Below, piece after piece: positions 1 through 64,000 of a stretch of DNA of 64,000 bases. Position numbers and translations under genes: made by a program. The stretch is from Trueperaceae bacterium (GTDB taxonomy: Bacteria > Deinococcota > Deinococci > Deinococcales > Trueperaceae). The DNA is taken from positions 1,664,001 to 1,728,000 of the forward strand of contig JAXHLW010000013.1 of NCBI GenBank assembly GCA_034521815.1. Direction: 5' to 3'. Position 1 is the stretch's first letter. Each line of letters opens with the position of its first letter. Below the pieces are notes generated by a model. It was not told the origin of the DNA. It did no database searches and worked only from the letters and a program-made list of their open reading frames with translations.

Positions 1-1
1 C

Positions 2-214
2 TTCGGCGACGGGCCCGTGCCGACGGCGTTGGACAGGATCGTGGAGCGCTGCGCCGCTCACGGCGTGCCAGCAGGCGTGTTCTGTCGCTCGGCCCGCCAT
101 GCGCGCACGATGCTGGAGCGCGGCTTCCGCTTCGTCACGGCGGACAGCGATATGGGCTACGTGAAGGCGGGCGCGGCTGCGGCGCTGGCGACGGTGCGTG
201 GGGAGGACGGCTGA
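2..214 (+). CDS. HpcH/HpaI aldolase family protein, C-terminal part (5' end outside window)
   Basis: Open frame from the window edge: ...ALDRIVERCAAHGVPAGVF...MLERGFRFVTADSD, the typical HpcH/HpaI C-terminus. Confidence 0.7.
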   Translation, partial: FGDGPVPTALDRIVERCAAHGVPAGVFCRSARHARTMLERGFRFVTADSDMGYVKAGAAAALATVRGEDG

Positions 215-244
215 CCGCAAGGCCTACGGCAGCTTCGCTGCGCG

Positions 245-901
245 TCAGTCCGCGTCGGCCTCCAGCGCCGCGACCCGGCGTTCGAGCGCGTCCACCCGGT
301 CGAGGAGCTGCTGGACCAGCGGCGACGGTTCGGCGTCCGACGCGGTCGACGACGCCTCCGTGTCGGGCCCCCGATCGCTAGCGGCGCGCACGCGCGGCTG
401 CATCGCCGTCTCGTCGCTACCAAGCGTCTGCGTCCAACGATCCTGACTCTGGCCCGGCCGCCGGCCTCGGTTGCGGACGAGCGGCGTCGGTCGCTCGGCC
501 AGTCGCGCCAGCGTGGCGAGCACCGTGTCCACGTCGGGGAACTGGACGTACCGCTCGGTCCGGGTCCGCAGCTCGCCGGCCGTCTGCGATCCGCGCAGCA
601 TCAGGACCGCCATCAAGGCCGCTTCGCGCGCCGTGAGCGAAAGCGCGTCGGTGAAGCGTTGCCGGTGCTTCGGGACCCGCTCGCCGCTGGCGCGGACCGT
701 GGCGGCGAGTCCCCGGTCGCGTAGCTGCTGCAGTCCCTCCTCCACCTCTCTGAGGTGTAGATCCATGACCGGCTCGCGCGCGGTGCGCTGATTGCACGCC
801 GCGACCAGCGCTTGGGTCGAGAGCGGATAGGCGTCCGGGGTGGTGCGCTCCTTCTCGAGCAGAGAGCCCAGGACGCGGAGAGCGGGATCCGAGAGGGGCA
901 T
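245..901 (-). CDS. yceH: YceH/DUF480 family protein
   Basis: RVLGSLLEKERTTPDAYPLS..LVAACNQRTAREPVM, LMLRGSQTAGELRTRTER and a C-terminal coiled coil. TATCGT lies 7 nt before ATG 901 (leaderless). Confidence 0.85.
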   Translation of the reverse strand: MPLSDPALRVLGSLLEKERTTPDAYPLSTQALVAACNQRTAREPVMDLHLREVEEGLQQLRDRGLAATVRASGERVPKHRQRFTDALSLTAREAALMAVLMLRGSQTAGELRTRTERYVQFPDVDTVLATLARLAERPTPLVRNRGRRPGQSQDRWTQTLGSDETAMQPRVRAASDRGPDTEASSTASDAEPSPLVQQLLDRVDALERRVAALEADAD

Positions 902-952
902 GGGGGCGACGATAGGCCATTTCGCGCGGCGACGTCCGACCTGGGCGACGCC

Positions 953-1013
953 GCACGGGCGCAGCCCTGCACGAGCGCAGCCCCGCACGGGCGCGCGGCC
1001 GTACGGGGCTGGC
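953..1013. repeat. 16-bp imperfect tandem repeat overlapping a GC hairpin; possible terminator of the beta-helix gene
   Basis: GCACGGGCGCAGCCCT/GCACGAGCGCAGCCCC/GCACGGGCGC, plus stem CAGCCCCGCACGG...CCGTACGGGGCTG. Confidence 0.45.
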
Positions 1014-1039
1014 GTGAACGCTGACGACGGGCGTGCGCG

Positions 1040-2353
1040 TTACAGGTCGCAGACCACCCGGTTGCCGGTGCCTTCGTCGCGAACGGTGGCGGCGTCCGTG
1101 CACACGACCGTCGTATCCTGACTTCCCGGGCCCAGCACGATCATCGCCTCGCTGGCCGTCAACCCCGCGAAGTCGTTCGCCGCGACCAGCCACCTCGCGA
1201 CGGGCGGCGCGGGCTCGTCGTCCGGCGTGACGCCGATCGCGATCGCGGCGCGTGCGGAGCCCTGCATCACGTTGTCGTGCACGATCGCGCCGACGGTGTG
1301 CTGGCTGAGCACGCCCGTCGCGTCGCCGGACAGCTCGAACAGGTTGCCGCGAACGATGGCGCGGAGCGTATCGGCGCCCTCGGCCCCGTCGAGGCCCACG
1401 CCGAACCGTTCCGGCCCGCGAACCTCGTTTCCGTGGATCAGCATCGTGCTGAGCGCCTCGGGGACCGCCCACGAGCCTTGGATGACCTCGACGCCGATAT
1501 CGACGTCGTCCATCACGTTGCCGCGGATCTCGACCGTGGAGCCCGTCAGGTCCTGCGTGTCCATGCCGGCGATCAGATCCTCGTAGCGGTTGCCTGTGAC
1601 CAGCACCTGGGCGCCGATGAGGTTGAACAGCGGCGAGCCGTACGCGACGTGCCGGAACGTGCTGTCTCGGACCGTGAACGTGCCGCGCAGCGGTCGCGTC
1701 GGATTGCCCTCCTCGTCCGGCAGCAGGCCTTCGATGTAGACGCCGTTGATGATGTTGTACCCCTCGAACCCGCCGTCCGCTCCTTCGACGGTGATGCGCT
1801 CCAGGGTGGCGTCGGCGCGCTCGCCCGTGACCACCAGGCTGGACGCCATCACCGTGAACTCCATCCCGAACAGCGTCCACGGGTGGGCGGGCTCAGGCGC
1901 CGCCATCCGGAACGTCAGGTCCGACACGGTGACGTCGCCCCCCACGAACGTGACGTGGAACGGCCAGGGATTCTCGGGCGAGGGCGGCCGGCCGATCGCC
2001 ACCTCGTCCTGCGACACGGTGAACCGCTCGAACGGCTCGAGGACCGTCACGTCCTGGCCGGCGCCCCGGAACGTGCCACGGAAGTCGTGCACGAGCAGCT
2101 GCTGGGTTCGGAACGTGCCTTCGCCCAGCGCGACGGTGCAGTCCGGACCGAACGTGACGCAGGCGTCCAGGGCGGCCTGCACGGCGGCGGTGTCGTCACC
2201 GCCGCTGGGCTCCAGGGCGATCGTGCGCGTCTGGGCGTCGACGCGCTGGGCGAAGGCGGGAGCGGTCGAGAGGGCGAGCAGAGCGAGGCAGACGACGACG
2301 AGGAGCGGACGGAGACGGCGGACCGAGGGGGACGGGAACGGCGGGCGAGACAC
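1040..2353 (-). CDS. Secreted right-handed parallel beta-helix (pectin lyase fold) protein
   Basis: Signal peptide ending PAFAQ, an N-terminal GGDDTAAVQAALD motif and repeated 'V/I-x-GN-x-F/V' strands. GGAGG lies 8 nt before GTG 2353. Confidence 0.75.
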   Translation of the reverse strand: MSRPPFPSPSVRRLRPLLVVVCLALLALSTAPAFAQRVDAQTRTIALEPSGGDDTAAVQAALDACVTFGPDCTVALGEGTFRTQQLLVHDFRGTFRGAGQDVTVLEPFERFTVSQDEVAIGRPPSPENPWPFHVTFVGGDVTVSDLTFRMAAPEPAHPWTLFGMEFTVMASSLVVTGERADATLERITVEGADGGFEGYNIINGVYIEGLLPDEEGNPTRPLRGTFTVRDSTFRHVAYGSPLFNLIGAQVLVTGNRYEDLIAGMDTQDLTGSTVEIRGNVMDDVDIGVEVIQGSWAVPEALSTMLIHGNEVRGPERFGVGLDGAEGADTLRAIVRGNLFELSGDATGVLSQHTVGAIVHDNVMQGSARAAIAIGVTPDDEPAPPVARWLVAANDFAGLTASEAMIVLGPGSQDTTVVCTDAATVRDEGTGNRVVCDL

Positions 2354-2372
2354 ATCGATCACCTCCGGGACG

Positions 2373-2404
2373 ACGCTAGTCGGACCGGCGTTACGCCCGC
2401 GTTA
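2373..2404 (-). promoter_or_regulatory. Direct-repeat activator box plus -10 element: TAACG-N6-TAACG-N10-TAGCGT
   Basis: Read directly on the minus strand; same geometry at four other sites. Confidence 0.65.
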
Positions 2405-2506
2405 GGTCGATCGGCGAAGAAGCGCGGCAAGAAGAAGCGCGGCAAAAGGTGCCGACCGCGCTCTGTTCGATGGCGTGGAAGGATCGTCGCGACGCGCATC
2501 CGACGA

Positions 2507-2538
2507 TAACGGTCGCATCACGGTCGCCGGGCAATGCT
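2507..2538 (+). promoter_or_regulatory. Direct-repeat activator box plus -10 element: TAACG-N6-TCACG-N10-AATGCT
   Basis: 11-bp direct repeat ATAACGGTCGC/ATCACGGTCGC upstream of the secreted protein at 2594. Confidence 0.6.
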
Positions 2539-2593
2539 TGGCCAGTACGCCGTCGGTCCTCTACCCCTCGTCCCTCGCGAACGGAGCTCCTCG

Positions 2594-3106
2594 ATGCGCC
2601 GAAACGCCCTGCCTCTCATTCTGATTGCCTTCCTTCTGACCGCCGCGGCCCTCGCCCAGGACGTCCAGTACGCCGTCGCCTTCGAGTCCGTCGGCGGCGA
2701 CCCCGTCGCCAGCGACAGCTTCGCGTCCGGCGACGTGGTGGTCCTGCGCGTCGATCTCCACAACGGAAGCGACGCTGCGTTGGAGCCGGGCGCCTTCTGG
2801 GTGGCGTTCCCGCCGGTCGAGGGCGCGACCCTGTTCGGCAACTCCGGTGGTGGATTCAGCTTCCCCGATCGCATGGTCGATGCGGACGGCCAGGACGTGA
2901 TGGTCGACTGGGGTGGCGGAGCGGGCCTGACGCAGCTCCACGAGCTGTCCGACCCGCTCGCGCCGGGCGACACCGCGTCGCTGGTCCTCCAGGTCACCGT
3001 CCTGTCGTCGCGCAACTCGCTGGACGACCTCCTGAGCGAGACGCGTCTTCTGAACGCTGCCGACGAGCCGCTCGGCACGCTGGTGGACGAGGTGACGGTG
3101 CGCTGA
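2594..3106 (+). CDS. Secreted hypothetical protein, probable Ig-like beta-sandwich
   Basis: MRRNALPLILIAFLLTAAALAQ signal peptide, GGAG upstream, and a beta-rich LAPGDTASLVLQVTV motif. Confidence 0.65.
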   Translation: MRRNALPLILIAFLLTAAALAQDVQYAVAFESVGGDPVASDSFASGDVVVLRVDLHNGSDAALEPGAFWVAFPPVEGATLFGNSGGGFSFPDRMVDADGQDVMVDWGGGAGLTQLHELSDPLAPGDTASLVLQVTVLSSRNSLDDLLSETRLLNAADEPLGTLVDEVTVR

Positions 3107-3153
3107 AGCGTGCCCTGAGGGACAGGTCGCGCCGCATGCCGGTCGGCGCGTCC

Positions 3154-3678
3154 TCAGCGCTTTCGGGCCGCCGCGGCGTAGATGTCGCGGGGTCCGTACC
3201 GCGACCGCGTCCGTCCCACCTCGCGCACGTCGACGAGCCCGAGGGTTCGCGCGAGCTCCGCGAAGCGCGCGAACGAGACCGGATGCGGGATCCACGGCGT
3301 GCCGCGGTCCAGGTCGTACTCCACGAGCAGGAGCGTGCCGGTGGACCGGACACGCTCGAGAACCGGACGGAGGACGGTCTCCGCGTCGCGCGCGAAGTGA
3401 AGCGCGTTGGCCATCGAGACGCCGTCCAGGAGCGGCAACGCCAGGGGCTTCGCGAAATCGGCGCGGAGCGCGCGGATCTCCGCGCTCTTCGCGCCCGCGT
3501 CGCGCCCAAGGGCGTTCACGCTCGCCTGCCGATCCACGGCGATCACGACGCCCGCCTCGCCCAGAAGATCGGCCAGCGCGCGCGTGAACACGCCGCTGCC
3601 CGCTCCCAGGTCCGCCCAGGTGCCGCCCGACGACGGAACGCCGTCCCGGATCAGCGCCACGGCGTCTTCGTGGGTCAC
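3154..3678 (-). CDS. Class I SAM-dependent methyltransferase
   Basis: WADLGAGSGVFT motif I, VIAVD, and LDGVSMANALHF. Confidence 0.8.
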   Translation of the reverse strand: MTHEDAVALIRDGVPSSGGTWADLGAGSGVFTRALADLLGEAGVVIAVDRQASVNALGRDAGAKSAEIRALRADFAKPLALPLLDGVSMANALHFARDAETVLRPVLERVRSTGTLLLVEYDLDRGTPWIPHPVSFARFAELARTLGLVDVREVGRTRSRYGPRDIYAAAARKR

Positions 3679-3700
3679 GACGCGGCCCCTGGAACCGTCG

Positions 3701-4906
3701 TCACGTTCCGTTCCCGTCGCGGTCGCTGCGCCACGGCTGCGCCGTGCCGTACGTGAGGCTCCGCCACGCCCACTCCGCAGGCCCGAACCGGAATCGCTGG
3801 AGCCACCAGCGAGCGGCCACGACCTGGACGGCGAACAGGCCCAGCGCGATCGGAAGGCCCACGGTGGGGCCGACACGGCCGTAGAGGCCGAGCCCGTAGC
3901 CGTAGAACAGGAGCGTCATGACGATCGACTGGCTCAGGTAGACCGTGAGCGCCATCCGGCCTGCGGCCGCGAGCGCGCGCTCGATCCCGACCGCCCAGCC
4001 GGGCCGACGCGGCGCCGTGAACGCCAACGTGGCGAGGCCGAGGTACGCGAAGCCCAGGACGGGTCCGCCGAGCGAGGTCGACAGCACCAGCCGGAACGTC
4101 TCCCCCTCCCCCAGCAGGCGCGAGGCGTAGATCGCCTTGAGCGCGAGGCCGACGGGGAGCGCCACCGCGACGCCCCTGCGCCATGCGCGCCGCACGTCCT
4201 CCGAGGCGCCGGCGCGCTCGAACGCACGGCTCTTGGCCAGCGCCGCGCCGATCAGGAAGAGGCCCAGCACCGAGGGGAGATACGCGACGGCGGACGCCAC
4301 GACGTCCACTCCCTGCTCCAGCCGCGCCCCAAGGATCTGTCCGAACCCACCGTTCTGGTAGAGCTCCACCCACGGGTGCGGGCTGGAGGATGCGGGATCA
4401 CCGCCGGAGGTCGCGCCGAGGAAGAGCAGGACGCCCACCACCCACGAGCCTGCGCCCGCTAGCGCCAAGCCGCGGGCCCGCACGGTCGCGAAGGGGAGCA
4501 GCACGAACCCGATCAGCGCGTACTGCGTCAGGATGTCGCCGACCCAGACGCCGAACAGGTGCACCGCGCCGATGACGAGGAGCCACCCCAGCCGCCGGGC
4601 GAATCGCGGCGTGGCGTCGTCGCCCCGGTCGCGGATCCAGCGTCCGAAGCCCCAGCCGAACAAGACGCTGAAGATGGTGTAGAACGCGCCCTCGGCGAGG
4701 ACGAGGACGCCCCACTCGAGCCAGCGATCCGCACCCGACCACCACGTCAGCGGTTCGGCGTACAGGAACGACGGTCCGCTGAACGCCAGGAGGTTGACGA
4801 TCAGGATTCCGAACAGCGCCACGCCCCGCAGCGCGTCGACGTGCATGAGCCGGTCGCGGCCGCGCACGGGGCGGCCTGGCGTCGTCGCCGTGGTCGGCGG
4901 AGTCAC
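3701..4906 (-). CDS. DUF418 (YeiB-like) multi-pass membrane protein
   Basis: DALRGVALFGILIVN, FYTIFSVLFGWG, GRMALTVYLSQS and WLQRFRFGPAEWAWRSLTY. GTG 4906 lies 6 nt after TACGCT (alternative ATG at 4930). Confidence 0.88.
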   Translation of the reverse strand: MTPPTTATTPGRPVRGRDRLMHVDALRGVALFGILIVNLLAFSGPSFLYAEPLTWWSGADRWLEWGVLVLAEGAFYTIFSVLFGWGFGRWIRDRGDDATPRFARRLGWLLVIGAVHLFGVWVGDILTQYALIGFVLLPFATVRARGLALAGAGSWVVGVLLFLGATSGGDPASSSPHPWVELYQNGGFGQILGARLEQGVDVVASAVAYLPSVLGLFLIGAALAKSRAFERAGASEDVRRAWRRGVAVALPVGLALKAIYASRLLGEGETFRLVLSTSLGGPVLGFAYLGLATLAFTAPRRPGWAVGIERALAAAGRMALTVYLSQSIVMTLLFYGYGLGLYGRVGPTVGLPIALGLFAVQVVAARWWLQRFRFGPAEWAWRSLTYGTAQPWRSDRDGNGT

Positions 4907-5019
4907 CGGAGCAGCGTAGCGTCCATCCATGGGCGCGCTCGTGTCGCGCCGCCGGACGCCGAGATCCAGCTTCGCGGAGAGACGGTTTGGAGGGGCGGCT
5001 CCCGAGCGTTGGCCGCGTG

Positions 5020-5049
5020 TTGCCAGGCGTGGGGCGATCCCCCTAAACT
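5020..5049 (+). promoter_or_regulatory. Sigma70-type promoter TTGCCA-N18-TAAACT of the SARP regulator, probably leaderless
   Basis: The -10 lies 5 nt before ATG 5055 and there is no Shine-Dalgarno. Confidence 0.55.
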
Positions 5050-5054
5050 CGTTC

Positions 5055-8000
5055 ATGGGTCCGTACGTGGTACTGCTCGGCACTCCTTCGATCGAGCGCC
5101 ACGGGAAGCGCATCGAGCTGCCGCCGGGCAAGCTCTCGGCGCTCCTCCTCTACCTCGCCTACGGGACGGGGTGGGCGAGCCGCGACGAGGTGCTCTACCT
5201 CCTCTACCCCGACATGGACGAGCGCCGGGCGCGGGGCAACCTGCGGCCCCTCCTCACCCGGCTGCGGCGCCTGCCCTACGCCGAAGGGCTCGAGATCGAG
5301 CCGACGCGGCTACGGTGGGAGGTCCACACGGACGTCGCCGCATTCCGCGAGGCACTGCGCCTTGATGCGCCGGCGCATGCCGTGGAGCTCTACGGAGGCG
5401 AGCTGTTGGCGGGGTTCCACCTCCCCAACGCACCGGAGTACGAGAGCTGGCTGACGTTCGAGCGGACGGATCTGCGGGAGGCGTGGCGCCGGGCGTCGCT
5501 CGACGTCGCCGCCCGGCTCGAGGAGGACGGACGCGCCGAGGAGGCCGCCGGCGTCCTGGACCGGTTGCAGAAGGACGATCCGCTCGACGAGGAGGTGGTC
5601 CGCCGGTCACTGACGGCGTTGGCTCGTGCGGACCGGCCGAACGACGCGGTGCGCGCGTACGGAGCCTTCGAGCTCCGTCTGCGACGGGAGGTGGACGGGG
5701 AGCCCGAGGAGGCGACGCGCGCGATCGTGCAGGAGATCCGGAGCGGTGGGACGCCCGGAGGCCCGGCCGCCGCGCGGGCGGCGCCACGCCGGCCGCCCGC
5801 GGTCCTACCCACGCCGCCGACCGAGTTCATCGGGCGGGAGCGGGAGGTGGCCGAGATCAGCGGACGGCTGCGCGATCCCGCCTGCCGCTTGCTGTCGATC
5901 GTCGCCGCCGGCGGGATGGGCAAGACCCGAGTGGCGGCCGAGGTGGCGCGCCGTCTCGCGGACGACCATCACGACGGCGTCTTCTTCGTGGCCCTCGAGG
6001 CGGCGAGATCGGCCGGGCAAGCCGTGACCGCCGTCGCCGACGCCATGGCGCTAGCGTTCTTCGGGCCGCGCACCCCGCTCGACCAGCTCCTCGACCACCT
6101 CGCGGACAAGCGCCTGCTCCTCGTGCTGGACAACTTCGAGCACCTCCTCGACGACCCCGAGGGCACGGAGCTGGTGACGGGCCTGCTGGCGCGGGCCCCG
6201 GGCGCGAGCGTGCTGACCACCTCGCGCGAGCGCCTGAACCTGCGGGCCGAGTGGGTCCACGACCTCGACCCCATGGAGCTCCCTGGAAACGAAGACGCGC
6301 AACGCGACGCCGACGCGGTCGTTCTCTTCCTGCAGTCGGCGCTGCGGGCGGGCGTGGACGCCGAGCCGGACCTTCCCGACGTCGTCCGGGTGTGTCGTCT
6401 CACGGGCGGCATGCCGCTCGCCCTGGAGCTGGCGGCGAGCTGGCTGCGGGCCCTCACCGTCGCGGAGATCGCCGAGGAGCTCGGCGGCGGCATCGGCCTG
6501 CTCGCGTCGCCCCTGCGCGACCTGCCCGAGCGGCACCACAGCCTGCGCGGCATGTTCGACGCGTCCTGGCGGCGACTCTCGGAGCGGGAGCGAGGGGCCC
6601 TGCGGCGACTGGCGACGTTCCACGGGGGATTCCGACGGGAGGCGGCGCAGGCCGTGGCGGACGTGAGCCTGCCGCTCCTGCTCACGCTGGCCAACCGGTC
6701 GTTCCTGCGACGGGACGGGACCGGCCGGTTCACGCAGCACCCGCTCATGTGGCAGTACCTCCGAGACGCGGCCCTAGAGGACGAGGCGACCCGCGACACG
6801 GCCGCCCGACACGCCGCCTACTACGCCGCCTTCCTGCATGAGCGCGAGGCGGGCCTGCGCGGCCTCGAAGCACGACGAGTACGTGACGAGATCGGCAGCG
6901 AGCTGCCGAACGTGCGCGCCGCGTGGGCGTGGGCGATCGCCGCGGAGCGGGAGGACCTCCTCGACCTGGCGGCGGAGGGACTCTACATCTACTGCAACGA
7001 CGAGGGTCGCTACCACGAGTCCGAAGCCCTCTTCGCGGCGGGGGTCGACGCCGTCGGCGCCGCCGGGCGAGTGGCGGGGCGGCTCCGCCTCTTCCTGGGG
7101 GGCGCCCACAATTTCCTCGCACGGCCGGACCTCGTGATTCCTGGACTCGAGAAGGCCTCGGCCGTGCTCGCGACCGCGGGCGCGAAACGCGACGAAGCCA
7201 TGGCGCAGATACTCCTGTGGTCCGGCTACTGGATGGCGGACCGCCCGTTCGAGACGTCCGCGTCCGCCGCCCGGCGGGCCCTGCGGCTCTTCGCCGAGGC
7301 GGGCGACCGGGCGGGCGAGGCGGAGGTGATCGGCCTGCTGGCCGAATACACCGAGGATCCGGTCGCCGCGGAGGAGGAGTTCCGGGCCAGCCTGCGCGGG
7401 TTCGAGGCGTCCGGGGCGTGCTTCGCCGTCCTGGGCGGGGTCAGCTTGACCCTGAGCAACTACGCGCTCTTCCTCGGCCAGGTCCACGGCGCGTACGGCC
7501 GCGCTCACGCACTGCTCGACGAGGCCGTCCGCGTGGCACGGCTCCGCGCGGAGCCCTACAGCGTCGCCTGGTACCTCAACAACCAGGCGCACACGCTGAT
7601 CGAAGCGGGATCCTGGGACGAGGCGGCGCGACGGCTCCTCGAGGCGCGCACCGCCGCCGAAGGGCTCGCCTCCGGCTGGGGAACCTGGACGCTCGTCGAC
7701 GCGTTGTACGGATCGGGGCGGATCGCGCTCCTGCGCGGCGAGCACGCCGACGCGAGGCGCCATTTGACCCGCGCGCAGGAGCGGATCGCGACGCACGGGG
7801 ATCCGTTGGGAACGGGAGGCCAGATTCGCGTCGCTCTGGCAGATCTCGCGCTCGCGGAGGGTCGCCCCGACGAGGCCGAGGAGCAGGGCGAGGAGGCGCT
7901 GAGGCACTTCCTCACGCTCGGGCTCCAGAGCGGCATCCGCGAGTGGGGCAAGGCGGACTGCCTCGTCCGGCTCGGCTCGGTCGGCCTCGCGCAGAAGCAT

Positions 8001-8303
8001 GCGTCCGCCGCGGCCGAGCGCTTCGACGCGGCGCTCGCGATCGTCGAGCGCTGGCACCTGCTGCCCCTCGCGCTGCAGCTCGCCGTGGCGGTCGCCCCGT
8101 TCCTCCGCGCGGCTGACCGGGCCACCGAGCACGAGCGCCTCCTGCACCTCGCAGCGGCCTGTCCCGCCAGCACCCGCGAGACGCGGGAGGCCGCGGCGCG
8201 CGCGCTGGGGCGACCCACCGTGGCTGCGGGGCCCGACGAGCCCACCCTTCTCGGTCCCCTCATCGCGGAGCTTCGCGAGGTCGTGCGGGCGATGCGACGG
8301 TGA
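5055..8303 (+). CDS. AfsR/SARP-like regulator: wHTH + BTAD + STAND (NB-ARC-like) ATPase + TPR
   Basis: ALLLYLA..SRDEVLYLLYPD..ARGNLR; BTAD region LYGGELLAGF..ESWL..DPLDE; Walker A AGGMGKT, Walker B LLVLDNFE, GGMPLALELAA; helical repeats. Confidence 0.9.
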   Translation: MGPYVVLLGTPSIERHGKRIELPPGKLSALLLYLAYGTGWASRDEVLYLLYPDMDERRARGNLRPLLTRLRRLPYAEGLEIEPTRLRWEVHTDVAAFREALRLDAPAHAVELYGGELLAGFHLPNAPEYESWLTFERTDLREAWRRASLDVAARLEEDGRAEEAAGVLDRLQKDDPLDEEVVRRSLTALARADRPNDAVRAYGAFELRLRREVDGEPEEATRAIVQEIRSGGTPGGPAAARAAPRRPPAVLPTPPTEFIGREREVAEISGRLRDPACRLLSIVAAGGMGKTRVAAEVARRLADDHHDGVFFVALEAARSAGQAVTAVADAMALAFFGPRTPLDQLLDHLADKRLLLVLDNFEHLLDDPEGTELVTGLLARAPGASVLTTSRERLNLRAEWVHDLDPMELPGNEDAQRDADAVVLFLQSALRAGVDAEPDLPDVVRVCRLTGGMPLALELAASWLRALTVAEIAEELGGGIGLLASPLRDLPERHHSLRGMFDASWRRLSERERGALRRLATFHGGFRREAAQAVADVSLPLLLTLANRSFLRRDGTGRFTQHPLMWQYLRDAALEDEATRDTAARHAAYYAAFLHEREAGLRGLEARRVRDEIGSELPNVRAAWAWAIAAEREDLLDLAAEGLYIYCNDEGRYHESEALFAAGVDAVGAAGRVAGRLRLFLGGAHNFLARPDLVIPGLEKASAVLATAGAKRDEAMAQILLWSGYWMADRPFETSASAARRALRLFAEAGDRAGEAEVIGLLAEYTEDPVAAEEEFRASLRGFEASGACFAVLGGVSLTLSNYALFLGQVHGAYGRAHALLDEAVRVARLRAEPYSVAWYLNNQAHTLIEAGSWDEAARRLLEARTAAEGLASGWGTWTLVDALYGSGRIALLRGEHADARRHLTRAQERIATHGDPLGTGGQIRVALADLALAEGRPDEAEEQGEEALRHFLTLGLQSGIREWGKADCLVRLGSVGLAQKHASAAAERFDAALAIVERWHLLPLALQLAVAVAPFLRAADRATEHERLLHLAAACPASTRETREAAARALGRPTVAAGPDEPTLLGPLIAELREVVRAMRR

Positions 8304-8497
8304 GGCCGGCCTGCTCGCCCGGATCGTTCCCGACGTAGCGCCGAGCACCCTCGACATCCTCGACGTGCCTAACCGTTGGCCTTACCACCCGCGCGATTTC
8401 CCGAACCTTTGGGGGTCGAGTATGCTACCGTTCGGTCAAGCATCAATGCATATTCTCTAGCGTACTTGCAACGGGTCGAGATGCGTGAGGAGGAGCT

Positions 8498-8986
8498 ATG
8501 AAGGTGATCAGTCGTCGCAGCGTCTTGAAGGCTGGGGTCGCAGGTGCCGTTTTCGTGGCGCTGGGCCCCTCCTTCGCCCAGGAGTATCCCGAAGACTATC
8601 CGCTGACGGTCATCGGCAACGCCAACGATCTGGAGGTCGGACAGGCGGTCTACTTCACGTATCCCGACGGGCAGTCGCAGGGCATCTTGGTCAAGCTCGG
8701 CCAGGAGGCGCTCGCGGGGGTCGGTCCGGAGCGCGACATCGTCGCCTACTCCGCCGCGTGCACCCACATGGGCTGCGGCGTGCAGTTCAAACAAGGGCGC
8801 TTCGTCTGCCCCTGCCACAACTCGATGTTCGATCCGGCCGTGAACGGCCAGGTCTATCAGGGGCTGGCCACGACGTACCTGCCTCAGATCGGCCTCGCGC
8901 TCGACGAGGGAACCGGTGATCTTTCGGCGGCGTTCGTCGAAGGGGTCATCTGGGGCCGCGTCGACAACGTGCTTCCCCAGGATTAA
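8498..8986 (+). CDS. aioB: Arsenite oxidase small (Rieske 2Fe-2S) subunit with Tat signal
   Basis: SRRSVLK twin-arginine leader, GVGPERDIVAYS, CTHMGC and CPCH. Strong GAGGAG RBS; lies directly upstream of aioA. Confidence 0.93.
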   Translation: MKVISRRSVLKAGVAGAVFVALGPSFAQEYPEDYPLTVIGNANDLEVGQAVYFTYPDGQSQGILVKLGQEALAGVGPERDIVAYSAACTHMGCGVQFKQGRFVCPCHNSMFDPAVNGQVYQGLATTYLPQIGLALDEGTGDLSAAFVEGVIWGRVDNVLPQD

Positions 8987-8997
8987 GGAGCGCTGCG

Positions 8998-11571
8998 ATG
9001 GCTTTGTACGATCGCCAAGACGAGCTGCCCATCCCCCCCAAGGGCACCGAGAAGCGCAACACCGTCTGCCAGTACTGCAACGTCGGCTGCGGCTACGAGG
9101 TCTACACCTGGCCGGTCGGCACCGTAGGCGGAAAAGCCCCGAGCGACAACGCCTTCGGAATCGACCTGAGCGCGCCGCAACCGCCGCTCCAAGGGCTGGC
9201 CTATACCGAGTCGATGCACTCGGTGGTCACCAACCGAGACGGTCGCCGCTACCACGTGGTCATCGTGCCGACCAAGGACTCGGCGATCAACCTCCAGGGC
9301 GACCACTCGAGCCGTGGCGGTTCGAACGCCCAGACGCTCTTCTCCGAATCTCGCGGCACCCAGGAACGCCTCAAGTATCCGCTCTTGCGCGTCGGCGACG
9401 ACTTCCACGCGATCACCTGGGACGAGGCGTTGCGTCTGCTTGGACGGGTCATCAAAGGCGTGCACGGCAGGTACGGCCCCGACGAGCTGACCGCCAAGGC
9501 GGCCGATCACGGCGGCGCGAACGGCGGCTTCGCGAACATCTACGCCGTCGGGCGTCTCTTCTTCACCGGTCTCGGCATGAAGTACGTCGCGATGCACAAC
9601 CGTCCGGCGTACAACTCGGAGGTGTGGGGCAGCCGTGACCGGGGCGTGCACGAGCTCCACTACACCGCCGAGGACGCGCGACTCTGCGACACGCTGGTGC
9701 TCTGGGGCGCGAACAGCTACGAAACCTCTACCGTCTTCTACACCGAGCACATGCAGCCGAACTTCCAGGGCGGAACGCAGTCCGAGAAGCGAGAGGTCTT
9801 CGACGATGGCGAGCCGGTCATCCCGACACGCCTCGTGGTGGTCGACCCGCGCCGAACCTCGACGCTGACGATCCTGGAGGCGATCGACCCGTCTCGCACG
9901 CTGCACCTTCGCCCCAACCTGGGGACGGACTACGTGCTCGCCAACGCCGTCGCTCGCGTGATCTGGGAGCGGGGCTGGCAAGACCAGGAGATGATCGATA
10001 CCCGCACCGACGCGGCGACGTTCGAGGACTACCAGGAGAAGAGCCTGCAGCTGGGCAAGCCGCTGGACGAGCTTCTCGGCGAAGCGGAAGAGATCACGGG
10101 CGTCCCGCGCGCCCAGATCGAGCAGGCGGCCGAGTGGATCGCCGCGCCGAAAGAGGGCGGCTTCAGAAACCGCACGCTGAACATCTACGAAAAAGGGATG
10201 ATCTGGAACTACAAGAACTACGACACCATCGCCGCCCTGGTCCAGATGGAGGTGTTGGCGGGCAATATCGGGCGACCCGGTACGGGCTGCGGACGACAAG
10301 GCGGGCATCAGGAGAGCTACGTGCGTCCCCCGTACCCCGGCGGGCGTCCGCCCCCCAACGTGGACAAGTACCTCTTGGACGGGAACGGCAAGTTCTACTG
10401 GGTGATCGCCAACAACCCGTACCTGTCGACCCCGAACAACCAGCTGTTCCGCAAGCGCATCCACGAGCGCACCCTGGCGTTGACGAGCTTCCTGTCGATC
10501 CTGGACGAATCCGCTGGCGAGCCCAGCAGCATGGACGAGCTGGCCGATCGCGTCCTGCAAGGCGTCGAGCAGACCGGCGGGCTGTTCATGGTGGTGCAAG
10601 ACATCTACCAGACCGAAGTCGCCCGTGACGCGCATCTGGTTCTTCCGGCGGCCTGCTGGGGCGAGATCGACATGACCTCGGTCAACTGCAACAGCCGTTT
10701 GCTCAGGCTCTACGAGAAGTTCATGGATCCGCCCGGCGAAGCCATCGCCGACTGGGACATCATGGCCCGCACCGGGCGTCAGCTCGCCGAGCTGTACGAG
10801 GCCGAGGGCGACGGCGAGTCCGCCCAACGGTTCGCCGGGATGGAGTGGCAGAGCGACGAGGACGTGTTCTTGGCAGGGGGCCAGGAGTTCGAGAGCAACG
10901 AGGTTCCCGCCGACATGGAGGCGTCGCTTCACCCGTTCAACTACAAGGGCGTGGACTACGCCATGCTCCGCGAGTTGGGGCAGCAGGGGATTCAGACGCC
11001 CATCCGTCGAGACCCCCAGTCGGGCGAGCTGGTCGGGACCAAGCGCCGCTACACCGAGCGGTTCGGTACCGAGTCGGGACTGTTCGAGTGGTACGGCACC
11101 GACGCCTGGCCGGGCTTTCCCGCCGAGGTGCAGAAGTACCTGGAGGGAGACAAGGCCGAACGCTACCCCTTCTGGATGACGACCGGGCGCAACCAGACCA
11201 TCTGGCAGAGCGCGTATCACCAGCGCCACAACCCCGAAAAGATGTTGACCGTGCCGCTTCCCTACGTCGAGCTCCACCCGGACGACGCGGACCGGCTGAG
11301 CATCGAGAGCGGCGACATGGTGAGCCTCTTCAACGAAGAGGGCAACGGCACGTTCGTCGCGTACGTCACCGAGGCGGCTAGGCCCGGCATGGTGTTCGCG
11401 ATCCAGTACCACCCTGGTGGTACGTCGAACGGCATGGTCTCGCCCTACACCGACCCGAAGACGACGATCCCCTGGTACAAAGGGGCCCGCGTCGCCGTTC
11501 GGCGGCTCGAAGGGACCATCGGCAGCGTGAAGCGCACGACCAGCTTCCGCTCGCAGATCGACTTCTCGTAA
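8998..11571 (+). CDS. aioA: Arsenite oxidase large molybdopterin subunit
   Basis: CQYCNVGCGY [3Fe-4S] motif with the distal Ser (HSSRGG), DHGGANGG, HNRPAYNSEV, YEKGMIW, RQGGHQE and IPWYKG; resembles Thermus/Chloroflexus AioA. Confidence 0.93.
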   Translation: MALYDRQDELPIPPKGTEKRNTVCQYCNVGCGYEVYTWPVGTVGGKAPSDNAFGIDLSAPQPPLQGLAYTESMHSVVTNRDGRRYHVVIVPTKDSAINLQGDHSSRGGSNAQTLFSESRGTQERLKYPLLRVGDDFHAITWDEALRLLGRVIKGVHGRYGPDELTAKAADHGGANGGFANIYAVGRLFFTGLGMKYVAMHNRPAYNSEVWGSRDRGVHELHYTAEDARLCDTLVLWGANSYETSTVFYTEHMQPNFQGGTQSEKREVFDDGEPVIPTRLVVVDPRRTSTLTILEAIDPSRTLHLRPNLGTDYVLANAVARVIWERGWQDQEMIDTRTDAATFEDYQEKSLQLGKPLDELLGEAEEITGVPRAQIEQAAEWIAAPKEGGFRNRTLNIYEKGMIWNYKNYDTIAALVQMEVLAGNIGRPGTGCGRQGGHQESYVRPPYPGGRPPPNVDKYLLDGNGKFYWVIANNPYLSTPNNQLFRKRIHERTLALTSFLSILDESAGEPSSMDELADRVLQGVEQTGGLFMVVQDIYQTEVARDAHLVLPAACWGEIDMTSVNCNSRLLRLYEKFMDPPGEAIADWDIMARTGRQLAELYEAEGDGESAQRFAGMEWQSDEDVFLAGGQEFESNEVPADMEASLHPFNYKGVDYAMLRELGQQGIQTPIRRDPQSGELVGTKRRYTERFGTESGLFEWYGTDAWPGFPAEVQKYLEGDKAERYPFWMTTGRNQTIWQSAYHQRHNPEKMLTVPLPYVELHPDDADRLSIESGDMVSLFNEEGNGTFVAYVTEAARPGMVFAIQYHPGGTSNGMVSPYTDPKTTIPWYKGARVAVRRLEGTIGSVKRTTSFRSQIDFS

Positions 11572-11628
11572 CGAGCACCGAGACGCTCGTGGGCGGGCCG
11601 TTCAGGCCGCGACCCGCTGGTGCCGTCG

Positions 11629-12847
11629 TCACGTTGCGTTCCCGTCGCGGTCGCTCGCGCCACGGCTGAGCGCGTGCCGTACGTGAGGCTCCGCCACGCC
11701 CACTCCGCAGGCCCGAACCGGAATCGCTGGAGCCACCAGCGAGCGGCCACGACCTGGGTGGCGAACAGGCCCAGCGCGATCGGAAGGCCCACGGAGGGGC
11801 CGACGCGGCCGTAGAGGCCGAGCCCGTAGCCGTCGAACAGGAGCGTCATGACGATCGACTGGCTCAGGGTAGACCGTGGACGCGCCATCCGGCCTGCGGC
11901 CGCGAGCGCGCGCTCCAGCCCGACCGCCCAGCTCGGCCGCCCACGCGGCGCCCGTGGAACGCCAACGTGGCGAGGCCGAGGTACGCCGAAGCCCCAGGAC
12001 GGGTCCGCCGAGCGAGGTCGACAGCACCAGCCGGAACGTCTCCCCCTCCCCCAGCAGTCGCGAGGCGTAGATCGCCTTGAGCGCGAGGCCGACGGGGAGC
12101 GCCACCGCGACGCCCCTGCGCCATGCGCGCCGCACGTCCTCCGAGGCGCCGCGGCGCGCTCGAACGCACGGCTCTTGGCCAGCGCCGCGCCCGATCAGGA
12201 AAGGCCCAGCGCCGAGGAAGATACGCGACGGCGGACGCCACGACGTCCACTCCCTGCTCCAGCCGCGCCCCGAGGATCTCTCCGAACCCACCGTTCTGGT
12301 AGAGCTCCACCCACGGGTGTGGGCTGGAGGATGCCGGATCACCGCCGGAGGTCGCGCCGAGGAAGAGCAGGACGCCCACCACCCACGAGCCTGCGCCCGC
12401 TAGCGCCAAGCCGCGGGCCCGCACGGTCGCGAAGGGGAGCAGCACGAACCCGATCAGCGCGTACTGCGTCAGGATGTCACCGACCCAGACGCCGAACAGG
12501 TGCACCGCGCCGATGACGAGGAGCCAGCCGAGCCGCCGGGCGAATCGCGGCGTGGCGTCGTCGCCCCGGTCGCCGGATCCAGCGTCCGAAGCCCCAGCCG
12601 AACAAGACGCTGAAGATGGTGTAGAACGCGCCCTCGGCGAGGACGAGGACGCCCCACTCGAGCCAGCGATCCGCGCCCGACCACCACGTCAGCGGTTCGG
12701 CGTACAGGAACGACGGTCCGCTGAACGCCAGAAGGTTGACGACGAGGATCCCGAACAGCGCGATGCCCGAAGCGCGTCGACGTGCGTGAGCCGGTCGCGG
12801 CCGCGTACGGGGCGGCCTGGCGTCGTCGCCGTGGTCGGCGGAGTCAC
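11629..12847 (-). pseudogene. DUF418 protein, copy 2, multiply frameshifted (real decay or sequencing error)
   Basis: Fragments identical to copy 1 are spread over several frames. Confidence 0.75.
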
Positions 12848-12993
12848 CGGAGCAGCGTAGCGTCGCATCCATGGGCGCGCTCGTGTCGCGCCGCCGGACG
12901 TCGAGATCCAGCTTCGCGGAGAGACGGTGTGGAGGGGCGGCTCCCGAGCGTTGGCCGCGTGTTGCCAGGCGTGGGGCGATCCTAAACTGGGTC

Positions 12994-15900
12994 ATGGATC
13001 CGTACGTGGTACTGCTCGGCACTCCTTCGATCGAGCGCCACGGGAAGCGCATCGAGCTGCCGCCGGGCAAGCTCTCGGCGCTCCTCCTGTACCCTCGCCT
13101 ACGGGACGGGGTGGGCGAGCCGCGACGAGGTGCTCTACCTCCTCTACCCCGACATGGACGAGCGCCGGGCGCGGGGCAACCTGCGGCCCCTCCTCACCCG
13201 GCTGCGGCGCCTGCCCTACGCCGAAGGGCTCGAGATCGAGCCGACGCGGCTACGGTGGAAGGTCCCGACGCGGACGTCGCCGCGTTACCGCGAGGCGCTG
13301 CGCCGTGATGCGCTGGCGCATGCCGTGGAGCCTACGGAGGCGAGCTGTTGGCGGCGGATTCCACGTCCCCAAGGCACCGGAGATACGAGAGCTGGCTGAC
13401 GTTCGAGCGGACGGATCTGCGGGAGGCGTGGCGCCGGGCGTCGCTCGACGTCGCCGCCCGGCTCGAAGCGGACGGACGCGCCGAGGAGGCCGCCGGCGTC
13501 CTGGACCGGTTGCAGAAGGACGATCCGCTCGACGAGGAGGTGGTCCGACGGTCACTGGTGGCGTTGGCTCGTGCGGACCGGCCGAACGACGCGGTGCGCG
13601 CGTACGGAGCCTTCGAGGTCCGTCTGCGACGGGAGGTGGACGGGGAGCCCCGAGGAGGCGACGCGCGCGATCGTGCAAGAGATCCGGAGCGGCGGGACGC
13701 CCGGAGGACCGGCCGGCCGCGCGGGCGGCGCCACGCCGGCCGCCCGCGGTCCTACCCACGCCGCCGACCGAGTTCATCGGAAGGAGCGGGAGGTGGCCGA
13801 GATCGAGCGGACGGCTGCGCGATCCAGCCTGCCGCTTGCTGCGATCGTCGCCGCCGGCGGGATGGGCGAGACCCGAGTGGCGGCCGAGGTGGCGCGCCGA
13901 CTCGCGGACGACCATCGCGACGGCGTCTTCTTCGTGGCCCTCGAGGCGGCGAGATCGGCCGGGCAAGCCGTGACCGCCGTCGCCGACGCCATGGCGCTAG
14001 CGTTCTTCGGGCCGCGCACCCCGCTCGACCAGCTTCTCGACCACCTCGCGGACAAGCGCGTGCTCGTCGTGCTGGACAACTTCGAGCACCTCCTCGACGA
14101 CCCCGAGGGCACGGAGCTGGTGACGGGCCTGCTGGCGCGCGGCCCGGGCGCGAGCGTGCTGACCACCTCGCGCGAGCGCCTGAACCTGCGGGCCGAGTGG
14201 GTTCACGACCTCGACCCCATGGAGCTCCCTGGGAACGAAGACGCGCAGCGCGACGCCGACGCGGTCGTTCTCTTCCTGCAGTCGGCGCTGCGAGCGGGCG
14301 TGGACGCCGAGCCGGACCTTCGCGACGTCGTCCGGGTGTGTCGTCTCACGGGCGGCATGCCGCTCGCCCTGGAGCTGGCGGCGAGCTGGCTGCGCGGCCC
14401 TCACCGTCGCGGAGATCGCCGAGGAGCTCGGCGGCGGCATCGGCCTGCTCGCGGCGCCCCTGCGCGACCTGCCCGAGCGGCACCACAGCCTGCACAGCAT
14501 GTTCGACGCGTCCTGGCGACGACTCTCGGAGCGGGAGAGAGGGGCCCTGAGGCGGCTGGCGACGTTCCACGGGGGATTCCGACGGGAGGCGGCGCAGGCC
14601 GTGGCGGACGTGAGCCTGCCGCTCCTGCTCACGCTGGCCAACCGGTCGTTCCTGCGACGGGACGGGACCGGCCGGTTCACGCAGCACCCTCTCATGTGGC
14701 AGTACCTCCGAGCCGCGGCTCGGGAGGACGAGGCGACCCGCGACACGGCCGCCCGGCACGCCGCCTACTACGCCGGCTTCCTGCATGAGCGCGAGGCGGG
14801 CCTGCGCGGCCTCGAAGCACGACGAGTACGTGACGAGATCGGCAGCGAGCTGCCGAACGTGCGCGCCGCCTGGGCGTGGGGGATCGCCGCGGAGCGGGAG
14901 GACCTCCTCGACCTGGCGGCGGAGGGCTCTACATCTACTGCAACGACGAGGGTCGCTATCACGAGTCCGAAGCCCTCTTCGCGGCGGGGGTCGACGCCGT
15001 CGGCGCCGCCGGGCGAGTGGCCGGGGACGGCTCCGCCTCTTCCTGGGGGCGCCCACAATTTCCTCGCACGCTCGGACCTCGTGATTCCTGGGCTCGAGAA
15101 GGCCTCGGCCGTGCTCGCGAGCGCGGGCGCGAAACGCGACGAAGCCATGGCGCACATTCTCCTGTGGTCCGGCTACTGGATGGCGGACCGCCCGTTCGAG
15201 CATGGCCGCGTCCGCCGCCCGGCGGGCCCTGCGGCTCTTCGCCGAGGCGGGCGACCGGGCGGGCGAGGCGGAGGTGATCGGTCTGCTGGCCGAATACACC
15301 GAGGATCCGGTCGCCGCGGAGGAGGAGTTCCGGGCCAGCCTGCGCGGGTTCGAGGCGTCCGGGGCGTGCTTCGCCGTCCTGGGCGGCGTCACCTTGGCCC
15401 TGAGCAACTACGCGCTCTTCCTCGGCCAGGTCCACGGCGCGTACGGCCGCGCTCACGCACTGCTCGACGAAGCCATCCGCGTGGCACGACTCCGCGCGGA
15501 GCCCTACAGCGTCGCCTGGTACCTCAACAACCAGGCGCACACGCTGATCGAAGCGGGATCCTGGGACGAGGCGGCGCGACGGCTCCTCGAGGCGCGCACC
15601 GCCGCCGAAGGGCTCGCCTCCGGCTGGGGAACCTGGACGCTCGTCGACGCGTTGTACGGATCGGGGCGGATCGCGCTGCTACGCGGCGAGCACGCCGACG
15701 CGAGGCGCCAGTTTGACCCGCGCGCAGGAGCGGATCACGACGCACGGGGATCCGTTGGGAACGGAGGCCAGATTCGCGTCGCTCTGGCAGATCTCGCGCT
15801 CGCGGAGGGTCGTCCCGACGAGGCCGAGGAGCGCGGCGAGGAGGCGCTGAGACACTTCCTCACGCTCGGGCTCCAGAGCGGCATCCGCGAGTGGGGCAAG

Positions 15901-16252
15901 GCGGACTGCCTCGTCCGGCTCGGCTCGGTCGGCCTCGCGCAGAAGCATGCGTCCGCCGCGGCCGAGCGCTTCGACGCTGCGCTCGCGATCGTCGAGCGCT
16001 GGCACCTGCTGCCCCTCGCGCTGCAGCTCGCCGTGGCGGTCGCCCCGTTCCTCCGCCGCGGCTGACCGGGCCACCGAGCACGAGCACCTCCTGCACCTCG
16101 CAGCGGCCTGTCCCGCCAGCACCCGCGAGACGCGGGAGGCCGCGGCGCGCGCGCTGGGGCGACCCACCGTGGCTGCAGGGCCGGACGAGCCCGCCCTTCT
16201 CGGTCCCCTCGTCGCGGAGCTTCGCGAGGTCGTGCGGGCGATGCGACGGTGA
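12994..16252 (+). pseudogene. SARP-STAND-TPR regulator, copy 2, multiply frameshifted, Walker A K->E
   Basis: Pieces of the 5055-8303 protein in all three frames; GGMGET instead of GGMGKT (position 13868). Confidence 0.75.
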
Positions 16253-16447
16253 GGCCGGCCTGCTCGCCCGGATCGTTCCCGACGTAGCGCCGAGCACCCT
16301 AGACAGTCCTCGACGTGCCTGAACCGTTGGCCTTACCACCCGCGCGATTTTCCGAACCTTCGGGGGTCGAGTATGCTACCGTTCGGTCAAGCATCAATGC
16401 ATATCTCTAGCGTACTTGCAACGGGTCGAGATGCGTGAGGAGGAGCT

Positions 16448-16936
16448 ATGAAGGTGATCAGTCGTCGCAGCGTCTTGAAGGCTGGGGTCGCAGGTGCCGT
16501 TTTCGTGGCGCTGGGCCCCTCCTTCGCCCAGGAGTATCCCGAAGACTATCCGCTGACGGTCATCGGCAACGCCAACGATCTGGACGTCGGGCAGGCGGTC
16601 TACTTCACGTATCCCGACGGGCAGTCGCAGGGCATCTTGGTCAAGCTCGGCCAGGAGGCGCTCGCGGGGGTCGGTCCGGAGCGCGACATCGTCGCCTACT
16701 CTGCCGCGTGCACCCACATGGGCTGCGGCGTGCAGTTCAAACAAGGGCGCTTCGTCTGCCCCTGCCACAACTCGATGTTCGATCCGGCCGTGAACGGCCA
16801 GGTCTATCAGGGGCTGGCCACGACGTACCTGCCTCAGATCGGCCTCGCGCTCGACGAGGGAACCGGTGATCTTTCGGCGGCGTTCGTCGAAGGGGTCATC
16901 TGGGGCCGCGTCGACAACGTGCTTCCCCAGGATTAA
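16448..16936 (+). CDS. aioB: Arsenite oxidase small subunit, copy 2 (intact, E->D change)
   Basis: Identical to copy 1 except DLEVG->DLDVG. Confidence 0.9.
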   Translation: MKVISRRSVLKAGVAGAVFVALGPSFAQEYPEDYPLTVIGNANDLDVGQAVYFTYPDGQSQGILVKLGQEALAGVGPERDIVAYSAACTHMGCGVQFKQGRFVCPCHNSMFDPAVNGQVYQGLATTYLPQIGLALDEGTGDLSAAFVEGVIWGRVDNVLPQD

Positions 16937-16947
16937 GGAGCGCTGCG

Positions 16948-19521
16948 ATGGCTTTGTACGATCGTCGAAGACGAGCTGCCCATCCCCCCAAGGGCACCGA
17001 GAAGCGCAACACCGTCTGCCAGTACTGCAACGTCGGCTGCGGCTACGAGGTCTACACCTGGCCGGTCGGCACCGTAGGCGGAAAAGCCCCGAGCGACAAC
17101 GCCTTCGGAATCGACCTGAGCGCGCCGCAACCGCCGCTCCAAGGGCTGGCCTATACCGAGTCGATGCACTCGGTGGTCACCGAACCGAGACGGCCGCCGC
17201 TACCACGTGGTCATCGTGCCGACCAAGGACTCGGCGATCAACCTCCAGGGCGACCACTCGAGCCGTGGCGGTTCGAACGCCCAGACGCTCTTCTCCGAAT
17301 CTCGCGGCACCCAGGAACGCCTCAAGTATCCGCTCTTGCGCGTCGGCGACGACTTCCACGCGATCACCTGGGACGAGGCGTTGCGTCTGCTTGGACGGGT
17401 CATCAAAGGCGTGCACGGCAGGTACGGCCCCGACGAGCTGACCGCCAAGGCGGCCGATCACGGCGGCGCGAACGGCGGCTTCGCGAACATCTACGCCGTC
17501 GGGCGTCTCTTCTTCACCGGTCTCGGCATGAAGTACGTCGCGATGCACAACCGTCCGGCGTACAACTCGGAGGTATGGGGCAGCCGTGACCGGGGCGTGC
17601 ACGAGCTCCACTACACCGCCGAGGACGCGCGACTCTGCGACACGCTGGTGCTCTGGGGCGCGAACAGCTACGAAACCTCTACCGTCTTCTACACCGAGCA
17701 CATGCAGCCGAACTTCCAGGGCGGAACGCAGTCTCAGAAGAGAGAGGCCTTCGACGAGGGCGAGCCGGTCATCCCGACACGCCTCGTGGTGGTCGACCCG
17801 CGCCGCACCTCGACGCTGACGATCCTGGAGGCGATCGACCCGTCTCGCACGCTGCACCTGCGCCCCAACCTGGGGACGGACTACGTGCTCGCCAACGCCG
17901 TCGCTCGCGTGATATGGGAGCGGGGCTGGCAAGACCAGGAGATGATCGATACCCGCACCGACGCGGCGACGTTCGAGGACTACCAGGAGAAGAGCCTGCA
18001 GCTGGGCAAGCCGCTGGACGAGCTTCTCGGCGAAGCGGAAGAGATCACGGGCGTCCCGCGCGCCCAGATCGAGCAGGCGGCCGAGTGGATCGCCGCGCCG
18101 AAAGAGGGCGGCTTCAGAAACCGCACGCTGAACATCTACGAAAAAGGGATGATCTGGAACTACAAGAACTACGACACCATCGCCGCCCTGGTCCAGATGG
18201 AGGTGTTGGCGGGCAACATCGGGCGACCCGGTACGGGCTGCGGACGACAAGGCGGGCATCAGGAGAGCTACGTGCGTCCCCCGTACCCCGGCCAGCGTCC
18301 GCCCCCCAACGTGGACAAGTACCTCTTGGACGGGAACGGCAAGTTCTACTGGGTGATCGCCAACAACCCGTACCTGTCGACCCCGAACAACCAGCTGTTC
18401 CGCAAGCGCATCCACGAGCGCACCCTGGCGTTGACGAGCTTCCTGTCGATCCTGGACGAATCCGCTGGCGAGCCCAGCAGCATGGACGAGCTGGCCGATC
18501 GCGTCCTGCAAGGCGTCGAGCAGACCGGCGGGCTGTTCATGGTGGTGCAAGACATCTACCAGACCGAAGTCGCCCGTGACGCGCATCTGGTTCTTCCGGC
18601 GGCCTGCTGGGGCGAGATCGACATGACCTCGGTCAACTGCAACAGCCGTTTGCTCAGGCTCTACGAGAAGTTCATGGATCCGCCCGGCGAAGCCATCGCC
18701 GACTGGGACATCATGGCCCGCACCGGGCGTCAGCTCGCCGAGCTGTACGAGGCCGAGGGCGACGGCGAGTCCGCCCAACGGTTCGCCGGGATGGAGTGGC
18801 AGAGCGACGAGGACGTGTTCTTGGCAGGGGGCCAGGAGTTCGAGAGCAACGAGGTTCCCGCCGACATGGAGGCGTCGCTTCACCCGTTCAACTACAAGGG
18901 CGTGGACTACGCCATGCTCCGCGAGTTGGGCAGCAGGGGATTCAGACGCCCATCCGTCGAGACCCCCAGTCGGGCGAGCTGGTAGGGACCAAGCGACGCT
19001 ACACCGAGCGGTTCGGTACCGAGTCGGGACTGTTCGAGTGGTACGGTACCGACGCGTGGCCGGGCTTTCCCGCCGAGGTGCAGAAGTACCTGGAGGGAGA
19101 CAAGGCCGAACGCTACCCCTTCTGGATGACGACCGGGCGCAACCAGACCATCTGGCAGAGCGCGTATCACCAGCGCCACATCCCCGAAAAGATGTTGACC
19201 GTGCCGCTTCCCTACGTCGAGCTCCACCCGGACGACGCGGACCGGCTGAGTATCGAGAGCGGCGACATGGTGAGCCTCTTCAACGAAGAGGGCAACGGCA
19301 CGTTCGTGGCGTACGTCACCGAGGCGGCTAGACCCGGCATGGTGTTCGCGATCCAGTATCACCCTGGTGGTACGTCGAACGGCATGGTCTCGCCCTACAC
19401 CGACCCGAAGACGACGATCCCCTGGTACAAAGGGGCCCGCGTCGCCGTTCGGCGGCTCGAAGGGACCATCGGCAGCGTGAAGCGTACGACCAGCTTCCGC
19501 TCGCAGATCGACTTCTCGTAA
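16948..19521 (+). pseudogene. aioA: Arsenite oxidase large subunit, copy 2, broken by single-base indels (~16965, ~16988, ~17182, ~18930)
   Basis: Same 2574-nt span as copy 1, split over three ORFs. Two of the indels fall in homopolymers, so the gene may be intact in vivo. Confidence 0.75.
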
Positions 19522-19631
19522 CGAGCACCGAGACGCTCGTGGCGGGCCGTTCAGGCTCGCCCACGTCCCGTCCGGGTCGGATGACGGACCGGACCGGGAG
19601 CGCGTCCGGCCCGGTGGTATCGTCGCGGATC

Positions 19632-19860
19632 ATGTTCTTGGGCATGGATCTGGGTACGTCGGGGGTGAAGTGGTCGCCGTGGACCAAGGCGGCGGCATCG
19701 TCGCACGCGCCTCGGCCTCGTATCCGCTGGACGCGCCGCGTCCCGGTTGGGCCGAGCAGCATCCCGAGCGCTGGTGGACGGCGACGGTCGAGGCCGTCCA
19801 GCACCTCGCGGGCAATCTCGACGTCCGTGACGTCGAACCGATCGGATTCTCGGGCCACTG
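19632..19860 (+). pseudogene. Xylulokinase/FGGY kinase N-terminal fragment
   Basis: MFLGMDLGTSGVK..YPLDAPRPGWAEQHPERWW..IGFSG, truncated after about 75 codons by the convergent ABC gene. Confidence 0.75.
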
Positions 19861-19881
19861 CCGGAGCGGTCGCCGTGCTCG

Positions 19882-20670
19882 TCAGGCGACGGCGTAGCGC
19901 CGAGGCACGTCCTGGTCCTGCTCGATGACCCACTCCATCACCGCGGCTCGTCGCTGTTCGAGATCGGCATCCGTGTTCAGGCCCTGATCTCGGTCGCCGA
20001 CGATACGCCCGTCGATCATGTAGAGCAGCCGCTCGGTGCGGGCGGCGACCTTGGCGTCGTGGGTGACCAGCATCACCGTCGTGCCCTCGGCGTTGAGATC
20101 GCCGATGATGTCCATCACCTCGTTCGCCGCCGTCGAGTCCTCCAGCGCCCCCGTCGGCTCGTCGCAGAACAGGATCTTGGGCCGGTTGATCAGCGCTCGG
20201 CAGATCCCGATCCGCTGCAGCTGGCCACCCGACGCCTCGGTGACGTCCCGCTCCGCGAGCTCGACGACGCCCGTGCGTTCCATGAGGGCCAGTGCCCGCT
20301 CCGTCGAGGCTCCTCACGAGGGGCCAGTCCGGCGAGGGTACGCCGGGAGCACGACGTTGTCGAGCAGGCAGAGGTTCTTCAGCAGGTGGACGTGTTGGAA
20401 GACGAACCCCATGGTGGTGAGCCGTAGCCGCGCCAGCCGTTTCTGATCGAGGGCCGTCAGGTCCTGCCCCGCGAACGAGACGGTGCCCGCGCTGGGTCCG
20501 TCCATGCCGCTGATGGTGTAGAGAAGCGTCGACTTCCCCGATCCCGAGGGTCCCATGACCGAGACGAACTCGCCCTCTCGGACATGAAGGTCGACGCCGT
20601 GGAGGACGGTGTTCCCGTCGAACGTCTTCGTCAGTCCGCGCGCGTCCAAGATGACTTTCGCTGTCGTCAT
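19882..20670 (-). CDS. ABC exporter ATP-binding protein (LolD/MacB-like), frameshifted ~20310
   Basis: GPSGSGKST, SGGQLQR, LFCDEPTGAL and LVTHD. Confidence 0.85.
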
Positions 20671-20678
20671 GGCAGCCC

Positions 20679-23048
20679 CTATTCGGTGGCCAGGCTCGAG
20701 ATGCTGGCGTCTGAGATGGAACGGGCACTGGCGGAGGTCGCTAGCCCGACGGCGACCAGGAGGGCCGCCGGCAGGGCGAGGTACGCCAGCAGCGGGTCGA
20801 CGACGAGATCGATCCGGCTCGTCCCTTGGAAGAGCATCTCGAACCCACCGAAGATCCCTTCGAACATGAGGTTGAAAAGCCCCTCGCCCAGCGTGTTCGC
20901 GGCGACCGTTCCCGCCACCACGCCCAGCACCAGCACCAGGGCCATACGGGTGAGGTACTGCGTCCGCAGGCCGGCGTCGTCCGCCCCGATGGCCCGCTGG
21001 ATGGCGATCTGGCCCGCATCGCGCGCAAGCAGCATCCGGGCGAACAACGCGGTCATCAGCACGGCGAGGGCGACGGCCGATACGGCCGACACGACGGCCG
21101 CGACCGTCACCTGTTCGGCGATGGGGCCCAGGGTCTGTACCTGCCACTGATCGATGTCGGCGACCGCGGCCGCGTCGAACCGCTCGCTGTACTCCCGTGC
21201 TTTCGGCACCGGCATCCACCCCGGCGGCCAGCTCGACGCCGACCATGGACCACATCACGTCGTTGCCCGCGGTCGGCAGCGTCGACTTGGCCGTCTTCCC
21301 ACCGTTGGTGATGTCTTGGTAGCTGCCGACGATGGTCAGGTCCCGTACCTCGCCTCCGACCTCGAGGGGCAGGCTCTGACCGACGGCGCGTCCGGCTTGG
21401 TTCAGCGCCAGGAGCGATAGGGCGATCTCGGACGCGTCCATCGCAGCGCGTCCCTCCGCGTAGACGAGCGGCAGCCGCGTGTGGTCGCCGTTCTCGACGT
21501 AGAGGCTGATCTCGTTGCCGTCCTTGTCGACGGTGTCGTTCAGCGTGGTCGTCATCGGGGCGATCGTCGTGACGTCGGGGTCCGCTTCGAGCTGCTCCAC
21601 GACGGCCGCGAAGGTGCGCCTCGACCCGTCGTCGACATGGCGCACGTCGAACCGCAGGTCGACGGGACCGACGCCCATGTAGTTGATGAAGTCCGGGGCG
21701 TTCACGGTCGTCGCCGTGCTGACCGGCACGATCATGATGAACGTGGAAACGGCGAACACGAAGAAGAGGAGGACGTAGGTGGGCCACCGACCCATCACGT
21801 CCGTCGCGCCGAGGTGGACGTGGACCGGCAGACAGGACCTGTACAGCCGCTGGCGTCCGGCCCCCGACGGCCGACTCGTCGCGCCTGCCCGGAGCGCGTC
21901 GATCGCGCTGATCCGGTCGAAGCGACGGAGCAACAGCAGCACGAACAGCACGAGGGCCACGAAGACGAAGACCGTCGCGAGCGCAGGAGCCAGCCAGTTC
22001 CAGATGCTCGGCACGGCGCCCATGTAGAGCGTGATCTTCCGGGTGAGGAGAGGCGTCAGCACCCAGTTCCCGAGCAGCTCTCAGCAGCGACGCGATGCCG
22101 GCGAGCACCGCGTACTTGGTGAGGTAGATCCGCTTGATGCCCCAGGGCGCCACGCCGATCGCCTTGAGCACGCCGATCTTCCCGATAGTCCTGCTCGGCA
22201 GCGGTCAGGAACGAGGAACCGCATGCACAGCAGCCCCACGAAGAGCAACAACACCGACACCAGGATCACGACGGCTGCGACCATGCCGTCGCCGACCATC
22301 GTGAGCATGCGGAAGATGGCCGTGTCGACCATCTGGCCGGCCTTGGGGAGGTCCGAGTCCTGGTACGCCTTCTCGAAGGCCGCGGTCTGGGTATCCGGAT
22401 CGTGCAGCCAGAATTCCACGAGGTGCTCGACCGTGCCCGTGTGCGCGCGCACGTCCTCCAAGTCCGACGCGGATACGGCGAGCCGCTTGGAGCTGGCGAT
22501 GGCGGGATTCATGATCGAGTCCCGGGCGAACCCGGCGATTCGCGAGCTTCTTCGGAACCCGTCCGGCGCCCGGACGGTCACCGTGTCGCCGATCTCGAGT
22601 GCGTTCTCGACGGCGTAGATCACCGGCAGCACGATCGTGCCGGGCGCCACCTCGGTGATGGGCTCGTTGTCCAGGTTCAGCAGGAGGTCCCGCTCGGGAT
22701 TGGGAACCACCAGCGCGTTCTGCTGGATGTTGGTCGTTTGCGCCACGCCGTCGAACGACAGGTTCGCCCCGTCGATGCCCAGCATCAGCATCGACTGGTG
22801 ATGGGCGACCTCCTGCCTTCCAGCGGCCCAACGCTCGACCGCCTGCGCGTCGTACGGGCCGGCGTGGATCTGCACGACGTGCGGCGCGTCGGAGAACTCG
22901 CCAGCAGACGGTTCGCGGCGCCGGTGAGGCGCGCCAGGGTCCCTGCGCTGGCCGCAGCGAGGAGCGCCGAGAGCGTCATCAGCACGACCAGGACCACCGT
23001 GATGCCGCGGTTGCGCGAGAAGTCCCGGGCGATCATGCGGGCGTACAT
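20679..23048 (-). CDS. FtsX/MacB-type ABC permease (two-repeat), several frameshifts
   Basis: Hydrophobic fragments across frames: IGVLKAIG..IYLTKY and IAIQRAIGA..QYL; adjacent to the ATPase. Confidence 0.75.
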
Positions 23049-23302
23049 CCTCAGACGCCGCCCGAGACGCTCGTGGCGCTGACGTCGCGGCGGGCGCCGT
23101 CGATCTGCAACCAGCCCTTCGCGATCCGCTCGCCGGTCCGCATCTCGCGTTCCTCCCAGTCCACGGGCGCGCGAACACGTTGTGGACAGGCCACGATGTC
23201 TCGTCCGAACGCCTCCATGGAGTGGCGAACGTCCCGAAGAGCACGCGAGTCGACGGCGAGCGAGGGACGGCCGGGCAATCGTGCCGGTCGTGCACGGTCG
23301 CT

Positions 23303-23316
23303 TTGACCCAGGTCAT
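23303..23316 (+). promoter_or_regulatory. Possible CRP/FNR-family box TTGAC-N4-GTCAT upstream of the ferredoxin
   Basis: Palindromic resemblance to TTGAT-N4-ATCAA. Confidence 0.3.
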
Positions 23317-23364
23317 GGCCGGCCGGACGCCTTTTCGGCGATCCTCCCGATCGAAGGGGGAACG

Positions 23365-23600
23365 ATGCCGCACATCATCGCCGAACCGTGCATCGGAACG
23401 AAGGACGCGGCCTGCGTCGACGTCTGTCCCGTGGAGTGCATCTACGAGACCGACGACCAGTTCTACATCCACCCCGAGGAGTGCATCGACTGCGGTGCAT
23501 GCATCCCGGCTTGCCCGGTCGATGCCATCTTCATCGAAGAAGACGTTCCGCCGAATGGCGATCGTTCATCGCCAAGAACTACGAGCTGTCAGGACTCTAG
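23365..23600 (+). CDS. Dicluster (7Fe-type) ferredoxin, 1-nt frameshift ~23550
   Basis: MPHIIAEPCIGTKDAACVDVCPVECI..CIDCGACIPACPVDAI, then EWRSFIAKNYELSGL in another frame. Confidence 0.88.
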
Positions 23601-23611
23601 GAGGCGACAGA

Positions 23612-24040
23612 ATGCCCACGCGCACATCGCACGCACGCTGGCAAGGCACCCTGCACAAGGGAAACGGCAACGTGGAACTCGGAAGCGGAGCGTTCAGGGG
23701 ACCGTATTCGTTCGCGTCACGTTTCGAGGACGAAGCCGGCACCAACCCCGAAGAGCTCATCGGAGCGGCGCACGCCGGTTGCTTCGCTCAGTACCTCGCC
23801 CTTCTCCTGGAGAAGGAGGGGTTCGACCCGGCGTCGATCGATGCCGATGCCCACGTCACCATCGAACAGGTCGACGGCAAGCCCACCATCACGTCCAGCA
23901 AGCTCACGGTGTCCGCCAAGGTGCCCGGGCTGGACCGCACGTCCTTCGAACGACACGCCCAGGCCGCCAAGACCGACTGTCCCGTGGCGAAGGCGCTGAC
24001 CGGCACCGATGTGACGCTCGAGGCCGAGCTCGTGAGCTGA
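23612..24040 (+). CDS. osmC: OsmC peroxiredoxin
   Basis: YSFASRFE..GTNPEELIGAAHAGCF...CPVAKAL; GGAGG RBS. Confidence 0.92.
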   Translation: MPTRTSHARWQGTLHKGNGNVELGSGAFRGPYSFASRFEDEAGTNPEELIGAAHAGCFAQYLALLLEKEGFDPASIDADAHVTIEQVDGKPTITSSKLTVSAKVPGLDRTSFERHAQAAKTDCPVAKALTGTDVTLEAELVS

Positions 24041-24071
24041 GGAGGCACGGATCCGATAGGCTGATGCACCC

Positions 24072-24541
24072 ATGAAGAAGGGTCCTCCACCATCCCCCGC
24101 GGCCGTCACGTTCATCGACAGGCACTTTCGAACGATTCTCGTAGCCATTCTCGTCGTCGGCACCACGGCGTCCGCAGTCGCTGTGGTTCTGGCCACGAGG
24201 TCCCCGCACGGATACGGAGTCCGCGAGCCTGCCGAGCTACCCGGTCGAGCAAGTCGTTCGAGGCCGCGACATCTTCCAGCACACCTGCGCTACCTGAAAC
24301 GGCCGCGAAGGACGAGGGAACCCCAGCGCGGGCGTGCCCGCCCTCGATGGGAGCATGCACGCCTGGCACCACCCGGACAGCCAAATCGCCGGGCTTCTTG
24401 CGGCACGGCGTCGGCGACATGCCCGCCGTCGGTAGCGAGTGGACCGACGACGAAATCCGGGCAGTGCTCGCGTACATCAAGCAATGGTGGGAGCCCGATC
24501 AGCTCGCCTGGCAGACGACCGCCTCGCGCCAGAACCCTTGA
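24072..24541 (+). pseudogene. Membrane-anchored class I cytochrome c with destroyed heme motif and frameshifts
   Basis: N-terminal TM helix, then GRDIFQHTCAT*NG (CxxCH position reads TGC GCT ACC TGA AAC), PALDGSMHAWHHPD and MPAVGSEWTDDEIRAVLAYIK. Confidence 0.7.
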
Positions 24542-24616
24542 GCTGAACACGGGCTCGGGGTTCGAATCGAGTCTCAGGAACACGGTCCAGACAGGGTTCA
24601 CGCGCCGCAGGAAGCG

Positions 24617-25208
24617 GTGCCTCGCACCAGCGACCACGTCCGCTTGGCCGACGGCCGCCGAATCACGTTCGACCGCTTCGGCGAGGAAGGCCCCGCGGTG
24701 CTGCTGCTGCACGGAATACCAGGGTGGCGTGGCACGTTCGCACAGGTCGGCGCGCGCGTCGGACGACGCTGCCGCGCCTTCGCTCCCGACCTTCTCGGGT
24801 TCGGGGACTCCGACGACGCTCCCGACGGTGCACACGCTGCTCAGCACGCCGATGCCATCGCCAGCATGGCAGAAGCGCTCGGACTCGAGCGGTTCCACCT
24901 GGTCGGGTTCGACTTCGGCGGGCCCACGGCCATCGAGCTGGCGGGCAAGACCCGAGAGAAGGTCCGGTCGCTCACCCTCCTCGCGACGAACCTGTTCCCT
25001 GACACGCCGCCCGAGCCCTGGACGTGCCGTCGCTCGTGATCTGGGGCGACTCGGACCCCTCTTCCCGCTCTCCGTGGCGCGACGGACGGCAGCCGCGGTG
25101 AACGGACAGCTCGAGATCCTCGAGGGTTGCGGTCACTTCGTGCCGGAAGAGCGGCCGGAGCAGGTCGCTACGGCGATCTTGGACCTCGTCGAGCGGAGTG
25201 AAGGATAG
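24617..25208 (+). pseudogene. Alpha/beta hydrolase (epoxide hydrolase/haloalkane dehalogenase type) lacking the cap domain, with frameshifts
   Basis: LLLHGIP, PDLLGFG and GFDFGG (Asp nucleophile), then a jump at ~25010 straight to LDVPSLVIWG..GHFVPEE. Confidence 0.7.
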
Positions 25209-25339
25209 CTATCCACAGGCTCTCGTCGACACAAACTGATTCCATCCGCCGACGACGAGATTCGCGCGCGACGAGCGTCGTGTACGTGCCACGTCATCCT
25301 GCGAACTGATCTCCTCGACCATGTATCGCTGGTCGGCGA

Positions 25340-25369
25340 TTGACAAGCCGTGCCGTCCGTCCGTACACT
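25340..25369 (+). promoter_or_regulatory. Sigma70 promoter TTGACA-N18-TACACT of the TetR operon
   Basis: Near-consensus hexamers upstream of the RBS AGGAGGT. Confidence 0.7.
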
Positions 25370-25371
25370 CC

Positions 25372-25392
25372 TGACACCTGAATCAGTCGTCA
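25372..25392. promoter_or_regulatory. Putative TetR operator TGAC-N2-CTGA-A-TCAG-N2-GTCA
   Basis: 21-bp interrupted palindrome over the predicted +1. Confidence 0.65.
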
Positions 25393-25436
25393 TGTTCTGG
25401 CTCGGCCGGTCCCCGGTCAGCCCAGGAGGTCGTCCG

Positions 25437-26081
25437 TTGCCCCAACGTCCACGTCCCGCCACCGCGCGCGGCGAAGCCACGAGGTCCAAGCTGCTGGACG
25501 CCGCCGAGCACGAGTTCGGCGAGAACGGCTTCCACGCCGCCTCCGTCGCCTCGATCACGCGCCGGGCGGGCGTGGCGCAGGGCACCTTCTACCTCTACTT
25601 CGCCTCCAAGGAGGACGCCATGCGAGAGCTCGTCGCCCACATGGGCCACGCGCTCCGCAGCGAGCTGAGCGTCGCGATCGCCGGCGCCGCGGAACGCATG
25701 GAGGTCGAGCGTCGCGGGTTCGAGGCGTTCGTGCGCTTCGCGCTGGCCCACGACAACCTGTACCGCGTGGTGATGGAGTCGCAGTTCGTGGACGAGGCCG
25801 TCTACCGCGACTACTACCGCCGCCTCGCCGACGGCTACGCGCGGGGCCTCGGGGCCGCGCAGCAGCGTGGCGAGGTCCGCGCCGGCGATCCCGAGGCGCA
25901 GGCGTGGGCGCTGATGGGCATCGCGCACTTCCTGGGCCTGCGTGCGATCTGGGCGGGCGGAGAGCCGGACGCCGCGACGATGGACGCGGCGTTCGACGTC
26001 GTGCGCCACGGGCTCCATCCCGCCTCGCCGACCAGCGCCACGCTGGCCGGCGACAGGGCACGAACGGAGACCGAGGCATGA
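25437..26081 (+). CDS. TetR/AcrR family regulator
   Basis: TRSKLLDAA..F..GFHAASVASITRRAGVAQGTFYLYFASKE; TTG start after AGGAGG. Confidence 0.9.
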   Translation: MPQRPRPATARGEATRSKLLDAAEHEFGENGFHAASVASITRRAGVAQGTFYLYFASKEDAMRELVAHMGHALRSELSVAIAGAAERMEVERRGFEAFVRFALAHDNLYRVVMESQFVDEAVYRDYYRRLADGYARGLGAAQQRGEVRAGDPEAQAWALMGIAHFLGLRAIWAGGEPDAATMDAAFDVVRHGLHPASPTSATLAGDRARTETEA

Positions 26082-27097
26082 GCCGGCCCGATCGCATCGG
26101 CGTCGTCGGGCTGGGCACCTACCTGCCCGAGGGTCGCACCAGCTCGGCCGACATCGCCGCCGCCTCCGGCCTGCCGGAGTGGGTCGTGCGCGACAAGCTC
26201 GGCATTCACCAGAAGCCCGCGCCCGGTCCCGACGATCATCCCACCGCCATGGGGGTGTGGGCCGCGCAGCGCGCGCTGGCCGACGCCGGCCTCTCGCCCG
26301 CGGACGTCGACGTCGTGATCAGCATGACCGAGGAGTACAAGGAGTACCCGGTCTGGACGGCCGGCATCGCGCTGGCGCACGACCTGGGCGCCACGAACGC
26401 CTGGGCGTACGACGTCGGGCAGAAGTGCGGCACCTCCGTCCTCGGGCTGAAGCTGGCGCGCGACACGATCGCCGCCGACCCCGACGTCGACACGGTGCTG
26501 GTCGCCGGCGGCTACCGCAACGGCGACCTGATCGACTACCGCGATCCGAACGTCCGGTTCATGTTCAACCTCGGCGCCGGCGGTGCGGCGGCCGTCGTGC
26601 GTCGCGGCGCCGGGCACGACATCGCCGGGTCGCACATCGTCACCGACGGCAGCTTCTCGCTGGACGTGAAGGTGCCGGTCGGCGGGACGGTGGCGCCGAT
26701 CGGTCCCGACAACGCCGATCGGTTCCGCCTGGAGGTGGCCGATCCTGCCGGCATGAAGGAGCGGCTGGAGGCGAAGAGCCTGGACACCTTCCGCGAGGTC
26801 GTGGTGCAGGCCTGCCGCAAGGCGGGCGCCACGCCGGACCAGATCCGGCACCTCGCGATGCTGCACGTCAAGCGCAGCGCGCACCACTGGCTGCTGGACG
26901 CGCTGGGCTTGAGCGAGGACCGCTCGATCTACCTCGAGGACGTCGGCCACCTCGGCCAGGTGGACCAGCTGCTCAGCCTGGAGCGGGCTCGCGACCAAGG
27001 CCGGCTGTCGCACGGCGACCTCGTCGTGCTCGTCGCCGCCGGCGTGGGCTACGTCTGGAACGCGCTGGCGCTGCGCTGGGACGGACCGCCGTCGTGA
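26078..27097 (+). CDS. 3-oxoacyl-ACP synthase III (FabH)-like thiolase-fold protein
   Basis: GLGTYLP, AYDVGQKCG (Cys), AMLH, VGHLGQ and AAGVGYVW; ATGA overlap with tetR. Confidence 0.85.
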   Translation: MSRPDRIGVVGLGTYLPEGRTSSADIAAASGLPEWVVRDKLGIHQKPAPGPDDHPTAMGVWAAQRALADAGLSPADVDVVISMTEEYKEYPVWTAGIALAHDLGATNAWAYDVGQKCGTSVLGLKLARDTIAADPDVDTVLVAGGYRNGDLIDYRDPNVRFMFNLGAGGAAAVVRRGAGHDIAGSHIVTDGSFSLDVKVPVGGTVAPIGPDNADRFRLEVADPAGMKERLEAKSLDTFREVVVQACRKAGATPDQIRHLAMLHVKRSAHHWLLDALGLSEDRSIYLEDVGHLGQVDQLLSLERARDQGRLSHGDLVVLVAAGVGYVWNALALRWDGPPS

Positions 27098-28593
27098 GCT
27101 CCCCGGTGCAGCTGGACGTCGCCGCCAGGCGAGCCGAGCTGGCGCCGCGGCGGCCGGCGGTCTGGTGGCGCGGCGACTGGATCGACTACGGCACCCTGAA
27201 CCAGCGGGCCGAACGTCTGGCCGGCCGCCTGTACGCGGAGGGGATCCGCCCCGGCGACCGCGTCTCGATCCTGGCGCACAACCACGTCGCCCACCTGGAC
27301 CTGATCCTGGCCACCGCCAAGTCCGGGGCCGTGTACGCCCCCCTGAACGTTCGCCTGGCGCCGGCCGAACAGACCGCCATCGCGGCCTACCTTCGTCCCA
27401 GCCTGCTGCTGCACGACGAGGATCACCGAGAAGGCGCCGACGCCACCGGCGTGCCCCGCGTCGAGCTCGAGCGGTACGACGACTGGCTGGGCGACCCCGC
27501 GCCCGCCCCCACGCCGGCGCTGACGCTGGACGATCCCCAGATGATCCTGCTGACCGGCGGCACCACCGGCCTCCCGAAAGGAGCGGTCCAGCCGTACCGG
27601 CAAGGCTTCGTGAACGCCGAGAACACCGTGCTGTCGTGGGGCCTGCGCGACGACGACGGCTGCGTCCAGGCGACGCCGTGCTTCCACGCCGCGGTGAACG
27701 CGCTGACCCTGCCGCTTCTGCACCTCGGTGGGCGGGTCGCGCTGCTCGAGCGCTTCGAGCCCGCCGCCTACCTCGACGCGGTGCAGGCGTCGGACGCCAC
27801 CCTGATGTTCCTGGTGCCGACGATGTACCAGCTGGTGGCCGAGGATCCCTCGTTCGCGAGCGCCGACCTGAGCCGCATCCGCTGGGCGATCAGCGGCGGC
27901 GCGCCCTGCCCGGACCCGGTGCGGCGCGCGTTCGCGGACCGTGGCGTGCGGTTCAAGCAGGGCTACGGGCTCACCGAAGCCGGGGTGAACTGTTTCGCGA
28001 TCGACCTCGACGACGCCGAGGCGCACCCCGACGCGGTCGGCGTGCCGATCCTCCGGGCCGTGGCCGAGGTGCGACGGCCCGACGGAACGCCGTGCGATGT
28101 CGGCGAGGTGGGCGAGCTCACGCTGGCCGGTGAGCACCTGTTCGCGGGCTACTTCGAGCGACCCGACGCCACCGCCGAGACGCTGCGCGACGGCTGGCTG
28201 TGGACCGGCGACCTGGCCTCGCGCGACGAGGAGGGGCGCTACCGCATCGTCGGCAGGCGCAAGGAGATGTTCATCTCGGGCGGCGAGAACGTCTACCCCG
28301 CCGAGATCGAGCGTGCGCTCCACGATCATCCCCGCGTCGGCGCGTGCGCCGTCGTCGGCGTGCCCGACGAGCGCTGGGGCGAGGTGGGGCTGATGGCCGT
28401 CGTGCCCCGGCACGGCGTGCAGCAGACCGGCGACGAGCTGACCGGCGACGAGCTTCGCGCCTGGCTGCGCGAGCGACTGGCGCGCTACAAGGTCCCCAAG
28501 CACGTCCGGCTGCTGGACGCGCTGCCGACCTCCGGCGCCGGCAAGATTCTCAAGGCCGAGCTGGCCCACAGCTTCACAGAGGAGAACCGATGA
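27094..28593 (+). CDS. Acyl-CoA synthetase (AMP-forming, FadD/MenE-like)
   Basis: LTGGTTGLPKG, QGYGLTEAG, TGDL, GRRKEMFISGGENVYPAEIE and GAGKILK. Confidence 0.9.
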   Translation: MSSPVQLDVAARRAELAPRRPAVWWRGDWIDYGTLNQRAERLAGRLYAEGIRPGDRVSILAHNHVAHLDLILATAKSGAVYAPLNVRLAPAEQTAIAAYLRPSLLLHDEDHREGADATGVPRVELERYDDWLGDPAPAPTPALTLDDPQMILLTGGTTGLPKGAVQPYRQGFVNAENTVLSWGLRDDDGCVQATPCFHAAVNALTLPLLHLGGRVALLERFEPAAYLDAVQASDATLMFLVPTMYQLVAEDPSFASADLSRIRWAISGGAPCPDPVRRAFADRGVRFKQGYGLTEAGVNCFAIDLDDAEAHPDAVGVPILRAVAEVRRPDGTPCDVGEVGELTLAGEHLFAGYFERPDATAETLRDGWLWTGDLASRDEEGRYRIVGRRKEMFISGGENVYPAEIERALHDHPRVGACAVVGVPDERWGEVGLMAVVPRHGVQQTGDELTGDELRAWLRERLARYKVPKHVRLLDALPTSGAGKILKAELAHSFTEENR

Positions 28594-29412
28594 CGTCAGA
28601 CGCGTTTCCCACCAGCGTGAACGATCACGACGTCCGCCTCGCCAGCGGAGCGACGATCCGCGTGGCGGAGGCCGGCGACGTGGACGGCGGGACGCCGGTC
28701 GTGCTGGTGCACGGCAACTTCGCGAGCAGGCGCTGGTGGACCGATCTCCTGACCCGGCCGCCGCGTGGGCTTCGCCTGATCGCGCCGGACCTTCCGAACT
28801 TCGGCGCGTCCGACCCGCTGCCGGGCACGCTATCGCTGGACGGCTACGCGGACGCCCTGATCGCCACCATGGACGCCCTGAGCGTGGACCGGGCCGTGCT
28901 GGTCGGCCACAGCCTCGGTGCCGCCGTGGTCGAGCGGGCCGTGCTGGCCGCTCCAGGCCGCGTCGCGGGCTTGATGCTCGTCGATGGCTGCACCCCCCGA
29001 AGGCCTTCCGCGGCCCGAAGAGCACTACGCGCTGCTCTCGGGCTTCGTCGGCGACCGCGACGGCCTGGCGGCCGCGCTGGCGCCGCTGTGCGGCACCCGC
29101 ACCCCGCCGTACTGGGAGGCGCTCCTCGACGATGCCCTGGCGATGGCGGCTCCCGCCTTCGAAGGCAACGCGCGAGCGCTCGGAGGGGCGGCATTGGCCG
29201 CTCCCCCCGCCGGGTTCGACCTGCCCGTCCTCGTCCTTCACGGCGGCATGGACCCTCTGATCGACACCGACATGGCGATGGCCACGGCGCGCCACTGGCC
29301 GGATGCGCACTTGGAGACGTGGCCCGACGTGGGCCACTCGCCGCAGGTCGAGGCGCCCGACCGGTTCGCCGCCCTGTTGACCGCCTTCGTGCAGGGGGCG
29401 GCCATGGTCTGA
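28590..29412 (+). CDS. Alpha/beta hydrolase (Ser nucleophile), frameshift in a C-run ~28995
   Basis: LVHGN, GHSLG, VLHGGMD and GHSPQVE. Confidence 0.8.
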
Positions 29413-29491
29413 CCTCTCCCCCGTCCATCCACCCTCCGCCCCCTGCGTCGGCCGCTACGCCGACCTCGTCCCGTCCCCTTGGAGGACCCGT

Positions 29492-30682
29492 ATGAAGCGC
29501 ATCCTGACCATCCTCGCGACCGGCCTGATCGCCGTCGCCTTCGCGCAGCCCGTCCAGATCGGCCTGCTATCGCCCCTCACCGGCGGTGCCGCCGGCACCG
29601 GCCAGGCGCAGAAGGCCGGCTTCGAGCTGGCCCTGCAGGAGATCAACGCCGCGGGCGGCGTGCTGGGCGAGCCGCTCGAGATCATCCTGGAAGACACCCA
29701 GGCCTCGCCCGAGGTCGCCTTGGCCGCGTTCGAGAAGCTGATGACCGAAGACGGCGTCGCGTTCGTCGGCGGCGGCTACTCCAGCGGCGTCACCCTCGCC
29801 CTGATCGAGTCGCTCAAGACGTTCCAGCCCGTGGTGAGCTGGATCGGCGGCGCCGTCTCCGGCGTCGGCATCGACGGCTTCGACGGTATCGAGGAGCTCC
29901 TGGCCGACGAGCCCTGGTTCTTCCACGTCCACCCGTGGGACTACCACAACGTCGACGCGGCCACCTCGTTCGTCGCGGACAGCGGCGTCGAGACCGTCGC
30001 GCTGCTCCACGAGGACAGCGCCTTCGGCGGCCCCGGCTCCGCCGGCGCGCAGGCCCTGCTCGAAGAGGCCGGCCTCGAGGTCACGCTGCGTGAAGCGTTC
30101 ACCTCGACCCTGCTGGGCGGCAGCGGCGACTTCCGCGCCGCGATCAGCAAGGCCCAGGCCACGAACGCCGACATGCTGTACTGGATCGGCTACGACAGCG
30201 ACGTGGTGCCGCTCACCAGCCAGGTGCGCGAGCTGGGCTACGTCCCGCAGCAGATCTTCGGGGCCCCTCCCGGATGGCCGTCGGAGTTCGGCGCCGCGCC
30301 CGAAGCGCAGTGCGTCACCGGTCTGATCGGCTTCCTGCCCAACCTGCCGACCGAAGAGGCCAGCGCGTTCACCAGCGCCTACACCGACCTTCACGGCACC
30401 GCGCCCGACAACTACATGGCCGCCCTCGCCTACGCCCAGCTGTGGTCGTTCGCCGACGCCATCAACGCCGCCGGCAGCGCCGACGAGCAGGCCGTGATGG
30501 AGCAGATGGAGACGATGACGTTCCGCTCGCCGATGGGCGACTGGTCGTTCGGCCCCAGCGAGCTCACCGAGCGTCAGGGCTTCGACGCCGACATGTGGCT
30601 GGTGTTCCAGTACCAGGACGGCGTCCGCGAGATCGTCTGGCCGCTCGAGCGGGCCACCGCGCCGCTGGCCAGCTGCCGCTGA
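29492..30682 (+). CDS. Liv/HAAT-family ABC substrate-binding protein
   Basis: Signal peptide AFAQ, then IGLLSPLTG..INAAGGVLG..EDT. Confidence 0.88.
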   Translation: MKRILTILATGLIAVAFAQPVQIGLLSPLTGGAAGTGQAQKAGFELALQEINAAGGVLGEPLEIILEDTQASPEVALAAFEKLMTEDGVAFVGGGYSSGVTLALIESLKTFQPVVSWIGGAVSGVGIDGFDGIEELLADEPWFFHVHPWDYHNVDAATSFVADSGVETVALLHEDSAFGGPGSAGAQALLEEAGLEVTLREAFTSTLLGGSGDFRAAISKAQATNADMLYWIGYDSDVVPLTSQVRELGYVPQQIFGAPPGWPSEFGAAPEAQCVTGLIGFLPNLPTEEASAFTSAYTDLHGTAPDNYMAALAYAQLWSFADAINAAGSADEQAVMEQMETMTFRSPMGDWSFGPSELTERQGFDADMWLVFQYQDGVREIVWPLERATAPLASCR

Positions 30683-30813
30683 TCCACGTCCTGTGATCGG
30701 CCGCACCTGAGCCGACCCCTGCCCCAGCCGGCGCGCCCCCCGCGCGCCGGTGCACGGCGCCGACCTCGTCCGGGGGGCGGGCCAGCCCCGTCCCCCGACC
30801 CACGCGGAGCTCC

Positions 30814-31680
30814 ATGGACCCCACCCTGATCCTCCAAGCCGTCGTGTCCGGCGTGCTGGCCTCGGGCCTGTACGCGCTGGTGTCGGTCGGTCTGGCCCTC
30901 GCCATCGGCGTGATCGGCATCGTGAACTTCGCCCACGGCGAGTTCTTCATGATCGGCGCCTTCCTGACGTACCAGCTGTTCGTCTCCTTCGGCGTCGACC
31001 CCGTCTTCTCCCTTCTGTTCGTCGCACCGGCCCTGTTCCTGCTGGGCGCGGTGATCTATCGCACCACCATCCAGTACGTCCTCGAGGCGCCCGAGCTGAA
31101 CCAGATGCTGCTCACCTTCGGGCTGGGGATCGTGCTGCAGAACCTCGCCCTGCTGATCTGGGGCGGCGATCCCGTGTCGATCTCGGGCATCGCGTACCGC
31201 TCGATCGGCTACCGGATCGGCGGCATCTCCGTCGGACTGGTGTCGCTGGTCAGCTTCGCGGTCTCGATCCTCCTGGTCGCGGGCCTGTACCTGGCGCTGT
31301 CGCGCAGCCGCACGGGCCGCGCCATGCGGGCCGTCGCGCAGAACCGGGTCGGCGCTTCGCTGGTCGGGCTCGAGGTCAACCGCGTCTACCTGGTCGCCTT
31401 CGCGCTCTCGGCGCTGCTCGCCGGCATCGGCGGCGTGATGATCGCCGTGATCCAGTCGCCCACCCCCACGATCGGCCTGGCGTTCACGCTCAAGGCGTTC
31501 TCGATCGTGGTGCTGGCCGGCCTGGGCAACATCCGCGGCGTCCTGGTGGCCTCGCTGGTCGTCGCGCTGGCCGAGTCGCTCGTCGCCACGCTGGTGCCCA
31601 ACGGGGGCACCCTCAGCAACGCGGTGTTCTTCGCGATCATCTTCCTCGCCCTCATCTGGCGCAGTCGGAGGACGGTATGA
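30814..31680 (+). CDS. livH: Liv-type ABC permease (LivH-like)
   Basis: YALVSVGLAL..NFAHGEF, GRAMRAVAQN and VLAGLGN. Confidence 0.88.
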   Translation: MDPTLILQAVVSGVLASGLYALVSVGLALAIGVIGIVNFAHGEFFMIGAFLTYQLFVSFGVDPVFSLLFVAPALFLLGAVIYRTTIQYVLEAPELNQMLLTFGLGIVLQNLALLIWGGDPVSISGIAYRSIGYRIGGISVGLVSLVSFAVSILLVAGLYLALSRSRTGRAMRAVAQNRVGASLVGLEVNRVYLVAFALSALLAGIGGVMIAVIQSPTPTIGLAFTLKAFSIVVLAGLGNIRGVLVASLVVALAESLVATLVPNGGTLSNAVFFAIIFLALIWRSRRTV

Positions 31681-32744
31681 GCCCGAACGCCATGAACCGG
31701 GTCCGCGACCTCCTTCCCGTCGTCCTGTTCGCCGTCGCGCTGTGGTTCCTGCCCGACCTGCTGCGGGCGTGGAGCGGCCGCGCCTCGGTCAGCTACCTGT
31801 CGCTGGTCACGAACGGGCTGGGACTGGCCGTGCTGGCGCTGTCGTGGGACATCCTGGCGCGGACCGGCCAGCTGTCGCTGGCGCACGCCGCGTTCTACGG
31901 CGCCGGCGCGTACGTGACCGCGGTCCTCGCCCGGCTGGACGTCGGTCCGCTGTGGCTGGGCATTCCCGCGGCCGGCGTGTTCGCCGTGCTGCTGGCGCTG
32001 GGCCTGGGCGTCGTGACGTTGCGACTGAAAGGGATCTACTTCGCGATCGCCACGCTGGCGTTCACCGAGGTGCTGCGCGCGGTGGTCCGGCAGCTCCCGA
32101 CCTCGTTCGCCGGCGGATCGGCCGGCATCAACGTCGAGCCGCTGTTCCGCCCCGCGTTCGACCCCGAGACGATGGAGCGTTGGGAGATCGCGTTCCAACG
32201 CAACGAGGGGTACTTCCTGCTGTACGCCGGCCTGCTGCTGCTCACGATCGGACTGAGCCTGTGGACGCGTCGCTCACGTCTTCAGCACGCCTTCACGGCC
32301 ATCCGGACGAACGAGGAGGTCGCCGGCGTGATGGGGGTTCGCCCCGCTCGCATGAAGCTGCTGGCGTTCGCGCTGTCCAGCCTGTCGGTCGGCATGCTGG
32401 GCGCGATCCACGCGCACCGCGTCGGGTCGGTCATCCCCGAAGGCGCCTTCTCGGTCGAGACCACCGTGTTCGCGCTGGTGACGCCGATCTTCGGCGGTCT
32501 GTACACGACGCTGGGCCCGATCCTGGGTGCAGGCGTGCTGGCCGGCATCGAGGAGACGCTGAAGCGGAACCTGGCCGACGGGTACCTGATCGGCTACGGG
32601 CTGGTGCTGGTGCTGTCGATCCTGTTCATGCCGCGCGGCATCGTCGGGATGGTGCGCGGCGTCGCGCGCCGCCGCCGGGCCGCTCGGACCGACACCCCAC
32701 CCGACCCGGCGACCGATGGCACGACCGACGGGAGCGAGGCATGA
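31677..32744 (+). CDS. livM: Liv-type ABC permease (LivM-like)
   Basis: TGQLSLAHAAFYGAGAY, LRLKGIYFAIATLAF and FMPRGIVG. Confidence 0.88.
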   Translation: MSPNAMNRVRDLLPVVLFAVALWFLPDLLRAWSGRASVSYLSLVTNGLGLAVLALSWDILARTGQLSLAHAAFYGAGAYVTAVLARLDVGPLWLGIPAAGVFAVLLALGLGVVTLRLKGIYFAIATLAFTEVLRAVVRQLPTSFAGGSAGINVEPLFRPAFDPETMERWEIAFQRNEGYFLLYAGLLLLTIGLSLWTRRSRLQHAFTAIRTNEEVAGVMGVRPARMKLLAFALSSLSVGMLGAIHAHRVGSVIPEGAFSVETTVFALVTPIFGGLYTTLGPILGAGVLAGIEETLKRNLADGYLIGYGLVLVLSILFMPRGIVGMVRGVARRRRAARTDTPPDPATDGTTDGSEA

Positions 32745-33523
32745 GCGCCGACACGAAGGCCGTGCTGGAGGTCCAGGGTCTCGCCAAGCGGTTCGGCGGA
32801 CTGGCCGCCGTCGACGACCTGTCGTTCCACGTCCGAACCGGCGAGATCTTCGCGATCATCGGACCGAACGGCGCCGGCAAGACCACCACGCTGAACCTGC
32901 TCTCGGGCCTGCTCGTGCCCACGTCGGGCGCGATCCGCCTGAACGGACGAGAGATCCAGCACCTGCCCAGCTTCGATCGGACCCACCTGGGGCTCGGACG
33001 CGCGTTCCAAGTCGTCCAGCCGTTCCCCGAGATGACGGTGCGCGAGAACGTCCAGGTCGGCGCCCTGTTCGGCACGCCCGGCATCGACCGCGCCGAGGGC
33101 GACCGCCGGACCGACGCCGCGCTGGAGCGGACCGGCCTGACCCGCATCGCGGACCAGTCCGCCGAGGAGCTGACGCTGCTCCAGGAGAAGCGCCTCGAGA
33201 TCGCCCGGGCCCTGGCGACCGAGCCGACGGTGCTGATGCTGGACGAGGTGATGGCGGGCCTGCGCCCCGGCGAGGCCAGGCAGGCGGTCGAGCTGGTCCG
33301 CGACGTGCGCGACTCGGGCGTCACGATCGTGTTCATCGAGCACGTCATGCCGGTCGTTCGCGACCTGGCCGACCGGGTGCTGGTGATGGATCACGGCCGG
33401 TTCCTGGCCCAGGGCAGCTACGCCGAGGTGACGGCCGACGACGCGGTGATCGAGGCGTACCTCGGCCGCGACGACGAGGACGACGACGACCAGCACGACG
33501 ACGATCGGGAGGCCCCGCGATGA
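32741..33523 (+). CDS. livG: Liv-type ABC ATPase (LivG-like)
   Basis: FGGLAAV, GPNGAGKTT, LEIARALA..LDE and VIEAYLG. Confidence 0.88.
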   Translation: MSADTKAVLEVQGLAKRFGGLAAVDDLSFHVRTGEIFAIIGPNGAGKTTTLNLLSGLLVPTSGAIRLNGREIQHLPSFDRTHLGLGRAFQVVQPFPEMTVRENVQVGALFGTPGIDRAEGDRRTDAALERTGLTRIADQSAEELTLLQEKRLEIARALATEPTVLMLDEVMAGLRPGEARQAVELVRDVRDSGVTIVFIEHVMPVVRDLADRVLVMDHGRFLAQGSYAEVTADDAVIEAYLGRDDEDDDDQHDDDREAPR

Positions 33524-34236
33524 GCATCGCCCTGCGCGTCGACGCGCTCGAGGCCGGCTACGGCAAGATCCAGGTGCTTTGGAAGGTGGACCTGACGGTC
33601 GAGGAGGGCAGCTTCACGACCGTCATCGGCGCGAACGGCGCCGGCAAGACGACGCTGCTCCGCACCATCTCCGGCCTGATCCCGGTCCGCGGGGGGAGCG
33701 TCGAAGCGCTCGGTCGACCGCTGACCGGCGTCAGCGCGGCCCGCATCGTGCGGCTCGGCGTGGGGCACGTTCCCGAGGGACGCCAGCTGTTTCCGCTGAT
33801 GACGGTGCGGGAGAACCTCGACGCGGGAGCGGATTACCTTCCGGACGCCCGCAGCCACGCGGCCGCGACGCGCCGCTGGGTCTTCGAGCTGTTCCCCCGG
33901 CTCGAGGAGCGGCAACGCCAGCTGGCCGGCACGCTCTCGGGCGGCGAGCGCCAGATGGTGGCCATCGGCCGGGCGTTGATGAGCCGCCCCAAGCTGCTGT
34001 TGGTGGACGAGCCCAGCCTGGGCTTGGCCCCCGCCCTGGTCCGCACGGTGTTCAAGGCGCTGGCGCAGGTTCGCGAGGAGGGCGTGACCGTCGTCATGGT
34101 CGAACAGAACGTCCAGCAGTCGCTGAAGCTGGCCGACCAGGCCGTCGTGCTCGAGAACGGCGAGGTACGGCGGCGCGGCACGGGAGAGGAGCTGTTGCGC
34201 GACCCGGCGGTGCGGGAGGCGTACCTGTCGTTGTGA
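33520..34236 (+). CDS. livF: Liv-type ABC ATPase (LivF-like)
   Basis: GANGAGKTT, VPEGRQLF, LSGGERQM and DEPSLGLAP. Confidence 0.9.
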   Translation: MSIALRVDALEAGYGKIQVLWKVDLTVEEGSFTTVIGANGAGKTTLLRTISGLIPVRGGSVEALGRPLTGVSAARIVRLGVGHVPEGRQLFPLMTVRENLDAGADYLPDARSHAAATRRWVFELFPRLEERQRQLAGTLSGGERQMVAIGRALMSRPKLLLVDEPSLGLAPALVRTVFKALAQVREEGVTVVMVEQNVQQSLKLADQAVVLENGEVRRRGTGEELLRDPAVREAYLSL

Positions 34237-34279
34237 GCGCTCGCCCCGGCAGGCGGAACGGAGCGACGCCTGGTCCAGG

Positions 34280-34993
34280 CTACGGCGCGGAAGAAGCGGG
34301 CGACGCGGGCGACGCCAGCCGCTCCGTCAAGGCGGACCCCAGCTCGCCCGGCAGGCGGTGCCCGCTTCCCTCGACGACCGTGAGCTGGGCCGTCACGCCC
34401 GCCGCTCGGAACGCTTCCACGCCCGCCTCGACGTCGGCGCGGTCCGGATCGGCCGCGCCGACGTACACGTAGACCGGCAGATCGCCCAGTCCCGCGAGCG
34501 AGCCGGCGTCGCTCTCCTCCGGCGCGCCGGGAAAGAGCGTCAGGGAGGCGTATCGATCGGGGGCCAGCAGGGCCGCCTTGACGGCCCCTGCCGCGCCGGT
34601 CGAGACGCCGATCAAGTGCACGTCGCCGACCGGGTAGGCCTCGGCCATCGCGTCGACCAACGGGGCGAGGAGGCGCTCCGCGCCGCGATGGAAGTAGGTG
34701 CCGGGGGCGATCGGCGAGGCGACCAGCCAACCGTCGGCGACGGTGTCCCGGAAGTCGCGCAGGACGTCACCGGCGTCGCCATGGTCCTGGAGGCCTGGCG
34801 GAACGATCAGCAACAGGGGGTGCGGACCGTCGCCCTGAGGCGGGTAATGCCTGACCTCGACCTCGGTCCCGTCCGCCTGGAACGGCCGCGTCTGGCTTCG
34901 CTGCGCCAACGCGACGGTCAGCGCCGCGGCGAGGCTCAGCACGATGAGCAAGCGTATGGCCCGGATCGGACTGGACAGGATCGGACTGGACAT
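34280..34993 (-). CDS. Secreted esterase/alpha-beta hydrolase
   Basis: Signal peptide ending ALAQ, GVSTG nucleophile, VGAAD and GH triad residues. Confidence 0.72.
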   Translation of the reverse strand: MSSPILSSPIRAIRLLIVLSLAAALTVALAQRSQTRPFQADGTEVEVRHYPPQGDGPHPLLLIVPPGLQDHGDAGDVLRDFRDTVADGWLVASPIAPGTYFHRGAERLLAPLVDAMAEAYPVGDVHLIGVSTGAAGAVKAALLAPDRYASLTLFPGAPEESDAGSLAGLGDLPVYVYVGAADPDRADVEAGVEAFRAAGVTAQLTVVEGSGHRLPGELGSALTERLASPASPASSAP

Positions 34994-35060
34994 ACGTGAC
35001 CTCCAACCGCCGAGGCCTGCGCAGATCCGGACAGGACGCCGGGCGCCCCTCGGCCGGTTC

Positions 35061-35092
35061 ACGTTAGTGGATCGGGCGTCATTTTCCCGTTG
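35061..35092 (-). promoter_or_regulatory. Direct-repeat box plus -10 element: CAACG-N6-TGACG-N10-TAACGT
   Basis: Points toward the secreted esterase; same geometry as the other boxes. Confidence 0.6.
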
Positions 35093-35102
35093 GCTTCAGC
35101 CA

Positions 35103-35134
35103 TAACGCCGGACTAACGATCCGTTCTCTACGAT
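35103..35134 (+). promoter_or_regulatory. Direct-repeat box plus -10 element: TAACG-N6-TAACG-N10-TACGAT
   Basis: Perfect instance, back-to-back with the minus-strand box. Confidence 0.68.
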
Positions 35135-35274
35135 CGCTGCACGAGTCGCCCCCGTCCGGCGTGCGGCCAGGGCGCGCTGCTACCCGCGCTCACGGTCACG
35201 CGTCGGACCGCGGCTCGGTCGATGCCGCTTCGGAGCACCCCGCTCCTAGCGGGCGATCCTCGATGGAGGTCGTC

Positions 35275-35547
35275 ATGACCCGCCCTCGTTCGCCGTTCAC
35301 TCGCTCGCCGGTTTCCCGCTCGCGGTTCCCGCGCACGCTGCTGATCATCGTGGTCGGCACGCTGAGTCTCGTCGGACTCGCCGGGGCGTTGATCGGTGCG
35401 AACGGTCTCGCGGAGACGGCCGATCCTGTGCTGCGACCGTTCGTGCCGGTATTGGACGCGGTCTCCGCCATGCTCACCGGTCACGACTGTCAGGCTGCGC
35501 GCGCGCAGCAGGCGGTCGACACCGTGCTGGCGACCCCTACCTGCTAG
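35275..35547 (+). CDS. Small (90 aa) exported or membrane-anchored protein with two C-terminal Cys
   Basis: GGAGG RBS, Arg-rich N-region followed by hydrophobic LLIIVVGTLSLVGLAGALIG. Confidence 0.55.
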   Translation: MTRPRSPFTRSPVSRSRFPRTLLIIVVGTLSLVGLAGALIGANGLAETADPVLRPFVPVLDAVSAMLTGHDCQAARAQQAVDTVLATPTC

Positions 35548-35653
35548 CGTGTCGCATGCTCGATGACGAGCGTTCCGGCCTACCGCACGAGTTCGCGCTG
35601 GAGACGGTCGATCGGACCGTCTCGCTAGGCGCCGATCTCGCTGCGATGCGACC

Positions 35654-37648
35654 TCACCCTTCGCCCAGCAGTCCGTCGAGCTGTTCGAGCCGGTCCTCGG
35701 CCCGTCCACTGCGGACGGACGATGCGTCCAGGTCGCGAACCTTTCCGTACCAGTCCATGGCCTCTCGGAACGCGCCGCGCATCTGCGCCTCCTCGGCGGC
35801 GGCCAGCAGATGGGGCAGAGCGAGGTTCGTCTCGCCGGCCTGCTCGTAGTGGTACGCGATCCGGGCGGGAGCGCCGCCGATCTTCGCGAGCGCGTCGCCC
35901 GCACGGCGATGCAGCATGGCTCGGACCGGCGCGGGGGTGGTCGCACGGATCGCTGCGTAGACCAGGTCGTGCGAGAACGCGAGCCCCTCGATCAGCCGCG
36001 CCTCCTCCAGGGCGGTCCTGAGGGCGGACAGGCTTTCGTCGGCGACACGCAGGACCGTTCGCATCAATGCGGGCGACGCGTCGGTCTGGGCCACCGCCAA
36101 TAGCTGCAGGAAGCGAAGCTGCGCGACGCTGAGCCGGCGGAACCGCACCTCGAGCACCTCGGCCACCCTGGCGGGCAGCAGCTCTCCGAGCTCCGCGAGG
36201 TCGAGGTCGCCCGCCTCGAGCAGCCCTTTGAGCGTCTCGATCACGAAGAGCGGGTTCCCGCCGGTGATGCGGTGCAGCGTCGCCGCGAACGCAGGAGCGC
36301 CGTCCACCGCCGTGGACGCCAGCAGCGCCTCGACCGCCTTCGCCGACAGCGGCGCGAGCTCGACGTGGATCGCGGTTCCGCTTCGGACCAGGTCCGCGAG
36401 GAACGTGCGGAATCGGTCGTCGACCTCGTGGGTACGGAAAGTACATAGAGCGTACTGTCCCTCCCTGCCGGTCGCTTGCGGCGTGATGCGGGCGAACATG
36501 TAGTTCGCCATCTCGAGGCTGGCGGCGTCCACGAACTGCCAGTCGTCCGCGACCCAGACGTCGAGCCACCTGACGCTGAGGATCAGGAACTCGGCCAGCG
36601 TGGCATAGAAGAACTGCTTCTCCTCGAGGCTCGTCATCGGCGGCGGGGGCCTGTCGGTCAGCGTCGGGATGAGGCGGGAGAGCTCCCGTCGCATGATCGG
36701 CGTCAGCTGGATGCCAGGACAACCGTCCAGAACGACGCGAAGCGCGCGGGCTTGGGTGGCGTAGGGGGCGGTCGCGTCGCCAGGCCTTGCCTGGAACGCG
36801 TTCCAGCGGACGCGTGGCACCTTCGACTCGGCGAACTCGTGCATCAGCCGGCTCTTGCCGATGCCGCCAACGCCGGAGATGTACACCACCTGCCCGTTCG
36901 CCCAGGCCCCCTCCATTCTCGTCCAGACGTCCTCCCGTCCGGCCAGCAGCGGGGCCGGGCCACGGTCACCGGAATGCGGATCGCCGGCCGGGGGTGCGCT
37001 GAACGGTCGCCGCCGCGACGTCGCGAGCCAGCGCCGACGTCTCGGGAAGCGGCCGGACGCCGAACTCGGCCTGGAGCATCCGGGCGCAGCGGTGATAGGC
37101 GTCGAGGGCCGCGGCGCGGTCCCCCGCCAGGTACGCCAGCCGGATCACGCGACGGTGCGCGAGCTCGGACAGCCGATCGACCTCCAGGGCCCGCCGTGCC
37201 GCCGCGAGCGCGTCGGCCATTCTCCCCTCCGCCTCGAGCGCGTCCGCCCGCGCGGACCACCGTTCGATCCGCGCGACTCTGCGGCGCTCGACCTGGAACT
37301 CCGTCCACGCATGGAGCTCGGCGCAGTCGCTCAGGTCGTACGCCGACAGGAGGTCGCCCTCGCCCTCGGCGATGCGCACCTCCGGCGACAGCCGCAACGG
37401 ATCGCCGTCCACGATGGGCGCTCGCTGACGGACGGCGTGCACGGCCTGGCGCAGGTTGTTGCGCGGCGAGGCCGCGAGGGGCCAAAGCAGGTCGGACAAC
37501 CGCCCCGGGGCGTGGGTCCCTCGATCACCAGGTAGGCCAGCATGGCCGCGGCCTTGCGGCCTGGAACGAACGTCACGGCGCCGGGGCGTACGACCGTGAC
37601 GTCGTCCGAAACCGTCAGTCGCCAGGCCGGATGGCGCGCATCGACCAT
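35654..37648 (-). CDS. BTAD (SARP-like) + AAA/STAND ATPase regulator, frameshifted ~37505 and ~36960
   Basis: RKAAAMLAYL..PR, RNNLRQ, DRLSELAHRRVIRLAYLAGDRAAAL, GVGGIGKSR, ADDWQFVD, GGNPLFVIE and FSHDL. Confidence 0.8.
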
Positions 37649-37662
37649 GTCGGCACCTCGCT

Positions 37663-37708
37663 CTCGTCCGCTCGCCCTCGTCCGCTCGCCCTCGTCCGTC
37701 GCCCTCCG
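37663..37708. repeat. 14-bp tandem repeat (CTCGTCCGCTCGCC, ~3 copies) upstream of the BTAD regulator
   Basis: Read directly from the sequence. Confidence 0.7.
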
Positions 37709-37733
37709 CCGAATCGCCCCGGACGGGCGACGG

Positions 37734-38687
37734 CTAGCGGAGCGTCGCCAAGAACGTGTCCACGATCTCGACGTACCGCTCAGGATGCTCCACGAAGCCC
37801 ATATGGCCGGCATCGTGAACCACGACGACGCGAGCATCGGGCAGCGCGTCGACGTTCGCGTCGATCCCCGCGGGCACGACCGTGTCCTGGTCGCCGTGAA
37901 CGATCAACACCGGTGCTTGGACCGTCGATAGCTCGTCCAGCCAGTTCCAGTCGCCCATCGACTCGAAGATCGGGAGGACCGTGAAGAGGACGTTGTCGTC
38001 CCACTCGCTCGGCAGGGCGCACACTTTCCGGTTCAGGTCGGGGATCAGCTGGGCCGAGGCGTCGGACACCTGCGACGCGTTGATGATGTCGTACGCCCCG
38101 AGGCACGCCTCGTAGCCGGGCATGTCGTCGGGCACCGACGCGAGATACGCGTCCAGTGCGTCGAAGTCCGGACCCGGCTTCAGCATCTCCATCTGCGCGT
38201 ACGGATCGGCCGCGGGCTCGATCGGGCCGAACGCGATCACGCCACGCACGCGACCTGGATGACGGGCGGCGTAGAGCTGCGCGAAGCCGCCCCACAGCGA
38301 CCAGCCCAAGATCGTCGCCGGCTCGGCTCCGAAGTGATCGTGCACGGCGGCGATGTCCGCGATCTCGTGCTCCATGCCCAGCAGCTCGGGATCGCGAACC
38401 GGGGTCGAGAGGCCACGTCCGCGCGTGTCGTAGAACACCACCGTCCACTCTTCGGCCAACGCCGAGAGGGGCACGGCCGCGGAGGTCTGGTTCGTCACGA
38501 TCAGATCGGGCGGGCCGTCGCCGTGCTTCTGGTAGTACAGCGCCACGCCGTCGTCGACGGGGACGTACCCCTCCTCGATTCCCTGCGCCGCCGCGCCGCC
38601 CAGCAAGGCCGCGACGAGCACGGCCATCAGCGCCGTGACGGCGCCGCCGGCACGCTTGGCCAGACTCCAGCTGTTCCGTCGTCTCAT
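37734..38687 (-). CDS. Secreted alpha/beta hydrolase (proline iminopeptidase-like)
   Basis: Signal peptide ending AAAQ, YDTRGRGLS, GWSLWGG, VHGDQD and AGHM. Confidence 0.8.
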   Translation of the reverse strand: MRRRNSWSLAKRAGGAVTALMAVLVAALLGGAAAQGIEEGYVPVDDGVALYYQKHGDGPPDLIVTNQTSAAVPLSALAEEWTVVFYDTRGRGLSTPVRDPELLGMEHEIADIAAVHDHFGAEPATILGWSLWGGFAQLYAARHPGRVRGVIAFGPIEPAADPYAQMEMLKPGPDFDALDAYLASVPDDMPGYEACLGAYDIINASQVSDASAQLIPDLNRKVCALPSEWDDNVLFTVLPIFESMGDWNWLDELSTVQAPVLIVHGDQDTVVPAGIDANVDALPDARVVVVHDAGHMGFVEHPERYVEIVDTFLATLR

Positions 38688-38713
38688 CGGCACCCTCCCC
38701 TTCGCACGAACCG

Positions 38714-38745
38714 AGCGTAGAGAATCAGGCGGTATTCGGGCGTTA
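38714..38745 (-). promoter_or_regulatory. Direct-repeat box plus -10 element: TAACG-N6-TACCG-N10-TACGCT
   Basis: Upstream of the secreted hydrolase; same geometry as the other boxes. Confidence 0.63.
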
Positions 38746-39043
38746 TGCCGTCTTCGCCCCCCTACCGTATGGCTGAGCACGCCAGGTCGATACCTTGCGC
38801 GTGCGATATGTCTTCCAAATCGTCTCCCCGTTCCCATACGGCAACAGACCCGCCCGCGTACCCTCGTCGGGCTTGGACGCACGTCAGGGACGCTCTTCTG
38901 CCGTGGACGAGGGTACGAACCCCCCTGGTTTTCCATATGGGAACAGAAAGGCATTTTTCAAACCTTCTCGCGCTGGATGCACCGCGCGGTTCCCCGTGCA
39001 TCCGCTACGAGTCTCCGTGGAACGCCGCTGCTACGCTTCGCGC

Positions 39044-40031
39044 ATGCCTGCCACTCCGACGTTCGACGCCTCGACGATGCCGGTCGAGGCGATCGCCGAG
39101 CGGCTCCGCCGTCACCTCTCGCAGGAGGGTCGCGTCGACCTGCTGATCCCCGATCCGGACGACGGCGAGGGGCTCTGGCCGGGCGAGCCTCGACCCGACG
39201 GAGCGCCGCGACGCGATTGGCGGGCGTGGCTGGACCTCGCCGACGCGGTCGGTGCGCGCATGCGCACGCCACGCGCGGTCGGCGGCCCGGGGCCCCGCCG
39301 GCTGCGTCTGCCGTACGTGCTGCTGAGCGGCGAGTCCGAGGTCCATGCCGACGGCGGTCGTCCGGATGGTCGGTATGCACCTGGTGGAGCGTTCGCACGC
39401 CTCCGCAAGCACGAGCACCCCGGATTCCTGCTCCCGTTCCTGGACGCCGTCGCGTTCGCCGCGCCGCGGCACTCCCGCCGCGCGCTCGTCGTCGGGTGCC
39501 ATCGCGGCGACGAGATCGAGGCCCTGACGCGGCTGCGACCGCCCGTCCCGCCGAGCCGCGTCACCGGTCTGGACCGCGAGGCCGCGGCCCTGGACGAGGC
39601 CCGACGCCGCTTTCCCGACGCTCGATTCGTCCAGACCGACCTTCGGGACCTCTCCTCTATCCGACCTGGCTCTATCCGACCTGGCTCTATCCGACCTGGC
39701 GTCCGGTCCCGACGGCAGCGACCGGTTCGACCTGATCCTCGCGATCGACGTGCTCCAGAGCCCCGACATCGACGGTCCCGCGGTGCTGCGGACGCTGGTA
39801 CGCGAGCTCGCCGCGCCGTCGGGCGGCCTGGTCATCGGCCTTCCGTGCAGCCGCTTCCGAGGAGGCGAGGTCGTCTGGGGCGCACGCACCCGCAACTTCA
39901 CCGAGGTGGACCTGTCGCTGGTCGTGCGCGACCTGGCCGGCCACCGCCGTTACCTGCACCAGCAAGGCTACCGCTCCCGCATCGGCGGGCGCTACGACCT
40001 GCTGCTGACCGCTCGTCGCGACACCGGGTAG
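39044..40031 (+). CDS. Class I SAM-dependent methyltransferase-domain protein, frameshift ~39710
   Basis: ALVVGCHRGDE, VTGLDRE, FVQTDL and FDLILAIDVLQS. TACGCT lies 6 nt before the ATG. Confidence 0.7.
39655..39699. repeat. Perfect 15-bp tandem repeat x3 (CTCTATCCGACCTGG) inside the methyltransferase
   Basis: Encodes SIRPG three times. Confidence 0.9.
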
Positions 40032-40100
40032 ACGCCCCCGCGCCGCTGCCGTCCCCGGGGAGTGACCACGCGGCTCCAGGAGAAGGGTCATCATGCGGGC

Positions 40101-40766
40101 ATGCATCTGACCCTCGACCACCTACTGTACGCAGGCCCAGAGCTGGACCGCCTGGTCCGCGAGCTCGCCCGCACCACGGGGGCGACGCCCGTCGTCGGCG
40201 GCAAGCACGCCGGCCAAGGCACGCACAACGCGCTGCTGGGCCTCGGCGCGGACACGTACCTGGAGCTGATCGCCCCGGACCCCGACCAGGACGGAGGCGA
40301 CTTCGCCGCATCGATCGACGCCCTCCCCGGCGCGGAGCTGCACGCCTGGTGCGTCCGCACGGACGACGCCGACGAGCTGGTCGCCCGCATCCGCGACGGT
40401 GGCCACGGCGTCGTGCGCCGCTCGATGTCGCGCGTCACGCCCGAGGGCGACGAGCTCCGCTGGGAGCTGATCTTCGCCACCGGTCACGCCTGGGCCGGCG
40501 CCGCGCCGTTCTTCATCGCCTGGGGCGAGACGCCGCACCCGGCCGCTCGCCTCGCTCAGGGCGCGAGCCTGCGCAGCCTCACCGTGCTGCACCCGGAGCC
40601 GGGCCCGCTGCGCACCTGGCTCGCGGGGCTGGGACTCGCGACCGGTGCCCACGAGGCCGTCGCGATCGAGGAGGCACCGGGCCGCGGCCTCCGCGCCGAC
40701 CTGAGCGGACGCCGCGGACCGCTGGCGCTACGTGGCGGCGCCGGCGGCATCCGACTGGCGCAGTAG
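40101..40766 (+). CDS. VOC/glyoxalase-like family protein
   Basis: LDHLLY, GGKHAGQGTHNALL..YLELIA and PFFIAW. Confidence 0.85.
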   Translation: MHLTLDHLLYAGPELDRLVRELARTTGATPVVGGKHAGQGTHNALLGLGADTYLELIAPDPDQDGGDFAASIDALPGAELHAWCVRTDDADELVARIRDGGHGVVRRSMSRVTPEGDELRWELIFATGHAWAGAAPFFIAWGETPHPAARLAQGASLRSLTVLHPEPGPLRTWLAGLGLATGAHEAVAIEEAPGRGLRADLSGRRGPLALRGGAGGIRLAQ

Positions 40767-40805
40767 CACCGCCGGCTCGACGCCGTACGTCACACGCCGA
40801 ACGGC

Positions 40806-43229
40806 TTACACGCCGTACGGCACCCACACGTTCTTCACCCGGTAGCTGCGCCTGAGCCAGGCACCGCCGTAGGCGTCCGCCTGGTCGAACCAGTCGATCC
40901 GCCGGCCCTGGTTCGTCCAGGTGGGCTTGAGGTTCCCGGCCGAGAGCCGCTCGACCTCGGCGCCACCGTCGGCCGAGCCGACGTACCACATCGCCTGCAC
41001 GTCGTCGTGGCCGGCCAGGACGCTAGCCAGCTCGTCGCGAGCGCCGGTGACGAGGTTCAGCGCCCCGCCCGGCAGATCGCTGGTGTCCAGCACCTGGTAC
41101 AGATCGGTCGCGGCCAGCGGCCAGCGCGGCGAGGGGACCGCCACCACCCGGTTGCCCAGCGCCAGCAGCGGCGCCGCCATCGACACCAACGCCAGCAGCG
41201 GCGCTTCGTCCGGGCAGGCCACGCCCACCACGCCCAGCGGCTCCTTCATCGCCAGCGTCACCGCGCGCGCGGGGACCTGATGCACGTCGCCGTCCATCTT
41301 GTCCGCCCAAGCCGCGTAGGCGAACAGGCGCTCGACCGCCAGGCGCACCTCGGCGTGCGCCTTGGCGCCGTTCGTGCCGGTCAGGGCGCGGACGCGGTCC
41401 GCGAACTCGTCCTCGCGAACCGCCAGGTTCTCGGCCAGGTAGTAGAGAACCTGGGCTCGAGCGTGCGCATTCGCACCGCTCCAGGCGGTCGCCTTCCGCG
41501 CCGCCTCGACCGCGTCGCGGACGTCCTTGCGACTCCCCAGGCCGGCCTCGCCGAGGTGCGTCCCGTCCGCGCCGACGACGGCGTAGACGTAGTTCCCGTC
41601 CGGCCGCCGCTGCTTGCCGCCGATGTAGAGCTTGGCGGTGCGATCGATGGTCGGGCCGTCATCGCGGGCGGTCGCCGAGGCACCCGCCGGGTCGGGCGCC
41701 GCGCCGACGCCCGCGGTCGGCGGCGCTGCCAGCTCACCGTCGTCGTAAGCGGGCCGACGCCGCTCCAGCGACGACGTCAGGTACGCCGTCATCCCCTCGC
41801 GCCCGCCCTCGCGGCCGAAGCCCGACTCGCGCACGCCGCCGAAGCCGGCAGCGGCGTCGAACTGGTTCGTGCCGTTGATCCACACCACCCCCACCTCGAG
41901 CTTCGGGGCGACGTGCAGGCACAGGTTCACGTCCTCGCTCCAGACGCTGGCGGCCAGGCCGTAGCGGCTGTCGTTGGCCATCTCGACCGCCTCGGCCGGG
42001 GTGCGGAAGGTGGTGCTCACCAGCACCGGCCCGAAGATCTCGACCTGGGCCAGCGTCGAGGCGGGATCCACGTTCGTGAACAGGGTCGGCGGGAAGAACA
42101 GGCCCTCCTCGGGCACGGCCCACGACGGCTGCCAGCAGACCGAGCCCTCGGCCTCCCCGATGGCGCACAGCTCGCGGATCCGCTCCAGCTGCACCGGCGC
42201 GACGATGGCGCCCATGTCGATCGCCTTGTCCAGCGGGTTCCCGACCCGCAGCGTCTCCATCCGGCGGCGCAGCCGATCCAGGAACTCGTCCGCGATGCCC
42301 TCCTGCAGCAGCAGGCGGCTGCCGGCGCAGCACACCTGGCCCTGGTTGAACCAGATCGCGTCGACGACCCCTTCGATCGCTCCGTCGATGTCGGCGTTCT
42401 CGAACACCACGAACGGCCCCTTGCCGCCCAGCTCCAGGGTCAGGCCCTTGCCGCTCCCGGCGGTCGCCTCGCGGATCCGGCGACCGACCTCGGTCGAGCC
42501 GGTGAACGCGACCTTGTCGACGTCCGGGTGCGCGACCAGCGCGGCGCCGGTGGCGCCGTCGCCCGTCACGACGTTCAGCACGCCGTCCGGAAGGCCCGCC
42601 TCGCGCGCGATCTCGGCGAACAGCAGCGCCGTGAGCGGGGTGTGCTCGGCCGGCTTCAGCACCACCGTGTTCCCCGCCGCCAGCGCCGGCGCGACCTTCC
42701 ACGACAGCATCAGCAGCGGGAAGTTCCAGGGGATCACCTGGCCCGCGACGCCCAGCGGCTCCAGGCCGGGGAAGCTCTCGTCACGCAGCTGCGCCCAGCC
42801 GGCGTGGTGGTAGAAGTGCCGAGCCACCAGCGGAACGTCGATGTCCCGGCTCTCCCGGATCGGCTTGCCGTTGTCCAGCGTCTCGAGCACCGCCAGCAGA
42901 CGGGCGTGCTTCTGGACGTGGCGCGCGACGGCGTACAGGTGACGGGCCCGCTCGTGGGGACGCAGCGCGGCCCAGGCGGGAAAGGCGGCCCGCGCCGCCG
43001 CGACGGCGCGAGCCACGTCGGCCTCGCTGCCCTGCGTCACGGTGGCCAGCGCCTCGCCGGTGGCCGGGTCGCGGGTCTCGAACGTCGCGTCGCCGGGCGC
43101 CTCCGGGCGTCCCGCGACGAAGTGGCCGAACGCGCGGCCCTTGTCGTCCAGCCAGGCGTTCGCGTCGGCGGCGCTCTCGGGGGCAGGGCCGTAGTCCATG
43201 GTGTCGAAGATCTCCCTCACGGTCGGCAT
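40806..43229 (-). CDS. Aldehyde dehydrogenase, ALDH16-type (ALDH plus extra C-terminal ALDH-like domain)
   Basis: IPWNFP, FTGSTEVG, LELGGK, GQVCCAGSR and EIFGPV, followed by a second KLYIGGKQ..EPLGVV domain; 807 aa. Confidence 0.9.
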   Translation of the reverse strand: MPTVREIFDTMDYGPAPESAADANAWLDDKGRAFGHFVAGRPEAPGDATFETRDPATGEALATVTQGSEADVARAVAAARAAFPAWAALRPHERARHLYAVARHVQKHARLLAVLETLDNGKPIRESRDIDVPLVARHFYHHAGWAQLRDESFPGLEPLGVAGQVIPWNFPLLMLSWKVAPALAAGNTVVLKPAEHTPLTALLFAEIAREAGLPDGVLNVVTGDGATGAALVAHPDVDKVAFTGSTEVGRRIREATAGSGKGLTLELGGKGPFVVFENADIDGAIEGVVDAIWFNQGQVCCAGSRLLLQEGIADEFLDRLRRRMETLRVGNPLDKAIDMGAIVAPVQLERIRELCAIGEAEGSVCWQPSWAVPEEGLFFPPTLFTNVDPASTLAQVEIFGPVLVSTTFRTPAEAVEMANDSRYGLAASVWSEDVNLCLHVAPKLEVGVVWINGTNQFDAAAGFGGVRESGFGREGGREGMTAYLTSSLERRRPAYDDGELAAPPTAGVGAAPDPAGASATARDDGPTIDRTAKLYIGGKQRRPDGNYVYAVVGADGTHLGEAGLGSRKDVRDAVEAARKATAWSGANAHARAQVLYYLAENLAVREDEFADRVRALTGTNGAKAHAEVRLAVERLFAYAAWADKMDGDVHQVPARAVTLAMKEPLGVVGVACPDEAPLLALVSMAAPLLALGNRVVAVPSPRWPLAATDLYQVLDTSDLPGGALNLVTGARDELASVLAGHDDVQAMWYVGSADGGAEVERLSAGNLKPTWTNQGRRIDWFDQADAYGGAWLRRSYRVKNVWVPYGV

Positions 43230-43265
43230 GTCGGCTCCTAAATCGCTGCGGTCAAGTCGCTTCGG

Positions 43266-43832
43266 TCAAGTCTCTGCGGTGGCGTCGCGGCCGGCGCGCC
43301 ACTCGTCGCGCAGCAGGGCGTAGACGGCGTGGTCGTACCGGTGTCCGCTCCGGAGCCCGACCTGGCGCAACACGCCTTCCTGCCGGAAGCCCAGTCGCTC
43401 GGGGACGGCCCGGCTGCGGTCGTTGGCGGGGTCGGCACGGATCTCGACGCGGTTCAGGTCCATGGTGCCGAACAGGTGGGGCAGCAGGCCGGCCACCGAG
43501 CGCGTCACCAGGCCGCGTCCTTGCGCGTCCTCGTCCAGCCAGTAGCCCATCTCGGTGACGCCTTCGGGACGGGTGACGAAGTGGAGACCCAGCGTCCCGA
43601 CCAGCCGGCCCTTCTCCACGATGCCGCACTCGAACCCGTTCCCCGCGGCGAAGCGGCGCAGCCCGTCCTCGATGAACGCCCGCGTGTCGTCCGGTCCGCG
43701 CGTGCCCTCGGTCCACGGGAACCAGCGTTCCAGGAGATCGCGGTTCGCCTCGACCAGGTCGTACAGCGCCTCGGCGTCGCGCCGCTCGTACAGGCGCAAC
43801 GCCAGGTCGTCGTCGATCGCCACGGCGAACAT
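43266..43832 (-). CDS. GNAT RimJ/RimL-family acetyltransferase
   Basis: EMGYWL..QGRGL and NDRSRAVPERLGFRQEG. Confidence 0.88.
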   Translation of the reverse strand: MFAVAIDDDLALRLYERRDAEALYDLVEANRDLLERWFPWTEGTRGPDDTRAFIEDGLRRFAAGNGFECGIVEKGRLVGTLGLHFVTRPEGVTEMGYWLDEDAQGRGLVTRSVAGLLPHLFGTMDLNRVEIRADPANDRSRAVPERLGFRQEGVLRQVGLRSGHRYDHAVYALLRDEWRAGRDATAET

Positions 43833-44815
43833 CAGGCGAGGGGCTGCCGATGGCCGGCGGCGTAACGGCCGGTGACGTGGTGCTCCAGCTGACGCTCGAT
43901 GTCGCCCAGCAGGCTCGACGCGCCGAAGCGGAACAGCTCCGGCGTCAGCCAGGCGTCCCCCAGCTCGTCCTTGATCAGCGCCAGCCAGGCCAGCGCCTCC
44001 TTGGCGGCACGGATCCCGCCGGCCGGCTTGAACCCGACCTTCGCGCCGGTGCGGTGATGGTAGTGACGCACCGCGCGAGCCATGGTGAGGCCCACCTCCA
44101 GGGTGGCGTTGACGGGCTCCTTGCCGGTGCTGGTCTTGACGAAGTCGGCGCCCGCCATCATGGCGACCATCGACGCCTTGTGCACCTCCTGCAGCGTGCC
44201 CAGCTCGCCGGTCGCCAGGATCACCTTCAGGTGCGCCTCGCCTACGGCGCCTCGGAAGGTCGCGACCTCGTCGTACAGCGCCTCGTAGCGTCCGGTCAGC
44301 ACGTGCTCGCGCGTGATGACGACGTCGATCTCGGCGGCGCCCTGCTGCACGGCCCAGGCCACCTCGGCGGTGCGCTGCGCCATGGGCATCAGGCCGCTCG
44401 GGAAGCCGGACGCCACCGACGCGACCGGGATCCCCGAGCCGGCCAGCGCGGCGACGGCGTGGGGAACCATGGTCGGGTAGACGCACACGGCGCCGGTCGT
44501 GATGCCGGCGTCCCCCATGCCGAGGGCCTCGAGCAGGTCCTGGCGCACCGGCTGGCGCGCCTTGGCGCACAGGCGCCGCACGCGACCGGCGGTGTCGTCG
44601 CCGGCCAAGGTGGTGAGGTCGATCATCGTCACGGCCTTCAGCAGCCACGCCGCTTGCCACGCCTTCTTGACGCTGCGCCTGGCCGGCAGCGTCGCTGCGC
44701 GGCGCTGGCTGGCCGAGCGGTTGACGCGTGCGTCCTCGAACCAACCGGGGTCGAACGGCACGCCGACGTTGCGCACCTCGGCGCTCTCGGCTTGCCGGGA
44801 TCGTGTCTGGGTCAT
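43832..44815 (-). CDS. deoC: Deoxyribose-phosphate aldolase (long form)
   Basis: IDLTTL, AVCVYP, EIDVVI, FVKTSTGK, GFKPAGG and FRFGASSLL. Confidence 0.93.
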   Translation of the reverse strand: MTQTRSRQAESAEVRNVGVPFDPGWFEDARVNRSASQRRAATLPARRSVKKAWQAAWLLKAVTMIDLTTLAGDDTAGRVRRLCAKARQPVRQDLLEALGMGDAGITTGAVCVYPTMVPHAVAALAGSGIPVASVASGFPSGLMPMAQRTAEVAWAVQQGAAEIDVVITREHVLTGRYEALYDEVATFRGAVGEAHLKVILATGELGTLQEVHKASMVAMMAGADFVKTSTGKEPVNATLEVGLTMARAVRHYHHRTGAKVGFKPAGGIRAAKEALAWLALIKDELGDAWLTPELFRFGASSLLGDIERQLEHHVTGRYAAGHRQPLA

Positions 44816-44882
44816 CGGGTACCGCCTCCGAACGGGGAGTTGCCGAGAGCATACCGCCGAGCGAGGCTAGACTGGACGGCGC

Positions 44883-47800
44883 ATGCCGACCCTCGTCCCA
44901 GACGACCTCACAGGCGCCTACCGGCGGGAGGGCCTCGAGCCCACGCTTCGTCACCTGGTGCGCGAGAGTCGCCAGACGTCCGCGCCCCTTTCGCTGGCGA
45001 TGGTCGACGTGGACCACTTCAAGACGCTCAACGACGGGTTCGGGCACAGCGTGGGCGACCGGGTCCTCCGCGACGTGGGCCAGCGACTTCGGTCCGCGCT
45101 TCGCGACGAGGATCTGGTGTTCCGGTACGGGGGCGACGAGTTCGTCGTCCTGCTGCCCGCGACCTCCCTGGAGGACGCGGCGGCGGTGCTGGAGCGGGTG
45201 CGCGGACGGGTCCGCGACCGCGCCATCGACGCCGGACCGGAGGTTCGCGTCCACCTCAGCGTCGGCGTCGCCTGCAGCGACGACGTCGTGAGCGAAGGCG
45301 TGCCGGCCAGCCTGTTCGACCGGGCCGACGCCCGCCTGCTCCGCGCCAAGCGGCGGGGCCGTGACAGGCTCGTCTGCGACGACGGCAACGACGCGCCAGG
45401 CGCGCTCCCGCACGTCCGTCTGCTGGGGCGCGACGCCGTCGTGGCGAGGATCGAGGCGTACCTGGACCGACCCCGCGAGGCCGCCTCCTCGGCCGGCGCG
45501 CTGCGGCTGGTGGGGCCTGCGGGCGTGGGCTTCACGCGCCTTCTGGACGAGGCGGCCACGCGAGCGGAGCTGCGTGGCCGCTCGGTGCGGCGCGTGAACG
45601 GCTCGGCGGCGCGGGAGGGCGTGCACCTCGGCGCGCTCGACGGCTCGCTGGTGCCGGATCGCCTCGCTCCTGATCGTTTCGAGCGGGACGCGACCGAGGA
45701 CCGGGTGCTCGCGGCTCTCCGCGACGAAGCGGAGGGGTCCGGACTGCTGCTGCTGGTCGAGGGAGGCGAGCGGCTCGACGCGGCCAGCAAGGCGGTGCTC
45801 GCCGAGGTCGCCGCTCGACCCGGATCGTGGGCGATCGAGGCGTGCCCGGACGGCGCGCGGGCGGCCTTGCCGGCCGGCGAGCTGGCCGAGGTCGCGCCGC
45901 TGTCGCCCCGGCAGTCGGAGGCGTGGCTGCGGGCGCTGTTGGGCGGCAGCGTCAGCGACCAGGTGCGCGAGGCCGCCGCGCGCGTCGGCGCGGGCTTGCC
46001 CGGACCGACGGCCCGCTGGCTGCGACGCGGCCGCCGCAGCGGTGCGCTGGTCGAGAGCCCCGACGGCTGGTCGTGGGACGAGGATCGAGAGCCGCTGGAT
46101 CCGTCCCCTGACCGTACGGCGTACGAGGTGCGCGTTCCGCGTTGGGAGACGCCGCTGATCGGCCGCACGACCCTGCTGGAGCGACTCCGTGTCGAGCTGG
46201 TCCAGGAGCGCCTCGTCGTGCTGACCGGCCCCGGCGGAATCGGCAAGTCCCGCCTGGCCGCGCAGCTCGCGCACGAGCTGGCGGCCAGCGCGCCGGGCGG
46301 GACCGACTGGGTGGACCTGAGGTCGGTGACGCGCGGCGCCGAGCTGGTGCCCACGATCGCCCGCTCGCTGGGGCTCGCGCCCGTCACGGGGGCGCCGGCC
46401 CTGGGCCGGCGATTGGGCCACGACCGACGGCGCATCGTGCTGGACGACGCCGACCGCATCGCCGGCGAGCCCGGCGCGGTCAGCGAGCTGCTCGCGGCCG
46501 CACCCGGCCTGACGCTGCTGGTCACCTCGCGTCGGCCCCTGCGGCTCGACGCCGAGCACGTCGTCGAGGTGGACGGCCTGACCGACCGCGATCAGGCGGC
46601 CACGCTCCTGCGTCGGCGCATGCATCGCGCCGGGGGCGCGACCGCTCCGCTGGACGACGATACGGAAGCCGCCCTGCTGGACCATCTCGGCGGCAGCCCG
46701 CTGGCGATCGAGCTGGCCGCGGCGTGGACGCGCATCCTCGCTCCCCCGGACCTGGTAGCGGCGCTGCAGCGTAGGCCCGGACTGCTGGGCGAGGCGCCCG
46801 GCCTGCGCTCGCGCGCGGCCCGGACGATCGACCTCACGAGCGAGCTGATGTCCGCGGCCGAGCGCGAGGCGGTCGGCACCCTGGCGCTCCTCGACGACGG
46901 ATTCGAGGCCGAGGAGGCGCGCCGGGCGGTGGACGCGTCCTCGTTCCTGCTGCTGGCGCTCCTCGACCGCGCCCTGCTTCGCCGCGACGGCGCGCGCTAC
47001 CGCATGCACGCCCTGATCGCCGAGCGGTTCGCGGCCGGGCTGTCCGATCCGGCACGCGCCCGTCAGAAGGTGGCCGCGGCGTACGCCGCGCTGGCCGAGC
47101 GCCTGGACGCGCTCGAGGGCGACGAGCGTTCGGGAGCGGGATTCAGGCGCGTGGACGCCGAGCTCCAGAACCTGCGCCTGGCGTGGGCCGCGTCGCTGGA
47201 GCCGCCGCGACCGGAGAGGCTGTGGCCGCTGGCGCGGCTGCTGCGCGGCTACTTCGACGTGCGCGGGCGGGCGCGCGACGGGCTCGAGACGTTCGGCGCC
47301 GCGGACGAGGCGCTCGCATCGAGCGACGACGCCGAGCTGCGCGCCTGGATCCGCGAGTCGGTCGGGTTGTTCGAGCTCCAGCACGGTCGGCTGGCCGAGG
47401 CGCGGCGAGCGGTCGAGGAGGCGCTCGCGCTGCTGGACGGCGGGCCGCCGACGGCGACCGAGGCGATGGCCCGCAACACGCTCGGGATCGTGCTCGCGAC
47501 GGAGGGCGACACGGCAGGGGCGCACGCCGCGCTGGCCGCATCGGCCTCGCTTCGTCACGCGCTCGGGGACGCCGTGGGCGAGGCGCAAGCGCACGGAAAC
47601 ATCGCGATCCTGGCGGAGCACGCCGGCGACGAGGCTCGGGCGCGGGCAGCGCTACGTGAATCGGCCCAGGCGTACCTCGCCGTCGATCACGCCAGTGGAC
47701 GCGCCCTGGCGTTGGCCCGCCTCGCGGGCGTGGAGCGTCGCTACGACGACGGTCGCCCCGCCGCCGTGCGCGCGGCGTCCGCGTTGGCCCTGGCGGACGA

Positions 47801-48344
47801 GGCGTCCGCGGTCGCCGACGCCATCGGCTTCGTGGCGGGAAGCCAAGCGGCCGAGCGCCAGGCCGCTCTCGCCCTGCTGAGCGCCGGTCGCGCCGACGAG
47901 GCCGTTCCCCGGGCCCAGGCTTCGTATCGGGCCGCGCGTCGCCTGCAGAGCGGCGGTCAGGAACGCGCCAGCCTGCTGCTGCGCGCCCGAGCGTTCACAG
48001 CGGCCGGCCAGCTGAACGACGCCCGCAGCGACCTCGAACGTCTCGACGCGGACCCGCGCGAGGACGACCGGGCCGAGCGTCTGTTGGCGCTGGCCGACCT
48101 GGCGCTGGCCGAAGGACGGCTCGCGGCAGCGGGACGCGCGCTGGGCGCCGTCGTCGCGCTCGGACCGTCCGACTCCGACGCCGAGCGCTCGATCTGGCAG
48201 TCGTCCTCGCTGGCCGCGTGGGAGGCGGCGCTCAGCGGACATGCCGACGCGGAGGAGGCCCGGCGATCGTTCGACGCCGGGCGTCTCGACGGGATCGCGC
48301 CCGCCTCGCGTGCACGGTCCGAACGACGCGGCTCGGACCCCTGA
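44883..48344 (+). CDS. Diguanylate cyclase (GGDEF) + degenerate ATPase + STAND ATPase + TPR fusion
   Basis: DDLTG, DVDHFKTLNDGFGHSVGD, RDED I-site and RYGGDEF; GPAGVGFT (degenerate Walker A); GPGGIGKS and GGSPLAIELAA; TPR-like helices. Confidence 0.87.
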   Translation: MPTLVPDDLTGAYRREGLEPTLRHLVRESRQTSAPLSLAMVDVDHFKTLNDGFGHSVGDRVLRDVGQRLRSALRDEDLVFRYGGDEFVVLLPATSLEDAAAVLERVRGRVRDRAIDAGPEVRVHLSVGVACSDDVVSEGVPASLFDRADARLLRAKRRGRDRLVCDDGNDAPGALPHVRLLGRDAVVARIEAYLDRPREAASSAGALRLVGPAGVGFTRLLDEAATRAELRGRSVRRVNGSAAREGVHLGALDGSLVPDRLAPDRFERDATEDRVLAALRDEAEGSGLLLLVEGGERLDAASKAVLAEVAARPGSWAIEACPDGARAALPAGELAEVAPLSPRQSEAWLRALLGGSVSDQVREAAARVGAGLPGPTARWLRRGRRSGALVESPDGWSWDEDREPLDPSPDRTAYEVRVPRWETPLIGRTTLLERLRVELVQERLVVLTGPGGIGKSRLAAQLAHELAASAPGGTDWVDLRSVTRGAELVPTIARSLGLAPVTGAPALGRRLGHDRRRIVLDDADRIAGEPGAVSELLAAAPGLTLLVTSRRPLRLDAEHVVEVDGLTDRDQAATLLRRRMHRAGGATAPLDDDTEAALLDHLGGSPLAIELAAAWTRILAPPDLVAALQRRPGLLGEAPGLRSRAARTIDLTSELMSAAEREAVGTLALLDDGFEAEEARRAVDASSFLLLALLDRALLRRDGARYRMHALIAERFAAGLSDPARARQKVAAAYAALAERLDALEGDERSGAGFRRVDAELQNLRLAWAASLEPPRPERLWPLARLLRGYFDVRGRARDGLETFGAADEALASSDDAELRAWIRESVGLFELQHGRLAEARRAVEEALALLDGGPPTATEAMARNTLGIVLATEGDTAGAHAALAASASLRHALGDAVGEAQAHGNIAILAEHAGDEARARAALRESAQAYLAVDHASGRALALARLAGVERRYDDGRPAAVRAASALALADEASAVADAIGFVAGSQAAERQAALALLSAGRADEAVPRAQASYRAARRLQSGGQERASLLLRARAFTAAGQLNDARSDLERLDADPREDDRAERLLALADLALAEGRLAAAGRALGAVVALGPSDSDAERSIWQSSSLAAWEAALSGHADAEEARRSFDAGRLDGIAPASRARSERRGSDP

Positions 48345-48368
48345 CCGCACCGTGCTAGCCTCCGCCCC

Positions 48369-49898
48369 ATGAGCGACGTTGGCGACATCCGCGTGCTGGC
48401 CGGCGGGCGTTTGGCGGGGAGGCCTCCCTCGACCGACGCCGTGGTGATCGAGGGTGACCGGATCCACCAGGTCGGGCGCTGGGCCGAGCTGAAGGGCGAC
48501 GTCCCCGCGGGCGCGGAGGTGGTGGACCTGGCCGGCGCGACGATCCTGCCCGGCCTGGGCGACGCTCACGTGCACATGACCGCCACCGGCTTCCTCGAGA
48601 CCGCCTTGGACGGCACCGACGCGACCGAGGTGGGCGAGATCCTGATGGCGGTCCGAGCCGCCACCCGGACCACGCCGCCCGGCGAGATGGTGCTGGGCCT
48701 GCGGATCGAGCCGGACGACCTGCGCGAGGGGCGTCCGCCGAGCCTCGCGGAGCTGGACGCCGTCGCGCCGGATCACCCGGTCTACCTGCGTCACGTCACC
48801 GGCCACGCCTCGTACGCGAACAGCGCGGCGCTGACGTTCCTGGACTTCCATCCGGGGCGCAACGGCGTCGAGCTCGACGAGACGACCGGCGCGCCGACCG
48901 GACGGCTGGTGGGCCCGGCGACGCAGGACGCCACGCACCGCGCCTACGCCGCGTACAGCCGCCAGGTGGGGTACGAGACGGCGTTGCGCGCCGCCGCGGA
49001 CCGGGCTGCGCGCGCGGGCTGCACCGTCCTCCATGCGCTGGACGATCTGGACGCGGTCCGCACGCTGCTGGCGATCGAGGACGACCTGCCGATCCGCACG
49101 GTGGCCTACCCGCAGACGTTCGATCTGGACGCCGTGCGGGCGCTGGGCCTGAAGCGCATCGGCGGCTGTCACGCCTGCGCGCTGGACGGCGACGTGGACA
49201 TGCGGACCGCCGCGCTGCTGGAGCCGTACGAGGGCCATCCGACCGAGTACGGCGAGCTCTACCACAACGACGGGACGCTGAAAGGATTCGTCCTGGCCGC
49301 GCACCACGCCGGCATGCAGCTGGCGTTCCACGCCGTCGGCGACGGTGCGGTCGAGCAGGCGCTGCGCATGTACGAGGCCGCGCAAGCCTCGGAATCGCGG
49401 CCCGACGCCCGCCATCGGATCGAGCACGCCCAGCTGGCCAGCGACGAGCAGCTGCTGCGGGCCCGCGCTGCCGGCGCGGTGCTGTCGCTGCAGCCGGCGT
49501 TCAACATGGTCTGGCCGCACGACACCTACGCGACGTCGTTCGGCCGGGCGCGGGCCGCCCGGGTGGACCCGCTGGCGTCGGCCGCGCGCGCCGGGCTGCC
49601 GCTGGCCGGCGGCAGCGACTCGACGGTGACCCAGCTGCGGCCCCTCGTCGGCGTGCACGCCGCCGTGAACCACAGCCGCTACGAAGAGCGCTTGGACGTG
49701 CCCGAGGCGCTGGCGCTGTTCTCGAGGGGCGTCGCGTACGCAGCGCACCACGACCGTCATCGCGGCCTCGTCGCGCCGGGGTTCGACGCCGACCTGACGA
49801 TCGTGGACCGCGACCCGCTGGAGGTCGCCCCGAGCGAGCTGGCCTCGCTGGTGGTGCGCATGACGGTCGTTCGTGGCCAGACCGTGTTCGAAGGCTGA
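48369..49898 (+). CDS. Amidohydrolase 3 (YtcJ-like) metal-dependent hydrolase
   Basis: PGLGDAHVH, GHASYANSAAL, FHAVGD, RHRIEH, GSD and GFDADL. TAGCCT lies 7 nt before the ATG. Confidence 0.88.
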   Translation: MSDVGDIRVLAGGRLAGRPPSTDAVVIEGDRIHQVGRWAELKGDVPAGAEVVDLAGATILPGLGDAHVHMTATGFLETALDGTDATEVGEILMAVRAATRTTPPGEMVLGLRIEPDDLREGRPPSLAELDAVAPDHPVYLRHVTGHASYANSAALTFLDFHPGRNGVELDETTGAPTGRLVGPATQDATHRAYAAYSRQVGYETALRAAADRAARAGCTVLHALDDLDAVRTLLAIEDDLPIRTVAYPQTFDLDAVRALGLKRIGGCHACALDGDVDMRTAALLEPYEGHPTEYGELYHNDGTLKGFVLAAHHAGMQLAFHAVGDGAVEQALRMYEAAQASESRPDARHRIEHAQLASDEQLLRARAAGAVLSLQPAFNMVWPHDTYATSFGRARAARVDPLASAARAGLPLAGGSDSTVTQLRPLVGVHAAVNHSRYEERLDVPEALALFSRGVAYAAHHDRHRGLVAPGFDADLTIVDRDPLEVAPSELASLVVRMTVVRGQTVFEG

Positions 49899-49977
49899 CG
49901 CTCCGCGACGTGAACGGGACCGCGCGCTACAGTGAGGCGCACGCAAGCCGTTCCAGACACGCTCCCAGGAGGCTCTC

Positions 49978-50979
49978 ATGCATCTCGCACGTTTCGCCCG
50001 GCGCCGCTACACGGAGGGACGCACCCCGCTCCAGCCGCTTTCCCGCCTCTCGGCCGCGCTGGGCGGCCCCGAAATCTGGATCAAGCGCGACGACCTGACC
50101 GGCCTGGGCGCCGGCGGCAACAAGACGCGGAAGCTCGAGTTCCTCGTCGCCGACGCGTTGGAGCAAGGCGCGGACATGCTGATCACGACCGGCGCTCCGC
50201 AGTCGAACCACTGTCGCCTGACGTTGGCGGCGGCGGCGAAGGAAGGCCTCCGTTGCCGCCTCCTGATCGAGGAGCGCGTCCCAGGCAGCTACGACGCCCA
50301 CGACGTGGGCAACGCGCTGCTGTTCGAGCTGATGGGGGTGGACCAGATCGAGGTGGTACCGGCCGGGTCCGACCTGATGGCCGGGATGCAGCGCATGGCC
50401 GAGGTGGCCGAAGCGCAGGGCCGCAAGCCGTACCTGATCCCCGGCGGGGGCTCCAATGCGCTGGGCTCGCTGGGGTACGTCGCGTGCGCGGAAGAGACGC
50501 TGCAGCAGGCGTTCGAGGCGGGCGTGGCGTTCGACCACATCGTCTGCGCCAGCGGCTCCGGTGGCACCCACGCCGGCCTGCTGGCCGGGCTGCACGGCAC
50601 GAACGCGAACGTGCCGCTGACCGGCATCAGCGTGCGCGCCGAGCGTGGGCCGCAGGAGGAGAAGATCTGGCGTCTGGCGCAGGCCGCCTGCGACCTCGCC
50701 GGCGTCCGCTCCGACGTTCCCGAGGAGGCGGTCGTCGTTCGGGACGACCAGGTCGGACCCGGCTACAGCCTGCCGACCGAAGCGATGCGCGACGCCGTTC
50801 AGCTGTTCGCGCGGACCGAGGCGATCCTGCTGGACCCGGTCTACACCGGCAAGACGGCGGCCGGCCTGATCGCGATGGTGGTGGACGGCTCGCTGAGCGA
50901 CGATCAACGCGTGCTGTTCGTGCATACCGGCGGAAGCCCGGCGCTGCACGCCTATCCGGAGCAGGTGCGCTCACAGTGA
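49978..50979 (+). CDS. D-cysteine desulfhydrase / cysteate sulfo-lyase family PLP enzyme
   Basis: IKRDD..GGNKTRKLE, QSNH, SGSGGT, LDPVYTGK and HTGG (Thr/Thr rather than the Glu/Leu of ACC deaminase). Confidence 0.88.
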   Translation: MHLARFARRRYTEGRTPLQPLSRLSAALGGPEIWIKRDDLTGLGAGGNKTRKLEFLVADALEQGADMLITTGAPQSNHCRLTLAAAAKEGLRCRLLIEERVPGSYDAHDVGNALLFELMGVDQIEVVPAGSDLMAGMQRMAEVAEAQGRKPYLIPGGGSNALGSLGYVACAEETLQQAFEAGVAFDHIVCASGSGGTHAGLLAGLHGTNANVPLTGISVRAERGPQEEKIWRLAQAACDLAGVRSDVPEEAVVVRDDQVGPGYSLPTEAMRDAVQLFARTEAILLDPVYTGKTAAGLIAMVVDGSLSDDQRVLFVHTGGSPALHAYPEQVRSQ

Positions 50980-51680
50980 CGGGCCGGGTCGTCGGCGTGC
51001 TGGGAGGGATGGGGCCGGCGGCGACCTGGGACTTCTGCAGCAGGCTCACGGCGGCCACCCCCGCCACGAAGGACCAGGATCACCTGCGCGTCCTGGTGGA
51101 CGCCGATCCGTCGGTTCCCGACCGCAACGCCGCGCTCGAGGGGCGCGGTCCGTCGCCCGGGCCGCGCCTCGCCGCGATGGCGCGCGGGCTGGAGCGCGCC
51201 GGCGCGGAGGTCCTGTGCATGCCGTGCAACGCGGCGCACGCCTTCGCGGACGACGTCCGCGACGCGACGGTCGTGCCGTTCGTCGACATGATCGAGGCGA
51301 CCGTCGAGGCGACCATGAAGCGCGTGCCCGACGCGCGCCGCGTGGGCCTGCTGGCGACGACGGCGACCCTGGACGCCGGCCTGTACGAGCGGGTGTTCAG
51401 GGAGCGCGGGGTCGAGGTGGTGATCCCCGCCCCTGCGCAGCGCGACGAGATGATGGCCGCGATCTACGCCGTGAAGACGGGCGAGCTGGGCCCCGCAACG
51501 CGTGCGGCGATGCGGCGGGCGGCCCAGGCCGCGGTCGCCGCGGGGGCCGAAGCTCTGGTCGCGGCGTGCACGGAGGTCCCGCTGGCGCTCACGCAGGAGG
51601 ATCTCGAGGTGCCGCTGGTGGTGTCGAGCGAGGCGCTGGCCGTCGTCGTGGTCCGGATCGCGACGCGCACCGAACCGTAG
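50976..51680 (+). CDS. Aspartate/glutamate racemase family (PLP-independent, two Cys)
   Basis: GVLGGMGPAAT, DQDH, PCNAAH and ACTEVP; GTGA overlap with the upstream gene. Confidence 0.9.
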   Translation: MTGRVVGVLGGMGPAATWDFCSRLTAATPATKDQDHLRVLVDADPSVPDRNAALEGRGPSPGPRLAAMARGLERAGAEVLCMPCNAAHAFADDVRDATVVPFVDMIEATVEATMKRVPDARRVGLLATTATLDAGLYERVFRERGVEVVIPAPAQRDEMMAAIYAVKTGELGPATRAAMRRAAQAAVAAGAEALVAACTEVPLALTQEDLEVPLVVSSEALAVVVVRIATRTEP

Positions 51681-51708
51681 CGCGCTGGACGCATTGCGTC
51701 CAAACTCC

Positions 51709-51738
51709 TTGACGATCGCGACGCGAGACGCTTAAACT
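51709..51738 (+). promoter_or_regulatory. Sigma70-type promoter TTGACG-N18-TAAACT
   Basis: Near-consensus hexamers upstream of the Lrp gene. Confidence 0.55.
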
Positions 51739-51751
51739 CGCGGTGGGCCTC

Positions 51752-52291
51752 ATGTTCATGCAGGATCGGAGACCGCCGTTGCCCGCACCCCGATACCTCC
51801 AGCTCGACACCGTCGACCGCCGCATCGTGGACCTGCTCCGCGACGACGGACGAATGGCGTTCCGCGAGATCGCGCGTCGCCTGGACGTATCCGAGTCGAT
51901 GGTCCGCAAGCGGGTCGCCCGCCTGCTGCGGCAGGGCTGGATGAAGATCCAGGCGATCAGCGATCCGCTGCAGCTGGGCGTGCCGATTCTCGCGACCACC
52001 TACGCCCGCGTCCGCCCCGGTCAGGTGGAGGAGATCACCGACCGCATCGCCCGCCATCCGGCGGTCCGCTACGTCGCCCTCGGCGTCGGCAGCCACAACG
52101 TGGTCGTCGAATCCCTCCACGCCGACAACGGGGAGCTCCACGAGTTCCTCCAGGCCGAGCTGGGACGACCGGGGATCGTCACCAGCGAGACCATCCAAGT
52201 CGTGAAGATCAAGAAGAGCGTCTGGGACTGGGCGATCCCCGGTGAGCCCGAACCGGACGACGAGCTCGTTCTCGCAGGGAGGTCCGCATGA
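51752..52291 (+). CDS. Lrp/AsnC family regulator
   Basis: LDTVDRRIVDLLRDDGRMAFREIARRLDVSESMVRKRV; start at 51752 or 51758. Confidence 0.9.
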   Translation: MFMQDRRPPLPAPRYLQLDTVDRRIVDLLRDDGRMAFREIARRLDVSESMVRKRVARLLRQGWMKIQAISDPLQLGVPILATTYARVRPGQVEEITDRIARHPAVRYVALGVGSHNVVVESLHADNGELHEFLQAELGRPGIVTSETIQVVKIKKSVWDWAIPGEPEPDDELVLAGRSA

Positions 52292-53806
52292 CCCGATTCC
52301 GTCTCGTTCTCACGACCCTGGCGCTGAGCCTGCTGCTCGGCGCCGGCCTGGCGCAGGAGCGCGGAGGCACGCTCACCGCCGCCTGGGCGCAGAACCCCGT
52401 GGGCCTCGACCCGCACGCCACCAGCGCCTACTCCAGCTACCAGGTTCTCGGAAACGTGCTGGACACCCTCGTCGACTTCGACGACGATCAGAACCTGGTG
52501 CCCGCCCTGGCCGAGTCCTGGTCCGTCGACGACGCCGGCCTGGTCTGGACGTTCGAGCTTCGCGACGACGTGAAGTTCAGCAACGGGCGCGACTTCACCG
52601 CGGCCGACGTGAAGTACACCTACGACCGGATGCTGGATCCCGAGACCGCCAGCGGCAACGCCTGGCGCCTGGGCGCGGTCGAGTCGATCGACGTCGTGGA
52701 CGACCACACCGTCACCATCACGCTGGGCTCGCCGAACACCGGCTTCCTCGGCAAGCTCGCGAGCGGCGCGCCCGTCGGCATCATCGCGCGCGAGTCGGTC
52801 GAGGACGGCAGCATCGACACCGCTCCCATCGGGACCGGCCCGTTCATGATCACCGACTACCAGCCCGGCACCCTGGTGATGCTGGAGCGCAACGATCTCC
52901 ACTGGCGCACCGACGCCGACGGCACGCAGCTCCCCTACCTCGACGCGGTCGAGCTGCGCATCATCAGCGACGACAGCGTCCGCCGCAGCGCGCTGGTGAC
53001 CGGCGACGTCGACTGGACCATCTCCATCCCGCCACAGTCGCTGCCCGAGCTCGAGGAGCGCGACGACGTCATCGTCGACCGCAGCGCCGCGCCGGCGTAC
53101 TGGTACATCGGCGTCAACACCGAGCGCGAGCCGCTGGACGACGTGCGCGTGCGTCAGGCGATCAGCTACGCCCTGAACCGCGGCCAGATCACCGAGGCCG
53201 CCACCTTCGGCACCGGCGTTCCCACCCAGGATCCGATTCCCTCGGTCAGCGCCTGGGCGTTCGACTACGCTCCGTACGGTCAGGACCTCGAGAAGGCGCG
53301 TGCGCTGCTGGCCGAGGCCGGCGTCGAAGACGGCTTCGAGATGACGATCATGCCGACCACCGAGTACGAAGAGTCGATCCGCGCCGCGCAGGTGATTCAG
53401 GCGCAGCTCGCGCCGCTGGGCGATCTCCGTCGAGCTGGACACGCGTGAATGGGCCGACTGGCTGGACACGCAGGGCCAGGGGAACTACGACACGTTCGTG
53501 TGCAGCTGGAACGTCCTGCTCGACCCGGACGACTTCTACTACGCGCAGCACAAGACCGGCGAGGTGTTCAACTTCACCGGCTACAGCAACCCGACCGTCG
53601 ACGAGCTGCTCGAAGAGGGCCGCGTGGTGGACGATTTCGACACCCGCTACGAGATCTACGAGCAGGTGAACCAGGAGATCGTGGACGACGCCCCCTACAT
53701 CTACCTCTACAACCCCGGGAACATCCAGGCGTACCGGACGAACGTCGAGGGCTACACCGCCCGCGGCGACCAGACCATCCGGTTCGTCCGGACCTGGCTG
53801 GACTGA
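52288..53806 (+). CDS. ABC substrate-binding protein family 5 (Dpp/Opp), frameshift ~53425
   Basis: Signal peptide GLAQ, LDP, PALAESW, VKFSNG, IGTGPF and VRQAISYALNR; the C-terminus is in another frame. Confidence 0.88.
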
Positions 53807-53814
53807 CGTCGCTC

Positions 53815-53858
53815 GACCTCTCCCGGACGCGCGCTCCCGTGCGCGTCCGGGAGAGGTC
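53815..53858. terminator. Perfect 18-bp stem-loop between the SBP and permease genes (mRNA stabiliser or partial terminator)
   Basis: GACCTCTCCCGGACGCGC-8 nt-GCGCGTCCGGGAGAGGTC, with no U-tract. Confidence 0.65.
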
Positions 53859-53889
53859 CAGCGTCGACCCCACCGATGAATCTTCAGCT

Positions 53890-54841
53890 ATGAGCCTCCG
53901 CTATCTTCTTCAGCGACTCGGGACGCTGGCGCTGGTCCTGTTCGGCGTCTCCGTCATCGCGTTCTCGATCCAGCCGCTCATTCCCGGCAGCCCGGCCCGT
54001 ATCCGCCTGGGCGTCCAGGCCACCGACGAGAACATCGCCACCCTCGAGCGCCAGATGGGGCTCGACAGGCCGCTGGTGGTGCAGTACGTCGACTTGGGTC
54101 GGCGACATCGTCCTGCGCGGCGACTTCGGCGAGAGCCTGATCACGCGAACCTCGATCTCGGACGAGATCGCGCGCCGCCTGCCCGCCACCCTCGCCCTGG
54201 CCGGCCTGGCGCTGGTGATCGGTCTGATGATCGCCCTGCCGCTCGGGATCTTCTCGGCGCTCAGGCCGGGCGGCAAGCGCGACCTGGCGGCGTCGATCGT
54301 CAGCCAGGTCGGTGTCTCCGTGCCCGACTTCTGGATGGGCATCCTGCTGATCCTGCTGTTCGCCGAGACGCTCGGCTGGCTCCCCTCGTCCGGGTACGAG
54401 CCGCTGTCGCAAGGGTTCGTCCCCTGGTTCTCGCACATGATCCTGCCCGCGTTGACGGCCGGGCTGATCAGCGGATCGATCATGACCCGCTTCGTCCGCA
54501 GCGCGCTGCTCGAGGTGCTCGGTCAGGACTACGTCCGAACGGCGCGCGCGAAGGGCGTGGGCCCACGCGTGGTGCTGACGAAGCACGTTCTGCGCAACGC
54601 GGCGATCTCGATCGTGACGATCATCGGCTTGCAGATGGCGACGCTGCTCTCCTCCGTCGTCGTCGTCGAGATCATCTTCGCGTGGCCCGGCCTGGGCTCG
54701 CTGGCGCTCACCTCCACGCTGCAGCGCGACTACCCCGTGCTTCAGGCCGCCGTCCTGATGGCGGCGGTGGCGTTCACGGTGATCAACCTGCTGACCGACC
54801 TCTCCTACGTCCTCCTCGACCCCAGCGTCGAGGTCGCCTAG
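53890..54841 (+). CDS. Peptide ABC permease (DppB-like), frameshift ~54093
   Basis: GLDRPLVVQY, GDFGES, SVPDFW, QDYVRTARAKG and RDYPV. Confidence 0.88.
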
Positions 54842-54849
54842 GGAATCCG

Positions 54850-55734
54850 ATGACGACGCGAACCTCGACCGACCGTGGCGACCGGCTGGGCAAGCGCCCC
54901 GTCGTCGACTTCCTCCGTCGCTTCGTACGCCACCGGCTCGCCGTCCTGGGGGCCTTGATCATCGCGACCCTGGTGATCGTGGCGGCGTTCGGCCGCGCGC
55001 TGGCGCCGTACGACCCGTTGGGCATGGACTTCGGCGCGGTGTTCGCCCCTCCCGGTCCGGAGCACCTGTTCGGCACCGACGAGTTCGGGCGCGACATCTT
55101 CTCGCGCATCCTGTACGGGGCGCGCATCTCGCTGCAGGTCGCGTTCATCGCCGTCGGCATCAGCGGAACCCTGGGCGTGGCGCTCGGCCTGCTGGCCGGC
55201 TTCCTGGGAGGCTGGCTGGACGAGCTGGTGATGCGGTTCATGGACGTCCTGTTCGCGTTTCCCGCGGTGCTCCTGGCGATCACGATCATGGCGATCCTGG
55301 GCCGCGGCGTCGGCAACGCGATGATCGCGATCGCGATCGTGTACGTTCCGATCTTCGCGCGGGTGACGCGGGGAGCGGTGATCAGCGTTCGCGGCCGCGA
55401 GTTCGTCATCGCCGCCCGCGCGCTGGGAAAACGACCGTTGGGCGTGATGCTCCGGCACGTGCTGCCCAACGCGCTGGGCCCGATCATCGTGCAGACCTCG
55501 CTGAGCCTGGCGTTCGCGATCCTGGCCGAGGCCGCGCTGTCGTTCTTCGGTCTGGGCACGCAGCCGCCCGATCCCAGCTGGGGCCGCATGCTCTCGGAAG
55601 GCCGCGGCTTCCTCAGGCAGGCTCCCTGGATGGGCATCTTCCCCGGCCTGGCGATCATGGTGTCGGTGATGGGGTTCAACTTCCTGGGCGACGGCCTCCG
55701 CGATCTGCTGGACCCGCGGTCCACGCGTTCCTGA
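54850..55734 (+). CDS. Peptide ABC permease (DppC-like)
   Basis: FGTDEFGRDIFSRILYGARISL, HVLPN, EAALSFFGLG and GDGLRDLLDP. Confidence 0.9.
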   Translation: MTTRTSTDRGDRLGKRPVVDFLRRFVRHRLAVLGALIIATLVIVAAFGRALAPYDPLGMDFGAVFAPPGPEHLFGTDEFGRDIFSRILYGARISLQVAFIAVGISGTLGVALGLLAGFLGGWLDELVMRFMDVLFAFPAVLLAITIMAILGRGVGNAMIAIAIVYVPIFARVTRGAVISVRGREFVIAARALGKRPLGVMLRHVLPNALGPIIVQTSLSLAFAILAEAALSFFGLGTQPPDPSWGRMLSEGRGFLRQAPWMGIFPGLAIMVSVMGFNFLGDGLRDLLDPRSTRS

Positions 55735-55735
55735 G

Positions 55736-58095
55736 GTGCACCGCGTCCAGCGGCCCGCCGCCGCGTTCCTGCTGGCGTTTTCGGGCCTGCTGGCCGAGCT
55801 GGCGTGGACCCGCATCACCGGCCTGCTGTTCTTCGGCGAGTCCGCGTTCCTGGTCGTGTCGTGGGCCGTCGCCGGCCTGTCGCTGGGCGCCGCGCTGGGG
55901 GCCGTCCGCCCCGGGCTCCTGCGCCGCCCGGTCAGCGCCGCCTCCGGCGTCGCCGCGGGCGCGGCGTCCGCGGCCGGCCTGGCGGTGGTGCTGCTCGCCG
56001 CGGGGCGCGGCGGGGTCGGCCTGGCGCTGGCGGCGATCGTCCCCAGCTTCGCCGCGTTCGGCCTGGCGCTGGCCGGCGTGTTCGCCGGCGATCCGCGCCA
56101 CGCCCCGCGCATCTACGCCGCCGACCTGGCCGGCGCCGCCCTGGGCGCGATCGCCTCGCTCCCGGCGCTGAGCCTGCTGGGCGCGCCGGACGCGTTGCTG
56201 CTGGCCGCCGCCGGCGCTGCGGGCGCAGGTGTCGTGCTGGCGGCCGGAGCCGGGCGCGGGGCGCAGCCGGGAACGGTCGTCCGGGGGCAGGTGGCGGCAG
56301 GAACGGTGGCGGCGGGAACGGTCGCGGCGGCGCTGCTTCTCCTGGTCGCCGCGCCCGGTCCCGATGCCGATCCGCACCGCTGGGCGACCCCGAAGAGCAT
56401 CGTGGCCGAGCTCGATCGCGGAGGGGAGCTGCTTCAGTCCCGCTGGGGCTCGGTCGGCCGGAGCGACCTGGTGCGGCGAGCCGACGGCGCCGAGGTGCTC
56501 TACCTGGACGGCGGCGCGGGGTCGCTCGTTCCGACGCCGGGCTCGGCGGAGCTGTGGCGCGGCGACCTCGGCCGGTTCGCGTTCGAGGCGTTGCAGCCGG
56601 AACGCGTCTTCGTCGTCGGCGGTGGCGCGGGGTTGGAGGCGGCGCACGCGCTGGAAACCGGCGCCCTCGAGGTCGTCGTGGCGGAGGTGAACCGGGCGGG
56701 CACCGCCCTGGCGCGCGAGCGACTGGCCGCCCTGCGTTCCGCCCAGGGGTCCGAGGACGGCCCGCCGGCGGACGCCCCGGGGGATCCGTTCAGCGACCCG
56801 CGGGTGCGCTGGGTGGGCGACGAGGCTCGCGCCGTCCTGCGCGCGTCGGGCGGCGGTTACGACCTGATCACGCTGTCGCAGGCGGTGACCCGGACGGCGG
56901 AGGCGCGCGGCCTGGCGTTGACGGAGAACGGGATCTATACCGTCGAGGCGACACGAGGCTGGCTGGCGTCGCTGGCCCCTGGCGGGGCCGTCGCCTACGA
57001 GCTGTACGACGAGCTGACACTGACCCGGGTGCTGACGACCGTCGGCACGGCCCTGGTCGAGATGGGCGCCGCCCGGGACGACGCGGCCGCGCTGGACCGG
57101 ATGGTCCTGCTGCTCGACCCGATCGACCGTCCCGCCGACCCCGCTGTTGCTGGCGTTCCGGGACGCCCCGGACCGCGACGAGGTCGTGGCGATCGCACGC
57201 GCGGCGGAGGCTGGCGGCCTGGCGCTGCTGCACCTGCCCGGACTGCTCGAGAATCCGCCGTTGGACGAGATCGCCAGCGGACGCTCCAGCCTGGCGTCGC
57301 TGGTCGCGGCCAGCTCCGAGGTGGACATCTCCCCCACGCGGGACGACGCGCCGTTCTTCTGGTCGTTCGAGCCGCGGTCTTCCCGTTCGCTGCGACGCGC
57401 CGTGACCGGTCTGGCGGTGCTGACGGTCGTGCTGGCGTCGGCCCTGATCCTCGGCTGGCCGCGTTCCGCCCCTCCGTCCCGTGGAACACGGCCGGGCCTG
57501 GGCGTCGCGGCGCTGCTGGGCGCCAGCTTCCTGGCGCTCGAGATGGCGTTGCTGTCGCGCGCCGGGCTGCTCCTCGGCCATCCCGCGGCAGCGCTGGCGA
57601 CGACGCTGGGAGCGCTCCTGGCGGGCGCGGGTATCGGTGCCGTCGGAAGTCGCCGAAGACCCGACGCGTGGCGCTCGGTGTCCGTCGCGGCCGCCGCGGC
57701 CGCGCTCGCCGCCGTGGCGTGGACGGTGGCCTGGCCCCCGATCGCGGCCGCCGTCGGCGGCGAGAGGGCGATCGTACGAACGTTGGCCGCGATCGCCGTG
57801 CTGACGCCGCTGGGCGTCGCGCTGGGCGCGCCGTTTCCGTTGCTGCTGCGCCGCTTGGGCGCCCTGCCCGCGGCCGACGCGAGCCCAGGCGCGAGCGCCA
57901 GGCACGCGGCCCGACGCGAACCCCGGCACGATCGCGCGGGCGTGGGCGCTGAACGGCGCGGGCTCGCTGCTCGGAGGCGTGGGCGCGATCGCGATCGCGC
58001 ACCTCGCAGGCTTTCGGACCGTGGCACTGATCGCGATCGCAGGCTACGTCGCCGCCGCCGTCCTCGCCTTCACGATGCGCGATCGCGGCGCGTAG
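55736..58095 (+). CDS. Membrane protein with a central spermidine synthase-like SAM-binding domain, frameshifts ~57130 and ~57900
   Basis: N-terminal TMs (ELAWTR, IYAADLAGAALG), VGGGAGLE..AEVN, DEAR, YDLI, ENGIYTVEA, TRDDAPFF, and C-terminal TMs ..AWALNG.. stop 58095. Confidence 0.72.
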
Positions 58096-58119
58096 AACGA
58101 CCCGCTCGAACCCGAGCGA

Positions 58120-58151
58120 GCGGCCCCGAACCGTGAAAGGTTCGGGGCCGC
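58120..58151. terminator. 13-bp hairpin between convergent genes
   Basis: GCGGCCCCGAACC-GTGAAA-GGTTCGGGGCCGC. Confidence 0.6.
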
Positions 58152-58182
58152 CGAAGGGCGAACGTCGTAGCGATCAGGGCGG

Positions 58183-61100
58183 CTACCAGCGGAACAGGCC
58201 GTCCCCTTCGATGCCGATCGTGAACCCGGCGTCGTCGTAGGGCGTGAGGAGGGTATCGCCGGTGCTGTAGCCCAGGCTCAGCCACAGCGAGTCGACGACT
58301 TCGATTCGGAACTCGGCGGTGAGCGACGCGTCGAACGCGCTCAGCGCCGGACGGGCGACCGCCTGGCCGTAGAGGACGGCGTCGGCGTCGCGCTCGAACA
58401 GGACGAGGGGCACGACGACCCCAGGCGCGGCTGGACCGCGAACGGCCTCAGGCGATCGCCCAGGCTCGTCTCCATCGGCAGATCGACGGCCGGAGCGCCA
58501 ACGAGCCGACCGTCGCCGGCGACCAGCAGCCCCTCGACGTCCACTTGCACGCCGAAGCCGGCGTTGATGGTGGTGACACCGTCGGCGACGACGCCGTCGA
58601 GGTACCCGATGGCTCCGCTGGGAACGAGACGTCCTGCGTGCCGGCATCGACTCCGACGGTTCATCGCTGGTCGCGTCGCCGCTGGATCCGGACGCGTTCG
58701 CGTCGGGGTCGACCGTGTCCAGGTCGGCCCGGACGGCCGCACCGAAACGGCCCTCGACGGTGGGCGCCAGTCGCAGGTCGAGATCGACGGCGTACGCGAT
58801 CGCTTCGTGCGCGCCGGCGATGGCGGCGAGCAGGTCGACGGTCGTGGCGTCGTCGGCCGGGAGGACGACGTCCAAGCCGATCTGGCCGTCGATTGCCTCG
58901 TCGCGGTAGCGAACCGCGAAGCCGGCTCGCCACTCGGTGCCCCCGTCCGTCAGGACGGCCGCGCCGTAGAGGTCGGCGTCGACCCCGTCGCCGAGCACGA
59001 AGGGAGCGTTCACGCCGAACCGTAGGCGGTTGCTGGACGTCTCGCCAGCGAGTTCGTAGGCGACCTCGAGCTCGACGCCGCCGATGGTGCGCGCGACGCC
59101 GACCTCGCCTTGCAGGTCGCCGCCTTCGAGCCGCGCGGTTCCCACGAGGGCGGCTCCGGCCACGTCGATCGAGGTGGACAGGGTGGTGAGGGGCGCCCCG
59201 CCACCGACGAGCGGTTGGTCGTGGCCGACGTCGATCCGCACCGGACCGATCTCGCCACCGACGCTCAAACCGGCACGCCACGCGGCGTCCCGCCAGTCGT
59301 ACGAGGTGGCGGCTTCGACGTCGAGCGCGCCGGTCCGCCTCGCGACGTCCAACGTGGTGGTCGCGAGATCGGCCGATTGTTCGTGGCCGATCCCGATCGA
59401 CCAGACGTCGGTCAGGCGGACGCCGACGCGAGCGTCGCCGGTCACGCCGTCGGCGGAGCGGTACCCGAGTCCGGTCTCGATCGCGACGGGGTCGAGGTCG
59501 AGCCGGACGCCGAGCGCCGCACGCTCGACGCCGCTGCCGATCATCGAGGCCGACAGGTCGGCGTCGCCGCCGTCCCAGTCGGTCGTGACCTTCAGCGCCG
59601 CCTCGAAGCGGTCGCCGTAGGACGCGCCGACCTCGACACGGGTCGCACCCAGGTCCACGTTCAAGCCGGCACCGGCGACGATGCCGTCGCGCGGGGCGCC
59701 CATGGGGACGTAGGTCACGGCGAGTTCGGGGCGCTCGCCGTCGGGGCCGAGGATGGCGACCGGGCCGATCAGGACGATCTCGGCGCCGTCCAGGACGTAG
59801 TCGACGCCCGGTTCGAGGCGGACGCGCTCGTCACCGCGCACCCGTTCGACGGCGAGACTGCCGCTGGCGGGGACCTCGGCCAACGTCACCCGGCGCAAGC
59901 CGGCGACATCGAAGCTTTCGCGCACGACGTCGCTGCGGACGACGCCGAGGTAGCCGGAGAGCGTCACGGCCTCGTCGGCGTCCACCTCGGCGCGGAACGC
60001 GGTCGCCGCGGGGCGCTCGCCGACGGCGGGCGCGGACAGGGCTCCGTAGCGGTACTCGACGCTCCAGCGGTCGTCGCGCACGATGAAGGCGATGCCGTCC
60101 TCGCTGGCAAGATCCTGCTCGAAACCGTCCTGGGGAACCAGGCGCCACGCTTCGGTCGGAACCTCCGCACGGTCGTACGGCATCAGCAGACTGGCGAAAC
60201 CGGAGTCGGGCCGCCAGGCGACGCCCAACGCGCCTTCGAGGCGAACCCCGTCGAGCCGAGCATCGACGCGGGTGCGGACCTGAGCACCGAAGCTCGCGAA
60301 TCCGGAGAACGGTGCGAGGCGGGCCGAGGCGTCGTACAGCGCGAGGTTGGGCGCACCGACCTCCTCAGCGGGCAGCAGGGCGAAGTCGACGACGTGCGGT
60401 CCGTAGCCGACGATGCGACGCGCGAAGCCGTCGATCGGGGCGAGGTCCGGCACGCTGCCGGGCAGCAGCGCGACGACGCGCACGTCGATGGGAACTTCGG
60501 CGAAGAGGTACCGACCCGCGCCGTCGCTGATCGCCGTCAGGCCGTCGGCGCGCGCGATCCGGGCCCCTTCGACGGGCAGGTCGCCGTCGCCGAAGCGGCC
60601 GTCCTCGTCGAGGTCCAGGAAGACCCGACCGAAGACCGCGCGATCGTCGTCGACGACCGCACGGACGTCCAGGATCACGACGAGGTCGAGCGTCATGGCG
60701 TCGCTGTAGACGACGCCGAACGGATCGACGATCCGCGCCACGACGTCGTAGCTGCCCGTCGCCAGGGCGTGCTCGTCCGGAACGACCAGCGTCCAGCGAC
60801 CCGTCTCGGGATCGTGATCGAGGTGGCCGTCGCCGAGCTCGTAGGCTGACCCCGTCGAGCGTGACGGTGAAGACGTCGCCGGGACGCAGCTCCGCGGTGC
60901 CGGTGACGGTGGGGGTCGCGGTGCCGACCGTCGCCTGATCCACGGTCGGCGGGTTCGGCGCTGCGAGGCGCACGAGCAGTTCGTCCTCGGTCGCGTCCGA
61001 CGTCGCGTTCCCGGCCGCCGTCGTGACGGTCACGACGACGTCGTAGAGGCCCTCCTCGAGGGCATGCTCGGTCGGAACGACGAGGCTCCAGCGACCGCTG

Positions 61101-64000
61101 GCGGCGTCGTAGTCGACCGCGCCCGAGGCGACGTCGTACAGGACGCCGTTCACCACGATCGTGAGCGTATCGCCGGCGAGGACCTCGGCCGTACCGCCGA
61201 GGACCGGCGTCGCGTCGTCGCTGACGAGCGGGTCGACCGTCGGCACGGCGGGCACGCGCGTGTCGACCACGATCTCGCCCGTTCCCTCGGCAGGGCCGGT
61301 GACGCCGTTGCCCGCCAGGTCGTAGGCGATGATCGTCACGTCGTAGGCGCCGCTGGCGAGCGCGTCCTCGGCCGGGATCGCGATCCTCCAGGTCCCGTCC
61401 GGATCGAGCTCCGCAGGATAGGTCGTGCCGGCGACGGTGACCTCGATCCGATCGGTGTCGCCCACGTCGTAGCCACCACCGAGGATCGGTGTCGGATCGG
61501 TCGTGAGGACCGGATCGAGGGTCGGCATCGCGGGGGGCACCGTGTCGACGACGATCGTGCGTTCGGTCGTGTCGCTGGCGTTGCCCGCCGGATCGTAGGT
61601 GGTGGCCTGGAGCACGTAGGTGCCGTCGGGGAGCGAGTCGTCGGCACTGCGGTCGACGCTCCACCCCTCTCCGTCCCGGTCGGCGATGGTGTCGAACACG
61701 ACCTCGCCCGCATCGTCGACGAGGACGATCTGGACGTCCAGTCCGGAGCGGCCCGTGCCCTCGAAGAGGAGGGTCGGATCGTTGCTGACGAAGTCGCCAT
61801 CGATGCCGCTGTCGTCCGAGATCGCGTCGATCGTCGGGGCGGCATCGGTCCCGCCGGTGATGACGATCGTCACGGTGGTCTCGGTCCCATCGGCGGCGAT
61901 CAGCGGGAAGGTGTCGACGAGCTCCTCACCGTCGTCGAGGGCGTCGACGTCCGGGCTCGTCCCATCCAGCCGGTAGCTCCAGACGCCGGACGCGCCGACG
62001 GTGAAGGTGGCGTAGCCAGCGTCGCTGACCGTGGCGGTATCGACGGGCTCGAAGGCGTCGTCCGTTCCATCGACGTCGCTGGTCGCTGCGTCGCCGCCGA
62101 CGACCTGAACGACCGCGTCCTCGTAGACGCTGCCGGACAGGTCGCCGGCGAAGACGGCGGGATCGTTGGCGCCGGTGATGGTGAAGGCGATTCGGGCGGG
62201 CGTGTCCGCTCCCTGCGGATCGCTGACCACCACGTCGAAGGGGACGACGGGGGTGGACCCGGCGGACACGGCGTCGATCGTCGCGGCATCGGGCGTGAAG
62301 GCGAAGTCCCCATCGGCGTTCAGGCTCAACGTGCCGTACGGGCTGGTGCCGTCCTGCCCGGTCGCGAACGACCAGGCCAGGTCGGTGACGAGATCGTCCT
62401 CGTCGACGTCGCTCGCCTCGAGCGTGCCCGTGATCGGGTCGAACGCGTCGGTGGCGGGCGTATCGACGTACCCGAAGTCGTACGTGCCGCTCACGACCGG
62501 GGCGTCGTCGACGCCGGTCACGGTGACGATCACGGTCGCGCTGCGCGCGCCGCTCTCGCCGTCGCTGACGGTGTAGACCATGCGGGTCTCGACGCTGTCA
62601 CCGACGTCCAGCCGTTCGAAGTCGCCGTCGGGATCGAACGTCAGTTCGCCCGTGGACGCGATCAGGAAGGTGCCGCCGTCGCTGCCGGCCGTCGCGACAC
62701 CCACGTTGGCGGCGGCGCCGTCGACGAGTTCGACGAACAGCGCGTCGCTGTCGAGAGCGGCGTCGTTGTCCAGCACGTCGGCTCCCGACAGGGCGGTGTC
62801 CTCGTCGGTCTCGTACAGGTCGTCGGTCGGTTCCGGACCGCGGTTCGAGACGGTCCAGGTGAACGTCTGCGTGGCGACGAGTCCGGACGCGTCGGTGCGC
62901 GTGATGGCGACCTCGTAGACGCCCCGGTCCACGCCGTCGCCGACCTGGCTCGCGGCGGGATCGATGGTGCCGGACACGAGGCCGGTCGTGGGATCGATGG
63001 AGAGCGAGCCGGGCGCTCCCGCCATCGCGTAGGAAACGGTGTCGGGCACGTCCACGTCGGTGAAGAACGTCGAGACGTCGAAGGACACCGGGCTTGCGTC
63101 GAGCCCATCCTGGTCGGGGATGGTCCCGACGGTCACCGGTGCGTCGTTGCTGCCGGTGATGACGATCGTGACCGTCGCCTCGGTACCGTCGGCGGTCCGG
63201 ATCGGGAAGGTGTCGTTCAGGGTGGCGCCGGACGCCAAGGCGTCGACCGTAGGATCGGCGTCGTCCAGCACGTAGCTCCAGTCGCCCTCCGAGCCGACCG
63301 TGTACGTGCCGTAGCCGCCGGTGCTGGAGCTGAGGGTCGCGACGGCCTCGAAGGTCGTCGCGGAATCGACGTCGGACGCGACGGCGGTGCCGGTGGCGGT
63401 AGCCGACCCACGTGGACCGTCGGACTCGACACCGGCTTCGACGACGCCGCCGGTGAGATCGCCGGACACGTCGGCCGGATCGTTCGCGCCGGCGATGGTG
63501 ATCGTCACCGTCTGGACCGCCGAGGCGTCGGACGCGGTGCCGGAGTCGTCGGTCGCGACGACGTCGTAGGCGAGGACGAGGGTGTCGCCCTCGTTCAGGT
63601 AGGTGAAGGTCGCCGCGGCGGGCTCGAACGTCCAGGTGGCCGTGCCCTCGACGCTGCCGGAGAGGACCACGTCGTCCGCGTCCACGACGAGCATCGGGAG
63701 CAGATCGTCCGTCGCGTCCAGCGTGCCGAGCGGGCCGCTGGTCGTGAGACCCGTCACGGCCACGCCGACCGTGTCGCTCAGGTCGACATCGCGGACGGTC
63801 AGGCTGCCGGTCGCGCGGAACGGCGTCGCGTCCTCGGCGAGCGTGGCCACGTCGGAATCGCCGCTCTGGAGGGCGATCTCGGGCGCGTCGTTCACGCCGG
63901 TCACGGTGACGGTCAGGCTGGCCGTGTCGCTGCCGCCCTCGTCGTCCGTGATCGTGTAGCCGACGGCCGTGTCGACCGACTCGCCATCGGCGAGGTACTG
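58183..64000 (-). CDS. Giant surface adhesin-like protein (VCBS/cadherin-like and bacterial Ig repeats, SdrD-B-like domain, probable C-terminal beta-barrel); 5' end outside window; frameshifts ~60847, ~58630, ~58422
   Basis: Repeated (V/I)TITGxNDAP, G.WSY.LD, DT.P..PT and YD.AGN; GRVFLDLDEDG..D.PVEGARI..DGAGRY; alternating-residue strands ending GLFRW. Confidence 0.8.

What the first reader, a model, noticed from the sequence alone, without database searches (positions are those of the whole stretch)
2373..38745. Candidate SARP/BTAD-STAND secretome regulon: fixed promoter motif TAACG-N6-TAACG-N10-TANNNT before five exported-protein genes
Seen in sequence: five intergenic sites share identical geometry. 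They are 2373-2404(-) TAACG/TAACG/TAGCGT, 2507-2538(+) TAACG/TCACG/AATGCT, 35061-35092(-) CAACG/TGACG/TAACGT, 35103-35134(+) TAACG/TAACG/TACGAT and 38714-38745(-) TAACG/TACCG/TACGCT. Each points at a gene with a signal peptide or N-terminal TM (beta-helix protein, Ig-like protein, esterase, small Cys protein, hydrolase). All lie within ~3 kb of a BTAD-ATPase regulator (5055-8303 or 35654-37648). I did not find it before the housekeeping or operon genes I inspected. Established: Streptomyces SARPs, including AfsR, bind direct repeats with 11-bp periodicity at a fixed distance upstream of the -10, replacing the -35. Inference: these Deinococcota BTAD-STAND proteins are ligand-gated activators of neighbouring secreted proteins through this box. 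I do not know of such a regulon being described in this lineage.
Basis: partly seen in the sequence, partly recalled or inferred. Interest (0 to 1): 0.82.

Follow-up and report, generated by a model that had tools for sequence, protein, structure and literature searches.

The report
SARP-type activator boxes before exported proteins
Five promoters in this bacterium carry a twice-repeated seven-base signal that is most likely the binding site of neighbouring AfsR-like switch proteins, and the same signal, often tied to exported proteins or to an unnamed 60-residue protein, recurs in several bacterial phyla where the targets of such regulators were not known.

Summary
All five sites are present at the stated coordinates. 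They are instances of a heptamer direct repeat, consensus GTAACGC-N4-GTAACGC, placed 8 or 9 nt before a TANNNT -10 and without a -35. This is SARP geometry. The spacing has two values, not one.

The link to SARP/BTAD genes holds in a test not selected on the motif. A matrix trained on sites far from BTAD genes hit 17 of 72 gene-end windows at 40 BTAD loci, against 8 of 585 control windows. Recognition-helix residues matching AfsR 88, 91 and 92 covary with heptamer bases 2, 3 and 1. The exact box recurs in Chloroflexota, Clostridia, Betaproteobacteria and Actinomycetota, and 14 of 66 intergenic hits lie within 1 kb of a SARP-type gene.

Targets are enriched for exported proteins but are not only these. 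In relatives the box often drives a leaderless 60-aa ORF beside the regulator, a layout recalling AfsR and afsS.

Limits: no binding or start-site data; 99 of 124 sites in relatives have no BTAD gene within 6 kb; the regulator for the two left-hand sites is uncertain. Verdict: new variant of a known kind.

The parts
2373..2405 (-). Box 1: CTAACGC-N4-GTAACGC-N9-TAGCGT; 19 nt before the start at 2353
   Evidence: (26.2 bits, best in genome)
2506..2538 (+). Box 2: ATAACGG-N4-ATCACGG-N9-AATGCT, divergent from box 1; weak -10; 55 nt before the start at 2594
   Evidence: (19.1 bits)
35061..35093 (-). Box 3: CCAACGG-N4-ATGACGC-N9-TAACGT, back to back with box 4
   Evidence: 17.0 bits
35102..35134 (+). 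Box 4: ATAACGC-N4-CTAACGA-N9-TACGAT; contigs of four other runs read G at 35113, nearer the consensus
   Evidence: (25.3 bits)
38714..38746 (-). Box 5: ATAACGC-N4-ATACCGC-N9-TACGCT; points at the hydrolase gene and, 85 nt behind it, regulator 2 (possible positive autoregulation, inferred)
   Evidence: (24.9 bits)
1040..2353 (-). Target of box 1: 437-aa exported right-handed beta-helix protein
   Evidence: signal-like N-terminus; beta-helix clusters, score 0.97; weak NosD and pectate-lyase-like hits
2594..3106 (+). Target of box 2: 170-aa protein with a signal-like N-terminus, no family found
5055..8303 (+). Regulator 1: 1082-aa SARP domain (wHTH + BTAD), NB-ARC/NACHT-type ATPase, TPR; recognition helix LRPLLTRLR
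34280..34993 (-). Target of box 3: 237-aa exported esterase-like alpha/beta hydrolase
   Evidence: PF00756, E 7e-4, below the family cut-off
35275..35547 (+). Target of box 4: 90-aa protein with one hydrophobic N-terminal segment and two Cys; no family
35654..37648 (-). Regulator 2: wHTH + BTAD + AAA_16 ATPase, about 664 codons, no Pfam TPR match; helix LRQAVHAVR. Split by two frameshifts in this assembly; contigs of other runs carry one more base at both places
37734..38687 (-). Target of box 5: 317-aa exported alpha/beta hydrolase
11602..19560 (+). Second, indel-rich copy of 3675-11610 (97.4% identity, 50 gaps) including a broken copy of regulator 1; it carries no box

Best explanation
The five sites are activator boxes for SARP-type (OmpR-like winged helix + BTAD) regulators. 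Two SARP domains would bind side by side to two heptamers one helical turn apart, in place of a -35 element, and recruit the housekeeping sigma holoenzyme to a lone TANNNT -10 lying 8-9 nt downstream. This step is shown for AfsR and inferred here. The ATPase and, where present, TPR parts would keep the protein off until a signal arrives; this is inferred from AfsR and the signal is unknown.

Paralogues read variants of one heptamer, NNNACGC, through helix residues matching AfsR 88, 91 and 92. This is shown here as covariation only. In this window regulator 2 most likely serves boxes 3, 4 and 5 and may amplify itself through box 5. Boxes 1 and 2 are served by regulator 1 or by a paralogue in trans. 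The output is mainly exported hydrolases, lipoproteins and surface proteins.
For: Geometry: period 11 only, spacer 8 (11 hits) or 9 (10 hits) in 81 windows at BTAD gene ends; the other four periods give at most 1 hit per spacer. None of the five sites has more than 3 of 6 matches to TTGACA at 16-18 nt. AfsR geometry: PMC10936776.

Association: 17 of 72 windows and 14 of 32 genes at 40 loci chosen by BTAD E-value, against 8 of 585 windows and 7 of 263 genes. With the preset spacer 9 alone, 10 of 81 against 4 of 585. OmpR-type genes show no such association: 1 of 124 within 6 kb against 2 of 42 controls. G012 has no SARP-type gene by two searches, and all 7 of its loose-pattern matches lie under open frames of 226 aa or more.

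Covariation in 35 regulator-box pairs, with heptamer bases 1-3 left unscored: Arg92 goes with G1 in 23 of 25 regulators against 1 of 10; Lys88 with G2 in 10 of 10 half-sites against 3 of 60; Tyr91 with G3 in 12 of 12 against 5 of 58, the last two each on three separate branches. Numbering checked on AfsR. Regulator 2 (Gln88, His91) predicts T2 and A3, seen in 5 of 6 and 5 of 6 neighbouring half-sites.

Close homologues of regulator 1 have a box before a signal-peptide-like gene within 1.5 kb upstream in 5 of 11 loci. Other phyla; the commonest -10 there is TATAAT, 14 of 126.
Against: No binding, transcript or start-site data. 99 of 124 sites have no BTAD gene within 6 kb, and 47 of 66 intergenic cross-phylum hits have no SARP-type gene within 5 kb. 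Regulator 1 has Arg92 but only 1 of its 4 neighbouring half-sites starts with G, and two unrelated genes lie between it and box 2. The clostridial REC-wHTH proteins beside G-starting boxes have Asp at 92.

Six of the ten non-Arg regulators form one clade, so the p-values overstate. Spacer 8 and the 16-bit threshold were adopted. Pairs taken from motif-selected loci have A3 fixed in the first repeat. In the eight low-GC genomes the reversed pattern is about as frequent as the real one, 87 against 92 (my sums).
Confidence: 0.72

Rival explanations
1. The boxes are SARP sites, but the window's sites are read mainly by another SARP-type protein acting in trans. One candidate is the conserved receiver-SARP response regulator (Deide_19260 type; G000 C13:1213922-1214971). 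The STAND neighbours would then be co-regulated or bystanders.
For: Most sites lack a neighbouring BTAD gene. A REC-SARP regulator with unknown targets is conserved in Deinococcus and Truepera (PMC3564903), and G000 has one. G000 has at least 13 SARP-type genes. Regulator 1 fits its neighbouring boxes poorly.
Against: The G000 REC-SARP helix FHTTLYRLR predicts G1 and G3. Among the window's 10 half-sites G1 occurs once and G3 once. Box variants track the helix of the adjacent gene, which a single trans factor would not produce.
Confidence: 0.15
2. The boxes belong to an OmpR/PhoB-family response regulator, whose winged helix also binds 11-bp direct repeats over the -35 region (GTNAC-like half-sites of GlnR and MtrA; recalled, not tested).
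For: G000 has 7 OmpR-type hits. One exact cross-phylum hit lies directly before an OmpR-type gene (L166). A 13.7-bit look-alike precedes a receiver-domain gene at G000 C13:403735.
Against: No positional link in 124 sites (0 within 1 kb) against 17 within 1 kb for SARP-type genes. Covariation with SARP helices. No intergenic match among 7 in the genome that lacks SARP genes (one genome only).
Confidence: 0.07
3. SARP-type proteins bind the boxes but repress, or act both ways, instead of activating.
For: The Geobacter REC-SARP GSU1771 is reported to repress pgcA, pulF and relA and to activate two other genes (10.1101/2023.02.27.530372).
Against: The fixed phase to the -10, to within one base, and the lack of a -35 are what an activator that contacts polymerase needs. 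A repressor site needs no such phase (general knowledge).
Confidence: 0.05
4. Chance or compositional artefact in GC-rich intergenic DNA.
For: The five-site pattern was fitted after the fact. Reversed-pattern counts are high in low-GC genomes.
Against: Single-geometry peak in G000 outside the window. Agreement of the two heptamers at unscored bases in 32, 29 and 30 of 35 pairs. 94 of 124 hits intergenic against 11 of 42 controls.
Confidence: 0.01

Closest known systems
AfsR and the afs box at afsS, Streptomyces coelicolor (large SARP; PDB 8HVR, 8K60, 8JKE)
   Same: Domain order wHTH-BTAD-NOD-TPR (regulator 1). Profile match over the whole SARP domain, E 1e-16. Two repeats at 11-bp period in place of a -35, with the 3' repeat about 8 bp from the -10 (PMC10936776). 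Arg87, Arg92 and Arg94 positions kept. In relatives a small ORF lies next to the regulator under the box.
   Different: The heptamer sequence is not that of the afs box as far as the paper's base assignments show. The spacer takes two values. Targets are exported and envelope proteins, not secondary-metabolism genes. Hosts lie outside actinomycetes. The small ORF is a distinct family; no homology to AfsS was tested, and AfsR's position beside afsS is recalled, not read.
Deide_19260 (REC-SARP, COG3947) of Deinococcus deserti and DR0724 of D. radiodurans
   Same: SARP-type domain in the same phylum (PMC3564903, PMC1274311; passages).
   Different: Those papers name no site or target. Deide_19260 has a receiver input, not a STAND ATPase.
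GSU1771 of Geobacter sulfurreducens
   Same: SARP-family regulator outside actinomycetes that binds promoters of envelope-related genes in EMSA.
   Different: Receiver-type, mostly repressing; the passages read give no motif.
PhoB/OmpR-family boxes (pho box, GlnR and MtrA boxes)
   Same: Same winged-helix fold and 11-bp direct repeats over the -35 region (recalled; OmpR-type chains appear only as weak hits, E 0.007 or worse).
   Different: The regulators here carry BTAD and STAND domains and match AfsR and EmbR better than OmpR proteins. No OmpR-type gene is linked to the sites.

Membership tests
SARP family (large, AfsR-type) | N-terminal OmpR-type winged-helix domain | tested here: met
   Profile A5, led by regulator 1, matches AfsR residues 28-103, E 3e-5, and EmbR. 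Pfam Trans_reg_C did not hit residues 1-148 of regulator 1.
SARP family (large, AfsR-type) | BTAD domain after the winged helix | tested here: met
   PF03704 above cut-off in both regulators.
SARP family (large, AfsR-type) | STAND-type ATPase and C-terminal TPR sensor | tested here: inconclusive
   Regulator 1: NB-ARC, NACHT and TPR_12 above cut-off. Regulator 2: AAA_16 just under cut-off and no TPR family found.
SARP family (large, AfsR-type) | Target promoters with direct repeats at 11-bp period, 3' repeat 8 bp from the -10, poor -35 | tested here: met
   Period 11, spacer 8 or 9; the window's five have 9.
SARP family (large, AfsR-type) | Binds the repeats and activates transcription by contacting RNA polymerase | not testable with these tools
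   Only association and covariation.
SARP family (large, AfsR-type) | ATP-dependent release of autoinhibition; control by Ser/Thr phosphorylation | not testable with these tools
   Walker A-like GGMGKT and GGIGKS are visible; activity not testable.
AfsR-AfsS system | Regulator drives afsS, a small regulatory gene | tested here: inconclusive
   A small ORF lies in 15 of 45 BTAD loci of relatives, 13 of the 15 with a box of 16 bits or more just upstream. None was found in G000. Homology to AfsS was not tested.
OmpR/PhoB response regulator regulon | Receiver + Trans_reg_C regulator linked to the sites | tested here: inconclusive
   No positional link, but a global regulator need not be adjacent.

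The most novel reading that the evidence does not exclude
SARP-type winged helices outside Streptomyces share one core site (NNNACGC twice, period 11, 8-9 nt before the -10) and tune bases 1-3 through three helix residues, so that targets can be predicted from protein sequence across phyla. Many STAND members form a two-gene circuit with an unnamed 60-aa beta-beta-beta-alpha protein (1655 clusters at 50% identity) that they switch on as a leaderless transcript and that acts back on the regulator or relays its signal.
Probability: 0.35. Interest if true: 0.82.

Novelty: new variant of a known kind. Interest (0 to 1): 0.66.

Why it matters
Reviews describe SARPs as mainly or specifically actinomycete antibiotic regulators (PMC10936776, PMC10972967). 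The Deinococcota members that have been noticed have no known targets (PMC3564903, PMC1274311). BTAD genes occur in 39 of 41 genomes searched, up to 30 per genome.

A defined box with a candidate three-residue code makes their regulons predictable and testable in culturable Deinococcus, Thermus and Meiothermus strains. It points to envelope and exported proteins as the usual output of these bacterial STAND switches. It also gives a large unnamed small-protein family its first regulatory context. The activation mechanism itself is known from AfsR, which caps the score.

Tried and rejected
(1) Small protein as a mimic of the SARP N-terminal sheet and helix: profile comparison gave probability 1.5%; dropped.
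(2) Fold of the small protein: confident model, pLDDT 82.8, three strands and a helix. No match above Z 4.3 or with E under 0.001. No Pfam family above 1 of 11 members; no NCBIfam or Pfam family for the single members tried.
(3) Complex of one small protein with its regulator: no answer, score 0.02; not evidence either way.
(4) A C-terminal G-[LIV]-[RK] tail as a family-wide TPR ligand: only 9 of 137 family members have it.
(5) No RNA holder listed for 34000-39200, so no start-site test was possible.
(6) aioBA-like genes behind regulator 1 as targets: no box of 13 bits or more at 8303-8498.
(7) An ECF-sigma reading of the AAC repeat (idea from memory): the logo has no conserved element at the matching distance, and the -10 is TATAAT-like.
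(8) 14 of the 80 flanked cross-phylum hits lie inside genes, 8 with an added palindrome. One sits beside a lambda P-type gene. They are probably phage origin repeats and were left out of the intergenic count.
(9) Two high-scoring G000 hits (C12:67573, C13:522893) are in or overlap coding sequence and are treated as false positives.
(10) Searches for related loci with alignments A1 and A2 could not be run for lack of conserved columns, so cross-phylum loci were reached through the motif. That selects for G at base 1, and these loci were left out of the covariation test.


Full report
OBSERVATION. The five sites are at the stated places and strands. The window is C13:1664001-1728000 of G000, a 2.63-Mb, 71% GC assembly in 13 contigs, 83.5% complete, with many frameshifts in this region. 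A pattern fitted to the five sites gives 5 matches against 0.01 by chance, which is circular, so I tested outside the window.

THE MOTIF. In 41 genomes of the order, AACG-N8-ACG-N10-TANNNT has 193 matches, the reversed pattern 107 and a spacer longer by two 64. The excess lies in the 33 genomes I took as high-GC: 101 against 20 and 29. In the eight I took as low-GC it is 92 against 87 and 35 (my sums of the tables). I fetched 6-kb flanks for 124 of the 193 hits (26 listed G011 hits left out, 43 not listed) and for 42 of the 64 controls. 94 of 124 are intergenic against 11 of 42, and 82 against 6 have a same-strand gene within 300 nt. The logo of 86 sites shows information at positions that the pattern did not fix, matched in both repeats: G 58% and 58%, T 65% and 66%, C 62% and 67%. 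The unit is therefore GTAACGC-N4-GTAACGC-N9-TANNNT. A one-base-shorter class exists: 187 matches against 81 reversed (my sum). TANNNT is the experimentally supported -10 of this phylum and lies 6-7 nt before leaderless starts (PMC12340547, passages). The five window targets are leadered, with purine-rich RBS-like stretches.

WHO BINDS IT. Among motif-selected sites a BTAD or wHTH gene lies within 1 kb for 17 of 124 against 1 of 42 controls, and within 6 kb for 25 against 3. Most sites thus have no such neighbour. For the reverse test I took the 45 best BTAD matches. Forty were fetched anew and five were already held. I scanned their ends with a matrix trained on 63 sites that had no BTAD gene nearby. 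At the preset spacer, 10 of 81 windows scored 16 bits or more against 4 of 585 control windows. Only period 11 gave a peak, at spacers 8 and 9. With both spacers, chosen after that result, the 40 new loci gave 17 of 72 windows against 8 of 585, and 14 of 32 genes against 7 of 263. In G000, 7 of 13 hits of 17 bits or more lie within 3 kb of a SARP-type gene, a zone covering 2.7% of the genome; outside the window it is 2 of 8, p 0.018. Nine of 13 SARP-type genes of G000 have no box of 13 bits or more within 3 kb. OmpR-type genes are not linked to the sites. G012, with no SARP-type gene found, has 7 loose matches, all under long open frames.

COVARIATION. Of 77 regulators in my loci and G000, 35 have an adjacent box of 13 bits or more when heptamer bases 1-3 are not scored; 4.6% of control genes reach this. 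The helix numbering was checked on AfsR, where Arg92 reads T-38 and T-27 and Thr88 reads -36 and -25 (PMC10936776 section 7). Arg92 goes with G1 in 43 of 50 half-sites against 2 of 20. Lys88 goes with G2 in 10 of 10 against 3 of 60. Tyr91 goes with G3 in 12 of 12 against 5 of 58. On a tree built without the helix, Lys88 and Tyr91 each fall on three branches. Six of the ten non-Arg92 proteins form one clade, in which the single Arg member (L304) has G1. Parsimony needs 6 changes for residue 92, 7 for base 1 and 8 jointly. Kin are not independent, so this is a strong lead and not a proof.

Checks in G000, whose boxes lie outside the windows used: the C13:1566537 regulator (Lys88, Arg92) has GCAACGC/GGAACGC and GCAACGC/GGAACGG nearby, G1 in 4 of 4 and G2 in 2 of 4. 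Regulator 2 (Gln88, His91) fits its six half-sites in 5 of 6 at bases 2 and 3. Regulator 1 (Arg92) does not fit: 1 of 4. Still, 5 of its 11 closest homologues returned with loci have a box of 12.8 bits or more before a signal-peptide-like gene within 1.5 kb upstream, as in the window.

OTHER PHYLA. Record titles include Trueperaceae, Meiothermus, Oceanithermus, Chloroflexota, Clostridia, Burkholderiales, Micrococcaceae and Acidobacteria. Of 80 flanked loci, 66 are intergenic; 19 of these have a SARP-type gene within 5 kb and 14 within 1 kb, and one has an OmpR-type gene. In Clostridia the neighbour is a receiver protein whose output domain matches the SARP winged helix (probability 95%). The profile for these was built from the same loci, so their count is partly circular, and they carry Asp at 92, against the simple code. 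No matched chance control was run for this scan.

TARGETS. A signal-peptide heuristic, not SignalP, passes 49 of 82 targets against 106 of 401 control genes; with a lipobox, 22 of 82 against 17 of 401. Named targets in the cross-phylum set include astacin, thermolysin, subtilase-PKD, M13 and caspase-type proteases, ShlB and Ig-like or MBG domains (76 of 154 flanking genes scanned). Others are not exported. Eleven of the 124 sites precede a 58-74-aa ORF of one family. It lies in 15 of 45 BTAD loci, with a box of 16 bits or more directly upstream in 13 and a start 6-8 nt after the -10 in 9. It also follows the box in Chloroflexota records (L170, L177, L215). The family has 1655 representatives, no Pfam name and a three-strand, one-helix fold. 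It was not found in G000. Its function is open. I think feedback on the regulator is the likeliest role, on gene context alone.

THE WINDOW. Boxes 3 and 4 form a back-to-back array of four heptamers just beyond the 3' end of regulator 2, and box 5 points through the hydrolase gene into regulator 2. Regulator 2 is split at two places. Contigs of four runs from two studies carry one more base at 37502-37504 in all four runs, and near 36950-36991 in three, so the breaks are probably assembly errors. The same contigs show G at 35113 in all four runs, and in two runs a one-base loss and gain inside the spacer of box 5 that keeps its length. Boxes 1 and 2 are a divergent pair 2.5 kb before regulator 1, with a methyltransferase and a DUF418 gene between.

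MECHANISM AND STATUS. Shown here: the sites, their geometry, their association with SARP-type genes, the covariation and the target bias. Taken from AfsR (PMC10936776, sections 4 and 7 read whole, other passages): side-by-side binding of two SARP domains over the -35 region, contact with sigma region 4 and the core enzyme, and inhibition by NOD and TPR that ATP relieves. Inferred: that the same happens here, which protein serves which box, and any ligand.

LITERATURE. Ten searches (listings and abstract starts only) showed no paper describing this box, this code or the small ORF. The library lacks most subscription journals, and no supplement was opened; start-site tables in supplements could bear on the -10 claim. 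Passages were read in PMC12340547, PMC10972967, PMC3564903, PMC1274311, PMC13581612 and 10.1101/2023.02.27.530372. Earlier notes of this scan report SARP-type operators before secreted-protein genes in other phyla. They are unchecked, are not independent support, and show that the theme recurs.

VERDICT. It works like AfsR, and regulator 1 meets the domain tests for a large SARP. New are the site, its spread across phyla, the candidate recognition code, the exported targets and the small-ORF module. New variant of a known kind; interest 0.66.

Noticed in passing
window 3675-11610 and 11602-19560: Tandem 7.9-kb duplication, 97.4% identical with 50 gaps; the second copy is full of frameshifts. 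It may be an assembly artefact from a poorly polished read or a decaying real copy.
   Followed up: partly
window 8498-11571 (copy at 16448-19521): Rieske protein plus molybdopterin enzyme with a Rieske 3Fe-4S domain, the make-up of arsenite oxidase AioBA (label recalled), directly behind regulator 1 but with no box.
   Followed up: partly
window 34389-35069: Contigs in all four runs laid skip 679 bases here, removing most of the esterase gene and the -10 of box 3 while keeping the repeats: the target gene varies between strains.
   Followed up: no
L040-L043 (G030:C1:707039-722399 and 1667945-1685828): Eight boxes, several with TCACG in the second repeat, before glycosyltransferase and sugar-nucleotide-type genes, one cluster beside a wHTH-ATPase lacking a BTAD match: a possible SARP-controlled polysaccharide regulon.
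   Followed up: partly
G028, G032, G036, G040: Many sites of the form GTGACGC with spacer 8 in one family. The code would assign them to a Tyr91/Arg92 protein such as the conserved REC-SARP regulator.
   Followed up: no
G000 C13:1564781-1565044 and C9:12791-12973: Small ORFs of other kinds (87 and 60 aa; DUF4242-like and DUF1059-like by recall) lie directly behind two other BTAD genes; the second has a 14.5-bit box.
   Followed up: no
G000 C10:7475 and C13:13317-14289: A 22-bit box precedes a kelch-like exported protein on C10 with no SARP gene on that contig; a similar gene lies next to the closest paralogue of regulator 1 on C13.
   Followed up: partly
L167, L181, L183, L192, L212, L213, L218, L232: GTAACGC repeats inside genes, most with an added inverted copy, one beside a lambda P-type gene: probably phage replication iterons.
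   Followed up: partly
L304:7957-11373: The small-ORF domain is in one open frame with a downstream lipoprotein-subtilase-like gene; fusion or chance read-through.
   Followed up: no
window 60365-64000: Start of a large (over 2200 aa) Ig/cadherin-repeat surface protein on the minus strand, without a box in the genome scan.
   Followed up: no
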